This document shows positions 1-64,000 of a stretch of DNA of 64,000 nt, in pieces (positions within the stretch are counted from its first letter, which is position 1; the number at the start of each line of letters is the position of its first letter). Location of the stretch: contig NW_026262581.1 of the NCBI RefSeq assembly GCF_021869535.1, positions 11,222,001-11,286,000 of the forward strand, written 5' to 3'. The DNA is from Mytilus californianus. Taxonomy: Eukaryota. The notes beneath the pieces were generated by a model. That model searched no databases and was not told where the DNA came from. It saw only the letters and a program-made list of their open reading frames with translations. The position numbers were made by a program, and so were the translations under genes.

Positions 1-10
1 AATAACGAAT

Positions 11-844
11 TTATTTCTTATGAACAATTCCTTTACTTATAGAATAACTAATCGAAGAATTCAAATAGAGAAAAATATTCAACGAGTGACCGAACAACAC
101 ATTAATTCACGAATGCGCGTAGCGCATGAGTTAATTATCAGTGTTGTTCGGTCACGAGTTGAATATTTTTCGATATTTGAATTCTTTGATTGGTTATTCT
201 TTTTATTACATTGGCAAATGGCTTTTTTATGAAATTAAAGTAGAAAACGTAAGGAACTATATCTTTTTCTACGCATTCACAATTTGTTTTGATCCGACAT
301 TATCGACGTCTTGACAACGCCTATTGTTGTATGACGTCAGAGGAGTGAAATAACCACGTTTATTTCACATGTGAAATTATCGGTTTTTATTTCACTGGGA
401 AATCAATATAATTCATTGCAACCAATTTAATAATCATTTTTAAACCGGGATGTAAAATTGAAAAATGCTAATGAAAAATTTCCAGTGTAACATTTTTTCA
501 ACGTTGATGTTGCTGCGTATTGTCAAGTCCTTTTTTTTTTTATTTTTGGGAAATTCAGAAAAAAAAAATTGTTTTTTAAATTTAAAAAAAAAAAAAAATT
601 TACAAATGTTTGTCCTCAAATTTATTTATTTTTTATATATTGTTTTTTTTTTTGACATTTTATTTATCTATTTTTTTTAATTTTTTTTTACATTTTATTT
701 TTTTTCTTTATTTTGGCAAATTTTTTGTTTTTTAATTTTTTGGCAAAATTTTATTTATCCCGGGGTGAACAAGGGTGGGGTGTTATTTGCATCGTGGTAT
801 TTAACCAATCAGCAATTGCAGTATTTTTGCTGCATAAGAAATAA
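11..844. mobile_element. Non-autonomous DNA element with short terminal inverted repeats (Crypton-like architecture, tentative)
   Basis: TTATTTCTTATG at 11-22 is the exact inverse of CATAAGAAATAA at 833-844. ATAACGAAT precedes the left repeat and TAACCAATCA lies just inside the right one, the same layout as at 7257-7998. Confidence 0.5.
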
Positions 845-1654
845 TACTTTTTACTCGGGTGCATATAGCTTATCACAGGCTTTGATAGTTTCTATTTGCT
901 AGTAATTTATTCACAACTTTATAAGACGATTTAGAGCTTGACATTTTGTAAATACAACTGTCTGTTATTGAAGACGGTATGCCTCTTGATATCTTTTGGT
1001 TATTTGTGTCGGTGAGTTGTTGTCTTATTGGCGAATACCCACATCTTCTTTATATCTAAATTAAAATTCATATCACACAAATCAATTGCGTCATAGTGAC
1101 CTACTTTGGGTTTGAAGTTGTCGAACCAAACAGATACTGGCTTTATTAAAGTGACATATAAAAATTAAGAAACGTGATATGATGTTCAATGAGACAGCTA
1201 TCCCTATGGACAAAATGACATAGGTGTGAACTGTTATAGGTCACCGTTCGGCCGAACAAAACTCATCAACTATATAAGGTTCCGATATAACAAACTGTGA
1301 AACAATTTAAAAGAGAACCAACTGTCTGATATAAACAAATAACATTTTAAAACGGAAAAAGGAAAACGGATAACAATAACAGTGACAAACGGCAACCAGC
1401 GACAGTCACTTGACTATAGGCTCCTGACTTGGGACAGGCACTCAATGAATGTGGCAGGGTTTCTCGATGAGGCAGAGTCGTAACATGGGAAAGTTGTGAA
1501 ACAAAACTACATTAAAAAATACTGTAAAAATCATATAAAAAAGGTTTGAAAGGTCCATCTCTTAAGTTCAAAATCTGAAATCGAATGTAAAAGTTAATCA
1601 AAGACAAAAGAATGTGAAATATGAGTCCGTAAATGGTTTTGTCTTATACAATTC

Positions 1655-2978
1655 GATGACTGAAGACTTCACGGTGTTCAGGAACTGATCAACCTATAGA
1701 TAATGTAACCTCGGGTGGTAGAAATGCATGCTGATGACTAAAGACTTCACGGTGTTCAGGAACTGATCAATCTATAGATAATGTAACCTCGGGTGGTAGA
1801 GATGCATGCTGATGACTGAAGACTTCACGGTGTTCAGGAACTGATCAACCTATAGATAATGTAACCTCGGGTGGTAGAGATGCATGCTGATGACTAAAGA
1901 CTTCACGGTGTTCAGGAACTGATCAATCTATAGATAATGTAACCTCGGGTGGTAGAGATGCATGCTGATGACTAAAGACTTCACGGTGTTCAGGAACTGA
2001 TCAACCTATAGATAATGAAACCTCAGGTGGTAGAGATGCATGCTGATGACTAAAGACTTCACGGTGTTCAGGAACTGATCAACCTATAGATAATGTAACC
2101 TCGGGTGGTAGAGATGCATGCTGATGACTGAAGACTTCACGGTGTTCAGGAACTGATCAATCTATAGATAATGTAACCTCGGGTGGTAGAGATGCATGCT
2201 GATGACTGAAGACTTCACGGTGTTCAGGAACTGATCAACCTATAGATAATGTAACCTCGGGTGGTAGAGATGCATGCTGATGACTAAAGACTTCACGGTG
2301 TTCAGGAACTGATCAATCTATAGATAATGTAACCTCGGGTGGTAGAGATGCATGCTGATGACTAAAGACTTCACGGTGTTCAGGAACTGATCAACCTATA
2401 GATAATGTAACCTCAGGTGGTAGAGATGCATGCTGATGACTAAAGACTTCACGGTGTTCAGGAACTGATCAATCTATAGATAATGTAACCTCGGGTGGTA
2501 GAGATGCATGCTGTTGACTGAAGACTTCACGGTGTTCAGGAACTGATCAACCTATAGATAATGTAACCTCGGGTGGTAGAGATGCATGCTGATGACTGAA
2601 GACTTCACGGTGTTCAGGAACTGATCAACCTATAGATAATGTAACCTCGGGTGGTAGAGATGCATGCTGTTGACTGAAGACTTCACGGTGTTCAGGAACT
2701 GATCAACCTATAGATAATGTAACCTCAGGTGGTAGAGATGCATGCTGATGACTAAAGACTTCACGGTGTTCAGGAACTGATCAACCTATAGATAATGTAA
2801 CCTCGGGTGGTAGAGATGCATGCTGATGACTGAAGACTTCACGGTGTTCAGGAACTGATCAACCTATAGATAATGTAACCTCGGGTGGTAGAGATGCATG
2901 CTGTTGACTAAAGACTTCACGGTGTTCAGGAACTGATCAACCTATAGATAATGTAACCTCAGGTGGTAGAGATGCATG
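1655..2978. repeat. 78 bp minisatellite, about 17 near-identical copies, apparently in HAL intron 1
   Basis: The unit GACTTCACGGTGTTCAGGAACTGATCAACCTATAGATAATGTAACCTCGGGTGGTAGAGATGCATGCTGATGACTAAA recurs at 1665, 1743, 1821 ... 2913. All six frames contain stops. Confidence 0.97.
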
Positions 2979-3330
2979 TTTGAACCTGCATACCAAGTCA
3001 CAATATTGACTGTTAATTACTAATTTTCGGAGAATTGAAAATGGGCGGGCACATGTACGCGCAACAAAATTGACAACGAGGTTACTCCTTAGTCCACTTA
3101 CATTTTTTGAGGCTTACTAATTATACAACAAATCAAATGTAGTTTGCTGTATTTTTTAATGCTTCTCGTAATTTCAATATTCGTAGTTATGATTTCGTAT
3201 TAGATTAGACAAGATGTTTCTTTGCGAAGCAATAAAATATGCTGTAATCATTACTATAAGTAGTTTTATCATTATGATATTCATCATCATTATTATAATT
3301 ATCATTATTATCATTAATTAAGACACTGAC

Positions 3331-3562
3331 CCACAGTAACAAAATCATTGTCATCCAGTACATGTTTAATGGCGTCATCTTGATCTAAAATTGCCCCTCC
3401 TTTGGCTTTTCTCACTTCGAATACTTTTTCTATAGCATGACCCGAGGAACTCTTGGCTTTGTAGTATCTCCTTAATGTCTCCTCTCCCAGCCATTTTACA
3501 CTCTCGGCCCCTTTGCATGGTACAGCAAACCAATCTCCTCTCACTCGAGCAGATAGTTTCAT
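3331..3562 (-). CDS. HAL: Histidine ammonia-lyase, first coding exon (N-terminal Par3/HAL domain); the gene continues off the left edge
   Basis: MKLSARVRGDWFAVPCKGAESVKWLGEETLRRY...ILDQDDAIKHVLDDNDFVTV resembles the vertebrate HAL N-terminus (VHVRGEWLAVPC...WLGREAVRRY...LLDNEDRLEVALENNEFVEV). Phase-1 donor G|GTCAGT at 3331/3330. Confidence 0.88.
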
Positions 3563-6500
3563 TATTTTGAAGTTCTATCTTTATCCGATAAGAGTGTTGA
3601 CTGTTTGACCGGTTTATAGTGTATCAGGTGTGAGGTTCTGGACTCGTGGTTTATCTTGTTAACTAAACTGTTATCGAGACAAGATCAAATTATATGCTAA
3701 GTCAAAATACGACCAAGGAAAGCGAATTATATTTTGTATTTCTACGTGAACAATCAATATGTGGCACTGAGTTTATCTTTAAGGAATACTTCTTTCGGTG
3801 AAATATATCATAACTGGAAGTTGTGTTTCCTTGTAAATGTGATGATTATAGGGAGATTTCGATTTAACTTCAATGAGACAACAACCTAACAATACAAAAA
3901 AAAACACCAAAGGATGTACCTATTATAATTATTGATCGATTTTTATATTTAAAATGTAATGCATTGAAATAACGAAAATCGGCTGTGTAATAATTGTAAT
4001 ACGTCCCTAAAATTATAAGTAAAAAATCGCATACAACTTGTTATGAACACTTTTAGTTTCTCTTTGCGTTGTGTAAATTGTTATCGAAACACATACTTTA
4101 TGAAGGTCAGGACTGTATTTACAGAATACAGAATTATCGGCAAAACGTGCAGAAAAGGAAAAAATAAGAGAATAGAGAATAATGGGGTGGTAAAATATAT
4201 AGAAAAGAGAATAATATTATAGGCAAAATGAATGAAGAAGAGAGAAAAAAATTCGAAACTATAAAGAAAAAAGAAATAAAGGACCTCCCACCCAGACCCT
4301 CCTGTATGGAACGCCAAATTAACAGAAACTCAAATAATTAAGCCTCAATGTAAATAATTACACATAAATCTTTAATTTGAAATGCTGCACTATGTTGATA
4401 CTTACATTTTGACATAACTAATCATGTAGTTATCCACTTATGTAAACACGTTTGATCCTGCACCATGTTGGTACTTACATTTTGACATTAACATTGCACA
4501 GTTCGTGATTTTTCCAGGCTGCTTTTGGGGTCTTTACATCCATTGGAGGTATGTTGATTGATATTTAGTCTGGGGTCATGAGAACATATTCTATTTATTA
4601 GTGGTAATTGGGCATTGGACTAGCTTTCAGTAACTGCGAGTACTCTTCGATTGGTAATTTTTGACTTATGTCATTTTGTCAGTTGTTTTAGTACTTATAA
4701 TCAATCTGATATATTTATTTTCCGTTCAATAGTATTAGCTTTAATCGTTATTTTTCTCTTATGAATTGTTTCACGTTTTCTTATCCTGATGTCTTTTGTA
4801 GCTTATAATACGGTTTTTGAGATTTGTTCATTGCTGAAGGCCGTAAAGTGACATGTATATGTTATCATCCTTGTCGTTTTTGTTTGTTTGTTTTTTTTTA
4901 ATTTTTTGTTTGTTTGTTTTTTGTTTGTTTTTATCTTTCATGGATATTTGTATCACTGGCAATGATACCACATTTTCTTCTTCATGATTAAAAATGAATG
5001 TATTTGGTCAGAGAATACTTGCATGTATACTTATTGTTTACTTAATAAATTATCTTATTTATATTTTTTTATATTCAGTGTATATTAAACGTCATTTCAT
5101 GTCCATCCAGAATAAACCTGCCCTTATCAGTAAATGATTATATTATTAACAGAAGTGGAGCATAAGTGAAACACATGTGAAGAATGCATACATATAACAT
5201 AAGCTTATCGGTCTTCGACATAGGTAAATAAGATACGAGGGGGTAATTAAGGGTCTTGCTTATGTCTGGCGTAAGGGAGATAACTATTAAATGTCTGTAA
5301 CTCGTTTGTGCATTTTTACCAGATTTTTTTTTAACTGGAATAGTTTTACTCTACCAAAAATTCAATGGAGATACCAGAAATTTTTATAAAGGTACAAGGA
5401 TAACAAGCGAAAATAGGTAGATAATGACGTATCAGAAATTAATTGATTGGGAGGTTGGGAAATAACTCTTTCGACATCGATTTTTTAGAGATCATGCGGG
5501 GAAATTTGAACATTATTGTGGATAAAACAATGAAGGTGTATTGTTTCAGTGGGTGTATTGTTTCAGTGCTTAGTGGTAATTTGTTCTTAACTATGTGTCT
5601 CTTGTCTTCAAACATGCACAGCTAAATTCTTGAAGAAATGGTCTACATAACCAAGTACAAAGCAATGCTTAAAGATTTCTTACATTTGCACAAATAGTAT
5701 TTAGAAAGTGACCGACTATCTGTTAAAGTTAAGAGACATTGTAATTAAAATCTGCCAGTTTAGATGGAGTCATTGCAATCTTCGGGAAAGAAACAAATCT
5801 AAGGCACAAACCATTTACCATGTGTGTGGAGGAAGAGAGAGGTCAGTTTTTTCTCTCTCGGGACACACTTTTTTTCAACTGTAACAATTACAAACGTTTT
5901 TCCTATAACATACAGGAACAAGAAACAAAGTTATAATAAGTGTTGTTTATATTTTATTTTTAACTAATTTTCAAAAAGATGTACTTACAAGCTTTTTTTT
6001 AGCTTCCCTGCTTAAAAATGTTTTAAAGAACACACACACACACACACAACACGCACGATTGGTGTCTTGTGGTGTCAATAGTACAGTTCGTCCCAAAACT
6101 AAAAGTATAATTTTTTTTCTGTATTTAGAGAAGTTCCTTTGTGTGCCCAACTCTCAAGATTACCCATAAGCTCATTTGCCTAGTAATTGATAATAAGCTC
6201 ATCATCACTAACTTGTACAGCAAAATTGGTAATTTCCCGTATTGAGCGTCTCTCTTCTCGTCCTTGAAATATTAAACGACGCACAAGTTAAGCAACAACC
6301 TAATGTATTTTCAACTGGCACTATGGATACCCAATAAAATTATAACTGATCATAAGCATAAAAGGATATATAGCTATACATATAACAATACCCTACACAT
6401 AAATAGGCAAAATTAATTTTCAATTTAATTTTGGCTGTTCATGTGTGCACACATACTCACGCATACGGTACCGTCGGGTAAACATAAGAAAAAATGAACA

Positions 6501-6629
6501 TACTTAGGTGCAAGCATCTAGACCTCTTCATCTTTAAACCTAGGAGCTACTATTTTAACATGGATTTAAACAGAGGGGTCATGCGTATCGCAGTAGATAA
6601 CAATAAAAGAAATTACACGTCTAGACAAC

Positions 6630-6960
6630 GAACAACAAGTAGACTTATTGATATTATTATTAGACTTAAGCAAGGCATTAACACCGTGTCACATACAAGA
6701 CTGTTTAGGAAATTTTAGTATTATGGATCAATGGATGGGTGAAATCATGACTAAGAATAATACAGCAGACAGTCCTGTGAAAGGAGAGGAATCGCCTTCA
6801 GTACACGTGAAATCAGGTGTACAACAAGGAAACGTGGTAGGACCTCTTATGTTTTTGTTGTAATTCAACGATATAAGAAACAACATTTCATCTTCCATAC
6901 GACTTTTCCCTGATGCCAGTCGTTTGTACTTCGTAGTATCACCCAGAGACGAGTCGACTA
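6630..6960 (+). mobile_element. Degenerate non-LTR (CR1/L2-type LINE) reverse transcriptase fragment
   Basis: Frameshifted RT motifs LLDLSKA/TVSHTRL, VKSGVQQGNVVGPLMFLL*FNDI and SSIRLFPD. Confidence 0.85.
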
Positions 6961-7256
6961 CGAACAATTACAACAGGACTTAACCATGTTAACATCACTC
7001 GTCAGTTGGCAGTCAGAAAAATGGTGATGGAGGTCAATTCGACACTGAAATCATCGGATATGTATAAATACATTAAGAATATATAAAGGAAAAAAGATCC
7101 ATTTTTCATACATACTATATGAATATCCGCGTACTATACTCTTTACAACACAGTTCATACCTTAGAGAAGCGCCATGTCGACTCAAGGCTGTCCTGAGAT
7201 CACTATGATACCTATTCATATAGTCTTTGGGACTGTTGGTGGACGTAATAATATAA

Positions 7257-7998
7257 GTTATCTACGTTCATATCCGTAGATATGGATATTTTAACACCCT
7301 GAAGTATCCAAGTACACCCTGAGGCGCAGCCGAAGGGTGTACAGGGTACTGAAGGGTGTTAAAATATCCATTTCTACGGATATGAACGTAGATAACGAAT
7401 TTATCCCCGGTTTTAGTCTAAATCTGGCGATTTTTAGAGAAATTCGACCACAAAGTGAAACGTGAAAGCAACGTTTTTTTCATTTTTTAAATATCTTTTA
7501 TTGAAATTTGGGAATTTGACATATTTTTAACGGGGTGTAGGGTTCTACCTTTGGTAGAACCCTACAGGTAGACAAATATAAGACGTTTTTAAAGTAGAGA
7601 CAGAGAAACTGAAATGGGTCGAATTTGGCGCGCAATGTTGTGAGAGTTACATCATAAAGGGTGTGACGTCAACGTGGGACATTTGCATAGCTAGGTCAGT
7701 AGTACCATTCATTGACAATGTGGCTGCATAGTGATGCATTTACTAAAATGAGTGCAAGGTAATAAGATAAAATCGTTAGTGGATTAAGTATTTAATTATA
7801 CAGACATCATGGAAAATCTACAGAATTCGATATTTCATAAGGAACAACCATGGAATTAAGGAAAACGCGCGTGAAATTCCCCGTTGTAATGGGTAGCAAC
7901 GTCCGGGGATATGGGTTAGCAACACCCAGGGGCTATGGGTTTTGTAACGACGTGCGTTAACCAATCAAAATCCTAGAAATATACTAAGCCGGGGATAA
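7257..7998. mobile_element. Non-autonomous DNA element: 140 bp hairpin followed by an inverted-repeat-bounded body (Crypton-like, tentative)
   Basis: Near-perfect hairpin at 7257-7396 centred on GAGGCGCAGCCGAAG. Inverted repeat TTATCCCCGG at 7401 pairs with CCGGGGATAA ending at 7998. TAACCAATCA near 7958. Confidence 0.6.
7536..7566. repeat. Perfect 14 bp-arm hairpin
   Basis: TGTAGGGTTCTACC-TTT-GGTAGAACCCTACA. Confidence 0.9.
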
Positions 7999-8429
7999 GT
8001 TACCATGTACAACCCAGGTAGCATGTAGGTGCTCAAAGTTCAGTCTCCTCTGGTTTAAAATTACTAAGTTACTTCTGGAACTATTATACTAAAGTATGAT
8101 AGTCCCAGGTGACTTCGATATAGCTGTTCACTTGACACCAAAAAAATGCTATTAAGTATAAGGTGTCTGTCCGATAACGTAATTATTGACTTAAACACAT
8201 TTTCTAGAGAATATTGATATGTAAACTGGGGCCATTAACTCACAAACTGAACAAAAGGATTTTATGTAAAGTTTTTGAGTCAGCGACTCAGTTTACACAC
8301 CATCTGAGCCTTTATGTGCTGATTCGGCGTAAACTAAAATCACTAATCAATCACTCCGGCAACATCAATAACCTATAGAAAAATGTGTTTAAACCTTATA
8401 ATTCTTAACCCAAACATTTGCAACTTGTA

Positions 8430-9070
8430 ATAAACATTTTATTTTCATTAGTATCTACCGTCAAATCCACGGTTGACATGTCGTAACAACTTCCAAGAAA
8501 GGACCTAAGCCATATGTCATACACTAAATCAACTCTGAAGTGGAAATTCTAACCTGAGACTACTATATATAGTCTCAGTTCTAACGGACCAATCCCATAT
8601 TTGAAGATATGCAAATCATATAAGAACTATTGTTCAAACACTTCTGTGCTTCGAAAGGATTCCAAATATGAAGAAGAAAAAAAAAGTATAAACGGAAAAA
8701 CTGTTCAAGTATGAGTGCTCCTACATGGGAGCCATAATTTAACATGACATAAAAAAAACACACGATATATCCGTTCCACTCACCACTACAGTGCTGTCAC
8801 CGGAAGAAGCGTGTGGTGAACAAAACACAAAAGTCAACATGGATTTTAAAGGGGTAGCTAAAAATCTGTGGAATAACCCGTTTGTTTGGTAACTAGAGAT
8901 TTTTTCATATAGAACGAACGTTATTATAGGTAACCATTCCTTCCTGTAAATTTGGACGTCTTGCATATTGCATAATTTTATATGTATACGTTTCTCATGA
9001 CATAACTCAGGTCATGTGGGTTGTTGCACATCGACAGGCTGTCACATGCCTCAGAAGCTATAAATGTTTC
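8430..9070 (-). pseudogene. Decayed coding-like segment of unidentified family
   Basis: Protein-like stretches (MCNNPHDLSYVMRN; WLPIITFVLYEKISSYQTNGLFHRFLATPLKSML; YGSHVGALILEQ; MGLVR*NFHFRVDLVYDIWLRSFLGSCYDMSTVDL) joined by frameshifts and stops. Removing the 32 bp insertion around 8554-8585 restores one frame. Confidence 0.45.
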
Positions 9071-9810
9071 TTACACCATTGGAACTACTCTTGAATAATT
9101 AAATCTGATGTATTTGATATGTTATGATTTACCTCTAAAGATGAAACTACATGTAGGCTAGCTCTAAACCAGTTTTGGATTTGGAGGTCAACTTGCTGTT
9201 TTCTGCTGTACATGTTCTTATTTGGCTCTTCTCTGAAAACATCTCTGACCTAGGAATCCCTATAGGGATGAATTTTTTTCTCTTGATATTGATTACATGA
9301 ATATGAATCATTAAATGAATAATATTTATTTTCAAACATGTAAAACAGGTTGGGGACAACCAGCAAAACGGGAATAGTTCCCCGGTACCTCGAATCGCCG
9401 AATAAGACCGTTATTAGCCAAATAACACTTGTAATCACCGAATAACACTTGAAATTTTAATATAAGCACATATTGGTGACATTTAAACATTGATTATTAA
9501 ATAATATTGTATTATAAGTGTATTGTTTAACTTAAAAATGATTTACAGAAAGCAGGTAAGTTCATAAAGATCGCATTAAATATTAGTGTGTACATCCAAC
9601 ATGGCGACCAAGGAAAACACAATGGGAAGAATAAAAGAATGATTGCATATGCATACAAAGGGAAAAGCTATGAAAATAAAATATTAAATAATGTACTGTA
9701 TATACAGAGTATTGTATTAAAGATTTTCATTGGCAAATATTAATGTTTTTACAAGTTACCAAAAATTGGTATAAAAACATGTGAAGACATATGTGCTGTC
9801 TTCCATTTTT

Positions 9811-10000
9811 AAAATGGCTTTATATCCTTGTGTTGATTGCACAATTCAGTGCAGTAGTTGTGATCGTTGGGTTCACAGTGCTTGTGTCCCAATGAATGAT
9901 TCAATGTTATCGGCCTGGTCAGATGTGTCTCTAAAGTTCCTATGTAAGGACTGCTGCTTTACAGACAACAAGTACCAGTCAGGGGTACTACTTAAACAAG
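9811..10000 (+). pseudogene. PHD-finger fragment inside the MULE
   Basis: MALYPCVDC(internally shortened)TIQCSSCDRWVHSACVPMNDSMLSAWSDVSLKFLCKDC shows the C-x2-C-x4-H-x2-C...C-x2-C PHD pattern. Confidence 0.75.
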
Positions 10001-10935
10001 TGATTTCAGAATCACTTCCTCAAGTGATTTTGGCTGTGAAGTATTAAAAATTTTCACACAGACTTTTTAAAATCACTGAAACAAGTAATTTTAGAAGTTA
10101 AAATGTAATCACTTTAATAAGTGTTTATAACATTTTCTTGATATTTTTCCCACAAGCTTGATTTTTTTATTGGTAAAAAGACAACAATTCCATTGAAAAA
10201 ACAACTACATGTGTATGTACATGCAGAAATTGTCTTTTGCTTGATAAGCCCGACACTTTTACAGTTTTTTTAAAATATGCAAAAACTGGAATAGTTTGTA
10301 GATCAGGTCATAACCTTGAAGTAGATCATTCTAACTCTAAAGAAAACCAATCAGGTTACCTAATATTGTTGATCTTTGTCTGATAGTAAGAGTAGTTAAT
10401 GAATTTTTGATTACAGAAAAATTCCCAAGGGTACTTTTAAAAGCTTTAGCGCACTAACTTACTGCCCAAGCGCACTGGTGAAATTAATATACAAAGAAAA
10501 AGGGATAATTGATTTATGTAGGAAAATTATAGAAAAGATTGTGAAAATATGGAAAATCAATGAAATTAGCATTTGAAGATCAAAGAAAACACTAAAATCA
10601 CTTAAATAGGTGATAACTGAATTTATCAAATCACTGAAATAAGTGATGATGAAATCACTTGTTTAAATAGCACCCCTGACTGAGTACGTCATGGCCAAGT
10701 CCCTAGAAAGGTAAGTAATTTTATAAAGTATATTTTCAACATAATATTTATTAGAATGTATATGAAATATATAAAGAACAAATGTGAAATTGTACATATT
10801 TAATTTTAATGAAGACATTAATTTCACTTATTCGATTATATTTAACTTGTTTCTTATTTAGATAAAATTAACCTGTGAACGTTTGTTGTTCAAATACCAA
10901 GCTTTAAGTCTTTAATTGAATAGTTTTAAAATTAA

Positions 10936-11088
10936 TTTGGTACATACGCTGACATGATGCATATGTATGCACTGAGTGCCGCAATGAAGATACCGATCCG
11001 ATCTTATTTCCCCCCGCAGGATGGAATCAACAAAAAAGATAGAGAGTCCGTACTAGACAGCATCTTCGGTGACCAAGGACTATTATAA
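10936..11088 (+). pseudogene. Vertnin/OTU-like fragment inside the MULE
   Basis: FGTYADMMHMYALSAAMKIPIRSYFPPQ resembles the vertnin-family motif G-x-Y/W-x-x-M-x-H-x-Y-A-L-S-x-x-L-x-x-P-I-x-S-x-Y/F-P, recognised from memory. Confidence 0.55.
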
Positions 11089-11094
11089 GAAATA

Positions 11095-11728
11095 TTTTTT
11101 AACAATAAGTTCTAAATAAATTGTTTTCGCGGACTATGACAGATAAGCCCGTGCCTTGTGCAGGATATCTTAGTAGTTTTAATTTTTTACAATAAAATTC
11201 TAAATAAATTCTAAATAAAATGTTGTTTTCGCGGACTACGACAGATAAGCCCGTGCCTTGTGCAGGATATCTTAGTAGTTTTAATTTTTCACATTAAAAT
11301 TCTAAATAAATTGTTTTCACGGACTATGACAGATAAGCCCGTGCCTTGTGCAGGATATCTTAGTAGTTTTAATTTTTTACAATAAATTCTAAATAAATTG
11401 TTATCGCGGACTACGATAGATAAGCCCGTGCCTTGTGCAGGACTCGTGATATCTTAGTAGTTTTAATTTTTCACAATAAAATTCTAAATAAATTGTTTTC
11501 GCGGACTATGACAGATAAGCCCGTGCCTTGTGCAGGATATCTTAGTAGTTTTAATTTTTTACAATAAAATTCTAAATAAATTGTTATCGCGGACTACGAT
11601 AGATAAGCCCATGCCTTGTGCAGGATATCTTAGTAGTTTTAATTTTTTACAATAATTTCTAAATAAATTGTTTTCGCGGACTATAACAGATAAGCCCGTG
11701 CCTTGTGCAGGATATCTTAGTAGTTTTA
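11095..11728. repeat. About 88 bp tandem repeat, 7 copies, inside the MULE
   Basis: TTGTTTTCGCGGACTATGACAGATAAGCCCGTGCCTTGTGCAGGATATCTTAGTAGTTTTAATT... recurs near 11121, 11224, 11311, 11398, 11493, 11581 and 11668. Confidence 0.95.
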
Positions 11729-12740
11729 AAAAGGGCTTGGTTTCTCTCCATTTTTAAATTAAAAAAAAATAAATAATACACAGATATTTTATTTAAAAGT
11801 AGAAACTTTTGATTATAATATTATTTTTTTAATAACTATAAAAAAAAATTATTATTGTAAACAGTTAAATATTCCATATTTTCTTTAAAAGGGGAGGCGC
11901 CAACCCTCACATTGTTCATTGCTTTGACGTGGCGTGAGGGCTCCACTTTGGTGGTCTAAAATGAACACGTTGAGGGATTGTATGCAATCATTCTTTTATT
12001 CTTCCCATTGTGTTTTCCTTGGTCGCCATGTTGGATGTACACACTAATATTTAATGCGATCTTTATGAACTTACCTGCTTTCTATAAATCATTTTTAAGT
12101 TATAAAATACACTTATAATACAATATTATTTAATTATCAATGTTTAAATGTCACCAATATTGTGCTAATATTAAAATTTCAAGTGTTATTCGGTGATTAC
12201 AAGTGTTATTTGGCTAATAACGGTGTTATTTGGTGATTCGTGTTACCCATAGTTCCCCATAATGAGTAAATTATCATAATGTATTCTTCAAATGAGGGGT
12301 ACTTTTCTAGTCATAGTGTTAAACAACTCATATTTTTTTATTCCCATGTTATACATGTTATACTTGAAATGGCACAAATTAATATGAAAACACAGCAAAT
12401 TTTTGGACAAAAGATTAACAGTCCTAAACTGAATGACCAAGAAGCTGTATTAGCCTATGAAAACCTTGAAAAATTTGCTATTTTCAAGGCTAGTAACTTT
12501 TTTAAACCTGGAAAATGAACATATATGGTTCACTGAGAAAAAATATTTCATTTTCTATCATGTCTATAAACATGATAAAAAAAGTTGTTTATATATTTTT
12601 CAAATAACTCATTTTATATATAGTAAAAACCCTACACAAAAAGCAGTTCTAAGCATCTAACTATCGTTCAGACATTGCCAGTTTAGGTTTAAAAAAATGT
12701 ATTGATTGTCGCCTGACTGTCCCTATACCTTTTTCTGCAG

Positions 12741-12777
12741 TGATCTACATGGAGTTCATATCAATTTTTCCATTGAG
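12741..12777 (+). CDS. Candidate upstream mini-exon of the TOMM6-like gene
   Basis: Acceptor TTTTTCTGCAG and donor AG|GTAATT. Open frame (x)IYMEFISIFPLR; its phase-2 end matches the 13545 exon. Confidence 0.35.
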
Positions 12778-13544
12778 GTAATTCATGTTGGAGTTATTTC
12801 CCTTGTTTAAGGCCAAACTGTTTGATACTGTTAAAGACAAAGACCTACGCATGCAGAATTTTACAATAAACAGTTTCACTATAAATCATTTAATCAGCTC
12901 TTTAATTTACACCAGTGGAGTGATGATAATTATACATGTATGTCTACATTTCAGAAAGTAAAAACTAGGTTCTCCTTGATCAAAGTACATGTATATTTAT
13001 TCCAATTTTGAAATATAATCTGATCATTAAATATCCTTTCCTTGAAAGCTAATCAACTGACTAAGTACTTCAAACTATCAAATTCATAAAGGTCTTTGTA
13101 CTCTTTTCACCATGTACGTATATATATGTACAAAAACAGAGACTTTTCTCCTTCACTATTTTTATACCAGACAAAATTCACAGTAGTTTATACAAAAGTG
13201 TTCATATTATTATAACATCTTAATTAATAATAGTTTAACTGCTATATATGATTTCTTAATGTGAAACTACCAAATTGATTTAAGGGCAATGTATTGTATG
13301 CAGTTAAGTCTAACGTAATGGGGAGAAAAAACAACAAAAACATTTAAATGATCAAACCAAAAACTTGCCCTAAATTAAGGGATGAAAGCCAAATAAAAAG
13401 TAGGTAATACCAAAACACAAACTTAACAGCGCCAGCTAGACATGGAAGCCATTTGCTCTTGAAAATTTGTCTGGAGCTTTGCAAAAATATTGTTAGGACT
13501 TGAAATTATTTAAATTTGTTTGAATGTTTTGAAATGTCTTTTAG

Positions 13545-13662
13545 GACTTTGGGTAAAAGTTGGGGTGTATTCCTAGTAGCTATTTTTGTTGCCAGAGAGA
13601 TGGCAAAGGCTGAAGCAGAACAAGCTATCGAGGCAGCAGCCCAGAAAGTCATTCCGTCTTAA
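13545..13662 (+). CDS. TOMM6: Probable mitochondrial import receptor subunit TOM6-like, last coding exon
   Basis: Acceptor TTTTAG at 13544. (R)TLGKSWGVFLVAIFVAREMAKAEAEQAIEAAAQKVIPS* aligns with human (R)NLILNLGLFAAGVWLARNL. Donor AAG|GTAAG 11 nt after the stop; next acceptor at 14482. Human TOMM6 lies close to MED20. Confidence 0.55.
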
Positions 13663-15289
13663 ATGTTTTAAAGGTAAGACACTCTCTCATTAAAAGTTTG
13701 AAAATCTTTATTTGGTAGGCAGAAAACATAAATACAAGTGACAGAAAATGATCAACTGTCTAAAAATTAATAAAAGGAAGTCAATCCATTGTATTGAATA
13801 CCATCACTATTACAATGTATTGCTCTCATCATACGAAACAAATTGAGCTATAGAAAAATGTTTGTCACCAAGGTACATGTAAATTTTATTTGAAAAGAAT
13901 AGACTGTCATGTGACAATGTTAACATATGACATTCCCTTTCATATCAGTTAAAGTTTGAGTTTATAGTATTTATATTTTTATTGATGTTACAATTTGTAT
14001 TTATATCAATTGTTACAATGAGTTTATGCATGTTATTGCATTGAAATATATTGGACATCCAGGAAAGGCACTTTGAAATCACTTTTATTGCTTGGTGTAT
14101 TGTCATTCTTGATATGTCATTTATGCATAAAAAAAATCCTAAATTGATTCAATGATAGCTGTATGTAGTTTTTAAAAGGTCCTTCCTATTGATATTGTTG
14201 ATGTCATTTGATCTGTACTTTAAGTCCCTAGCCCGTTGCCCGAGAGTAGTGAAAATGAGGAAACTATTTATTTAGGCTAACAGAAGAAAGATATTAAAAT
14301 TGACTTTTCGGTCTAGTTTGTAAAATTTATTTGGTACAGAATGATCATTTGACATACTTTACATTTTTTTTAACAGTTAAAGATTATAAAAGTATTTTCC
14401 ATTTTTGTGCTTCTTTTGCATATATGAACCTCCAGTACTGACCAATGAATATTTCATGATTTTGTTATCTTTGTTTTTGCAGAATGTGAATCATAGAGTA
14501 AAACCAGACCAATGACACCATAGAACTTAGCTACCTGTGATATGTAGAATGGAAAGAGTTGAAAGGATTATTAAAATATTAAAAGAATCATTATTTTTAT
14601 GACTGTTGCCTTATTTACAATGACAATTTTTATACACTTTCAGATTTATTACTGGGTTCTGAGAGATTGAGTTTTGTCTGCCCTGTTCAAATTTTTCTCA
14701 ATGCATCATGGGTCTATCAGAATTTTAAGATGTGTAAATTGTTGATTGCTTAAATAGGGAGTACCTTTGACTTACATGAAAATTAGTAAGATCTAAACAT
14801 AATCAGGTGTCTTATGATTGTCAATGTGACAACCTGACAACTATTCAGATAGACCAAAGGATAAAGATGTGAACAATTACTGGTCACTGTACTGCATTCA
14901 ACAATGAGCAAAACCCATCCCATAAAGTAAGGTTCATTATACAAGCATTCTGAGGGTATTGCATATGCAGTACAATGTCACTTATCAGCTGTAATGTTAA
15001 CATTGGAAGTGTTTACACTTATATAAGACAAGCATTAAGTTACTGATGTGTTTGGGAATTTCGATCTTATGTATATTTTTTTAAGATTCAGATATAGGCA
15101 GAAACCCTGAGGCACCAAGGTGTTTTCACCTTTGACTGATATTTTTAAAAGCAAAAAGTTTGAAATATTAATCAGAAGTTTACAAAAATAAGACAATATT
15201 CAGGATGCTGAAAAATTAAGTTTAAACATCATAATTTCAGCAAAAACACAAACAAAGGAGTGAAGAGAATCTTCTAAATTCCAAACACA

Positions 15290-16997
15290 ATGAATCCAGT
15301 TTTGTCAGACAACACTGTGTTTACAGGGTATTCATCATTTAATGTTCATACATCTGTTTTCATGAAATCTAAAAGTAAATCCAGGTGTTTCTGTCAACAC
15401 TGCTTACAGCAAAGGCAGAGTAAATCTATGTGTGTCCGACAACTCTGTCTCGAGGTAAGCAGAGTGAATTTATATGTGTCTGACAACACTGTCTACAGGG
15501 AAAGCAGAGTGAATTAAGGTGTGTCTGACAGCACTGTTTACAGGGAAAGCTAAGTCAATTTAGGTGTGTCCGACAACACTGTCTACAGAGTAAGCAGAGT
15601 GAATCTAGGTGTGTCTGACAACATTGTCTACAGAGTAGGCAGAGTGGATCCAGGTGTTCTGTCAACACTGTTTACAGGGTAGGCAGAGTAAATATATGTG
15701 TGTCCGACAACACTGTCTACAGTTAAGCAGAGTGAATCAATATGTGTCCGACAACACTGTCTACATGGAAAGCAAAGTGAATTTAGGTCTGTCCGACAAC
15801 ACTATCTACAGACAGGCCTAGAATTAAAGACTGCCTGACAATTTTTTTTATAGGTTAAACAGAGTGAATCATGATACATCTGACAATACTGTATACAGGG
15901 TAAGCTGAGTGAATATATAGGCGTGTCTGACAATACTGTCTACAGGCCTATGGTAAGCATAGGTAATTAAGGTGTGTATGGCAACACTGTCGTGTAAACA
16001 ATGAATCCAGGTTTATCTGACAACATTGTCTACAGGCCTAGGGTATACCTGGTAAGCAGAGTGAATTAAGGTGTGTTTGACAACACTCTCTACATAGCAA
16101 GCAGAGTGAATCTATGTGTGTCCGACAACACTGTCTACAGGGTACAGAGTGAATCAATGTTTATCTGACAACACGGTCTACAGGGTAAGCTGAGTGAATA
16201 TAGGTGTATCCAACAACTGTCTACAGGGTTGGGAGAGTGAATCCAGGTGGGTCGACAACAATGTCTACAAGATGAGCAGATTTAATCATGGTATGTCGGA
16301 CAACACTGTCTAAAGATAAAAGACGAGTGATACATGGTTTGTCCGACAATACTGTCTACAGGGTAAACACCGAATCAAGGTTTTTCTGACATCACAGTAT
16401 ACAGGGTAAGCTGAGTGAATATAGGTGTGTACGACCACACGATTTACAGGCCTAGGGTAATACTAGTGAATTTAAGTGTGTATGGCAACACTGTCTACAT
16501 GAAAAGCTGAGTGAATTAAAGACTACCTGACAATTTTTTTACAGGCTAAACAGAGTGAATCATGATACATCTGATAATGCTGTATACAGGGTAAGCTGAG
16601 TGAATATAAAGGCGTGTCTGACAATACTGTATACAGGCCTATGGTAAGCATAGGTAATTAAGGTGTGTATGGCAACACTGTCGTGTAAACAATGAATCCT
16701 GGTTTATCTGACAACATTGTCTACAGGCCTAGGGTATACCTGGTAAGCAGAGTGAATTAAGGTGTGTTTGACAACACTCTCTACATAGCAAGCAGAGTGA
16801 ATCTATGTGTGTCCGACAACACTGTCTACAGGGTACAGAGTGAATCAATGTTTATCTGACAACACGGTCTACAGGGTAAGCTGAGTGAATATAGGTGTAT
16901 CCAACAACTGTCTACAGGGTAGGGAGAGTGAATCTAGGTCGGTCCGACAACAATGTCTACAAGATGAACAGATTTAATCATGGTATGTCCGACAACA
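15290..16997. repeat. 45 bp satellite array, left part
   Basis: Degenerate tandem unit GTGTCCGACAACACTGTCTACAGGGTAAGCAGAGTGAATCTAGGT. Higher-order duplication with a 692 bp period (15821 vs 16513). Confidence 0.93.
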
Positions 16998-17592
16998 TGT
17001 AACGAAGTCAGTAAGTGGATAAATAATTTTTATTATGTAATTACAAAGTTAAGACTGTTTCTAAAGTTCAAATGTTAGATTGTTCACAAACTGTCTCTAA
17101 AGTTGAATTGTTCGAATGTTCATATCGTCACACGGACACGTGATCATATAGTGGTATAACTGTTCGGTCCAGACTGAGTAATTCGGATGGTTAGTGAATT
17201 AATTCCAGCCTACCCACAAGGGGGGAGACCTTGGCGGAATCTCCTGTCGGATTCTCTCTGTACGAATCTATCCTTCGAGTCCAAAGCTGGATCTTATATA
17301 GTTCAGAGGGGTCATCCATCGTTACACAATGGCCCATAGCTGTAGGCCAGTTACGTAGTAGTCTGGTTGTGGAGTAATACTAGTCTGTGGTTAATTGTCA
17401 AACTATGCAATTAACCCCTGACGGATACATGTTATTTCACAGTAGACATGGTCATTTATTGGCTGCAGGGTATATGTCTATAATATTCGTACAGATTGTT
17501 ATTAAGTGTCTAAAGGTTACATGTAATCGTTTCGGATTTGCTGTATTTAGTTACTTCCGGATGATTAACGTATGGAACACAATTGTGTTACA
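16998..17592 (-). repeat. 3' LTR
   Basis: TG...CA termini; I found only 3 substitutions relative to 20231-20825. Confidence 0.95.
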
Positions 17593-17610
17593 TAATGCCT
17601 TCCATCCAAA
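17593..17610 (-). other. Putative polypurine tract
   Basis: Minus strand reads GGATGGAAGGCATTA immediately before the 3' LTR. Confidence 0.5.
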
Positions 17611-17699
17611 ATAGAACGAAAGTTCAATAAAATACGGTATTTTTCTTCCTGTAGGTTATTCTAATAGTTTAATTATTGTAAGGTTTCCCTTAACCATCA

Positions 17700-18840
17700 C
17701 CACATATCTATAGTTCATAAAATGCGGCAAGTCCAACATCTGGACACATAGAGTTCATATGATTCATAAATTCAATATTTGGATATATATTGTGCATACT
17801 TTTTCCCGTCACCATTATAGCATATTGTTCATCAACTGCTGGAAAGGGCCCACTTTTGTACATGTGTCTGTCATCATCATCTCCATTACGAAGTAGTTGA
17901 CGCATCTAGCTGGTTAGTTCATCCTTCTTAAGAGGCTGTTAACATCGGCCTTCGGTTAAGTTTCGTCCTTGATCAATGGCGCAGAGGAAGACATCTCTCT
18001 GGAATCAGTAACATCTGTCCCAACCAATCACGTAGACACCATTTTGTACCCATTGTTCGTGGCATTAGAACAAAAACTCACACCTTTCTTTTTGGCCAAC
18101 CAAGATACATTCTGAACAAATTAACAGTACAAAAATATGGCTATTCCAATGAAGATCGCACCTAAACCCCACTGATAAACTTATCTCAATTTGGAAAAAC
18201 TTAAACTTGTTAACTTCCTCTTATTTCTTTTTTATTTATCAATCAGATTATTGATAGTTTGTTCACTCGCCTTTAGGTCGCTGGGTTATTCAAGCCTAGC
18301 AACATTTTGTAAAACAATTCCTATATATAAATCAATACGTTCTTTTTTTATATCGAATTATCTGTTTAAAACAAACAAAAAATAAAAGGGGGAAACTGTT
18401 GTATTCAACTTCTACAAGTTTGAGAATCCTACATTATAAAAAAAAATATGTGTATTTACACAAGACGTGAGAAAATCATTATAAATTTACAATCAAATAA
18501 GTTCAATTCGATCATTTTATATAACCCTACACCTACATGATACCTATAAAAATAAATACTAAAATTTTTATGTGTTACTTCGTTACCAATTGTAATACTT
18601 TTACTTCTTTAACCTTAGTGTCTCATTATTTAATCTTACGCTAAAAATACACCACAGATTTATTCTCATTACTCTTAAAAAAAATCATTCATGTAAGATT
18701 CCATTGATAAAATTTTAACTACGTCTAGCACAAACTAAGTTACTGACTCTATATTTCATATTTGACTACAACACCTTGTTGCGAAAAAAAAAATGTCTTT
18801 CTCCTTAATCTATTACATTTTTCCAAAATTAGTATATAGT
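17700..18840 (-). pseudogene. Decayed envelope-like ORF with a transmembrane segment
   Basis: Stop-interrupted frames read ...HVGVGLYKMIELNLFDCKFI...KLNTTVS...SKLR*VYQWGLGAIFIGIAIFLYC*FV, with Cys motifs, an N-x-T sequon and a hydrophobic anchor near the 3' LTR. Confidence 0.4.
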
Positions 18841-19899
18841 TTCCTCATCAAAATATTTCCTTTCTTTTTTTATATATATATTTTTTTTTTAATTTGCTTT
18901 TTAAACTTCAGCAACTAACTGCCTTTTCTTTGTTATACATTTCAATATTGTTGAGATTTTATTCATTCTTTTTTTTTTAAACTTGACTTATTTCTTAAAA
19001 ACCAAAACAATTTAAAGTTTTTTCTATGCTTATTTATGAACAAAACCCATTGCTTAGACTCATTATTTGTTTTACTACTAAATTGATTATTTTCTTATTC
19101 TTATTTTAATTTTTGATAATTATCCTCATAATTTAAAAAAAAAAAAATCTATTTTATTTTAATGCTAGTTTTCCTTTAATATCAATTATCTATTTCACTT
19201 AAATGTTGTCATTAGTCATGAAGTTCATATGTCTCTCATTTTTTACAAATATCGATCTACCACAAAAATACTGTAAATCCCTTAGGGCAAAACATATCAA
19301 CATTTATCTTTAATGTGCTATTTTCTGAAGATACTTCTCTTTATCTATTAACATTTATTTTATGTAAATAAGGCGTAATCTAACACCATAAAACAACTTG
19401 CACCATTTAATTACTTAACATCACTTATGTTAATCATCCGAAGAAGGGGTTGGAATCTAAAATTATAGACTATTTGTTTTTCTCTAAACAAACGTGCATA
19501 CACACTACCCAACTGCGTAAACCATAATCGTCAATGGCTAAAATATCGCAAACATATGAACCCACAATGTACCCTTAACTTCATCTACCAAAGGTTCTAA
19601 ATCAGCCTTCATATATACCGGTGCTCTGCTAATTTTACGTAAGATATATATTTTCTAGAATAATTAAATGTATCTTCAAGAAAACAACCCATATTATATA
19701 TGATCAAAAACCATAAATACGAAAAAATGCTATAGTATCAGACATTTTACTTTTTTACATATTTACTCTAAACGAAAAACTAGCTTCTTCAAACTAAAAA
19801 AAAAGTTTTATTTTTAAGAATCATACTTATTATATATAAAGTATCCTATCTATTAAATAACTGCATATAAAAATAACTAAAAAATTATCTTCAATTGTT

Positions 19900-20124
19900 T
19901 TAAGAATATGTGTATTCATAATTCTTAAATTGACGAACAATTTCTAAAAATACTAATAAAAATTTCGTGCGAACCACAGCTCTTGAACAAACTTCTGATT
20001 TTAAGCCTTTTAAATATACGGCCTCACTCCCTTTAAAATTAAAAACTGTACTTAACATGTGTGCCATCCCTTGAAAAGCCATTTCTACTTTTTGCACTGA
20101 CATAGAAATATCTTGATCGTCCAT
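19900..20124 (-). pseudogene. First ORF after the PBS, probable gag N-terminal remnant
   Basis: MDDQDISMSVQKVEMAFQGMAHMLSTVFNFKGSEAVYLKGLKSEV starts about 70 bp after the PBS. The call is positional. Confidence 0.45.
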
Positions 20125-20196
20125 AAAGAAAAAAAATGAAAGTAACTTAGTTCTTACGTTTTATATTCCTTTGCGTTGTTTAAGCGTGATTCCAAG

Positions 20197-20219
20197 TCGA
20201 TCCTGCTGTCTCGGCACCA
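20197..20219 (-). other. Primer-binding site (tRNA-Phe/His-like)
   Basis: Minus strand TGGTGCCGAGACAGCAGGATCGA, 11 nt from the 5' LTR. Confidence 0.75.
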
Positions 20220-20230
20220 AATTTACGACT

Positions 20231-20825
20231 TGTAACGAAGTCAGTAAGTGGATAAATAATTTTTATTATGTAATTACAAAGTTAAGACTGTTTCTAAAGT
20301 TCAAATGTTAGATTGTTCACAAACTGTCTCTAAAGTTGAATTGTTCGAATGTTCATATCGTCACACAGACACGTGATCATATAGTGGTATAACTGTTCGG
20401 TCCAGACTGAGTAATTCGGATGGTTAGTGAATTAATTCCAGCCTACCCACAAGGGGGGAGACCTTGGCGGAATCTCCTGTCGGATTCTCTCTGTACGAAT
20501 CTATCCTTCGAGTCCAAAGCTGGATCTTATATAGTTCAGAGGGGTCATCCATCGTTACACAATGGCCCATAGCTGTAGGCCGGTTACGTAGTAGTCTGGT
20601 TGTGGAGTAATACTAGTCTGTGGTTAATTGTCAAACTATGCAATTAACCCCTGACGGATACATGTTATTTCACAGTAGACATGGTCATTTATTGGCTGCA
20701 GGGTATATGTCTATAATATTCGTACAGATTGTTATTAAGTGTCTAAAGGTTACATGCAATCGTTTCGGATTTGCTGTATTTAGTTACTTCCGGATGATTA
20801 ACGTATGGAACACAATTGTGTTACA
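20231..20825 (-). repeat. 5' LTR
   Basis: TG...CA termini; contains a TATA-like CTATATAAG on the minus strand. Confidence 0.95.
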
Positions 20826-23800
20826 AACACTGTCTAAAGACAAAAGACGAGTGAAACATGGTTTGTCCGACAACACTGTCTACAGAGTAAACAGAGTGAA
20901 TCAAGGTTTTTCTGACAACACGGTATGCATGTCAAGCTGAGTTAATATAGGTGTGGCCGACAAAACTGTCTACAGAGTAAGCAGAGTTAAATCAGAGTGT
21001 GTCTGTCTACACTGTATACAGAGTAAGCGTCCTTTCTGATATCGTGCATCTGTTGCCTTGAACTAAATTATTGAATTCAGATGTGTCATGCCACACTGTC
21101 TACAAGGTTAGCATCTTTTGATTTTCATACATCAAATGTCATGACCTACAAACAAATGGAATCCAGGTGTGTCTGACAAAATTGTCTTAACTGTATGCAG
21201 AATGAATCTAGATGTGTCCGACAACACTGTCTACAGGGTAGGCAGAGTGGATTCAGGTGTTTCTGTCAACATTTTTTACAGGGTAGGCAGATGTTTATAT
21301 AAGTATGTCCTACAACACTGTCTTCGGGTAAGCAGAGTGAATTTAGATGTGTCCGACAACACAGTCTAAAGGGGAAGCAGAGTAAATTAAGATGTGTCCG
21401 ACAACACTGTTTAAAGGGAAAGCAGAGTGAACTCAGGTGTGTCCGACAACAATATCTACAGGCCTAAATAAAGCATAGTGAATTTAGGTGTTTCCGACAT
21501 CCCCGTCTTACGAGACTTCATTCTGAATTTAGGTGTGTCTTAAAACACTGTATACGGAGTAAGCAGAGTGAATCTAGGTTTGTACAGTCTACAGGGGGAA
21601 GAGCTGAATAAATATAGAAATGTCCTACAACACTATCTACAGGCCTCGGTTAATTATAGCGAATTTAAATGTGTCCGACAACACCGTCTACAGGGTCAAC
21701 AGAGTGAATCAAGGTTTATCCGACAACACTGTCTATAGAGTAAGCTGAGTGAATATAGGTGTGCCTGACAACACTTTCTTCAGGCCTAAAGTTAGCATAA
21801 AATTTTAGGTGTGTCTGACAGCACTGCATTCAGGGAAAGTAGAGTAAATTAGATGTGTCCGACAAAACTGTCTACAGAGTAGGCAGAGTGAATTAAGGTG
21901 TGTCCGACATTGTTTACAGGATAAGCAAGGTATATTTAGGTGAGTTCAACTACACTGTCTACATGATAAGCAGAGAGAATTTAAGTGTGTCCGACAACGC
22001 TGTCTTCAGTGTAAGCATAGTTAATCTAGGTGTGTCGGACAACACTGTCTACATGGTTAACAGCGTGAATCACGGTTTGTCTGACAACACAGTTTATAGG
22101 GGAAGCTAAGTAAATATAAAATTGTCCGACGACACTATCTACAGGCCTCAGGTAAGTATAAAATTTAGAAAAGTCAGACAACACTGCCTACAGGGAAAGC
22201 AGAGTGAATTTAGGTGTGTCCGACAACACCATATACAGGGTTTAAAAGAGTGAAACAAGGTTGATCTGAAAACACTGTCTATAGAGTAAGCTGAGTGAAA
22301 TAAGGTGTGCCTGACAACAACCTTCAGGCCTAGAGTTAGCATAAACAAATTTAGATGTGTCTGACAACACTGTATTCAGTGAAAGCCGAGTGAATTTAGG
22401 TGTGTCCAACAAAACTGTCTTCAGAGTAAGCAGAGTGAATTTAGGTGTTTCCGACAACACTCTACAGTATAAGCAAAAATGAATCTAGGTGCGTCTGACA
22501 ACACGGTCTACAGAATAAGCAGCGTGAATCTTGGTGTGTCGGACAATACTGTCTACAGGGTAGACAAAGTAGACAAAGTGGATTCAGGTGTTTCTGTCAA
22601 CATTTTTCACATGGTAGGCAGAGTTAATATATCTGTGTCCTACAATGTCTTCGGGTAAGCAGAGGGAATTTAGATGTGTCCGACATCGATGTCTAATGGG
22701 AAAGCAGAGTGAATCAAGGTGCGTCCGACAACACTATCTACAGGCCCAAAAATAGCATAGTGAATTTAGGTGTTTCCGACATCCCTGTCTACCGAGATTT
22801 TATAATGAATTTAGGTGTGTCCTTCAACACTGTATACAGAGTAAATCTAGGTGTTTCCCACAACACTGTCTCAAGGGTGAGCAGAGTAAATCTAGGTGTG
22901 TCCGACAACAATGTTTACAGGGTAAGCAGTTTAAATCTTGGTGTGTCCGACAACACTTTCTACAGGGTAGGCAGAGTGGATTCAGGTGTTTCTGTCAACA
23001 TTTTTTACTACAGGGTAGGCAGGTGTTTATATAAGTGTGTCCTACAACACAGTCTCCGGGTAAGCAGAATGAATTTAGATGTGTCCGACAACACTGTCTA
23101 AAGGGAAAGCAGAGTGAACTCAGGTGTGTCCGACAACACTATGTACAGGCCTAAAGAAAACATAGTGAATTTAGGTGTTTCCGACATCCCTGTCTTACGA
23201 GACTTCATTCTGAATTTAGGTGTGTCTTAAAACACTGTATACGGAGTAAGCAGAGTGAATCTAGTTTTGTACAGTCTACAGGGGAAAAAGCTGAATAAAT
23301 AAAGAAATGTTCTACAACACTATCTACAGGCCTCGGTTAATTATAGCGAATTTAAATGTGTCCGACAACACCGTCTACAGGGTCAACAGAGTGAATCAAG
23401 GTTTATCGGACAACAGTGTCTATAGGGTAAGCTGAGTAAATATAGGTGTGCCTGACAACACTATCTTCAGGCCTACAGTTAATTAGAACAAAAAATGTTA
23501 GGTGTGTCTGACAGCACTGCATTCAGGGAAAGTAGAGTAAATTAGATGTGTCCGACAAAACTGTCTACAGAGTAATAGAGTGAATTTGGGTGTGTCCGAC
23601 AATATTGTTTACAGGGTAAGCAAGGTCTATTTAGCTGAACAAATAAAGAAATGTCCTACAACACTATCTACAGGCATCGGTTAATTAAAGCGAATTTAAA
23701 TGTGTCCGACAACACCGTCTACAGGGTCAACAGAGTGAATCAAGGCTTATCTGACAACAGTGTCTATAGGGTAAGCTGAGTAAATATAGGTGTGCCTGAC

Positions 23801-26150
23801 AACACTATCTTCAGGCCTACAGTTAGCTTAAAATTTTAGGTGTGTCTGACAGCACTGCATTCAGGGAAAGTAGAGTAAGTTAGATGTGTCCGACAAAACT
23901 GTCTACAGAGTAGGCAGAGTGAAGTTAGGTGTGTCCGACAACATTATTTACAGGGTAAGCAAGGTGTATTTGGGTGAGTTCAACTACACTGTCTACATGA
24001 TAAGCAGAGAGAATTTAAGTGTGTCCGACAACACTGTCTTCAGTGTAAGCATAGTTAATCTAGGTGTGTCAGACAACACTGTCTACATGGTTAACAGCGT
24101 GAATCACGGTTTGTCTGACAACACAGTCTATAGGGGAAGCTAAGTAAATATAAAATTGTCCGACAACACTATCTACAGGTCTCAGGTAAGTACAAAATTT
24201 AGATGTGTCACACAACACTGCCTACAGGGAAAGCAGAGTGAATTTAGGTGTGTCCGACAACACCATATACAGGGTTTTAAAGAGTGAAACAAGGTTTATC
24301 TGAAAACACTGTCTATAGAGTAAGCTGAGTGAAATATGGTGTGCCTGACAACTACCTACAGGCCTAGAGTAAGCATAAACAAATTTAGGCGTGTCTGTCC
24401 ACACTGTATTCAGTGAAAGCCGAGTGAATTTAGGTGTGTCCAACAAAACTGTCTTCAGAGTAAGCAGAGTGAATTTAGGTGTGTCCGACAACACTCTATG
24501 GTATAAGCAAAATGAATCTAGGTGTGTCTGACAACACTGTATTCAGGAAAAGCCGAGTGAATTTAGGGATGTGTCCAACAAAACTGTCTTCAGAGTAGGC
24601 AGAGTGAATTTAGGTGTGTCCGACAACACTCTACAGTATAAGCAAAATGAATCTAGGTGTGTCTGACAACTGTATTCAGTGAAAGCCGAGTGAATTTAGG
24701 TGTGTCCAACAAAACTGTCTTCAGAGTAAGCAGAGTGAATTTAGGTATGTCCGACAACACTCTACAGTATAAGCAAAATGAATCTAGGTGTGTCTGACAA
24801 CACGGTCTACAGAATAAGCAGCGTGAATCTTGGTGTGTCGGACAATGCTGTCTACAGGGTAGACAAAGTAGACAAAGTGGATTCAGGTGTTTCTGTCAAC
24901 ATTTTTCACATGGTAGGCAGAGTTAATAATTATATCTGTGTCCTACAATGTCTTCGAGTAAGCAGAGGGAATTTAGATGTGTCCGACATCAATGTCTAAT
25001 GGGAAAGCAGAGTGAATCAAGGTGCGTCCAACAACACTATCTACAGGCCTAAAGAAAGCATAGTGAATTTAGGTGTTTCCGACATCCCTGTCTACCGAGA
25101 TTTCATAGTGAATTTAGGTTTGCCCTTCAACACTGTATACAGAGTAAATCTAGGTGTATCCCACAACATTGTCTCACTGGTGAGCAGAGTGAATCTAGGT
25201 GTGTCCGACAACAATGTTTACAGGGTAAGCAGATTTCATCTTAGTGTGTCCGACAACACAGTCTAAAAGTTAAGCAGGATAATCTTGGTGTGTCCGACAA
25301 CAGTCTAAAAGGTAAGCAGGGTGAATCTATGTGTGCCCGACAACACGGTCTTCAAGATAAGCAGAGTGAATTTAGGAGTGTCCAACAACGCTATCTTCAG
25401 GGTAAGCAGAGTGAATCCAAGTGTTTCCAACAACGCTGTCTACAGGGTAAGTAGAGGGAATCCAGGGGTGTATGACAATAGTGTCTTTTAGGGTAAGCAT
25501 AGTTAATCTAGGTGTGTTCGTCAAAACTGTCTACAGGCTTAAAAGAGTGAATCACGGTCTATAGGATAAGCAAAATTAAGCTAGGTGTGTCTGATAACGC
25601 AGTCTACAGAATAAGCAGAGTTAATCTAGGTATGTCGGACAATACTATATACAGTGTAAGCATACTTAATGTAGGTGTGTCCGATAACACGGTCTTCAGG
25701 GAAAGCATAGTGAATTAAGGTGTATGCAACAACACTTTCTATAGTGTAAGCAGAGTGAATTTAGGTGTGTCTGACAACTGTCTACAGTGTAAGCCGGGTC
25801 AATCACGGTGTGTTATCAATACTGTCTACAGGATAAGCAAAATTAAGCTTGGTGTGTCCGACAACACGGTCTACAGAATAAGCAGAGTGAATCTAGGTGT
25901 GTGCAACAACACTGTCTGGTGTAAGCAGACTGAATCCAGATGTGTCCAACAACACTGCCTACAGTTCAAGCAGAGAGAATCATGGTTTGTCAGACAAAAG
26001 TGCCTAGTGTAAGCAGAGTGTATTACCCAGTGTCAGTCAACACTATGTCTACAGAGTAAGCATATCTTGATGTTCATACATCCATTGTCATGAACTTTAA
26101 ATAGAGTGAATCCAGGTGTGTCCGACAACACTGCCTATATGGTAATCCTG
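20826..26150. repeat. 45 bp satellite array, right part
   Basis: Same unit. The array resumes exactly where the LTR element interrupted it. Diagnostic variant GTAGACAAAGTAGACAAAGTGG recurs at 22561 and 24860. Confidence 0.93.
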
Positions 26151-26649
26151 CTTTGTTTGTCACGTATACTGTCTCTTCGGGGCAAGTATTCATATTTGCA
26201 TAGTCAAACTTGTACACTAGTAACTACTAAAATGACAAAATTCATTCCAGATGGACTTGTACACCTTACAATCATTCCATACACCAAATACAGATGAACT
26301 GTTGCTTAGAGTATCTGAGTAACAGACCAAACCACAAAAACTCTAAATCGATAAGTGAACAATGAAAAAAAGGTCAGATAAAACCTTCCAGTTTAACATG
26401 TACACTTTACAAACATTTCATACACCACATATAGTTGACCTATTGCTTATAGCATGGAAGTATTATATTGACATGCTTATAGTATCAGAGATACGGACTT
26501 CACCATGAAAACTTAACCTTCATCACTGTTTGATCCATAAAATGAGGTGGAGGTCAGGTGAATTATTTCATACAGACATGAAGACCTTGCAAGGATCCCA
26601 TATACCAAACATAGTTATCTTATTACTCATAAATGAGTATTTCATGACA

Positions 26650-27610
26650 AATAAACTGCTTCGCTGAGCGCAGCTGGATACGCCCGCAGAGGTCCAACCC
26701 TGAACAGTTGGGGCAAAAATGGACAAAATATTCAAGCTTGATACAGGTCTGAATTTGGATTGTAATTAAATATTTGACATATTATAGGTTTCTGAATAAA
26801 TGTAGTCAAAGAACTTGAAATTGGTTATATGAATTGAATTTATATTCAATTAAAGATTTCTTGCTGTTGTGCAATACACTGTGCTGTTGCGCAATACTTA
26901 GTAAATCTGTTGTCAGACTATAAACAAATAAAGTTCAATTTATTCTCAATGTCATATTAGAAATTTATAAAAATGTAAAGGGAGCTTACATCAATAGATA
27001 TAAACAATTCACCAAAGTTTCATGAGAATTGCTGACAGCATTTTTGAGTTATTGTCCGAAAACTGGAAAATCCCCCCTTTTTTAATGAATAAAACCCCAT
27101 AACTCAGAAATTTAAAATGTAAAATTTATAAAATTCTAAACGGAGCTTACATCAATAGATATAAACAATTCACCAAAGTTTGATAAGAACTGCTGAAAGC
27201 ATTTTTGATTTTTTGTCCGAAAACTGGAAAATCCCCCTTTTTTTATGAATAAAACCCTGCAACTCGGAAACGTAAAACCTAAAATAAAAAAAATCGAAAG
27301 GGAGCTCATGTCAATAGATATAAACAATTCACCACAATTTCTTGCAAGTTGGTGAAAGCATTCTTGAGTTGTTGTCCGAAAACTGGAAAATCCCCCTTTT
27401 TTTAATGAATAAAACCCCATTACTCGGAAACGTAAAATCTAAAATTTATAAAAAACGAAAGGGAGCTCACGTCAATAGATATAAACAATTCACCAAAGTT
27501 TTATGCAAATTGGTTAAAGCCTTTTTGAGTTAATGTCCGACATGTTGACGACGGACGGACAGACGGACAGAGGTATACCATAATACGTCCCGTAAACGGG
27601 CGTATAAAAA
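26650..27610 (+). mobile_element. Helentron-associated (HINE/DINE-like) non-autonomous element, nested in an older one ending near 27810
   Basis: 5' GCTTCGCTGAGCGCAGCTGGATACG motif, about 160 bp internal tandem units (26980, 27142, 27301, 27461), GACG/GACA microsatellite, 3' hairpin TACGTCCCGT-AA-ACGGGCGTA and an A-run. The host element ends in TGTCTC...GAGACAAAAA at 27770-27810. Confidence 0.75.
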
Positions 27611-28696
27611 CTAAACATTTTTTCAAGCAGTTGCTGAACCATGAAAACGAGTTCAAGGACAATGGACATATGACAGATCGAAACTTGGTAACATAAGGCA
27701 TCTGCATACAAGGTTTTCTACCTTCTGAAATATAAAGCTTTATATAAATAGTATACATGGCTGCCACCCTGTCTCACATTCTGCCACTATTGTCAAAGGC
27801 GAGACAAAAACAAGTACGAGGACTACAGACACTAGTGGTAAGTGTCAGGTCAGTTGAGTTAAAAAGCTACATATTTACAAGTACTTAGGGATTCTAACAA
27901 AACTTCTATGTATGCTTTTTGATTATGTATTTTTCATTTTTTTTTTTACTAATTATTCTTCTGTGAAAAGAGGTCTGTATACTTCGGAACTTCATTGTAC
28001 AAATTCTGATTCTAGTCATTTAGGTTTGCTTTAGATCTGTGCTTAGGATGGTGGATATCAGACCATACAGTCAGACAATCTTTAATAGGCTATTTGGAAG
28101 AGAATAGAATATTTATACGGCGATAAATGTGTTATACATTAAATTTTTTTTAAAGGATAATTTTTATCACAGTAGAAGAAAGTAACAATTTTAATTTACT
28201 GAAAAAAACAGAATTGTTTGATGAAAGCTTGTGTAAAAGCGGCCGATAAAAATAATTCCCCCTACATTGGTTTGGAAAAAGAGATAATATAAGATCAGTT
28301 CCTTTTAAAGGATATGTGATCAGTTAACGCATTATTAAAATGTCTACAATATCTTGGGCCTGAAAAAAAGTCTGATATACCACAACAAATTTACTTTATT
28401 TGTTGCTATAACAAAATATGTACAACATAATAAAATTTTACAATCATGTATTAATATGCGTGATGTTTATTTTTTCATGTTTGTTCCAAGACTTGTCTGC
28501 ATTAGCATAAATCAGATACAAAAATGGATGAATATTGCTCAACTTCTGCTCACTAAACTTTGCATTCATGATTCACTTCACAATTTAAAGAAAACATACA
28601 TATACATGATATTCAAAGGATTAAAATGTTCCAAATCTATAAAAAAGATGAGATGATAATGATGATGTATGAATGAGAGATGGTAAAATGGAGATC

Positions 28697-31600
28697 TTAG
28701 TCTTTCATTTCTCCCTCCTCATCTTCTTCTTCCACTCCTCTGATGTACAACACATTGTTACATCTGAAATAAAGTAATAATGGACATTTATTTATTTAAC
28801 ATTAAAGGCATTATAATTCTTATATTGAATCTTACATAAAACTTTCTGCTACATACTTTTATTCATAATAATTTTTATGGCTTTCTGTTTAATAATTTTA
28901 CTGTACATGGCTGGCATTTAATCTGGCTGATATCCAGTTGAAATTAACCAAAAGAAATGGAACTCATTATTAGAGAAGGTAAAACAGACCAAGTTGGTAC
29001 ATGTATATTTGAATTGTTTACATCTGTTTCTATGGGTTTTAAAAGTTTAACATGTTTAATGTAGGTGCATAATTTAGGATTTTTTGCATCTCATCTATGT
29101 GTTTTTATGTAAATTACAATATGGTACATCGGAAATATTTGTAAAATTTTAAATAAAAGACAAATTTTCACAAAACAGTCGATTGCAGTAGGTACAAATA
29201 CATGTGGATCTTTTTTGTGCATAAGCATAAATTCCACCAAAAAAATTACACAGAAAAATAAAAGAATGATCTTTTTAAAGCATTAATTTGCATCTCTGCC
29301 CCTGGGGACAGTTTTTCAAGAAAAAATCCTAAAAATGGGCAATAATCTCACTGAAAAGAGAATGTCGAGTACACCTTTTTATGTTCAGGAGTGTTTGAAT
29401 TGACTGTTTTGTCTTGAAAACGTATAAAGCAAGCATATTTGATACATCATCTCGCTTCACATTATATCATTTTTATATATTTAGGCTACAGGTTGATACA
29501 TGTATAATAACATTAAAAATCACAGTACTAAAAAATGAAATATATGGGTCAAGTGAATTACCTTTCTAATGAGTCATAATAACAGAGTTGGTGTGTTTGA
29601 TTTATCAAATTTTAACTAAAAGTACTTGACGACAGACTTTACAAGTGGATCTTAAAGATGCATAAGTTCAAAAAAAATCTTTTTGTTTTGTGGTATCCAG
29701 GGTAATAAGTCTTCAACCTCTGAAAATATTTAGTCTGCCCTTCCACGAAATACTTGATTTGAATTTTTTTAGTACCTTTTTAACTTTCAATAAATTGCTT
29801 CGCTGAGCGCAGCTGGATACGACCGCAGATGTCCAACCCTGAAAAGTTGGGGCCAAAATGGACACAATATTCACGCTTGATACAGGTCTGAATTTGGATT
29901 GTAACTAAATTTTTGACACATAATAGGTTTCTGACAAAGAATAACTGTAGTCAAAGAACTTCAAATTGGTTATATGATTTGAATTTATATTCAATTTTTT
30001 GCTTTTGTGCAATACACTATGCTGTTGCGAATTGAATCCCCCCCCAAAAAAAAATTACCCCGGTTTTTTGCTTTTGTGCAATACACTATGCTGTTGAATA
30101 TTAACCCCAAAAAAAAAATTTGAAGAAATTTTCTTTTAATTTCTGAAATCTGAAATGAGAAAAATTGTCCCCCCCCCCCCCCTCCAATTTTTTTCACCTT
30201 CCCCTTTCCCTTATTCCCCAAAAAAAATCTTTCCCTCAAGATATGGTCAGTATCTCAATTCAAATTTCTAATGGAGTTTGCAATCATAATTACCCATTTA
30301 AATACATCATAAAAGTTTTAAAATATAAAATGACATACATAGTCATGGCTAAAATTAATATTAATTAATAGTAACTGCTAAAAATAAATTGACAGCTTAT
30401 CACCTCAAGACAATCATCATTTCTTAATACATAATTTACAAGCAGTGTAAGGGAGGTAATCAAACAGTGTTCTTTTAATTGATTTGGATTACCTCCCTTA
30501 CACTGCTTTTAAATTGTCTCAATTGTCCTTTAACCAGAAAAACCCTTGTTTTCCCCTTTTTTTGCCCCTAATTACTAATTGGGTTGAGCCATAACCCCCC
30601 CCCCCCCCCCCCCCCAAAGTCAATCCTAACCATCCCTTTGTAGTATGGAAACTTGTGGTATAATTTCAGAGAGATTCATACACTTAAACAAAAGTTATTG
30701 TCTGGAAACTACAAAAATGCTTATTTAGGCCCCTTTTTGGCCTCTAATTCCTAAACAAATAGGACCATAACCCCCAAAATCAATCCCAACCTTCCTTTAG
30801 TGGTTATAAACCTTGTGTTAAAATTTTATTGATTTTTATTTACTTATACTAAAGTTATTATCTGGAAACCATCTGTCTTCGGACGACGACAACGTGATAC
30901 CAATATACGACCAAAAATTTTTTAATTTTTGCAGTCGTATAACAAAAATTTTTTAATTTTTGTGGTCGTATAAAAATTCCCCGACAACTGATCAGAAAAT
31001 TATTTTTAAGTTGACAAAAGGCCTATAAGTTCATTAAATGATGCTTAATAGCTAGTCGATACATTTGTCTTTTAAATACAATTGTCATGTAAGAATCGTT
31101 ATGAAGCTATGTGGATAAATTTATCGGTTTTCAAGAGCTAAATTGATAGTGTCATCCTTACAATGGCTTCCATTTTCACGATTTAAAAAATTAGATGGGA
31201 TAATGGGGAAATAATTTTGACAAAGTAGAATCCTTACTGTTATGTGTGCCATTGGTTTTCCATCTTAAAAAAAAATCTTTAACTTTCCTCTAATATTTTT
31301 AGGGGGTACAATAACACACATTCCAAAGTATAACAAGTATTTCTGGAAATTTATTGTTAGTTGAAAGTAAATAAATTAATAGTTACATGTACATTTGTAT
31401 CTTTAGAAAAGACAGGAAACTCAGTATACATCTTTAGAATTACATGCTTTTTAAAGTGTGCATTTGATTAAAAGGATATCTGCAAACAAAATTTTTACAA
31501 AGCTAACAGCTCTATGATAATAATAAAATACACAAAATCTATTTTAAATATTTGCAGTGAACGTAATTATATATTATTCTTTAAATACCTGATTAAAACC

Positions 31601-34600
31601 TCCCCAAGGTTTCCTGTCTGAATACCATCAATGAATTCTTCTGTGTTAGCAAGCTAGAAACATAAAATACACAAAAGATTTAATGATACATAGCACTACA
31701 CATTTTCTTGAAACCACATCTCCTTATCTTTTACATTGTAGCTACAGGTATGTATGAGATATCATCAACTTTTATCAATCAGTCCACCTAAATGATCAAG
31801 GATACTTCCAGCTTCTAGCAAAATGAAAGATGAATAATACATTTGGATCTAATTGTACATGTGCAACAACAGCTTAAATTTAAACTTTGCTCTTGATTTT
31901 TGGATCACATGCAAAGTTTTCTTAAATTTTACTTTTCACTAAATATATAGTTCATCTGCTGATATATAATTTGACCGTTTTGTGTATCTTTAATATTTTT
32001 AAAGCTATGTTGAAAGATGTGCATACTGATATATGACAAAACTATGAATTGTTTAGTCTCTTTGAAAACCTATGAGATACCAGTCGTTTTTCAAGTAAAA
32101 TACATGTAGTGTAAATTGGGTACTCGGTGCAATTTGGGTACGGTTACATTATATATAAACTGACCTGTAAATTCATGTAACCATCTACAGACACCAAATA
32201 ACCTTTATATTCCATTCCCCATTTTAGCTTGACCATCACTGGTTTTCCTGTAAGTCCATTCAAAAATGGTTTGGGGTTCATAGGTAAAGCCTAAAAGTAA
32301 ACAAAAACACAAAACAGTGTCTAAATTATATCAAACTAAATTAGTCAGGTAAAAAAAGTTTGTAGACAATATTTTACTGTACATATATTTCAGGGATCTC
32401 CACAGATGAAAATTTAACGATGGAGGAACTTTCACCATGACAAAACCCTGTGTCTACGGTGTGGCGTGATCGAAAGTATTTCATTCCTCCATTTCTATGT
32501 AAGGAATGGTGAACAGACTGATATATGTATATTGTTTTTATATTTATTTCATTATAAAATAACCAATATTTTCATTGTCAAATTTGTTACAATTCCAATG
32601 TCAAGCCTGCATGGCTCCCCTTAGACAAGTATGACCACAAGCTGTCCTTAAGGTTCACAAGTTGTTTTCTTACTATTTTGGTAATTGTTTAGGACTTAAA
32701 AATCAGGGAGTTCTTTTTTTCACTGTCCAATTCAGAATACATGAACCAGCATCAACGATTTGCAGCATCAACAACAATAAGTTTTGTACCCGTTTTGTAA
32801 AACGTAGAAGAAAGATTTGGAGGGCAAACGTTTACAACTTATAAATTGTTTTAATGACTTTAAAAATACAAATTTCATAGAAATAGACTATGCAACATGC
32901 ATCTCCCGATTCTGAATGTAAACCAGATGTATTAATTTGATTGTTAACATTGAAATGAATTCGGAATAACGATACGAAATTTCTTCAGATTATCATTATC
33001 AAGTTGTAGTTAATATTCATGTATTTGGTTTTAAAATTGTAAAGTGATTCAAAATTATCGACAATTGCACTCGTGTTATGTGGCATGAAATTATGTTCTG
33101 TGTTACGTCTTATTTAGAACTCGTTTAAAAAGGGGGATGCTGATTGCGTAAGTCAATATAAAAGCATGTGTTCGATTTGATAACTTTTTTCTTCGTAACT
33201 GGATTTAAAATTTATTTTCTAATCTATGTTTTCATTAGCATTTGCTGAAACGTAATGAAATAATGCAATCAAATATCTATCTTGATCAAGTGTTCTCCTG
33301 TCAGGTGTGATGATCTACCTGTACAAGTGATTAGCGATATTTAGCTGGACATCCCTCAGGGCTTTAAAACTGTAATCAGGAGGGGTCTTTGGATTATAAT
33401 ACATGTACAATAAGGGTTATGCAATTACATGCAATTGATTATAATTGCTAACATAAACTGTACATGTTAACACAGAGATATGTCTCACCTATTCGTTATT
33501 TTGATAATGCAAATGTTGAAATTAAAATAGCAATACATTTGTACTTTAACATGTAAGTTATGCAAATATTCAAAGTCAATGAACCATGACTGAAGGTACA
33601 GGGCTAAACAATCTCCATGGAAATGAGATGTGCCAATGCTAATACAACTGCAAACCAAATACCATTGACTTTTCATAATTTGTTTCCTTTAAACAAATCT
33701 AACAACAAACATTAACTTGTAAACTATGTAAAAGTTTCAAAGTCAATGAACCATAATTAGGGGGTGGGGTTATATAATCTCCATGGAAATGAAACTTGCA
33801 AAAGCCAACACATTTGCATACCGAATATCATTGACTTAACATTAGTGGTTCATCTTAAACTGACCTAATCACAAACTAATACATGTAAACTAAGCAAAAG
33901 TTTCAAAGTCAATAGACTATGACTGAAGGGTAAGGACCAAATATTCTCCATGGAAATGAGATGTGCTAATGCTTATACAACTGCATACCAATTATCATTG
34001 ACCTACCACTAGTGGTTCCCCTTAAACTGACCTACATGTAATCACAAACTAATACATGTAAACTAAGCAAAGTTTCAAAGTCAATAGACCTTGACTGAGG
34101 GGGCAGGGCCAAATAATCTCCATGGTAATGAGATGTGCCAATGCTAATACAACTGCATACCAAATATCATTGACCTACCACTAGTGGTTCACCATGAACT
34201 GAACCTAATCACAAACTAATACATTGTTGAAGCCGCAGCCGCCGGAAACAGCATACCTTTGTCTCGCTTTTTGACTCCTTCGAGGCGAGACAAAAAAATG
34301 GTTGTGGCTAGCTAAACGAAATCAAAATTTTGCAGGGATCATTTGACGATGGTGGAAGATATTTTAACGACGGCGGTGTGCCATCATCAAACAGGTTATG
34401 GAGATCCATGTATCTATATTGCTTAACATGATAAATGTGAAGGTCTCATCTCTTGTACTAGACCTATTTGTTGTTTTATAAGCAATAATCAATAATTGTG
34501 TAATTTGGTGTAATATTGACTTTCTTCTCAACAGTGATCTTTAACTTTACAAAAGTTATCAACAGTTCCTAAATATGAATATTTACATGCTGCAAGGTTA

Positions 34601-34989
34601 TCTTTTTAGAAAGTGCAATAAAAGCAATGCAGGGTCAACGAAAATATTTGGAAGGCGCTGAGGGACCGCAGCATATCAGCCTGGGAAGTTTAACTACAAT
34701 TTACAAATAAACATAGCTTGACAAGTAGGCTCTAACAGTGTAAAGATCTGCGTCAAAAACTAATTTTAATAGGTTCTGGTGATAAAATTGAAATGAAATA
34801 CGAGATAATGGTATTAATGCATACACAAATATTAATAAAATAGCTTTGTTGTGTCCTCCCCCTTTTTTACGTGACATCCTGGATTCCCGTCGCTTGATGA
34901 CAGAATAGAATATCTTGACCATTTAAGGGAGGAGAAGAGTAAATCAGGGAACAGTGCATTGAAGATTATCAATTTATACGTACGGCCAT
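28697..34989 (-). CDS. SNRPF: Small nuclear ribonucleoprotein F (Sm-F), 87 aa; exons 34984-34989, 32165-32290, 31589-31653, 28697-28763
   Basis: Spliced product MA|[42 protein letters not shown]|[22 protein letters not shown]|[21 protein letters not shown]. All introns are GT-AG with consistent phases. The 6 nt first exon is the least certain part. Confidence 0.96.
29795..30980 (+). mobile_element. HINE-like non-autonomous element
   Basis: Same 5' motif as at 26650; 3' GACGAC microsatellite and a duplicated ATACGACC...GGTCGTATA hairpin. Confidence 0.75.
33470..34298 (+). mobile_element. HINE/pearl-like element with about 155 bp internal tandem repeats, in SNRPF intron 1
   Basis: 5' AACACAGAGATATGTCTCACC; about 5 degenerate units; 3' hairpin TGTCTCGC...GCGAGACA plus an A-run. 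Confidence 0.7.
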
Positions 34990-35308
34990 CGTGTGTTTTC
35001 TTCTGTGAATCGATTAATAACAACAGCGTGGTCTTTTCGTTCGCCGCCGGTGGTAAATAAATAATGAGGAATTATTTCCCTATCGGAAAACGAAACATTG
35101 AATTAAAAATAATTTTATTTACAGATCATACATTGAACTTTCTGAAATAACATTAGAATGAGTGATTCTATTTAAATTGAATAGAGTTTTATTGTTGAGG
35201 CTTCTTCAAATACACATAAACATATAGGTAATTAAAATTCGTTTTGTATGAAAAATTCAAAAAAAACATCAAGTTATTTCCCTTTTTGTATAAAAATAAT
35301 GGAATGAA
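34990..35308. promoter_or_regulatory. Putative bidirectional promoter of SNRPF and MED20
   Basis: Divergent ATGs at 34989 (minus) and 35309 (plus), 319 bp apart. Confidence 0.7.
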
Positions 35309-38300
35309 ATGGGAGTTGTGTGGTAAATTGTTTAATATAGGTTCAATGCAAAAGCTTAAATTCAAACAGACCTTTTCTTCTCATTCCATTGATTCTTTTC
35401 AAGATTTTTCCTTCCGAATTTGGCCCCATATTTGATAGGACAGACAAGACACTGTGACTGATTTTCATACCATCATGATGCATCAACTAAAATTATATCA
35501 TGAATATTTTGAAGAATTGTTTATTTTTTATTTTCTTGTAAACATCTTGAAATCTAAAATTGTCAGTGCTAAAACACATAAACATAATTTGAGATTAATT
35601 TCTTCAACCAGAACAAACACTCGTGTCTTTTTCTCTCATTTGAGCACTGCTATCCATGTTATCATGGTTATTGTTAGGAAAGAATGTGCCATGTCTAAAT
35701 TAAAAGACAAACAAGATTTGGTTTTGAAGAATAGTAGAAATTTCTTAACTCTTCCTGTGTGCATCACTCCTTCCAGATCCCCAATTTTTTATAGAGCATC
35801 CAATAGCAAACACATTTTATATTATTGTACATGTTGTAGTAATTAAACTATTTTATAATCATTGAAATGATTGTGAAAAGTGAATTAACTACCATGTTTT
35901 TAATTAAAAGGATAATAAAGAAACTGAAGAAGGCCAGTGGCTGAACCTTCTATAAAAGTGGTTTAATTATTAATTTATAGTCAATCTATGACCTGTTACA
36001 GAAGGAATGCAGTTAAACAGGGAATTTGGCAAAACAAAAAAGGGAATATTGTGATTTTTTAAAGCATTCAAAACTTTCTAAAACAAATATTTAGCAGAAA
36101 AATATGTTTTGTTTATTTAATTTTGCACATTTAAGATTATAAGTATTGGTAATTAGGTTATATATATGAAATCATTAAAAATTTAGGGCCTTGTCCTACA
36201 CCTTTCAGTTTCCCTTTGCTATACTTTTTTTTAAAATAATCATATTTATCTTTGTTTTAATTTGTCTTTGTAGTATTTTTAGCTATGCTGTGCCTGAGGG
36301 TAAGAGTGGGCAACAAGCAGTTGATATGTTACAGAAAAATGTAGAATTACTAGGAGCCACAAGATCTGGTAACTTTTGTGTTGATTGTGAAACGTACCAG
36401 TCAAATTCACAGAATAGTAAGTTGTACATTGTTTTTGTTTCCTTGAATCATAATTTATGTTAGGGGATCTTTATTACTGGAAATGAGTTTAGTTCTTACG
36501 ATATGGTTGACATTTATGGAATATCTGTGTCAAAGAAGACCAAATACTATGGTATTTTTGTTGTTGCAACAACTGTCACCCTTTTGTCATTCATTATACA
36601 TTTCAAATATGTCTAGATTGTTATACTTCATAAGCAACATCTGTCATCATGATGTGTACTACTAGGGCAGTCAGGGTTACTACTTGTTCAAGTTAATTTT
36701 ATTTACTTTAAGAAGTAAATATTAATATACTTATATAAGTAAATTTGTAAGATACTTATACAAGTGTAAAGTCATATTATCTTCTTTTCTTGAATTTCTC
36801 AGGATTCTTTGCTCTAATAGAATTTTCAATTGTCTGTCCTTTGCAGATGTTTTTACAAATCATTAAATTTAATTTCCATGTAATACCATGGACAATGAAA
36901 ATCTCATTAGTCTGTTATCTTCAAAACACTGCTCATTTACAAGCCTCCAATTTTTGAAGGCCGTGCGCAATTACTTAAGATCTTTGCGCAATTAGTTTCT
37001 CTGTTGAATTAATGAGATGAAATATTGAACTCTAATAGAAAATTATGAGCTAACCAGGGAAAAATTGTTTAAGGCATGTTTTTACATCCCAAAACTTGAG
37101 AATTTTTGGGATTATAAAAAAAAATACTTTTTAAGAAAATTAAGGGGAGGTTATTCAAACATTGTAAGAAAATATGAATATAGCAAATTTACTTATATAG
37201 GTATATTATTATTTACTTTTTAAAGTAAATAAAAATTACATGTACAAGTAGTACCCCTGACTGTAGGGGAGCAGAATATGCTTACCCTTTGGATCACCTG
37301 AAGTTACCCTTGGTTTTTAATAGGGTTCATGTTTCTCAGTCTTAAGCATTTTAAGTGTCATTTTCAGTTGACAACTAAAAAATATTCACTTGTTTTAATT
37401 GGTGGAATATAGCCAAAATTCTAAAGAGAAGTCAGTGAAATCTAGAATGCTCAGGCTAAACTACCACTATTTATTGACAGCTTACTATCACATTTCACAA
37501 ACCAATAAAAAAGGTATTATTTAATGTTACAAATATAACTGCAACAAGGTTCAAACCGGTGATATGACAAAGGGAAATTGTACAGTGTAGATGTGACCAG
37601 TTAATTAACTAGATATCACCTGACTTGATCATGACCAAATACAAACTATGAATATAAGCTGTAATACATGTACTAGGCATTTGTGATTTATCTTTCAGTT
37701 TCACAAAGACTAATTCATATTCTACACAACAGTGAACACCCTGCGTCATGTTTTGCTGCACTGGACACAGGGACAATTCTTGTGTCAGATTTATTGTTTG
37801 ATGTACTCATGTCTAAATTAACAGCTGCTAAGACAGGACGAGAGAGTTTCTACCAACAGAGAAAAGGTTTTAGGATTGAAAGTAGAGGGCAGAGATATGA
37901 GTTATGGGATTTTGTTATCAAAATTGGATCTGTGTCTCTTGCATCAAACTTTAAAGGAATTTTGGTAGAGGTAAGCCTTTATATCATATACATGTTTTTA
38001 CTGGCAGTAGGATTATTTTAAGTGCAAAATATATAAATTTTGCATCAAAATGTGAAAGGTCACTTAAACTGATTGCATAGAAATCAAAATCTGATCTGAA
38101 TCATTGTAAAACTTTCTGTTGAAAAAGCCTAACATATATAATGAACATAAATGTTGTTATTCCCTGCCTGAAATAGTATGTTTTTTTTTCTTGTTTGTGC
38201 GTTCGTCCCTATGTCCCTTAAGGTTAAAGTTTTAGTTTAAGGTAGTTTTGCCAATGCTGTTGGAGGTTTCATCCCTAAGGGTATCACAAGCCAAGAAGTC

Positions 38301-41300
38301 AGCACTTCTGTGTTGACATGAATTATCTTTGATATGGTCATAATTATGAATTATTTCTGTTTGCAAAACTTTGAATTTGTCTGGCCTACAAAATTTTAAT
38401 CCTGGTACATTGTGTCTATGATGTGTTTATTTACCATGATTTTTTGTCACATCAACTTGAAACCTAGTAAACATATTCATTATGATATGAACTTTTTAAG
38501 AATATATGCCAAATTAATGTTTTGACCAAGATTTTGATGTTTACCTGTCTTCATGTTTCGGCCTTTTATAGCTGACTTTACAGTATTGTTTTGCTCATTG
38601 AGAACCGATTGAAATCTGAAGTATTTTATAATGCACTTAACTGATGAACAGTTTTGTATCAGATACAAAGTCTATAAAACCCACAAATTATCACAGCCTT
38701 GACTATGATGACATACTAGGCAAATGGAATAATAAATAATTAAAAATAGAGGACATAAAATAGAAGGTGCATAACAAAATGATTGTAGTATGAAATAATT
38801 CTTTTAAGTTTTTATTATACGACCGCAAAAATTTTTGCGGTCGTATATTGGTATGACGTTGGCGTCGTCGTCGTCCTGCGTTGTCCGAAGACACATTGGT
38901 TTTCGCACTCTAACTTTAGTTTAAGTGAATGGATCTCTATGAAATTTTTTTCCATAAGGTTCAATACCACAAAAGGAAGGTTGGGATTGATTTTGGGGGT
39001 TATGGTACCAACAGTTAAGGAATTAGGGGCCAAAAATAAGCATTTTTGCAACTTCCAGACATAACTTGTGTGTTAGTGTATGGATCTCTCTGACATTGTA
39101 CAACAAGGTTCCATATCATAAAGGGAATGCTGGGATTGATTTTGGGGGTAATTGCCTCAAAATATTAGGAATTAGGGGCCAAAAAAGGGGCAAAAAACAA
39201 GCATTTTTCTAGTTTCATGACAATAACTTGTGTGAAAGTGTATGGATCTTTCTGAAATTGTACTACAAGGTTCTATATCACAAAGGGAAAGCTGGAATTG
39301 AGTTTGGGGGTAATTGCCTAAAACGTTTAGGAATAAGGGGCCAAAAAGGGGCCAAAATAAGCATTTTAATAGTTTCCAGACAATAACTTGTGTTCAAGTG
39401 TATGGATCTCTCTGAAATTGTACCACAAGGTTCCATATCACACAGGGAATGCTGGGATTGATTTTGGGGGTAATTGCCTCAAAATTTTTGGAATTAGGGG
39501 CCAAAAAAGGGTAAAAAAACAAGCATTTTTCTAGTTTCATGACAATAACTTGTGTGTAAGTCTTTGGATATTTCTGAAATTGTACTACAAGGTTCCATAT
39601 CACAAAGGAAAAGCTGGAATTGAGTTTGGGGGTAATTGCCCGAAACGTTTAGGAATTGGGGGCCAAAAAGGGGCCAAAAAACACATTTTTCTAGTTTCCA
39701 GACAATAACTTGTATTCAAGTGTATGGATCTCTCTGAAATTGTACTGCAAGGTACCATTTCACAAAGGGAAGGCTGGGATTGAGTTTGGGGGTGATGAAT
39801 CATAAGGGGGTTCAAAAAATTTGGGGGGGGGGGGATTTTATTTTTTTTTACTTTTTTTTTACTTTTAAAATTTTCCATTTTAAGTTGGTTATTTCTGATT
39901 TATATTTAAATGCAAATAATAATGATATGGTAGGAGATACACACCAAACAGGATGTGTAAATTATTATATAATAAGTATTGTGCAATAGCAAGAAATTTT
40001 CAATTGCACAGTATTGCACAATAGCAAGAAATCTTCAATTGCACAGTATTGCGCAATAGCAAGAAATCTTCAATTGCACAGTATTGCGCAATAGCAAGAA
40101 ATATCCAATAGCACAATATTGTGCAATAGCAAGAAATTGTCAATTGTGCAGTATTGCGCAATAGCAAGAAATATTCAATTGCACAGTATTGTGCAAAAGA
40201 AGATACTTCGTATAAATTGCTTATTTCTTGACCAATTTCAATGGGGTTTTATTCTTGAATTCTTGGGGTTGTTTAATATGCTGAATCTAACCGTGTATTA
40301 AGTTTTTGGATTTTGGGCCCCGTTTTTAAATTGGTCCACATTGAGGTCCAAAGGGTCCAAAATTAAACTTTGTTTGATATCATCAAAAATTGAATTATTG
40401 GGGTTCTTTGATATGCCGAATCTAACCGTGTATTTAGATTCTTAATTTTTGGTTCCGTTTTCAAATTGGTCTACATTAAGGTCCAAAGGGTCCAAAATTA
40501 AACTTAGTTTGATTTAAACAAAAATTGAATTCTTAGGGTTCTTTGATATGCTGAATCTAAACATGTATTTAGATTTTTGATTATGGGCCCAGTTTTCAAG
40601 TTGGTCCAAATCGGGGTCCAAAATTAAACTTTGTTTGATTTCAACAAAAATTGAATATATGGGGTTCTTTGATATGCTGAATCTAACCATGTATTTAGAT
40701 TTTTGATTTTTGGGCCCCGTTATCAACTTTGTCCACATTGAGGTCAAAAGGGTCCAAAATTAAACTTTGTTTGATTACATTAAAAATTGAATTCTTGGGG
40801 TTCTTTGATATGCTGAATCTAACCATGTATTTAAATTTTGGATATTGGACCATAAGAGGTGAATGTCCAATTTAAAATTTTTAAGTTCTGAGACCACATT
40901 CATTCTGTGTCAGAAACCTATGCTGTGTCAAATATTTAATCACAATCCAAATTCAGAGCTGTATCAAGCTTGAATGTTGTGTCCATACTTGCCCCAACTG
41001 TTCAGGGTTCGACCTCTGCGGTCGTATCAAGCTGCGCCCTGCGGAGCATTTTATTTCAATAGGAGCTGTAAGTGCTATCAGAATGACTTTGGGATTTTCC
41101 CATAGCAATACATGTATAATCACTATTAGTTTTTTATTCCTTAATGCTTGGATTTTTTGTCAACACACAGTTTACCATGTTTATATTGGAACTGAATGAA
41201 ACATGGCAACAAATTTTTGATACAATTAAAACATAAATAGTTAGTTGCACACCTTTTATATTATTTATCATCAGAACAAAACCATTTTTTTATCAATACA

Positions 41301-41770
41301 AAATATCCTACAGTGTACACATGAATTGGAGAAAACTTGAAGAAAACTTATCAGTGCAAAAGTTTTCGTCTGAAAAGAATATATTTTCTAAGAGTAACTG
41401 TCCTTTGTTACTTAGATAGATGAAAAGGAGAAGACATATGGGCTTGTTTCAAGAATAAACTTTATTTTTTTGTGAGTTTAAATGAGCATTGCTGATCATT
41501 AATCGATTATTATCTCCCACAATAGATGATGATTAAATTTTATTTCATATATTATAGGTAGAATACTGTCCATGTGTAGTAGCTGGTGATTGTTGGAATC
41601 TCATCAAAGAAATGGCACAAAGCATTGTGGGAAATGTAGCAGACAATCCACCCATGTACATAAAAAATAAAACAGATCCTGTATATTCTCCATCTGACAC
41701 AGTTAATCAGTATCTAGAACATTTTAATAACTTCAGGAAAACAGCACCTCAAGGACAGCCCAGTAGATGA
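35309..41770 (+). CDS. MED20: Mediator subunit 20, 213 aa; exons 35309-35322, 36274-36416, 37699-37970, 41558-41770
   Basis: MGVVC|[42 protein letters not shown]...|ISQRLIHILHNSEHPASCFA...GILVE|VEYCPCVVAGDCWNLIKE...DTVNQYLEHFNNFRK matches MED20. GT-AG introns with consistent phases. Confidence 0.96.
38811..41050 (-). mobile_element. Composite HINE-like element in MED20 intron 3
   Basis: Hairpin TATACGACCGCAAAAATTTTTGCGGTCGTATA at 38816-38847; internal arrays of about 160 bp, 35 bp and about 130 bp units; 5' motif GCTCCGCAGGGCGCAGCTTGATACGACC on the minus strand. Confidence 0.85.
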
Positions 41771-41973
41771 ACCTTATCAAATATACAGAATTTAATACAG
41801 AGCAATCAAATATGAATGCTACTGAATTCCGAATGGTCCAAAATTTTCAAGATACATTGATCGATGACACTGGGTGCATCAGGCGGTAGGTCTTTCCTTT
41901 AGAGAGACAAAAGTATTATTTTCACTTGAAATGCAGAGATAAAAATGGTGCTTGATTGAAAAGTTGTACATAT

Positions 41974-42041
41974 AATAAATGAAATGTCTTGTGTTACATG
42001 TACAGATACCAACAAAACAGTATAAACTTCATGTATTTATT
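41974..42041. terminator. Opposed polyadenylation signals of MED20 (plus) and UROC1 (minus)
   Basis: AATAAA at 41974-41979 on plus and TTTATT at 42036-42041 (AATAAA on minus), between the two stop codons. Confidence 0.55.
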
Positions 42042-42266
42042 AAATCAAATAGGTAGAAGTTTTTTGACATTCATTTAATGATTTATATAAAAGCCATCAC
42101 CATAAAACCCATTGCCAGCTTGCATCCAGTCAATGATGAATTTTCTTAATATCAACTGCAAGATATAAGTACAAGTTGAATTGATTCCATCAGTGGGAGA
42201 AATCTGTTCCAAGCTGTATCTGTTCAGTTAATTGTATTCCTGTAAAGCTCTGTCTTATTTGCCCAT

Positions 42267-45200
42267 TTACTCCTGTAATGCCCTGTCTAATAGATCCAGG
42301 TCCTGAACATGATTTGGTAATGTAACTTTCAGTGATTTGTTATGGTCCATAGTTCTACAGATTGTCTCTTCTGCATTGTTGTTACCTGACCAACATCTTC
42401 TAGCAACCTGCAATGGTCAATTTTAGTTAGATATGGCTGTATAATTAGATGTTTTCTCATTGCTTGGATATTTTGCTTCCAGTTTTTATTGTGGTAATTG
42501 TTTCTTTTGGATCATATGTCATTTACATTTGACAAATTAGCCAAAGATGGTATACTCACTTCTTAGAAAATGCTTTATTGTGTATGGAACACTATATTGG
42601 AATAAAAGAAAAGTTTTTGCTGATATTTTGAAGATTATTTATATTATTTCTGAATTTGGTGGGTACTGTTGAAATCTCTGAGGCCACACACATTTACACA
42701 CCATTTTAGGTAACTTATTTATCTCTTGTATTAGACATGTAAGTGAGGACTCATTCTTAGTTAACACTACCATGGATTGTATGATCTAATTTACTATGGT
42801 TAAATACTAAAATTTAGAATGGAAATGGGGAATGTGTCAAAGACCATATAAGAACTAATTTACTAATGTGTTTGAACCATGCCCTATATGCTCAATACAC
42901 ACTAGGACATAGGGTTATACATTGAACAGTTTTGTAGAATTGTTTTCTCATTATAAAAATAAGAAGATATGGTATGATTGCCAACGAGACAACTCTCTAC
43001 TAGAGACCAAATGACGTAGATGTTATATTTTGTATGAATCTTAGTCAGTGCTTTTTGCTATTTTTGCACTTCATACAAAAACTTGAAAAAAAGAACCACT
43101 GGAAAACTGTTCATATTGTATAAAGTGTAAAAGTAGATATCTGCAATCAAAGCTTGATTAGCAAACCCCTTTATGTTAACAGTATTTTCAGAGCAAAATT
43201 GTGAAATGATATCCATGCAACATTCAAATATAAGGAGCAGGGCAAACTGAAGTTGTGAATATATATGGAACAATATATCATAGTAATAAAATGCTTGGTC
43301 AATGCCTGACATCAGACCAGATGTTTAAATGAAATGAATTACCCCATTTGATACATCCCAGGCCAACATTTTTTGTGCTCTGTCGCCAGCATCCTGAAAT
43401 AAATTTAATAGTCAGTCACATGAATGATATTATTGTGATTTCACTCTGAAGTGTTGCTGCCCTGCCTTTCAGTCTAATAGTTTTTAACCAAATTGCAGTT
43501 TGTAATATCCAATTATGTAACAGGTAAATCAAGAGGTTTATACTTCAAGGGTAGGGTTGCATTATATACAGTCAGTCAAAGTAATAAAAGTCTTAATTCA
43601 GTGCAAAGATCTTCATTATTCAATTATGGGAAATATGATAAACCAGTGCCTTTAGAAAGATTTTAGATTGGTGCATTCTTTAAATTTTTAAACATTCTCT
43701 TAGAAAGATTGATTGTTAAGCAGAATTTAACTACCTTGTAGCTGTATAATGATTGTTGTGTATATAAAAACAAGGAAATGGAGCATGATTGCCAATTTGA
43801 TAACTATCCACCTGTCCAAAAGACCTCCATGAAAGCAACTACACGTCATTGCTGAGTTTGTAGGTATATGTTTGATTGTCCATTCAACTTAAGTAATTTG
43901 TTTGTTCTTCTGCATTTTGTATTATTAAACTCCCCCTAAACCAATGGGAAAAAAATATTTTCAATAACAGTTTTACTCCAGGAAAGTTAAAAATGTTTGC
44001 AAATAAGTATCATTCTTTGAAATGAAATATAAGTTGATTGTAGATATTTATATACCTGTGTACCATCAAGCACCAATCCAAATCCTCCATTTATAACTTC
44101 ACCCCTGAAAATAATAATGTTTTGTCAGAAAATTCCTGTAGAATCTGGCAAAAGCTGAAACCGTCAAAAAAGATAGAAAAAGAGAAGCGAAAGATACCAA
44201 AGGGATTTTCAAACTCATAAGTCGAAAATAAACTGACAACCCATGGCAAAAAACGAAAAAGACCAAAAGACAAACAACAGTAAACAAAACACAACATAGA
44301 AAACTACAGACTGAGCAACACGAACCCCACCAAAAACCGGGGGTGATATCAGGTGCTCTGGAAGGGTAAGCAGATCCTGCTCCATTTGTGGCACCTGTCG
44401 TGTCGTGTAATTACAATCCCGGTGATAAGTCACATTCGGGGATAGGATTGTGGTTACGACAATTGGAACATATCCGTCGTCATCTGTGAAACTGATATTC
44501 CATAACGGTCAACCAACTCGTGATGGCGTCCGTAAAAATTTCGAAGGGATGATTTCAACTTTACCACTTTGAACTCTTAGTTAAATAGCTTCCTTGTGAG
44601 CAGCAAACCTCTATCAAGGAAATCATGAATAGGAAATGCAAGCCCTTGAATATCGTATCAAATGGGAGCTAAAGACTCCATTTGAAGGAGCTGCTGGAAT
44701 GTTGCTACATAGAAATGGAAAGTTCACTATTGGGAAGCTGAAATCATCTCTTTTGTCGTAAAGTTTTGCCCACAACCGACCCTCATTATCAATTCTAGAT
44801 GTTAATCAAGATATGAGGCTTACTTAACTGTATCTGTTGTATCCTTTATTTCAAGTTCTATGGGATAGATGCGTTCAACCGAGTTTCCAAACATTGAATT
44901 ATTTACGTGTTGTTTTCATTTTTCTAGAGAGGACATCATCTATATAGCGGAAAGTGAAGTTCAAGGATAATTCTAGCTTATTTTCATTCTTCCTAAAAAG
45001 CAGTGTAATAATATTATTTTTTTATATACCTTATTTGTTCGACTGGAATTGCTTTCTATCTTTTTGTGCTGTAGAAAAGGCATTCATATTTCATTTTCCG
45101 ATGATACATTTTCTTGCAATATGTATTTGCACTGATATTTCTTTTATTCTGATTTTTTAATCTATATGAGTATTCCTATTAAAATTCGTTTTAATCTATT

Positions 45201-48200
45201 TCACCGGACATTGATAATATTTGATTAACATATTACCATCCACAGCCACCACCATTGTGTAAGGCAACCCATGTGGCTCCTCGGCATGCATCACCTATTA
45301 CGTTCTGGACTGCCATATCTATAGAATAAAAAAAATTCTCCAAAGTGCTTTGTTACTATGAGTAAATTCAGTTGTAAGTGTTACATAACGGACGCCCCTC
45401 TTTAGCTCTTGAGTAGGGGTTTTAAGAAGTTTGTACTGAACTTGCATTTATTCGTCTGCATTGGTCCGAATTTTCATCTGTGTCATTGATTTGTCTGTTT
45501 TAATTTGACTTATCATTTTCGATTGACCATCATTTCGTTTGTGATTGGGTGCTGTGATCATTAAAAGAGGGACGAAAGATACCAAAGGGACATTCAAACT
45601 CATAAGTCGAAATTTAAGGTAGCACAATACAAAGATTTTATACCTCCAATTCCCCAGTTTTAAAATGCTGTAACTTTCTTTATAATGCTTGAAAATTTAT
45701 AAAAGTGGTATTTATGGATAGCTAACAGATTACTCTTTCAAATTAATGCAATGTTAGTATCATACAACAATTATGTAATCAATTATAATGTTAACTGTGT
45801 CTACAAAACTTTTCAAGAAATTTCCACTTTCAATTGAAATTAGCTTCTTCATGGTAACCCCTAGAGGGTTGATTTTATTATATGTTGTTCCTAGAGCCAT
45901 TATCTACAAAAGGGTGTCTCAGATTTTGGATAGAATGTATAGATAAAATTTTACACCTAATCAAACATCATCTACTTTTATGTGGTAAGGATGTTTACAC
46001 TAATTACAGATTTATGAGAGAATGGAATACCATAGCGATAATTTGAGACACCCCTTTGTAGCTCCTGCTGTGTTGATTAAGATTTCGTTAAAATTTCCTG
46101 TATAGTTATAGAGATGAAAGAGCTAAATTCATTCAAGTGAACTGACCAAGATTTTGCCATTAATTGCATGATAATTGATTACATAATGATTGCATAACAA
46201 AAATATTGCATTCATTTAAAAGATTAATCTTTTATCTATCTATATGTACCTCTTTTATTAATTTATATGCATATTTTAGAAAGTAACAGCATTTTCAAGG
46301 TTGGAGATTGGAAGTAAAAAAATCTTTGTATTGTGCTACCTTAACTGACAACGCCATGGTTAAAAAAGAAAAAAAAAACAACAGACAAACAACAGTACAC
46401 AAAACACAAAATAGAAAACTAAAGACTGAGCAACACGAATCCCACCATTAACTGATATTAAAATATTAAAATGTGTTTTAAGGAATATATGTCCAGAATC
46501 AACCGTTTCGTGTTAAAAAAAAATCTCGAAATTGCAAGTGTTTAGTATTTATACTAGAAATAGATTAACGGTCCCAATTTTACTGCACCCGATGCACATT
46601 TCGACAATTAATGTCTCTTCATTGATACTCGACTGTCATTTTCATTTTGAAGCAAAATATGGACAAAGAATCAGAGCTATGCATAAGGGAGAACCATTCT
46701 TTAATTTAAAAAGATTTCCAAAATAAACGATTATTGTATATTTAAAGTATGATACTTCAATATATATTTTACAACCTGATCAGCAATTATGATATCCATT
46801 GAAGAACCAATAGTGTCAAAGTTCATTTTTTTAAAGCATGAAACGCAGAATTAAATACGTGAAAGGTTATTGACAAGACACAGACAAATTCAAATTAGTG
46901 TGTCTGAATTTAACCTGCACAAAATGCTGAACCGTCATATATATTGGAAGTTTCTCTGAATGGACTATCTGTACCACTGACATCATGGTGATCTCTGCTA
47001 ATAACAACCGGACCCTGAAAGTAGTACAAGATTGTGAAAATATATAGTTTGCCCCTTGTGGGTCCTTAATTGGTAATAAAATATATCTTATCTTATAGTT
47101 TGTGCTAAAATGTTCAAAAATCACTATATACAAATATAAATGCAAAACCATGCAATTGATAAAAAATATCCCTTGTAACTAAGATTGCAGATGCAGCATA
47201 AAAATTGAAAAAAAACTACTACATGAATGCAAAATAAGACGCAAAAGTACTTTACAGAAGTTCAAAACCAATAAATTCATTTTAATTATACAAAACTAAG
47301 AGAAAACGTGTAGCAATCGCACGAACTCCAAAAGGAGCGAGACCGGGTGCTTCGACATCGTTAAGCATCTTCTGTTATTCTTCAAGTTCCATCACCCTCA
47401 CAATTAAATACTTCTTACCTTTAGTTTACCGTCCTTGACAGCATTGTTGAAAGCAGTGGCTATTTTTGTTCTGCCCACTTGATCTGAATACAATATTCGT
47501 GCCTGTGATCCAACTACTAATTTATTATTCTTTGCTTCACGAATCCATCTTATATTATCATTGTACTGTTGTTTTATAGTTTCTGGAACTGAAATATCAG
47601 TGCCATAATGACAGTTTTCGACAAAAAATCTTTTAAAAAAATATATAAAACTTAACTTGAGAAAAAACAATTTTTACACAGAATCTTATAAGTCTAGTTA
47701 AAAGTGGTATTGTTACATACACTGTATGAATAACTTTCGAAAAATGAACTCAAGAATATATCTTTTTTGTTATTGGCCTTATAATATTACGCAAATAATG
47801 CTCTTCAAATTCGTACTTTATTTGGCCTTTTTAACTTTTGATATGAGCCTTACTGGTGGGTCTTTTGTAGACGAAACGCGCTTCTGGCGTACAAACTTTT
47901 AATCATGACTGTATCTATGGTGAGTTTATGTTCTGTCAGTCGTTAGGAAAATGTTACTTTCTATTCAGGACCCGATATAACAAATATTACTTTTCTGTGT
48001 AAATTCAAGATTCTTTTTAATGCATAAAATCAGCATTGTTTTGTTTAACTTTGATTCAATAATATACCAATCAGGAAAAAAATTAGTCATATCAATTTTC
48101 AAAGCAATAAAACCATTTGTTTTTCAAAATTAGTCGATAAATTTTTTTGTTTTTGTTTATAAAACAGCGACCCTTCTTTTAATCAATAATAATTGATTCC

Positions 48201-51200
48201 CTAGCACTATTTCATATTAAGCCGCCCTTTTACCTCCTTCATTTATAATATCCTCCAAGACATTGGCTGAAATTTCATCCGTTGTGTCCAAGTCACTCGG
48301 ACATCCTGATGTACACACCCATCTGCATATAGAACGTATTCCAAAAAGTACCACAATAGTAGAAAGTATTAGGCAAAATTTATTTTTATTCACATTACAA
48401 AGTAAAAATTATTCCTCAATGATCAAGGAATATAACTTTTTCTATCCCTTCTAATATAGTGCTGATGCAATAATTTTTCCTTTGGTCTTTCATTTGATAT
48501 TTTCATTTATGATTAAAACTTAACAGAATACTTCAAACACGATGTTATATAAAGAGTTACGAATTAAACTTATTTCTTAGGTAAAAGGGTATGAAAAAAT
48601 CGTTTATACTGGGTTTTTTTTTAAATTAACTAAAGATGAATGAAAATGTTATTTTACCAAATTACAAATTACAAGTAACGGGTGCCATATGCGGAGCAGG
48701 ATCTGCTTACCCTTCCGGAGCACCTGAGATCACCCCAAGTTTTTGGTGGGGTTGGTGTTGTTCAGTCTTTAGTTTTCTATGTTGCGTTTTGTCTACTGTT
48801 GTTTGTCTGTTGGTCTTTTTCTGTTTTAGCCATGGTGTTGTCAGTTTATTTTTGACTTTAATATGAGTTTGAATGTCACTTTGGTATCTTTCGCCTCTCT
48901 TTTACACAAGCTTGAAAAGAAACTTAAATTGATGATCAAATGAAAACCCTTTCATTTTTAATCCGAATTGTTGCATAATTCATAAGAGAACTATTGATAG
49001 ATTCCAATAAGTGTCTTGGAAGTTGAAGTTTAAGTGTTTAACCAAAGCTTTTGCGATCCAATATAGGTGAATCGTTTTCTCTTATACAAGGGAAGTGGGT
49101 TGATCCGTTTCACAATGGGATAATCACAATACTTGCGCAGATGTTTAAATGTAGAGTTATTATGACACAATTGGTTTTTTTTCTGGTTGAATCAGAATCT
49201 TTTATATGAGAGTAGTATATATCATTGATAGAGCACTCTTGGTTACTATTAGATGTACTGACATAAGAAACGAACAATACCTAAACGGACCAAATCCCAA
49301 AGAAAATATATCTCCCATAATGTCCTGTACATATGATGGATAGCGGAACAAGGTTCCAGTGGCACTTTCATCTCTTCCTACGTCAGCTCCTGAAAATATA
49401 GTGATAGACATAATGTAGAGTTATGCAAAAATTTCACCCTACTTGGTTGAGCTCTGCAGAATTTCAGTGTCATAGATGATCAAGAATATGTTCCGTTTGT
49501 CATAGCCCCAGTCCTTTGATTATTTGCTTCGTTTGTGATATGGCACAGAAAGGAGCAACAATTCGATGGAAGCCCATTATTGGAGCTAGAAATGCTTTCC
49601 CTTACGGAGTACCTGAGTTCACCTCTGGTTTTTCATGGCATTCGTTGGCTACAATTTATGTTTCCTGCGTATAGTATGTCTTGTTTATCTTTTATGATTT
49701 TTTTTCGACTTATTCTTTTGATTGCCACTAACAGTTTTCTTACTTTTTCGGTGTAAACCATCGACTTGCGATAAAAAGCTGAGAACAAACAACTGATAGA
49801 TTTAGTGTAAATTGCTCTTTCTGGCATAATACGATCGACATTAAAACGAAAGCAAAATGACCTGTACATGAATTTGGATATTTACAAAATTTTCTAGACC
49901 ACCCGGTCACTTAGGTTCTCAATATGAAAAACACACTAAATTATTATATTTTCTTTTTTGAATTTATTTTCATTACTATTATAGTAGTCCTAAAAAATGT
50001 CAGTATTTACCCGCTCTTGAAGCTTCCAAAAGAAACGCATTTCCATAGTCCCAAAAATACAGTCCAAGGTTAGACAGCTTATTGATTGCTGTGACCTGTC
50101 TTCTGAGGCTAAAACAAAGACAAAATGGCAACTATGATTCCAGTTTATTGTCAAAGTTTTAAAATGCTTAAGTACGCCTGTATAGAAACAAATTATTTGA
50201 TATTTTTATCCAAAATATACGTATGATATCAATGTCATTGTGTAATTCAACTTATTACTATATTTGGCCTAATAATGTTTTTGTTTGGAGCGTCACTGAT
50301 GAGTCTTTTGTAAACGAAACCCGCGTGTTGCGTACAAAATTATAAACATGTTATCCTCGATGAGTTTTGTCTTCGGACAATAAATTTTAAGTTTAACAAT
50401 AAATACATATGTTATAACTATATCGTTAATGTATTCCTCGTTCTCATTTGTAAGATCTTATATACTTTTCTTTAACAAAGATTTCATTTGGATTATGTTT
50501 CGCTAACTGGAGTTTGGGTTTCTTCTATAAGAATGGTAAACGGAGATAGCAATTTTGGGCATATTTTTGTTTGTACGATAGTTTCTGTGTTTGTTTTAAA
50601 CTTGCCTTTCCTGTACTAGATTCTTGAACCTTATTGGATCTTCATGCATCATAATCCTCGACTCATCATACGTTAGCTGAAATATGGGATTTGAGCGTCA
50701 AATTCGTGGTCCACATGGTGTACCGTTACAATGAGTAAAAAATGGGTATAGGTCAAGTATATTTTTATATTTCTTTACAGGTAAGAAACGTTGTGCAGAT
50801 AAGTATAATTTGTTTTAATTAAACTTTGATTTGAAATTTTAGAGATGAGAAGATTTGAGTATAATACCTTTTCCAAATTGACAAAAAGTGCAACTCAAAA
50901 CTACAATTTGAGACCCATACGATGATCTCAGTTCTTCTATCGTGAGTAGAAACATACCAACTGCCCAGCCTATGACGTAAATTTGTCCAAGTTTGTGCTA
51001 TCAACAAGAGAATGTATTCATGATACATATAGTGAATTTACCAATAAAGTGGTGAACTTTTAACAAGAAAAGCTACTTCAACAGGGAAGACCGACTTAAT
51101 ATAATCGAATAGGTTGGTTTGTGAAGTTTAAATGTATAAATACTGTAATAGACCTTACAAGTTATCTATCATCTGTTTTATATTATTAGTATTTTTACTT

Positions 51201-54200
51201 GCTTTGTTGTATTACTTTCCGTTACACTTTTTACTAGATATGACCCTAGAATCGCATAATGACGCACACTTAAAAGGAAATGCTTTTATGCAAATACTTT
51301 GTCACCAGAGCTGATATCACTTCGGTTTGAGACATTGCGATGTCGATCATTTCGATCCAATTTTGTTGGTTTTTGTGTGAATTTTAACTTCATATTTATA
51401 CCCCCGCTGCAAAGAAGGAAATGGCGTATACTGGTTTACGTCTGTCCGTGTTTCTGTCCATCCTTCCGACCGTGTTTCCGTCCTATAAAATTTCTTCGCC
51501 TATTTCTCAGGAACTACAAATAAGAACTTCCTAACAATTGGTACCAAGGTTCATGTAAGCATACTATACAATGTGATGCATTTTCACATTTATCACTCAT
51601 TACGTTCCTGTTAATCGAACACTTTCATATTCTTATTTCTACAATTTGAGACCCATACGATGATCTCAGTTCTTCTATCGTGAGTAGAGACATACCAACT
51701 GCCCAGCCTATGACGTAAATTTGTCCAAGTTTGTGTAACAATATGAAAAATGTACATTTTGTTTAAATGTACATTAAATTTTGTCATATTCTTACAAATA
51801 TATATGAAATTTTCGTCGCAACTTTCCCAGGGTCTACCGGTCTGGAATCAAACTTTATGTGAGCATGCTCAACCGAGTGATGCATTTTTTCAACCATCGC
51901 TTATCAACTTCCTGTTCACCGAATACTTATAGCGGGGTATTATCAGTGAGCAATTGCCCACAGATCAACATTTGTAAAATACCTGCACAGGATAATATCC
52001 TCCAAGATATGGATTGTGACATGAGGTTTGATCTGAACCTAGTTCTACTAATAGATCGCCTGTATTCTCATATTCTTCTACGAATCTTTCCCTATCAGTA
52101 TAAAAAAATAACTATAGTAATAACTTTTCTTGGTTAAAAGACACTTAAATTATTTTTTTGAATAATTGATAAATTTTTTGTTGTCGAAAACGTGCTGAGA
52201 ATGTGGTCCAGATATTCTAGAATATATATACTATATTTGCTATTATCAATTTTCCTAGCCGTATATACCATTCACTTTTTGCGTATATTTTTTAGAAGAA
52301 AATAAACTGAATGCAGACAAAACATACTAGTAATTAAAAAAGAATTGGTTATTAATCATCATGTTAACATACTAACCATAAATCTACAATATTTCCATGA
52401 TACCCAATGCTGATAGCTTCTTTCTGACGTCTTGCGTGTCGTATTTTACCAATACATTCGTCCAAGTTGTTTGCGATGGTTGCAACCCATCCTTGGTTGT
52501 GGCGTTTCTCTAAAGCCTCTTTACTTACCTAAGTGATAAAAAGCCACATTTAAAATTCACTATCTTCTCCTTTTGTTACTTTGATTATTATTCTGACAAT
52601 CTTGATATTTTACAGATGCTTGATAACAGTGGTAGTGTCATTTTCCCAAAATGATAATACTAACTTGTTGCTTACACACGTTTAATGTATTTGGGTGTGG
52701 AAACGCTTTCTGGAGTTTTAATATCATTTTAAGGTGATCATTTTTTTTTCGTATTTGTGTAAATTTTCTGCTTCAATTACAATTGACAATGAACACAAGA
52801 ACACAAGAACAACAACAAAGCAGTTGAATAAGAGCAGCTCATTTTTACAGCTTTACTGCTTTGATAACGACTCAAAATGAAGCATAACAGAAAACCGCTT
52901 ATCTTAAAAACTATCATCGACTAAACACTGTGGAATATATAGTTACAACGTTTGGTTTACTTTTTGTATTTTCTAGTTGAAGTATTGGTTTCTTTACGAG
53001 GCATACACTGTATGCATATCCACGAAAGCATTTAAATACGCTATAATTGTTAAATCAGTATAGTATTTCATTAAAGAGAAAATAAATAGTGTGAAAGTGT
53101 GACAACTTCAAACAAAAAAATAATAATAGTCAAAACAAAAAAAAAAGAACATGAAAGCAAAATAAAAATAAAATGCTCCGCAGGGCGCAGCTTGATACGA
53201 CCGCAGAGGTCGAACCCTGAACAGTCGGGGCAAGTATGGACACAACATTCAAGCTTGATACAGCTCTGAATTTGGATTGTGATTGAATATTTGACACAGC
53301 ATAGGTTACTGACACAGAATGAATGTGGTCTAAGAACTTAAAAATTTTAAATTGGACATTCACCTATTATGGTCCAATATCCAAAATCTAAATACATGGT
53401 TAGATTCAGCATATCAAAGAACCCCAATAATTCAATTTTTGATGAAATCAAACAAAGTTTAATTTTGGACCGTTTTGACCTCAATGTGGACAAAGTTCAT
53501 AACGGGGCCCAAAAATCAAAAATCTAAATACATGGTTAGATTCAGCATATCAAAGAACCCCAATAATTCAATTTTTGTTGAAATCAAACAAAGTTTAATT
53601 TTGGACCCCGATTTGGACCAACTTGAAAACTGGGCCCATAATCAAAAATCTAAATACATGTTTAGATTCAGGATATCAAAGAACCCTAAGAATTCAATTT
53701 TTGTTAAAATCAAACTAAGTTTGATTTTGGACCCTTTGGACCTTAATGTAGACCAATTTGAAAACGGAACCAAAAATTAAGAATCTAAATACACGGTTAG
53801 ATTCGGCATATCAAAGAACCCCAATAATTCAATTTTTGATGAAATCAAACAAAGTTTAATTTTGGACCCTTTGGACCTCAATGTGGACCAATTTAAAAAC
53901 GGGGCCCAAAATCCAAAAACTTAATACACGGTTAGATTCAGCATATTAAAGAACCCCAAGAATTCAAGAATAAAACCCCATTGAAATAGGTCAAGAAATA
54001 AGCATTTTATACGAAGTATCTTCTTTTGCACAATACTGTGCAATTGAATATTTCTTACTATTGAGCAATACTGTACAATTGACATTTTTTTGCTATTGCG
54101 CAATATTGTGCTATTGGATATTTCTTGCTATTGCGCAATACTGTGCAATTGAAGATTTCTTGCTATTGCGCAATACTGTGCAATGGAAGATTTCTTGCTA

Positions 54201-57200
54201 TTGTGCAATACTGTGCAATTGAAAATTTCTTGCTATTGTACAATACTTATTATATAATAATTTACACATCCTGTTTGGTGTGTATCTCCTACCATATCAT
54301 TATTATTTGCTTTTAAATATAAATCAGAAATAACCAACTTAAAATGGAAAATTTTAAAAGAAAAAAAAAAAGGAAAAAAAGAAAAAAAGGAAAACAAAAA
54401 ATCCCCCCCCCCCCAAATTTTTTAAAACCCCTTATGATTCATCACCCCCAAACTCAATCCCAGCCTTCCCTTTGTGGTATGGTACCTTGCAGTACAATTT
54501 CAGAGAGATCCATACACTTGAACACAAGTTATTGTCTGGAAACTAGAAAAATGCTTGTTTTAAGGCCCCTTTTTGGCCCCAAAATCCTAAACGTTTAGGG
54601 CAATTACCCCCAAACTCAAACCCAGCTTTCCTCTTGTGATATGGAACCTTGTAGTACAATTTCATAAAGATCAATACACTAACACACAAGTTATTGTCCT
54701 GAAACTAGAAAAATGCTTGTTTTTTCCCCTTTTTGGTCCCTAATTCCTAAAATTTTGAGGCAATTACCCCCAAAATCAATCCCAGCCTTCCCTTTGTGGT
54801 ATGGTACTTTGCAGTACAATTTCAGAGAGATCCATACACTTGAACACAAGTAATTGTCTGGAAACTAGAAAAATGCTATTTTTGCCCCCAAACTCAATTC
54901 CAGCTTTCCCTTTGTGATATGGAACCTTGTAGTTCAATTTCAGAAAGATCCATACACTTACACACAAGTTATTATCATGAAACTAGAAAAATGCTTGTTT
55001 TTTGCCCCTTTTTTGGCCCCTAATTCCTAAAATTTTGAGGCAATTACCCCCAAAATCAATCCCAACCTTCCTTTTGTGGTATTGAACCTTATGGTAAAAT
55101 TTCACGGAGATCCATTCACTTAAACTAAAGTTAGAGTGCGAAAACCAATGTGTCTTCGGACGACGACGACGACGCCAACGTCATACCAATATACGACCAA
55201 AAATTTTTAAATTTTTGCGGTCGTATAACTAGGGACATGACCCCTCCAGCATTTTTTTATTTGTTCATTTTCAGTTACGAGAGACTATAAAAAATGTTTT
55301 GTTTGATATTGAACAGGTGTACCTCAGCTGTTACACTTATACATCCACATATTGTTGCTGCCTTTGGTTGTGCCCCACTCATTCCACCCAATCCAGATGT
55401 AACGAACACCTAAAATCGAATTTATATTTATATATACATTTTATCTTCTCGGGAACTGGCTGTTAGAATAACAGTGTATACTCATACATTTTATACTCTT
55501 TTAATTATCAAAACAATATAAGGTTATCATTACATTATACCGGTTTTCTGCAACTAGATTTTTGTGTTTTTTGCTGTTTTATATTTGAAACTTCTAGATT
55601 TTCGAATATTTGGTTTCGATCACCACTGAAGACAAATATTTTCGAAATGCGCATATTGTTTAATAATTGAACTTTGGTATCTTCTAATTTTATATTTTCA
55701 TAAATGTCGATAAACATAAAATATGCAAATATTAATAATGATAATAATGTTTTGATCAGCCGTCAAGCATCTCACAAAAATGATTGTGTGAAAATAACAA
55801 ATTATAAAAAGAAAAGAAAGTATATTCGGAAGGTCTATTTTGATGAAGGCAAACTAATGTTACGCTTAAAATATAGCAAAAATTGTCTTTGTAAATTTGT
55901 AAATAAACAAATGCTGGTTTACCTTTCCCCTCATATCCGTGGTACCCAGATGTCGCCTAGCTGCATTCAGTACTGTCAACTAAAATATTAAAGTGAGATG
56001 TGACATCAAGAAATAAGATTTGTTTGAATGTAGTATTTATATATTGAACATTAAAAAGTCGTCAATGAAGATCATTAAAGTTTTTTTTATGTATATTAAT
56101 AATATATTCTTTATCCGTTTGACAATAGAGAGTCTGGACTTTCATTTCTGTATCGTTCACCATAAAGCGGCGTTGTCAATCAGTAAATCCATGTTCGGAG
56201 GAAAACTTAGAATCACAACTTCAGTATAATTTAGCTTACCGTTGTGCCATGAACTATCCCTTGTGGTCCTATATAGCAGAAACTACCAGCTGTCATCTGA
56301 CCATACCTGATTAAAAATGAAACAGTTAAAACTACTCTATCAGTTTTCGTACAATCTACCAATGACCAACCATTACTCGCGTTATTTAGAATTTCATTTG
56401 TAGCCTATGTTCAGGTAGAGATGTAATCATTCCAATATCATGCACCCAAAAACAGTATTTAGAATTAACTCAGTTTAAAAAAGAAAACTTACATTGTGTT
56501 TCCGAGTGCAAACATTTTCTCGTACATTTCTCTTGATGAGTAGTTTGGTATGACCTATAATATAAAAAAAAATTTAATGAGTTTGTTCTCGGTAATAGGA
56601 CAAAGTATTGATACTTTTTTTTAAACCAAAACGATTTGTTATTCATAAAATACATTAAAAAAAAAGATTGTTACTTTATTCTTTAATAGGTGTTTCATAA
56701 TTCACATTTTGTCCTAGTATTGACTGCTGGAAGACAATCCACAATTCATCATAAACTTTGTTTAAAAAAGCTGAAATTTTGTTCATTAGAGAGAACAGTA
56801 TCAAATGATACCAATAATATTTGAGTATTGTATTTTTGTCATAGGCCCGTCGTCGTCTGTTTTGTTTGGTTTTTTTTGGAATTTGGAGGTTGCAACTACA
56901 TAATTTGTTTGTTTCCAGAATCTCAGAGTATGCAGGGTAAAAGAAGGATCATATTAAAAAAGTATAATAAAAATACCAGTCTCAAAGGCAACTACAAAAG
57001 GGGAAGTCCATGAAAACTGACAAAATCAAACTTTATCAATCAACGGAACAAGTGAAAAACAACTGCTATATTCCGGATATGGTCAGGCATTTTTCGAAGA
57101 AAATGGTGGGTAAAATCTGTTTTATAGCTAGTTTACATGTTGTTGTTGTTTTGGCCGCATATAAAACCGTGAAAAAACTTTTATTTGTTTTTTCCTGGGG

Positions 57201-60200
57201 TTTTATCGTTTGATTTGAAAAATATCGAACTCCAAGGTAAATTAAAAAAAAGGAAAGTCCAAATGCTCGACTTTTCAACCAACGGAACGAATGAAAAACA
57301 ACTGTCATAGGTATTTTCCTGGAAAAAAATGGTTGGTTAATCCGGGTTTTATAGCTAGGTAAACCTCCCATTTGTATCATAAACAGGTAAAGACATTCAA
57401 TTTGGTTATCTCAAGTGTTGGACTATTATACTGCTTGGAAATGGTCCAACATAAAACAACAATGAAGAATACTTTCAGTGTTGCTGGTTATACAAATTTT
57501 TCAGTGCTACTTTGATATAGTCCATACTATGACCAGTGTGTACAAGGTTTAAATAAACATACCATTAGGTTGTTGATGATAAGACTTGGTGCTTATGAAA
57601 GACAAGGACACAGTGTACTGAATAAGCAGAAAAGAAACTGAATAATGTGTACCTACCATACCGTTAGTTATAACGAGCCTTGGTGCTGCCGGGCTACTTG
57701 GGAATAGTCCCATTGGATGACCGGAGTACATCACTAACGTTTGTTCTTCAGACATTTCTGAGAGGTAGGAGAGGGTGATCCAAAACTGAATCAAACATAT
57801 CGTCATTATGAGATGTGTACAATTAAAAGAAATTTCAAAAGAACAGGAAGGCTTTACAAAATAGGTCAAAAACATACTATTTGGCGTACAAAATTTTAAT
57901 TCTGGTATGAGTTTATTCACAAATAAGACTTTATTACAATATTTTAATCTTATGCTTATAACGTGAAGATAAATCTTAATGTATGATTTTTTCTTCAATT
58001 CTAAGTGAGTTACTTTTTCATGTAGTTTCTGTTAGTCTTGCATTTTCACTATCACGAACAAATGCAGACTCTCAACCTGTAATAGCTGAAAATCGTTTTC
58101 TCTCTGATTTCACTAATATTTTTTTTTTGGTGTTCGTATTGTTTGAACGTTTCCTTTGTTACTTGCACATATGTATTTATCTATTGTACCCTTCTAGTAT
58201 TTAGTGGAAATTTTTGACTGCTGTTCCATGTACATGCATGTCCTTTTCCTATTTATGAACACAGAAAATGATAATATTTTCCTCAGTCTAGTGCTTATTA
58301 AGTACTGGTTATTGTTCTCCAAGTGAGAGTTCTCCAAGTTCTCTTACTTCTACGTTCTCTGCATGTATAGCAAATTGCACACACCAATCGTGATGTAACT
58401 GATTTGACCATTAATGAATGACTATCTTCGTACGCGTATAAAAAATGTGTTAAAAATCATAATACTATTTTTTCAAGTAATACCTGGGCCCAGTTCGAGA
58501 AAACCTGCCCGTTTCCTCCATATGTAACCAATTCTTGTGGAAATTGGGCCACATGAGGGTCTAAGTTATTAAGTATCATATGGATGATTGCTGCTGCTTG
58601 TCTGTTTCTCCCAGGTATCTCGTCAATTGGATATGCTCTGCAATAAACAACCCTTATAAGTTGAAATGGCGTGGTGACAATTGAAACTATAATTTGATTT
58701 ACAACTTCTTTCTAATTTGAGTGTTGATTATATTATATAGTGTTTGCTAAATCGCATATTTGGCTTTCATTGCACCTAAATTCAAACAGCCAAACCGTCA
58801 TAATTATCGTCCATGTCTATACTTACTATTTTGCAGTCTGTAATACTAATATCAAAGGGGACTCAAAAGAGGAAGCATGAAAACAAAAATATTTTGAATT
58901 TGTTTATGAAAAGAAATATAGAAACAATCAAAACTTGGTGCCAGTCATCTTCGCTAGCCAAGGGTTACGATCCACTTCCCTCCTCTCCACGTGGAGAGGA
59001 GGGAAGTGGATCGTAACCCTTGGCTAGCGAAGATAGGTCCCAGTAGGATAATACAAAAATACAAAAGCAGGAACATATAAAATTTGACTTAATCGTTTAA
59101 CATCCAGTGGAATTATACATACTAGTAAAGGACGATCACTTGATGAAAACACCATTCGGTAAATTTGATTTAAATCGTTACAGGCATCACTGAAGATGCA
59201 TAAATTACCGAAATGCGATTCTAATTGGTACCGTAAATTTTATGTTATGAGAAGTTGACATTAGCATTCTAATTTTGCCTGTAATGCTAAATTAATTTAA
59301 GAGTTACTAAATGAATTGTAAAACAATTCACATACTGGACACTTATTGAGATTTGTTGTTAAAGAAATCTTTCATTTTCGGAGAACGTGCAATCCCCACA
59401 TTTCTCAAACGCAGAGATTCGAACCAGAAATGTTCTGAAGGAACTCGTAAGGTTAAATAATCGCTAGTACTGATGTTTGAAAACAATGTTTTCATTAATT
59501 TGCTTGACAGACGGAGCAGCAAGAAGTTTTATGTTTTGTTACAGCCTGTCAATTTCTCATAACATAAAACAAATATAGGTAAAAATATACTATTACATAG
59601 ATGCAAACAAAATAAAAACACTAAAGATAGTCGTTTCTGGTCATTCTTTCTTTTGTGCATCTAATGTATGAAATACCACTACAACAGATAACAACACTAA
59701 AGTTATAGTTAATTAAGTAATCAGCCCAATGCACAATAAAATTACTTGTTTAAACCAGGTTTAAGCGTATTTACATGTATAAAACGGATACCCATTAAGG
59801 TATTTATTGATGTTCTTTAAACTCATATGTCAAGTATATGAAAAAAACCTCATCAAAGATACCAGGCTTGTAATGTAAAACATAATACGCGCGTTTCGTC
59901 TAGAAGAAAATCAGAAGTTGGCCTGGCGCTGAAATCCAAACAGTTGGAAGGCCAAATCAACTACAAAAATGAAGATAATTTGAAAATAAAGTTTCAAAAT
60001 GTTGTGCTAAATCTGGCTAAGGCCATATATGTTTTGGGGAAGGACAACCTTAGCGTTTTTGAATGTTATTAACTCTTCGATCACAATAAATTCACAGTAA
60101 ATGACCGTATTAAAGCTCTATCATGTCAATACAGAAGCACCCACAACTGGACTGACTAAACCCTCGGGGTCGAAACGTCCATCAACAGCGACATCGTCCC

Positions 60201-62357
60201 AGTGGTTGTAAAAATTTAATAAAAAATACCGGGCTTATAATATAACACGTAATACGCATGTTTTGTCTACATAAGACTCAGCAGTGGACCTGGTGCTGGA
60301 ATTCAAACAGTTGGAAGGCCAATTACGAAGTTATAGAGCAATAAAAACCAAAAATTCCAAGTGTTGTGCCAATTCAGACTTAGGCCATATATGTATAAGG
60401 GTAGGAAAACCTTAGTGTTCTAAATTATATTTACGGTTAAGTAACAGTTAATTTACAGATAATGACCGAATTATTGGTATTTCATGCACAGCAAATGAAC
60501 ATTGATTACAACTACCATACTATCAGAAAATCATCGGAAATGACCGTATCAAGGATATTCCTTGTCAGTATAAGAGCACCCCCAACTGGGCAGGTGATAA
60601 TCATACCTTCATGAGTTGGATCATATATATTATACTGATGTTGATTGGGGTAGCATTATATAAATTTGCAAGCTTCAGTTGTGCCGATTTCTTTGACTTT
60701 GACATATTAAGATTAGTGAAAACTACCGCAAATGGATAGGGATTTCCAATTAGAGGAAGGAAATGTTTCCATAAGTCTTGAAAGGGTATGAATCAATAAC
60801 GGCAACAAGACAATACAAGTCGGTGTGTACGCGTTTGGTAACGAGTCTGCTGCATTTTGTGAAAATTGTTTAAAAGATTATGAAGAAAAGTTTTTTAATT
60901 TTATTTTTTTTCATATTTTTTTTTTACCGAGGCAACTAACTGCCTCGGTTGCCTAAACGTAAGCTACGCCAATGTTAAATCGAGGTAGAAACGTCCATCA
61001 ACAGTGACATCGACCCAGTGGTTGTAAAACTCATCAAAGATACCAGTCTTATAATGTAATACGCAGTGCATGAGGTTTAACTTCCCAAAAAATGCCTTTA
61101 CCAGGTCAGGAATATGACAAGTTTTTTTTCTGTTCGTTCCGTTGGGTTATAAAGTCTAACGTTTGATTTTGTCAGTTTTATAGACTTTTCCCCTTTTCGA
61201 ATTTACGTTGGAGTTCGGTATTTTTGTTATAGTTTTTCGTCTAAAAAGACTCAGCAGTTGGCCTGGCACTGGAATACACGCAGTAAGTAGTCCAAATTAA
61301 TTGCATATAAGCTATAAAACCAGGTTCAATCTACATAAGAAAATGCCTGTACTAAGTCAGGAATATGACAGTTGTTATCCATTCGTTTGATGTGTTTGAG
61401 CTTTTGATTTTGCCATTTGATTAGGGACTTTCCTTTTTGAATTTTCCTCGGAGTTCAGTATTTTTGTGATTTTACTTTTTGAAGAGCGTTGAAAACGCAA
61501 AATTCCTATTTGTTGTGCCAAATCAGGCTAGTGCCATATATATATATTGGGATAGGAAAACCTTTGTGTTTTGAATGATATTAACGCTTTAGTAACAAGA
61601 AATTTATAAAAAATTACTGTATCAATCATATGTCATGTCAGTACAGGTCATATGACCATATAGCTTCAAAAAACAATATCGAGGCTAGTGAAGAAAGCGA
61701 AATAATTTCCTAGTTTTGGTTATGGTATATTTTACCTCATATCAAACGAAGGTAAAAGCCTGTACATGTATATATGGCCGTAATTACGTAATTCATCGGC
61801 AAACTCATGGGCTAAAATTTCATGCTGGTCTGGTGGAAAGTATCGTAGTGCATTCTGTAGTGCTAGCTAGAAAGTAAATGTAAATTTGGTCATTAATTAA
61901 ATCACATTGTTTTATCTACCGTTTAGTTTGAAGTATTATCACAAAATCTTAGATACTTAATGGTATTCAGACAGCTGCACAATGTCATTGGGTACTATCA
62001 TATAACCAGTCACTATTGTCAGGGAATATGAAATATACCTAATGTCAGTAATTATTTATGATTTATGAGGTTTCCCTGTGAAAGATTGTGCAGTACATAG
62101 ACAAGAGGGTACCGGAATCTTATGTCCACAACTGTTCTTGAACCTTTGACTGGAGGTAAACAAAACTAACAGGATCGAGACAAATTGAACAGAAAACTTA
62201 TATTGATCTCAATAATTAAAGTGTGCGAACTTACCCTCTGTTCGGCCGGTGTTAGATCAGGTGTCCTGATCGGTGCATGTGGGACTGTATCATCCCTCTG
62301 ACGCCTCGGTGGGAGAGGGTCTGGGATACCGTCACATATCTCTTTCAGCGAAGACAT
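42267..62357 (-). CDS. UROC1: Urocanate hydratase, complete, 20 exons, 676 aa
   Basis: Exons 62235-62357, 61736-61866, 58484-58637, 57657-57785, 56493-56554, 56240-56306, 55923-55979, 55323-55409, 52377-52528, 51983-52091, 50606-50676, 50011-50108, 49281-49389, 48234-48322, 47419-47588, 46915-47014, 45237-45318, 44056-44104, 43343-43393, 42267-42407 total 2031 nt with all phases consistent. Motifs: FPQELVTYGGNGQVFSNWAQ, YGQMTAGSFCYIGPQGIVHGT, VFVTSGLGGMSGAQ, LGSDQTSCHNP, FWDYGNAFLLE, SRDHHDVSGTDSPFRETSNIYDGS, GATWVALHNGGG. Confidence 0.98.
44165..44885 (-). mobile_element. 5'-truncated Penelope-like element (RT C-terminus plus 3' tail) in UROC1 intron 17
   Basis: Minus frames read IYPIELEIKDTTDT...KLYDKRDDFSFPIVNFPFLCSNIPAAP...LIRYSRAC, followed by the GGAGCAGGATCTGCTTACCCTTCC tail. 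Confidence 0.8.
45618..46340. mobile_element. Kolobok-type MITE, 723 bp
   Basis: TTAA TSD (45614-45617 and 46341-46344). Perfect TIR GGTAGCACAATACAAAGATTT with a purine-purine terminus. It splits a Penelope-tail repeat. Confidence 0.85.
48680..48902 (+). mobile_element. Tail-only copy of the Penelope-associated short repeat
   Basis: GGAGCAGGATCTGCTTACCCTTCCGGAGCACCTGAG...GGTATCTTTCGCCTCTCTTTT, the inverse of 44165-44400. Confidence 0.75.
50901..51735 (+). repeat. 97 bp direct repeat (50901-50997 and 51639-51735)
   Basis: CTACAATTTGAGACCCATACGATGATCTCAG...GTCCAAGTTTGTG occurs twice with one substitution. Confidence 0.9.
53171..55228 (+). mobile_element. Composite HINE-like element in UROC1 intron 8, inverted near-copy of 38811-41050
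   Basis: Same termini and the same three internal arrays in reverse order and orientation. Confidence 0.85.
58947..59034. repeat. Perfect 88 bp palindrome with no spacer, in UROC1 intron 2
   Basis: ATCTTCGCTAGCCAAGGGTTACGATCCACTTCCCTCCTCTCCAC|GTGGAGAGGAGGGAAGTGGATCGTAACCCTTGGCTAGCGAAGAT. Confidence 0.97.
59840..61640 (+). repeat. Degenerate tandem copies of an interspersed repeat of about 350 bp, in UROC1 intron 2
   Basis: ACTCATCAAAGATACCAG...CGTTT(C/T)GTCT...GGCCATATAT...AACCTTAG recurs near 59850, 60210 and 61030. Related fragments lie at 47800-47930 and 50260-50370. Confidence 0.65.
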
Positions 62358-62959
62358 TATAATCTAAACGGAGATAAATACTTACAAGTAAATTGACTGA
62401 ACATAACTTATAAGTACAGTATATTATCATTGGTACGATAAAGCATATCTAAGATTAAGTATGTCCAGTTGGTGTTTGTTTCACAGGAAATACCTTAGGA
62501 ATTACTAAGTGTAGGACAACAGAAAAACTATACAGTACACATATATCATGTATATGTACAATGAATAAAATCGAAACTAAAAGAGAGAATAAATGAAAAA
62601 ATATAAAGAGTATTTTTAATGAGAAAAAAAAAATAATAGAGCAGCCATTTGGGGCATTATTATTTCATGACAATCAAACATGTTTTCATAATAAAACAAG
62701 ACGTGTAATAAGAATGGTATGACAAAATTATGTCAAATGATAAAAAAAATTACGTACATATAGTATGTTAAAAAATGTGCATGGTGTAGAAATTATTTAT
62801 TTCTTAATATATCTGGTAGATACTGTCAATCGTAGTTGCAACTATAGTCTTTAACTAAATATTAAGGTAGAAATAGAGTATGTTTTAATTATACTGGTGA
62901 AGTTGAAGATTAAAAACAATGTTTTGTTAAAATTGTCATGTATATGCATATATCCGTAA

Positions 62960-63270
62960 TGTTTTATCTCTCCCGGGCTACGCGGTACAGGGACATAGAA
63001 ATACCGGGTGTCCGTCCATCCATCCATCCTTGCTTCCGGTGTTGCAAGCGCTCTAACGTGTACAATTCTTTCCAGGTTTTTATGAAATTTATGTCATAGG
63101 TATATATCAGCAATGTCTCGGATGAGTACGAAAATCAGTGCTGATCAACTATTCTTCAAGGGTTATGCCCCTTTGAAATATAAATTTAAAAGAAAATTTT
63201 ATTATTAGCAATCTAACACCTTCATTTGGTCATACATTATAAAGCTGTGGAGGGGACGCCAGTCTTGGAA
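62960..63270 (-). mobile_element. HINE-like 3' end (hairpin and TCCA/TCCG microsatellite) abutting the rDNA fragment
   Basis: TTTTATCTCTCCC...GGGACATAG followed by GTCCGTCCATCCATCCATCC. Confidence 0.5.
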
Positions 63271-63279
63271 ACGGCCCGT

Positions 63280-64000: not shown

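What the first reader, a model, noticed from the sequence alone, without database searches (positions are those of the whole stretch)
3331..62357. Histidine-catabolism genes HAL and UROC1 clustered in an animal genome
Seen: HAL exon 1 (3331-3562) and a complete UROC1 (42267-62357) are on the same strand, about 39 kb apart, with only three small housekeeping genes between them. Established: HAL (histidine to urocanate) and UROC1 (urocanate to imidazolonepropionate) are steps 1 and 2 of the hut pathway, bacterial hutH/hutU are often operonic, and in human HAL is head-to-head with step 3 (AMDHD1, 12q23) while UROC1 is on 3q21. Inference: this may be a surviving metazoan hut metabolic gene cluster, possibly co-regulated. 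I found no AMDHD1 exons in the window, so the prediction is that AMDHD1 lies in the flanks.
Basis: partly seen in the sequence, partly recalled or inferred. Interest (0 to 1): 0.85.

Follow-up and report, generated by a model that had tools for sequence, protein, structure and literature searches.

The report
Ancient HAL–UROC1 gene neighbourhood in mussel
In this mussel genome the genes for the first two steps of histidine breakdown lie 39 kb apart on one strand, and comparison with other animals suggests this is a leftover of a very old animal gene neighbourhood rather than a chance meeting, although nothing yet shows that the two genes are switched on together.

Summary
On the minus strand the window carries a complete 20-exon UROC1 (62357→42267, 676 aa) and HAL exon 1 (3562→3331), 38.7 kb apart. 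The rest of HAL lies off the left end. I could verify only two conserved genes between them, MED20 (+) and SNRPF (−), plus transposon debris and about 10 kb of minisatellite.

The linkage is not peculiar to this mussel. The unionid Sinanodonta has UROC1 then HAL on one strand, 128.5 kb apart. The nemertean Lineus keeps UROC1–MED20–SNRPF with the same orientations, but HAL is 6.2 Mb away. Amphioxus keeps netrin–UROC1–MED20, and amniotes keep NTN4–SNRPF–(CCDC38)–AMDHD1–HAL. In the coral Pocillopora, HAL and UROC1 are head-to-head with 503 bp between start codons. In Nematostella they are head-to-head 5.1 kb apart.

The linkage is absent or unseen in scallop, limpet, Lingula, Dimorphilus and Babylonia.

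Best reading: a relic of an ancient neighbourhood. Co-regulation in the mussel is untested, and I found no shared promoter motif. I found no paper describing this synteny.

The parts
42267..62357 (-). UROC1 (urocanate hydratase), complete coding region of 20 exons, 676 aa
   Evidence: Exons, given high to low: 62357-62235, 61866-61736, 58637-58484, 57785-57657, 56554-56493, 56306-56240, 55979-55923, 55409-55323, 52528-52377, 52091-51983, 50676-50606 (GC donor), 50108-50011, 49389-49281, 48322-48234, 47588-47419, 47014-46915, 45318-45237, 44104-44056, 43393-43343, 42407-42267 (includes the stop). Exons match Pfam Urocanase_N and Urocanase_C. The spliced model was built. It is 97.6% identical without gaps to M. 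edulis UROC1 P0382 and 59.6% identical to a Bacteroidota long-form urocanase.
35309..41770 (+). MED20 (Mediator subunit 20), convergent with UROC1; the two 3' ends are 0.5 kb apart
   Evidence: Exons 35309-35322, 36283-36416, 37699-37970 and 41558-41770. Three exons match Pfam Med20 (E 4e-9, 7e-21, 1e-5). They are 57% identical to the Med20 gene next to UROC1 in Lineus.
28697..32290 (-). SNRPF (Sm protein F), head-to-head with MED20
   Evidence: Exons 32290-32165, 31653-31589 and 28763-28697 (includes the stop); a possible upstream ATG mini-exon was not located. Pfam LSM match, E 1.4e-11. The first exon is 89% identical to the 88-aa LSM gene next to MED20 in Lineus.
15374..26061 (.). Spacer: 45-bp minisatellite arrays with an internal duplicated segment
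   Evidence: Tandem Repeats Finder reports period 45 and up to 96 copies. Duplicated ORF-like segments lie at 17194-17611 and 20427-20937. No conserved protein domain was found.
3331..3562 (-). HAL (histidine ammonia-lyase) coding exon 1, 77 codons plus 1 base; the rest of the gene lies beyond the left end of the window
   Evidence: ATG at 3562 and GT donor at 3330. Pfam Par3_HAL_N_term. 98.7% identical to the N-termini of Mytilus HAL models P0001 and P0261, which continue into Lyase_aromatic.
1655..2978 (.). 78-bp x17 tandem repeat inside HAL intron 1
   Evidence: Tandem Repeats Finder, 97% matches. No HAL exon 2 was recognisable in 1-3330.

Best explanation
The window shows a retained piece of an old animal gene neighbourhood. 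It is neither a chance meeting nor a demonstrated co-regulated cluster.

Read along the minus strand, the order is UROC1, then MED20 (opposite strand, tail-to-tail with UROC1), then SNRPF (head-to-head with MED20), then about 25 kb of repeats, then HAL.

Pieces of this order survive in distant animals:
- UROC1-MED20-SNRPF in a nemertean.
- netrin-UROC1-MED20 in amphioxus.
- NTN4-SNRPF-(CCDC38)-AMDHD1-HAL in amniotes.
- UROC1...HAL on one strand in a unionid mussel.
- HAL directly head-to-head with UROC1 in anthozoan cnidarians.

Shown: the gene identities, orders, orientations and distances in those loci.

Inferred: HAL and UROC1 were already linked before cnidarians and bilaterians split. The bilaterian ancestor had something like netrin-UROC1-MED20-SNRPF-(AMDHD1)-HAL. 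Bivalves kept UROC1 and HAL close, while other lineages (scallops, gastropods, Lineus, vertebrates) pulled them apart.

The 503-bp head-to-head arrangement in coral suggests a shared bidirectional promoter there. In the mussel the genes are 39 kb apart with two housekeeping genes between them. The linkage there may persist through slow rearrangement, or through constraints on the MED20/SNRPF pair, and need not involve joint regulation of histidine catabolism.
For: Sinanodonta woodiana CM100996.1: UROC1 at 97,084,621-97,146,099 (+) and HAL at 97,274,641-97,300,553 (+). Locus tags are ACJMK2_016936 and 016939.

Lineus longissimus OU342998.1: UROC1(+), Med20(-) and an 88-aa LSM gene(+) lie within 3.5 kb; the LSM gene is 89% identical to the window's SNRPF exon. 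HAL is on the same 21-Mb chromosome, 6.2 Mb away.

Branchiostoma lanceolatum: a netrin-like gene, then UROC1(+), then Med20(-).

Nematostella: HAL(-), PIG-F(+), UROC1(+), with 5.1 kb between the HAL and UROC1 ATGs.

Pocillopora verrucosa: HAL(-) and UROC1(+) with 503 bp between ATGs. Both cnidarian HAL first exons carry Par3_HAL_N_term.

Amniotes: the dog gene list reads NTN4, SNRPF, CCDC38, AMDHD1, HAL (PMC13332154). In chicken, SNRPF is 2.4 kb from AMDHD1 (PMC6339939).

They are on different chromosomes in Babylonia and Ambystoma.
Against: The local arrangement differs between cnidarians (head-to-head, HAL on the 5' side of UROC1) and bivalves (same strand, HAL on the 3' side, with two genes between). 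Common descent therefore requires rearrangement, and the two arrangements could be independent.

No UROC1 lies within 10 kb of HAL in Pecten (RTCB is the upstream neighbour), Lottia or Dimorphilus. HAL and UROC1 are on different scaffolds in Lottia, Lingula and Ylistrum, and on different chromosomes in Babylonia.

The two genes between UROC1 and HAL in Sinanodonta were not identified.

Same-chromosome calls rest on matching contig lengths, and the species share ancestry, so they are not independent trials.

The UROC1-HAL link could not be confirmed in a second Mytilus assembly. Only the 10 kb upstream of HAL is seen to be collinear.
Confidence: 0.65

Rival explanations
1. This is a functional metabolic gene cluster. 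HAL and UROC1 are kept near each other by selection because they share regulation, through a common chromatin domain or enhancers in the mussel and a bidirectional promoter in cnidarians, so that urocanate made by HAL is consumed by UROC1.
For: The two genes encode consecutive steps of one pathway. In Pocillopora the ATGs are 503 bp apart head-to-head, and the arrangement is kept in Nematostella. The linkage has persisted in two bivalve lineages at 39 and 128.5 kb. Vertebrates keep HAL beside AMDHD1, the third step. Bacteria keep hutH-hutU-hutI-hutG as an operon, for example on the Chondrinema plasmid.
Against: No expression data could be examined. Two unrelated housekeeping genes and 25 kb of repeats lie between the mussel genes. 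The 1-kb upstream regions share nothing above shuffled controls (best match 22.3 bits against a shuffle mean of 23.1). Many lineages have separated the genes with no sign of pathway loss, since both genes are still present. The most rigidly conserved unit is UROC1-MED20-SNRPF, which has no metabolic logic.
Confidence: 0.2
2. The linkage arose independently. It formed once in anthozoans (head-to-head) and once in bivalves (tandem, at a distance), by chance or by separate selection. The shared chromosome in other bilaterians is ordinary macrosynteny.
For: Orientation and intervening genes differ between cnidarians and bivalves. In Lineus the genes are 6.2 Mb apart on a 21-Mb chromosome, which is what random placement on one chromosome would give. 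No HAL lies within 10 kb of UROC1 in amphioxus.
Against: A directed test in a cnidarian had roughly a 1 in 10,000 chance of finding adjacency by accident. Bridging genes tie the pieces together: SNRPF lies beside UROC1-MED20 in Lineus and in the mussel, and beside AMDHD1-HAL in amniotes. A netrin lies beside UROC1 in amphioxus and beside SNRPF in amniotes.
Confidence: 0.1
3. This is chance adjacency or an assembly artefact confined to this genome.
For: Only one exon of HAL is in the window. A 10-kb minisatellite and other repeats lie between SNRPF and HAL, where misjoins are easiest. A 28S rRNA fragment at the right end shows that odd material is present. The UROC1-HAL link was not re-observed in another Mytilus assembly.
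Against: The window has no gaps. Sinanodonta shows the same order and orientation in an independent assembly. SNRPF, which lies on the HAL side of MED20, is also the gene linked to AMDHD1-HAL in amniotes. The region upstream of HAL is collinear with M. edulis and M. galloprovincialis.
Confidence: 0.05

Closest known systems
Bacterial hut operon (hutH-hutU-hutI-hutG)
   Same: It contains homologous enzymes for the same consecutive steps, physically linked. A Chondrinema litorale plasmid carries hutH, urocanate hydratase, hutI and hutG in a row. Its long-form urocanase is 59.6% identical to the mussel UROC1, and its HutH C-terminal part is 44% identical to Mytilus HAL.
   Different: The animal genes are separate transcription units with many introns. 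In the mussel they are 39 kb apart and interleaved with MED20 and SNRPF. The gene order is UROC1 then HAL, not hutH then hutU. There is no polycistronic mRNA and no hut repressor. Descent from an operon is not shown.
Amniote NTN4-SNRPF-CCDC38-AMDHD1-HAL neighbourhood (human 12q23 by my recollection; dog chr15 and chicken chr1 from papers)
   Same: HAL is linked to SNRPF, as in the window, and to another hut-pathway gene (PMC13332154, PMC6339939).
   Different: The pathway partner beside HAL is AMDHD1 (step 3), not UROC1 (step 2). No AMDHD1 was detected in the mussel window.
Conserved metazoan microsynteny blocks (as described by Irimia et al. 2012 and Simakov et al. 2013; cited from memory, not read here)
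   Same: Unrelated genes are kept adjacent, with fixed orientations, across phyla. UROC1-MED20-SNRPF in mussel and nemertean, and UROC1-MED20 in amphioxus, fit this pattern.
   Different: This block also ties together two consecutive enzymes of one pathway, which is not typical of such blocks. I could not check whether the block is already in the published lists.
Eukaryotic metabolic gene clusters (for example the yeast DAL and GAL clusters, and plant and fungal secondary-metabolite clusters; from general knowledge)
   Same: Non-homologous genes of one pathway lie near each other in a eukaryote genome.
   Different: Those clusters are tight, contiguous and shown to be co-regulated. Here only the coral pair is tight, the mussel pair is interrupted, and regulation is unknown.

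Membership tests
Histidine ammonia-lyase (animal HAL) | N-terminal Par3/HAL domain at the start of the protein | tested here: met
   Pfam PF12053 match, E 4.5e-9, for window 3562-3332.
Histidine ammonia-lyase (animal HAL) | Lyase_aromatic catalytic domain with the Ala-Ser-Gly triad that forms the MIO group, joined to that N-terminal exon | tested here: inconclusive
   The catalytic exons lie outside the window. In the orthologous M. edulis (P0001) and M. galloprovincialis (P0261) models, an exon 98.7% identical to this one is joined to PF00221, and P0001 contains the G-A-S-G-D-L motif. This is inferred for the window's gene, not seen.
Urocanate hydratase (UROC1 / HutU, long form) | Urocanase_N, Urocanase and Urocanase_C domains in one uninterrupted reading frame | tested here: met
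   Exons match PF17391 and PF17392. The spliced 676-aa model has no stops. It is 97.6% identical without gaps to P0382, which carries all three Pfam domains.
Urocanate hydratase (UROC1 / HutU, long form) | Enzyme activity (urocanate to imidazolonepropionate, with tightly bound NAD+) | not testable with these tools
   This needs an enzyme assay. It is inferred only from 60-75% identity to annotated urocanases.
Conserved microsyntenic block | The same orthologous neighbours, with the same relative orientations, in at least two distant phyla | tested here: met
   UROC1(+)/MED20(-)/SNRPF(+) in Lineus matches the window. UROC1/MED20 is convergent in amphioxus. UROC1 then HAL lie on one strand in Sinanodonta.
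Conserved microsyntenic block | Linkage tighter than expected from sharing a chromosome | tested here: inconclusive
   The feature is met for Mytilus (38.7 kb on a chromosome of about 126 Mb), Sinanodonta (128.5 kb on 120 Mb), Pocillopora (0.5 kb) and Nematostella (5 kb). It is not met for Lineus (6.2 Mb on 21 Mb). Distances are unknown for Mya, Dreissena, Mercenaria, Patiria, Asterias and Ptychodera. No genome-wide null was computed.
Metabolic gene cluster (co-regulated pathway neighbours) | Two or more non-homologous genes of one pathway lying contiguously | tested here: not met
   In the window, MED20, SNRPF and about 25 kb of repeats lie between the two genes. The feature is met in Pocillopora, and nearly met in Nematostella, where PIG-F lies between them.
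Metabolic gene cluster (co-regulated pathway neighbours) | Shared regulation or co-expression | not testable with these tools
   No expression or chromatin data were available. A motif comparison of the two 1-kb upstream regions gave nothing above shuffles.
   tblastn with bacterial HutI found nothing in the window (E up to 1), in M. galloprovincialis HAL plus 10 kb on each side, or in any other fetched locus. The probe is distant and the flanks reach only 10 kb.

The most novel reading that the evidence does not exclude
HAL, UROC1 and AMDHD1 once formed a single contiguous histidine-utilisation cluster in the common ancestor of cnidarians and bilaterians, possibly descended from a bacterial-type hutH-hutU-hutI arrangement. 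Head-to-head promoter sharing (HAL/UROC1 in anthozoans, HAL/AMDHD1 in vertebrates) has since preserved different pieces of it for more than half a billion years. The mussel locus would be the bilaterian remnant that still joins steps 1 and 2.
Probability: 0.2. Interest if true: 0.85.

Novelty: new member of a known kind. Interest (0 to 1): 0.62.

Why it matters
Animals are usually said to lack pathway-based gene clusters. Here, two consecutive enzymes of histidine breakdown are neighbours in corals and a sea anemone, remain close in two distant bivalve lineages, and connect through MED20, SNRPF and a netrin to the vertebrate HAL-AMDHD1 locus.

If the linkage is ancestral, it gives a concrete and testable case for asking whether metabolic neighbours in animals are held together by shared regulation or merely by slow genome rearrangement. 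The 503-bp divergent promoter in coral can be tested directly. It would also give the known vertebrate HAL-AMDHD1 adjacency an evolutionary context.

If the linkage is only inertia, it is still a useful new microsynteny marker (UROC1-MED20-SNRPF) spanning Lophotrochozoa and chordates.

Tried and rejected
1. PDB sequence search with HAL exon 1 gave only weak hits to TONSL and Par3 N-terminal domains. This showed that the domain alone does not identify HAL. The representative-library search settled the identity.

2. I tried to build a profile from a bacterial urocanase plus the 20 mussel exon peptides, to reach animal UROC1 proteins. MAFFT scattered the fragments even with six copies of the template, so I abandoned this. 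The full spliced mussel protein has no reference, so it was not sent to any search tool.

3. Instead, a metagenome scan with exon 3 found intron-free animal UROC1 transcripts. A coral transcript (L010) served as the query.

4. Only a PHD-finger ORF turned up, besides MED20 and SNRPF.

5. I searched for AMDHD1 with a bacterial HutI probe in the window and in all fetched loci. Nothing was found.

6. tblastx of the scallop, limpet and Dimorphilus HAL loci against the window matched only HAL exon 1.

7. A comparison of the HAL and UROC1 upstream regions for shared motifs found nothing above shuffles.

8. tRNA and Rfam scans found only a 28S fragment.

9. Literature searches for HAL/UROC1/AMDHD1 synteny and for UROC1/MED20/SNRPF found no paper on the linkage.

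10. I considered that P0405 might be a second Mytilus HAL paralogue and rejected it. Its low identity comes from 98 gapped positions in a shortened model.
Full report
**What is in the window**

The window has no gaps and about 33% G+C. It comes from a Mytilus-like mussel. Non-coding stretches align at 82-89% with M. edulis and M. galloprovincialis contigs, in the same order. The UROC1 protein is 97.6% identical to that of M. edulis.

**HAL exon 1**

Its 77 residues match Pfam Par3_HAL_N_term (E 4.5e-9). That domain is shared with Par3, and the PDB search found only weak TONSL and Par3 hits, so the domain alone does not prove HAL.

A search of the 1.8-billion-protein representative library found 167 hits. 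All eight of the ten longer hits that matched a second Pfam domain combine this domain with Lyase_aromatic. The best hit, M. edulis 'HAL' (P0001, 99% identical), contains the Ala-Ser-Gly motif.

The M. galloprovincialis HAL gene (P0261, 657 aa, spanning 22 kb) begins with an exon 98.7% identical to the window's. The catalytic exons of the window's own gene lie beyond the left end. Positions 1-3330 are intron and hold a 78-bp x17 tandem repeat.

**UROC1**

I used a long-form urocanase from a Chondrinema litorale plasmid as a guide. With it I placed 20 coding exons from 62357 to 42267. Eighteen introns are GT-AG and one is GC-AG (donor at 50605-50604). The 676-aa product has no stop. It is 59.6% identical to the bacterial enzyme, 97.6% identical without gaps to RefSeq M. 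edulis UROC1, and 68-75% identical to UROC1 of a unionid, a nemertean, amphioxus, zebrafish, a coral and Nematostella.

**Between the two genes**

- MED20 is on the plus strand, with exons 35309-35322, 36283-36416, 37699-37970 and 41558-41770 (Pfam Med20). Its stop lies 0.5 kb from the UROC1 stop, so the two genes are tail-to-tail.
- SNRPF is on the minus strand, with exons 32290-32165, 31653-31589 and 28763-28697 (Pfam LSM). It is head-to-head with MED20.
- I found no third conserved gene. There is a PHD-finger ORF (9775-10044), other ORF fragments with no recognisable domain, about 10 kb of 45-bp minisatellite (15.4-26.1 kb) and other repeats.
- A bacterial HutI probe found no AMDHD1-like sequence.
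- The right end of the window (63427-64000, +) is the first 509 positions of 28S rRNA, with no 5.8S before it.

**Is the linkage seen elsewhere?**

Animal UROC1 proteins could not be reached from single exons. I therefore scanned metagenome contigs with exon 3 and found intron-free animal transcripts. A coral transcript served as the query. Twelve genomic look-ups then gave the following.

| Species | Arrangement found |
|---|---|
| Sinanodonta woodiana (Unionida) | UROC1 97,084,621-97,146,099 (+) and HAL 97,274,641-97,300,553 (+) on CM100996.1. Same order and strand as the window, 128.5 kb apart, locus tags three apart. |
| Lineus longissimus (Nemertea) | UROC1(+), Med20(-) and an 88-aa LSM gene(+) within 3.5 kb. 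The LSM gene is 89% identical to the window's SNRPF exon. HAL is 6.2 Mb away on the same 21-Mb chromosome. |
| Branchiostoma lanceolatum | Netrin-like gene(-), UROC1(+), Med20(-), then an E2 gene. |
| Nematostella vectensis | HAL(-), PIG-F(+), UROC1(+), with 5.1 kb between the HAL and UROC1 start codons. |
| Pocillopora verrucosa | HAL(-) and UROC1(+) head-to-head, 503 bp between start codons. |

Both cnidarian HAL first exons match Par3_HAL_N_term.

Negative results:

- Pecten maximus HAL is flanked by RTCB and an aminotransferase.
- Dimorphilus HAL is flanked by TSR1, POLR3H and TTC5.
- Lottia HAL has no called neighbour and no UROC1 exon within 10 kb.
- They sit on the same chromosome in Mya, Dreissena, Mercenaria, Sinanodonta, Lineus, Patiria, Asterias, Ptychodera and Rhinatrema.

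**Link to vertebrates**

Published gene lists give NTN4, SNRPF, CCDC38, AMDHD1, HAL, LTA4H in that order on dog chromosome 15 (PMC13332154). On chicken chromosome 1 they give NTN4 at 45.60-45.63 Mb, SNRPF at 45.665 Mb and AMDHD1 at 45.669-45.680 Mb (PMC6339939). NTN4, SNRPF and CCDC38 are also described as neighbours in human (PMC4006731).

SNRPF is therefore beside UROC1-MED20 in mussel and nemertean, and beside AMDHD1-HAL in amniotes. A netrin is beside UROC1 in amphioxus and beside SNRPF in amniotes. The simplest reading is an ancestral bilaterian order close to netrin-UROC1-MED20-SNRPF-(AMDHD1)-HAL, of which the mussel keeps UROC1-MED20-SNRPF-HAL. This is an inference from six or seven lineages, not a reconstruction on a tree.

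**How unlikely is this by chance?**

These are my own rough estimates. If HAL and UROC1 were placed at random on one chromosome, a gap of 38.7 kb or less on about 126 Mb has a probability of about 0.06%. A gap of 128.5 kb or less on 120 Mb has a probability of about 0.2%. Being direct neighbours among roughly 25,000 genes in a cnidarian is about 1 in 10,000. The cnidarian look-ups were a directed test of this one pair, not a search over many pairs.

The same-chromosome cases are not independent, because bilaterian chromosomes are broadly conserved. They amount to saying that the two genes belonged to one ancestral linkage group.

**How it may work**

In the coral, two start codons 503 bp apart on opposite strands are the usual picture of a shared bidirectional promoter. 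This gives a plausible route to joint control of steps 1 and 2, but it is inferred and untested.

In the mussel the case for joint control is weak. The genes are 39 kb apart. A head-to-head housekeeping pair (MED20/SNRPF, 142 bp apart in Lineus) sits between them. The two 1-kb upstream regions share no motif above shuffled controls.

My favoured reading is retention of an old neighbourhood (confidence about 0.65). A selectively maintained co-regulated cluster comes second (about 0.2). Independent origin in cnidarians and bivalves comes third (about 0.1). Chance or misassembly comes last (about 0.05).

No HutI-like signal appeared in the window, within 10 kb downstream of M. galloprovincialis HAL (where a 167-aa gene without a Pfam domain lies), or beside HAL or UROC1 in any fetched locus. 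The probe was a distant bacterial protein and the flanks were short, so this counts as 'no support' and not as refutation.

**Novelty**

Three full-text searches found no paper on HAL-UROC1, UROC1-MED20-SNRPF or hut-gene synteny in animals. I could not check the supplementary block lists of the published microsynteny surveys.

I rate the finding as a new member of a known kind, namely conserved animal microsynteny. Its unusual feature is that it links consecutive enzymes of one pathway. The wider reading, an ancestral three-gene hut cluster that may be operon-derived, is not excluded. I give it about 0.2.

**Limits**

- Only exon 1 of HAL is in the window.
- The UROC1-HAL link was not re-observed in a second Mytilus assembly.
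- Look-ups show only 10 kb on each side of a gene.
- Distances are unknown for six of the same-chromosome species.
- No expression or chromatin data were available.

Noticed in passing
window 63427-64000 (+): The first 509 positions of eukaryotic 28S rRNA (303 bits), cut by the end of the window, lie only 1.07 kb from the UROC1 start codon. No 5.8S rRNA is detectable upstream. This may be an orphan rDNA fragment, the edge of an rDNA array, or an assembly join.
   Followed up: partly
window 1655-2978: A 78-bp unit repeated 17 times at 97% identity lies inside HAL intron 1.
   Followed up: no
window 15374-26061: Arrays of a 45-bp minisatellite (up to 96 copies) fill most of the space between SNRPF and HAL. 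They are interrupted by a duplicated segment (17194-17611 resembles 20427-20937).
   Followed up: partly
window 38800-41200 and 53000-55200: The same composite repeat (135-bp, 35-bp and about 160-bp sub-repeats) occurs in inverted orientation in a MED20 intron and in a UROC1 intron.
   Followed up: no
window 50604-50605 (-): UROC1 intron 11 has a GC donor (AG|GCAAGT), not GT. The other 18 introns are GT-AG.
   Followed up: yes
window 32290-35322; L032 24280-26950: MED20 and SNRPF are head-to-head in the mussel. In the nemertean Lineus they are also head-to-head, only 142 bp apart. This looks like a conserved bidirectional housekeeping pair in its own right.
   Followed up: partly
L034 1-5851 (Branchiostoma lanceolatum): A netrin-like gene (Laminin_N, EGF_laminin, NTR) lies directly upstream of amphioxus UROC1. 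In dog and chicken, NTN4 lies beside SNRPF-AMDHD1-HAL. This is a further bridge between the two loci.
   Followed up: partly
window 3332-3562 (-): The HAL N-terminal domain gives weak PDB hits to the ubiquitin-like domain of Tonsoku-like protein (E 0.014) and to the Par3 N-terminal domain. This suggests a shared small fold whose role in HAL is unclear.
   Followed up: no
window 9775-10044 (+) and 10936-11085 (+): A PHD-finger ORF (Pfam E 1.4e-5) and a nearby ORF with strong coding bias but no Pfam match lie in the repeat-rich stretch upstream of HAL. They may be transposon-derived.
   Followed up: no
L001 (M. edulis GCA_905397895.1, CAJPWZ010000887.1): In this assembly's annotation, HAL is split into two gene models (332 aa and at least 230 aa), with a 155-aa single-exon model inside an intron.
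   Followed up: no

What the first reader, a model, noticed from the sequence alone, without database searches (positions are those of the whole stretch)
3331..62357. Gene order HAL-TOMM6-SNRPF-MED20-UROC1 looks like a pre-duplication ancestral neighbourhood
Seen: the five genes lie within 60 kb. Established from recalled human gene order: SNRPF and HAL are neighbours at 12q23 near USP44; TOMM6 and MED20 flank USP49 at 6p21.1; UROC1 lies near CHST13/TXNRD3 at 3q21, whose paralogues CHST11/TXNRD1 are at 12q23. Inference: the two human pairs are interleaved here, as expected if one bilaterian block was split by reciprocal gene loss after the vertebrate genome duplications. This independently supports the weak TOMM6 call.
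Basis: partly seen in the sequence, partly recalled or inferred. Interest (0 to 1): 0.72.

Follow-up and report, generated by a model that had tools for sequence, protein, structure and literature searches.

The report
Ancient conserved gene block in mussel
This mussel DNA carries five ordinary genes in a very old neighbourhood: four keep the same order in oysters and a ribbon worm, two in a sea star and a lamp shell, while mammals have them on three separate chromosome regions.

Summary
All five genes are there. The window is intron-rich DNA of a Mytilus-like mussel.

- **HAL:** only exon 1 (3331-3562, minus) lies in the window. Its best relatives are all HAL proteins.
- **TOMM6:** confirmed, but only after I rebuilt it as a two-exon, 55-residue gene (8839-8888 + 13545-13662). 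The spliced protein matches Drosophila Tom6 in PDB entry 9etm (E 2e-4).
- **SNRPF, MED20, UROC1:** complete. SNRPF and MED20 start 320 bp apart on opposite strands.

Conservation elsewhere:

- The order and orientation UROC1> <MED20 SNRPF> <TOMM6 recur in two oyster assemblies and in the nemertean Lineus.
- MED20-SNRPF-TOMM6 also occur together in a clam and a snail.
- The MED20-SNRPF pair is head-to-head in a brachiopod and a sea star.
- MED20 was not found within 10 kb of SNRPF in a coral.
- HAL joins the block only in Mytilus.

So the block is ancient. Its split by reciprocal loss after the vertebrate genome duplications is a well-fitting inference that I did not test: no amphioxus, lamprey or gar data were reachable. 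This is a good new example of a known phenomenon.

The parts
3331..3562 (-). HAL (histidine ammonia-lyase) exon 1: start codon at 3560-3562 and the N-terminal Par3/HAL domain. The rest of the gene lies to the left of the window.
   Evidence: Pfam Par3_HAL_N_term 5.6e-9. 99% identical to M. edulis HAL CAG2202395.1, which continues into Lyase_aromatic. No lyase exon in 1-3316.
1655..2978 (.). 78-bp minisatellite, 17 copies, inside HAL intron 1.
   Evidence: TRF, 97% matches; seen as repeated 25-residue ORFs.
8839..8888 (+). TOMM6 coding exon 1: ATG in a good Kozak context, 16 codons plus TG, then donor gtaact.
   Evidence: Found by matching the oyster exon-1 peptide. DNA read. Conserved and open in M. 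edulis.
13545..13676 (+). TOMM6 exon 2. Its first G completes a Trp codon. It encodes the transmembrane helix, has the stop at 13660-13662 and the donor gtaaga at 13677.
   Evidence: Acceptor and donor read. About 80% nucleotide identity in two mytilid-like contigs whose flanks do not align. The spliced 55-residue product matches Drosophila Tom6, 9etm_G, at E 2.3e-4.
15374..26061 (.). Arrays of a 45-bp satellite (15374-16440 and 21165-26061) with a duplicated block between them. They fill most of the TOMM6-SNRPF interval and look much shorter in M. edulis, where the window parts flanking them (14661 and 26247) align about 1 kb apart.
   Evidence: TRF; M. edulis comparison.
28697..34989 (-). 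SNRPF (Sm protein F), 87 residues. Exons: 34984-34989, 32165-32290, 31589-31653, 28697-28763.
   Evidence: LSM domain. Exon peptides. Named SmF homologues. Exon 1 found by analogy with oysters.
34990..35308 (.). 320-bp spacer between the SNRPF and MED20 start codons on opposite strands. Presumed bidirectional promoter.
   Evidence: Start codons located. The same head-to-head pair is 86-350 bp apart in Lingula, Lineus, Patiria and oysters, and about 2 kb apart in Ruditapes.
35309..41770 (+). MED20, 213 residues. Exons: 35309-35322, 36274-36416, 37699-37970, 41558-41770.
   Evidence: Pfam Med20 profile 8-71, 61-150 and 148-208. Splice sites read. The CDS sums to 642 nt.
42267..62357 (-). UROC1 (urocanase), complete, at least 19 coding exons. 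The first is 62357 down to about 62235 and the last about 42407-42267. Its 3' end lies about 500 bp from the MED20 stop codon (tail to tail).
   Evidence: Urocanase_N, Urocanase and Urocanase_C Pfam hits. Exon peptides. Last exon found by tblastn with the Lineus and oyster C-termini.
63427..64000 (+). First 509 nt of a 28S (LSU) rRNA, about 1 kb upstream of UROC1, with no 5.8S in front. Not part of the block.
   Evidence: Rfam RF02543, 303 bits.

Best explanation
The window holds a piece of a very old animal gene neighbourhood. Its core is MED20 and SNRPF, transcribed away from each other from a shared spacer of a few hundred bases. TOMM6 converges on the 3' end of SNRPF, and UROC1 converges on the 3' end of MED20.

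This four-gene arrangement existed at least in the common ancestor of molluscs and nemerteans. The MED20-SNRPF pair existed at least in the common ancestor of protostomes and deuterostomes. In mussels HAL sits head-to-head with TOMM6.

In mammals the same single-copy genes lie on three regions that carry paralogous neighbours: TOMM6-USP49-MED20; USP44-NTN4-SNRPF-CCDC38-AMDHD1-HAL; and UROC1 near CHST13 and TXNRD3. The simplest account is that the block was duplicated with the rest of the genome in early vertebrates, and that each gene then survived on only one copy.

Shown here: the five gene identities, the conservation across phyla and the mammalian neighbourhoods. Inferred: the timing and manner of the vertebrate split, and that HAL belonged to the ancestral block.
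For: Gene identities.

Same order and strands for UROC1, MED20, SNRPF and TOMM6 in two oyster assemblies:
- L011: UROC1 1-6127 +, MED20 7576-9666 -, SNRPF 10001-16689 +, TOMM6 19532-21118 -.
- L012 has the same layout.

Same arrangement in Lineus longissimus, L013: UROC1 1-7662 +, MED20 8498-9859 -, SNRPF 10001-11168 +, TOMM6 15733-16159 -.

MED20, SNRPF and TOMM6 together in Ruditapes (L005) and Batillaria (L004).

MED20 and SNRPF head-to-head in Lingula, 86 bp apart, and in Patiria, 179 bp apart.

The TOMM6 intron splits a Trp codon (TG|G) in mussel, oysters, Batillaria and Lineus, so these are orthologues.

Mammalian neighbourhoods: PMC13332154, PMC8396740, PMC10464233. USP44 is the closest paralogue of USP49: PMC9879932.

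From my own knowledge, not tested here: FRS2/FRS3, PRICKLE1/PRICKLE4, CCND2/CCND3, ALDH1L2/ALDH1L1, CHST11/CHST13 and TXNRD1/TXNRD3 link human chromosome 12 with 6p21.1 and 3q21.
Against: - HAL is next to the block only in Mytilus (the window and M. edulis L003). It is absent from the flanks fetched in oysters, Lineus, Lingula and Batillaria.
- UROC1 is not next to MED20 in Lingula, where an acyltransferase gene takes that place, nor within 6.5 kb in Batillaria.
- TOMM6 was not found beside SNRPF in Lingula or Patiria.
- MED20 was not found within 10 kb of SNRPF in the coral Porites or in an unidentified ENA eukaryotic contig.
- No USP44/49 or AMDHD1 gene lies in the window.
- No amphioxus, tunicate, lamprey or gar locus was examined, so the state just before the duplications is unknown.
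- Each locus was limited to 10 kb on either side of the anchor gene.
Confidence: 0.72

Rival explanations
1. The block is ancient, but vertebrates broke it by ordinary rearrangement (inversion, translocation or single-gene transposition) before or after the duplications, not by reciprocal loss between duplicated copies.
For: The block has been broken without any genome duplication in other lineages. Lingula and Batillaria lack UROC1 next to MED20. TOMM6 was not found beside SNRPF in Lingula or Patiria. No chordate outgroup was examined here.
Against: Each mammalian fragment is flanked by a member of a paralogous pair: USP49 with TOMM6 and MED20, and USP44 with SNRPF. By recall, the same holds for CHST13/TXNRD3/ALDH1L1 with UROC1 against CHST11/TXNRD1/ALDH1L2 on chromosome 12. 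That is the expected signature of duplicated segments, and random rearrangement would not put the pieces on paralogous segments.
Confidence: 0.15
2. HAL is not an ancestral member of the block. Its place next to TOMM6 is a mytilid-specific juxtaposition, and its nearness to SNRPF in mammals is coincidence within one large linkage group.
For: HAL is next to TOMM6 only in the window and in M. edulis. The gene upstream of TOMM6 is a TLD-domain gene or Bud13 in the two oysters and a glutamate-receptor gene in Lineus. Tachypleus HAL has no neighbour within 10 kb.
Against: HAL lies about 25 kb from SNRPF in the mussel and two genes from SNRPF in dog. Two independent close linkages of the same pair are unlikely if gene order within a chromosome is scrambled.
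Confidence: 0.3
3. The five genes are together in this mussel by chance or through a local assembly artefact.
For: An orphan 28S fragment at the right end of the window shows that the region contains odd insertions. There are also large satellite arrays.
Against: Independent assemblies of other species and phyla show the same order and orientation.
Confidence: 0.02

Closest known systems
Conserved metazoan microsynteny blocks and head-to-head pairs that share a promoter
   Same: Unrelated genes keep order and orientation across phyla. The core pair, MED20 and SNRPF, is divergent with start codons 86-350 bp apart in six of the seven species measured (about 2 kb in Ruditapes).
   Different: I found no paper that mentions this block. 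It mixes housekeeping genes (SNRPF, MED20, TOMM6) with a tissue-restricted catabolic enzyme gene (UROC1). CpG depletion differs accordingly: observed/expected is about 0.25 over MED20 and 0.7-0.9 over UROC1.
Vertebrate paralogons with differential loss of duplicated genes after the two early genome duplications
   Same: Single-copy genes of one invertebrate block lie on mammalian regions that carry paralogous neighbours (USP44 and USP49).
   Different: The pre-duplication chordate state was not examined, so only the invertebrate side and the mammalian end state are documented here.
Tom6/TOMM6, small subunit of the mitochondrial outer-membrane translocase (Drosophila 9etm chain G; human 7ck6 chain E)
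   Same: A protein of 52-57 residues with one transmembrane helix. The mussel protein matches the fly chain over residues 6-40 at E 2.3e-4, including the N-N-x-F-x-W and K-S-x-G-x-F stretches.
   Different: The mussel protein is not recognised by Pfam TOM6p, and the snail orthologue scores below the curated cut-off (19.6 against 27 bits). It lacks the long N-terminal extension of the human protein. No gene is called at this place in the M. edulis, Lineus or Batillaria records and in one of the two oyster assemblies (L011), and it appears mis-modelled as a 132-residue product in the other (L012).
Bacterial hut operon (hutH, hutU, hutI)
   Same: HAL and UROC1 catalyse consecutive steps of histidine breakdown and lie 39 kb apart in the mussel. 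In mammals HAL is adjacent to AMDHD1, which catalyses the third step.
   Different: Three unrelated genes lie between them. They are on the same strand but are separate, intron-rich units, and there is no evidence of co-regulation.

Membership tests
TOM6/TOMM6 | Significant sequence similarity to a Tom6 subunit seen in a solved TOM complex | tested here: met
   The mussel 55-residue product matches 9etm_G at E 2.3e-4. The Batillaria orthologue matches it at E 5.3e-5 and human 7ck6_E at E 0.098. 9etm is the Drosophila TOM complex (PMC11707698).
TOM6/TOMM6 | Pfam TOM6p (PF15184) at or above the gathering score of 27 bits | tested here: not met
   Mussel: no hit at E up to 10. Batillaria: 19.6 bits, E 7.8e-4, below the cut-off.
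TOM6/TOMM6 | Small protein of about 40-75 residues with a single transmembrane helix towards the C-terminus | tested here: met
   55 residues, with a hydrophobic stretch at about residues 22-33 (gene model).
TOM6/TOMM6 | Physical subunit of the TOM complex in mitochondria | not testable with these tools
   Needs proteomics or co-purification.
SNRPF (Sm protein F) | LSM/Sm domain, with closest relatives named SmF rather than another Sm or LSm protein | tested here: met
   PF01423 at 1.4e-11. Hits named small nuclear ribonucleoprotein F are 85-100% identical over exon 2.
MED20 | Pfam Med20 domain covered end to end | tested here: met
   Profile positions 8-208 of 208 over three exons, best E 6.6e-21.
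UROC1 (urocanase) | Urocanase_N, the Rossmann-like domain with its glycine-rich NAD motif, and Urocanase_C | tested here: met
   PF17391, PF01175 and PF17392. The G-L-G-G-M-S-G-A-Q stretch lies in exon 55278-55409.
HAL (histidine ammonia-lyase) | Lyase_aromatic domain with the Ala-Ser-Gly triad that forms the MIO cofactor | not testable with these tools
   That part of the gene lies outside the window. The 99% identical M. edulis protein does carry Lyase_aromatic.
HAL (histidine ammonia-lyase) | N-terminal Par3/HAL domain whose closest relatives are HAL rather than PARD3 or TONSL | tested here: met
   Eight of the ten longer representative hits scanned are HAL; the other two, 231 and 275 aa, show only the N-terminal domain. 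The PARD3 and TONSL domains in PDB score only E 0.01-0.05.
Ancient conserved microsynteny block | Same genes in the same order and orientation in at least two phyla | tested here: met
   Four genes in Mollusca and Nemertea; two genes also in Brachiopoda and Echinodermata.
Paralogon split by reciprocal loss after the vertebrate duplications | The vertebrate fragments lie on segments that derive from one pre-duplication chromosome | tested here: inconclusive
   The only tool-based evidence is the USP44/USP49 paralogy and the mammalian gene lists. The other paralogue pairs are recalled. No linkage-group table could be read.
Paralogon split by reciprocal loss after the vertebrate duplications | The block is intact in an invertebrate chordate or another close outgroup | not tested
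The sea star shows only MED20-SNRPF.

The most novel reading that the evidence does not exclude
HAL and UROC1, together with AMDHD1 (adjacent to HAL in mammals), are the remains of an ancestral animal cluster of histidine-breakdown genes wrapped around the MED20-SNRPF-TOMM6 core. Three of the four steps from histidine to glutamate would then have been encoded within a few genes of each other before the vertebrate duplications. Such linkage could reflect shared regulation or, more speculatively, descent from an operon-like arrangement.
Probability: 0.15. Interest if true: 0.65.

Novelty: new member of a known kind. Interest (0 to 1): 0.42.

Why it matters
- It adds a clean, small and easily scored example of deep microsynteny. 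The four-gene block has identical orientation in molluscs and a nemertean, and its two-gene core reaches deuterostomes.
- Its mammalian orthologues lie on three regions with paralogous neighbours, so it can serve as a marker for reconstructing pre-duplication vertebrate chromosomes.
- Tom6 is present in molluscs and a nemertean, but no gene is called at that place in most of the records examined. It can be found by position and by a Trp codon split by the intron.
- The nearness of two, perhaps three, histidine-catabolism genes is worth checking in more phyla.

Tried and rejected
**TOMM6 exon 2 searched alone**
- No Pfam hit.
- No PDB hit by phmmer or with profiles A1, A3 and A4.
- The word search found only two mytilid-like exon ORFs.

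At that point the TOMM6 call looked unsupported.

**Rejected TOMM6 gene models**
- A stand-alone 42-codon ORF starting at the ATG at 13534. One oyster has no in-frame ATG there, and the AG|G acceptor is conserved.
- A first-exon guess at 5134-5165. The phase fitted and the block is conserved against M. edulis. I dropped it once oyster footprinting showed the real exon at 8839-8888.

**Other TOMM6 checks**
- Exact look-up of the two oyster Tom6 products: not in the collection.
- By eye, the mussel protein also resembles other one-helix mitochondrial microproteins. I recalled the 6.8-kDa proteolipid. No tool supported that, so I gave it no weight.

**Other genes and structures**
- USP44/49 and AMDHD1: no long ORF or conserved coding block for either in the window.
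- PDB search with HAL exon 1: only weak TONSL and PARD3 domain hits, which do not discriminate.

**Synteny checks that gave nothing**
- Tachypleus HAL flanks, an unidentified ENA contig, and Porites.
- A 'KDPFVW' match downstream of Patiria SNRPF has no start codon and was judged chance.

**Literature**
- No paper on this block.
- No gene-level linkage-group tables held.

**Human material**
- One hit (P0164) is the human SNRPF protein. I did not look it up, and no contig I took for human was fetched, saved or compared.
Full report
**What the window is.** It is 64 kb of AT-rich (34% G+C), intron-rich animal DNA with no N. CpG depletion is patchy and no ORF exceeds 160 codons. The first exon of HAL is 99% identical in protein to 'HAL [Mytilus edulis]'. 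The DNA, however, is only 78-87% identical to that M. edulis assembly where it aligns. The source is therefore a mussel related to, but distinct from, that assembly.

**HAL.** Only exon 1 is in the window (3331-3562, minus strand).
- It encodes the Par3/HAL N-terminal domain.
- Downstream on that strand there is a 78-bp minisatellite and no lyase exon.
- The domain also occurs in PARD3 and TONSL, and PDB hits to those are weak. I therefore spent the single exhaustive protein search on this exon.
- Of 167 representative hits, eight of the ten longer ones scanned have this domain followed by Lyase_aromatic; two shorter ones (231 and 275 aa) show only the N-terminal domain. The named ones among them are all histidine ammonia-lyases. 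The identification holds.

**SNRPF, MED20 and UROC1.**
- SNRPF (minus strand) has four coding exons and gives 87 residues. Exon 2 is 85% identical to mammalian SmF and 97-100% identical to other invertebrate SmF.
- MED20 (plus strand) has four coding exons and gives 213 residues, covering the Pfam model end to end.
- The two start codons are at 34989 (minus) and 35309 (plus), 320 bp apart.
- UROC1 (minus strand) runs from 62357 to 42267 in at least 19 exons, with all three Pfam domains. Its last exon ends about 500 bp from the MED20 stop codon.

**TOMM6, negative phase.** This was the weak point of the finding, and the first results went against it.
- The only conserved coding block between HAL and SNRPF is an exon at 13545-13676 (plus strand).
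- It has a clean acceptor and donor. It is 80% identical in two mytilid-like metagenome contigs whose flanks do not align, and 95% identical in protein in M. edulis.
- Alone it gave nothing in Pfam or PDB.

**TOMM6, resolution.**
- The oyster loci fetched through SNRPF carry a related exon in the same relative position.
- Comparing two oyster assemblies revealed a second small conserved exon upstream. Its mussel counterpart is at 8839-8888.
- The junction splits a Trp codon (TG|G). The same junction is seen in oysters, the snail Batillaria and the nemertean Lineus.
- The spliced mussel product has 55 residues. It matches chain G of PDB 9etm, 'Mitochondrial import receptor subunit TOM6', at E 2.3e-4. 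That entry is the Drosophila TOM complex.
- The Batillaria orthologue matches the same chain at E 5.3e-5, human TOM6 at E 0.098, and Pfam TOM6p at E 7.8e-4, below the curated cut-off. It is tied to the bivalve exon by profile comparison at 96.7% probability.
- I therefore accept the gene as Tom6/TOMM6. Pfam membership at the curated threshold is not met.
- No gene is called at this place in the M. edulis, Lineus or Batillaria records or in oyster L011, and in oyster L012 a 132-residue product is called instead, which I take for a mis-model.

**Gene map of the window.**
- HAL (minus strand, leaving the window to the left).
- TOMM6 (plus strand), head-to-head with HAL.
- 45-bp satellite arrays.
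- SNRPF (minus strand), tail-to-tail with TOMM6.
- MED20 (plus strand), head-to-head with SNRPF.
- UROC1 (minus strand), tail-to-tail with MED20.
- A 28S fragment.

**Conservation in other species.** Each locus covers 10 kb on either side of an SmF or HAL gene.

| Species (locus) | Genes found with SNRPF |
|---|---|
| Two oyster assemblies (L011, L012) | UROC1, MED20, TOMM6, same order and strands |
| Lineus longissimus, nemertean (L013) | UROC1, MED20, TOMM6, same order and strands |
| Ruditapes, clam (L005) | MED20, TOMM6 |
| Batillaria, snail (L004) | MED20, TOMM6 |
| Lingula, brachiopod (L009) | MED20 head-to-head only; other neighbours differ |
| Patiria, sea star (L008) | MED20 head-to-head only; other neighbours differ |
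| Porites, coral (L010) | none within 10 kb |
| Unidentified ENA eukaryote (L007) | none within 10 kb |

- HAL is beside TOMM6 only in the window and in M. edulis.
- Tachypleus HAL has no neighbour within 10 kb.
- The four-gene block therefore predates the split of molluscs and nemerteans. The MED20-SNRPF pair predates the split of protostomes and deuterostomes.

**The vertebrate side.** I could not and did not fetch human sequence. Published gene lists give these neighbourhoods:
- Dog chr15: METAP2, USP44, NTN4, SNRPF, CCDC38, AMDHD1, HAL, LTA4H (PMC13332154).
- Cattle chr23: TFEB, PGC, 'FRS6' (apparently FRS3), USP49, MED20, TOMM6, BYSL, CCND3 (PMC8396740).
- Cattle chr22: ALDH1L1, CHST13, TXNRD3, UROC1, ZXDC (PMC10464233).

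USP44 is described as the closest paralogue of USP49 (PMC9879932). Further paralogue pairs linking these regions rest on my own recall: FRS2/3, PRICKLE1/4, CCND2/3, ALDH1L2/1, CHST11/13 and TXNRD1/3.

**Interpretation.**
- An ancient block is documented in four invertebrate phyla. Its single-copy members lie in mammals on regions with paralogous flanks. Duplication followed by survival of each gene on one copy is the most economical account.
- It also explains why USP49 sits between TOMM6 and MED20, where SNRPF would be, and why USP44 lies beside SNRPF.
- Untested: the state in invertebrate chordates and early-branching vertebrates, the linkage-group assignment, and whether HAL was in the ancestral block or joined it in mussels.
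- Rearrangement without reciprocal loss remains possible. I give it about 0.15.

**Verdict.** The ancestral-neighbourhood reading is supported for four genes and plausible for the fifth. The duplication-and-loss step is a well-fitting inference. This is a good new instance of a known kind of phenomenon. It has two side benefits: Tom6 can now be annotated in spiralian genomes, and there is a hint that histidine-catabolism genes were once linked.

Noticed in passing
window 63427-64000 (+): The first 509 nt of a eukaryotic 28S rRNA begin about 1 kb upstream of the UROC1 start codon. No 5.8S rRNA was detectable in the 1.9 kb before it. This is an orphan or truncated rDNA copy, or an assembly join.
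   Followed up: partly
window 15374-16440 and 21165-26061; duplicated blocks about 17194-17611 and 20427-20937: Large arrays of a 45-bp satellite fill the TOMM6-SNRPF interval, with a duplicated unique segment between them. In the M. edulis locus the aligned window parts on either side of the arrays (14661 and 26247) lie only about 1 kb apart, so the arrays look much shorter there and the expansion recent.
   Followed up: partly
window 39025-40848 (MED20 intron) and 53374-55008 (UROC1 intron): The same composite repeat occurs in both introns in opposite orientation. It has internal tandem units of about 160, 135 and 35 bp. It is probably a transposable element with internal satellites.
   Followed up: no
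window 9775-10044 (+), inside TOMM6 intron 1; also 6597-6860 (+): An ORF with a PHD-finger match (E 1.4e-5) lies in the intron. A nearby ORF looks by eye like a decayed reverse-transcriptase fragment but has no Pfam hit. These are likely transposon remnants.
   Followed up: partly
L013 15733-16159 (-), L004 12902-13611 (-), L011 19532-21118 (-), L012 15714-16064 (-), L005 26080-26199 (-), L003 3062-3184 (-): Tom6 orthologues of Lineus, Batillaria, two oysters, Ruditapes and M. edulis. No gene is called at these places in L013, L004, L011, L005 and L003. In L012 a 132-residue product is called instead, which I take for a mis-model. All six lie in the same position relative to SNRPF; the TG|G split Trp codon was read in Lineus, Batillaria and the two oysters.
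   Followed up: yes
window 1-64000, CpG profile: CpG observed/expected is about 0.25 over the TOMM6 intron, MED20 and the 3' end of UROC1 (12-16 kb and 36-44 kb). It is 0.7-0.9 over most of UROC1 and the HAL promoter. This fits gene-body methylation of housekeeping genes and not of the tissue-restricted catabolic genes.
   Followed up: no
L009 (Lingula) 1-21505: In Lingula the MED20-SNRPF pair is flanked by an acyltransferase gene on one side and by MANF (ARMET) and an HSP70-family gene on the other. None of these is in the mussel window.
   Followed up: no
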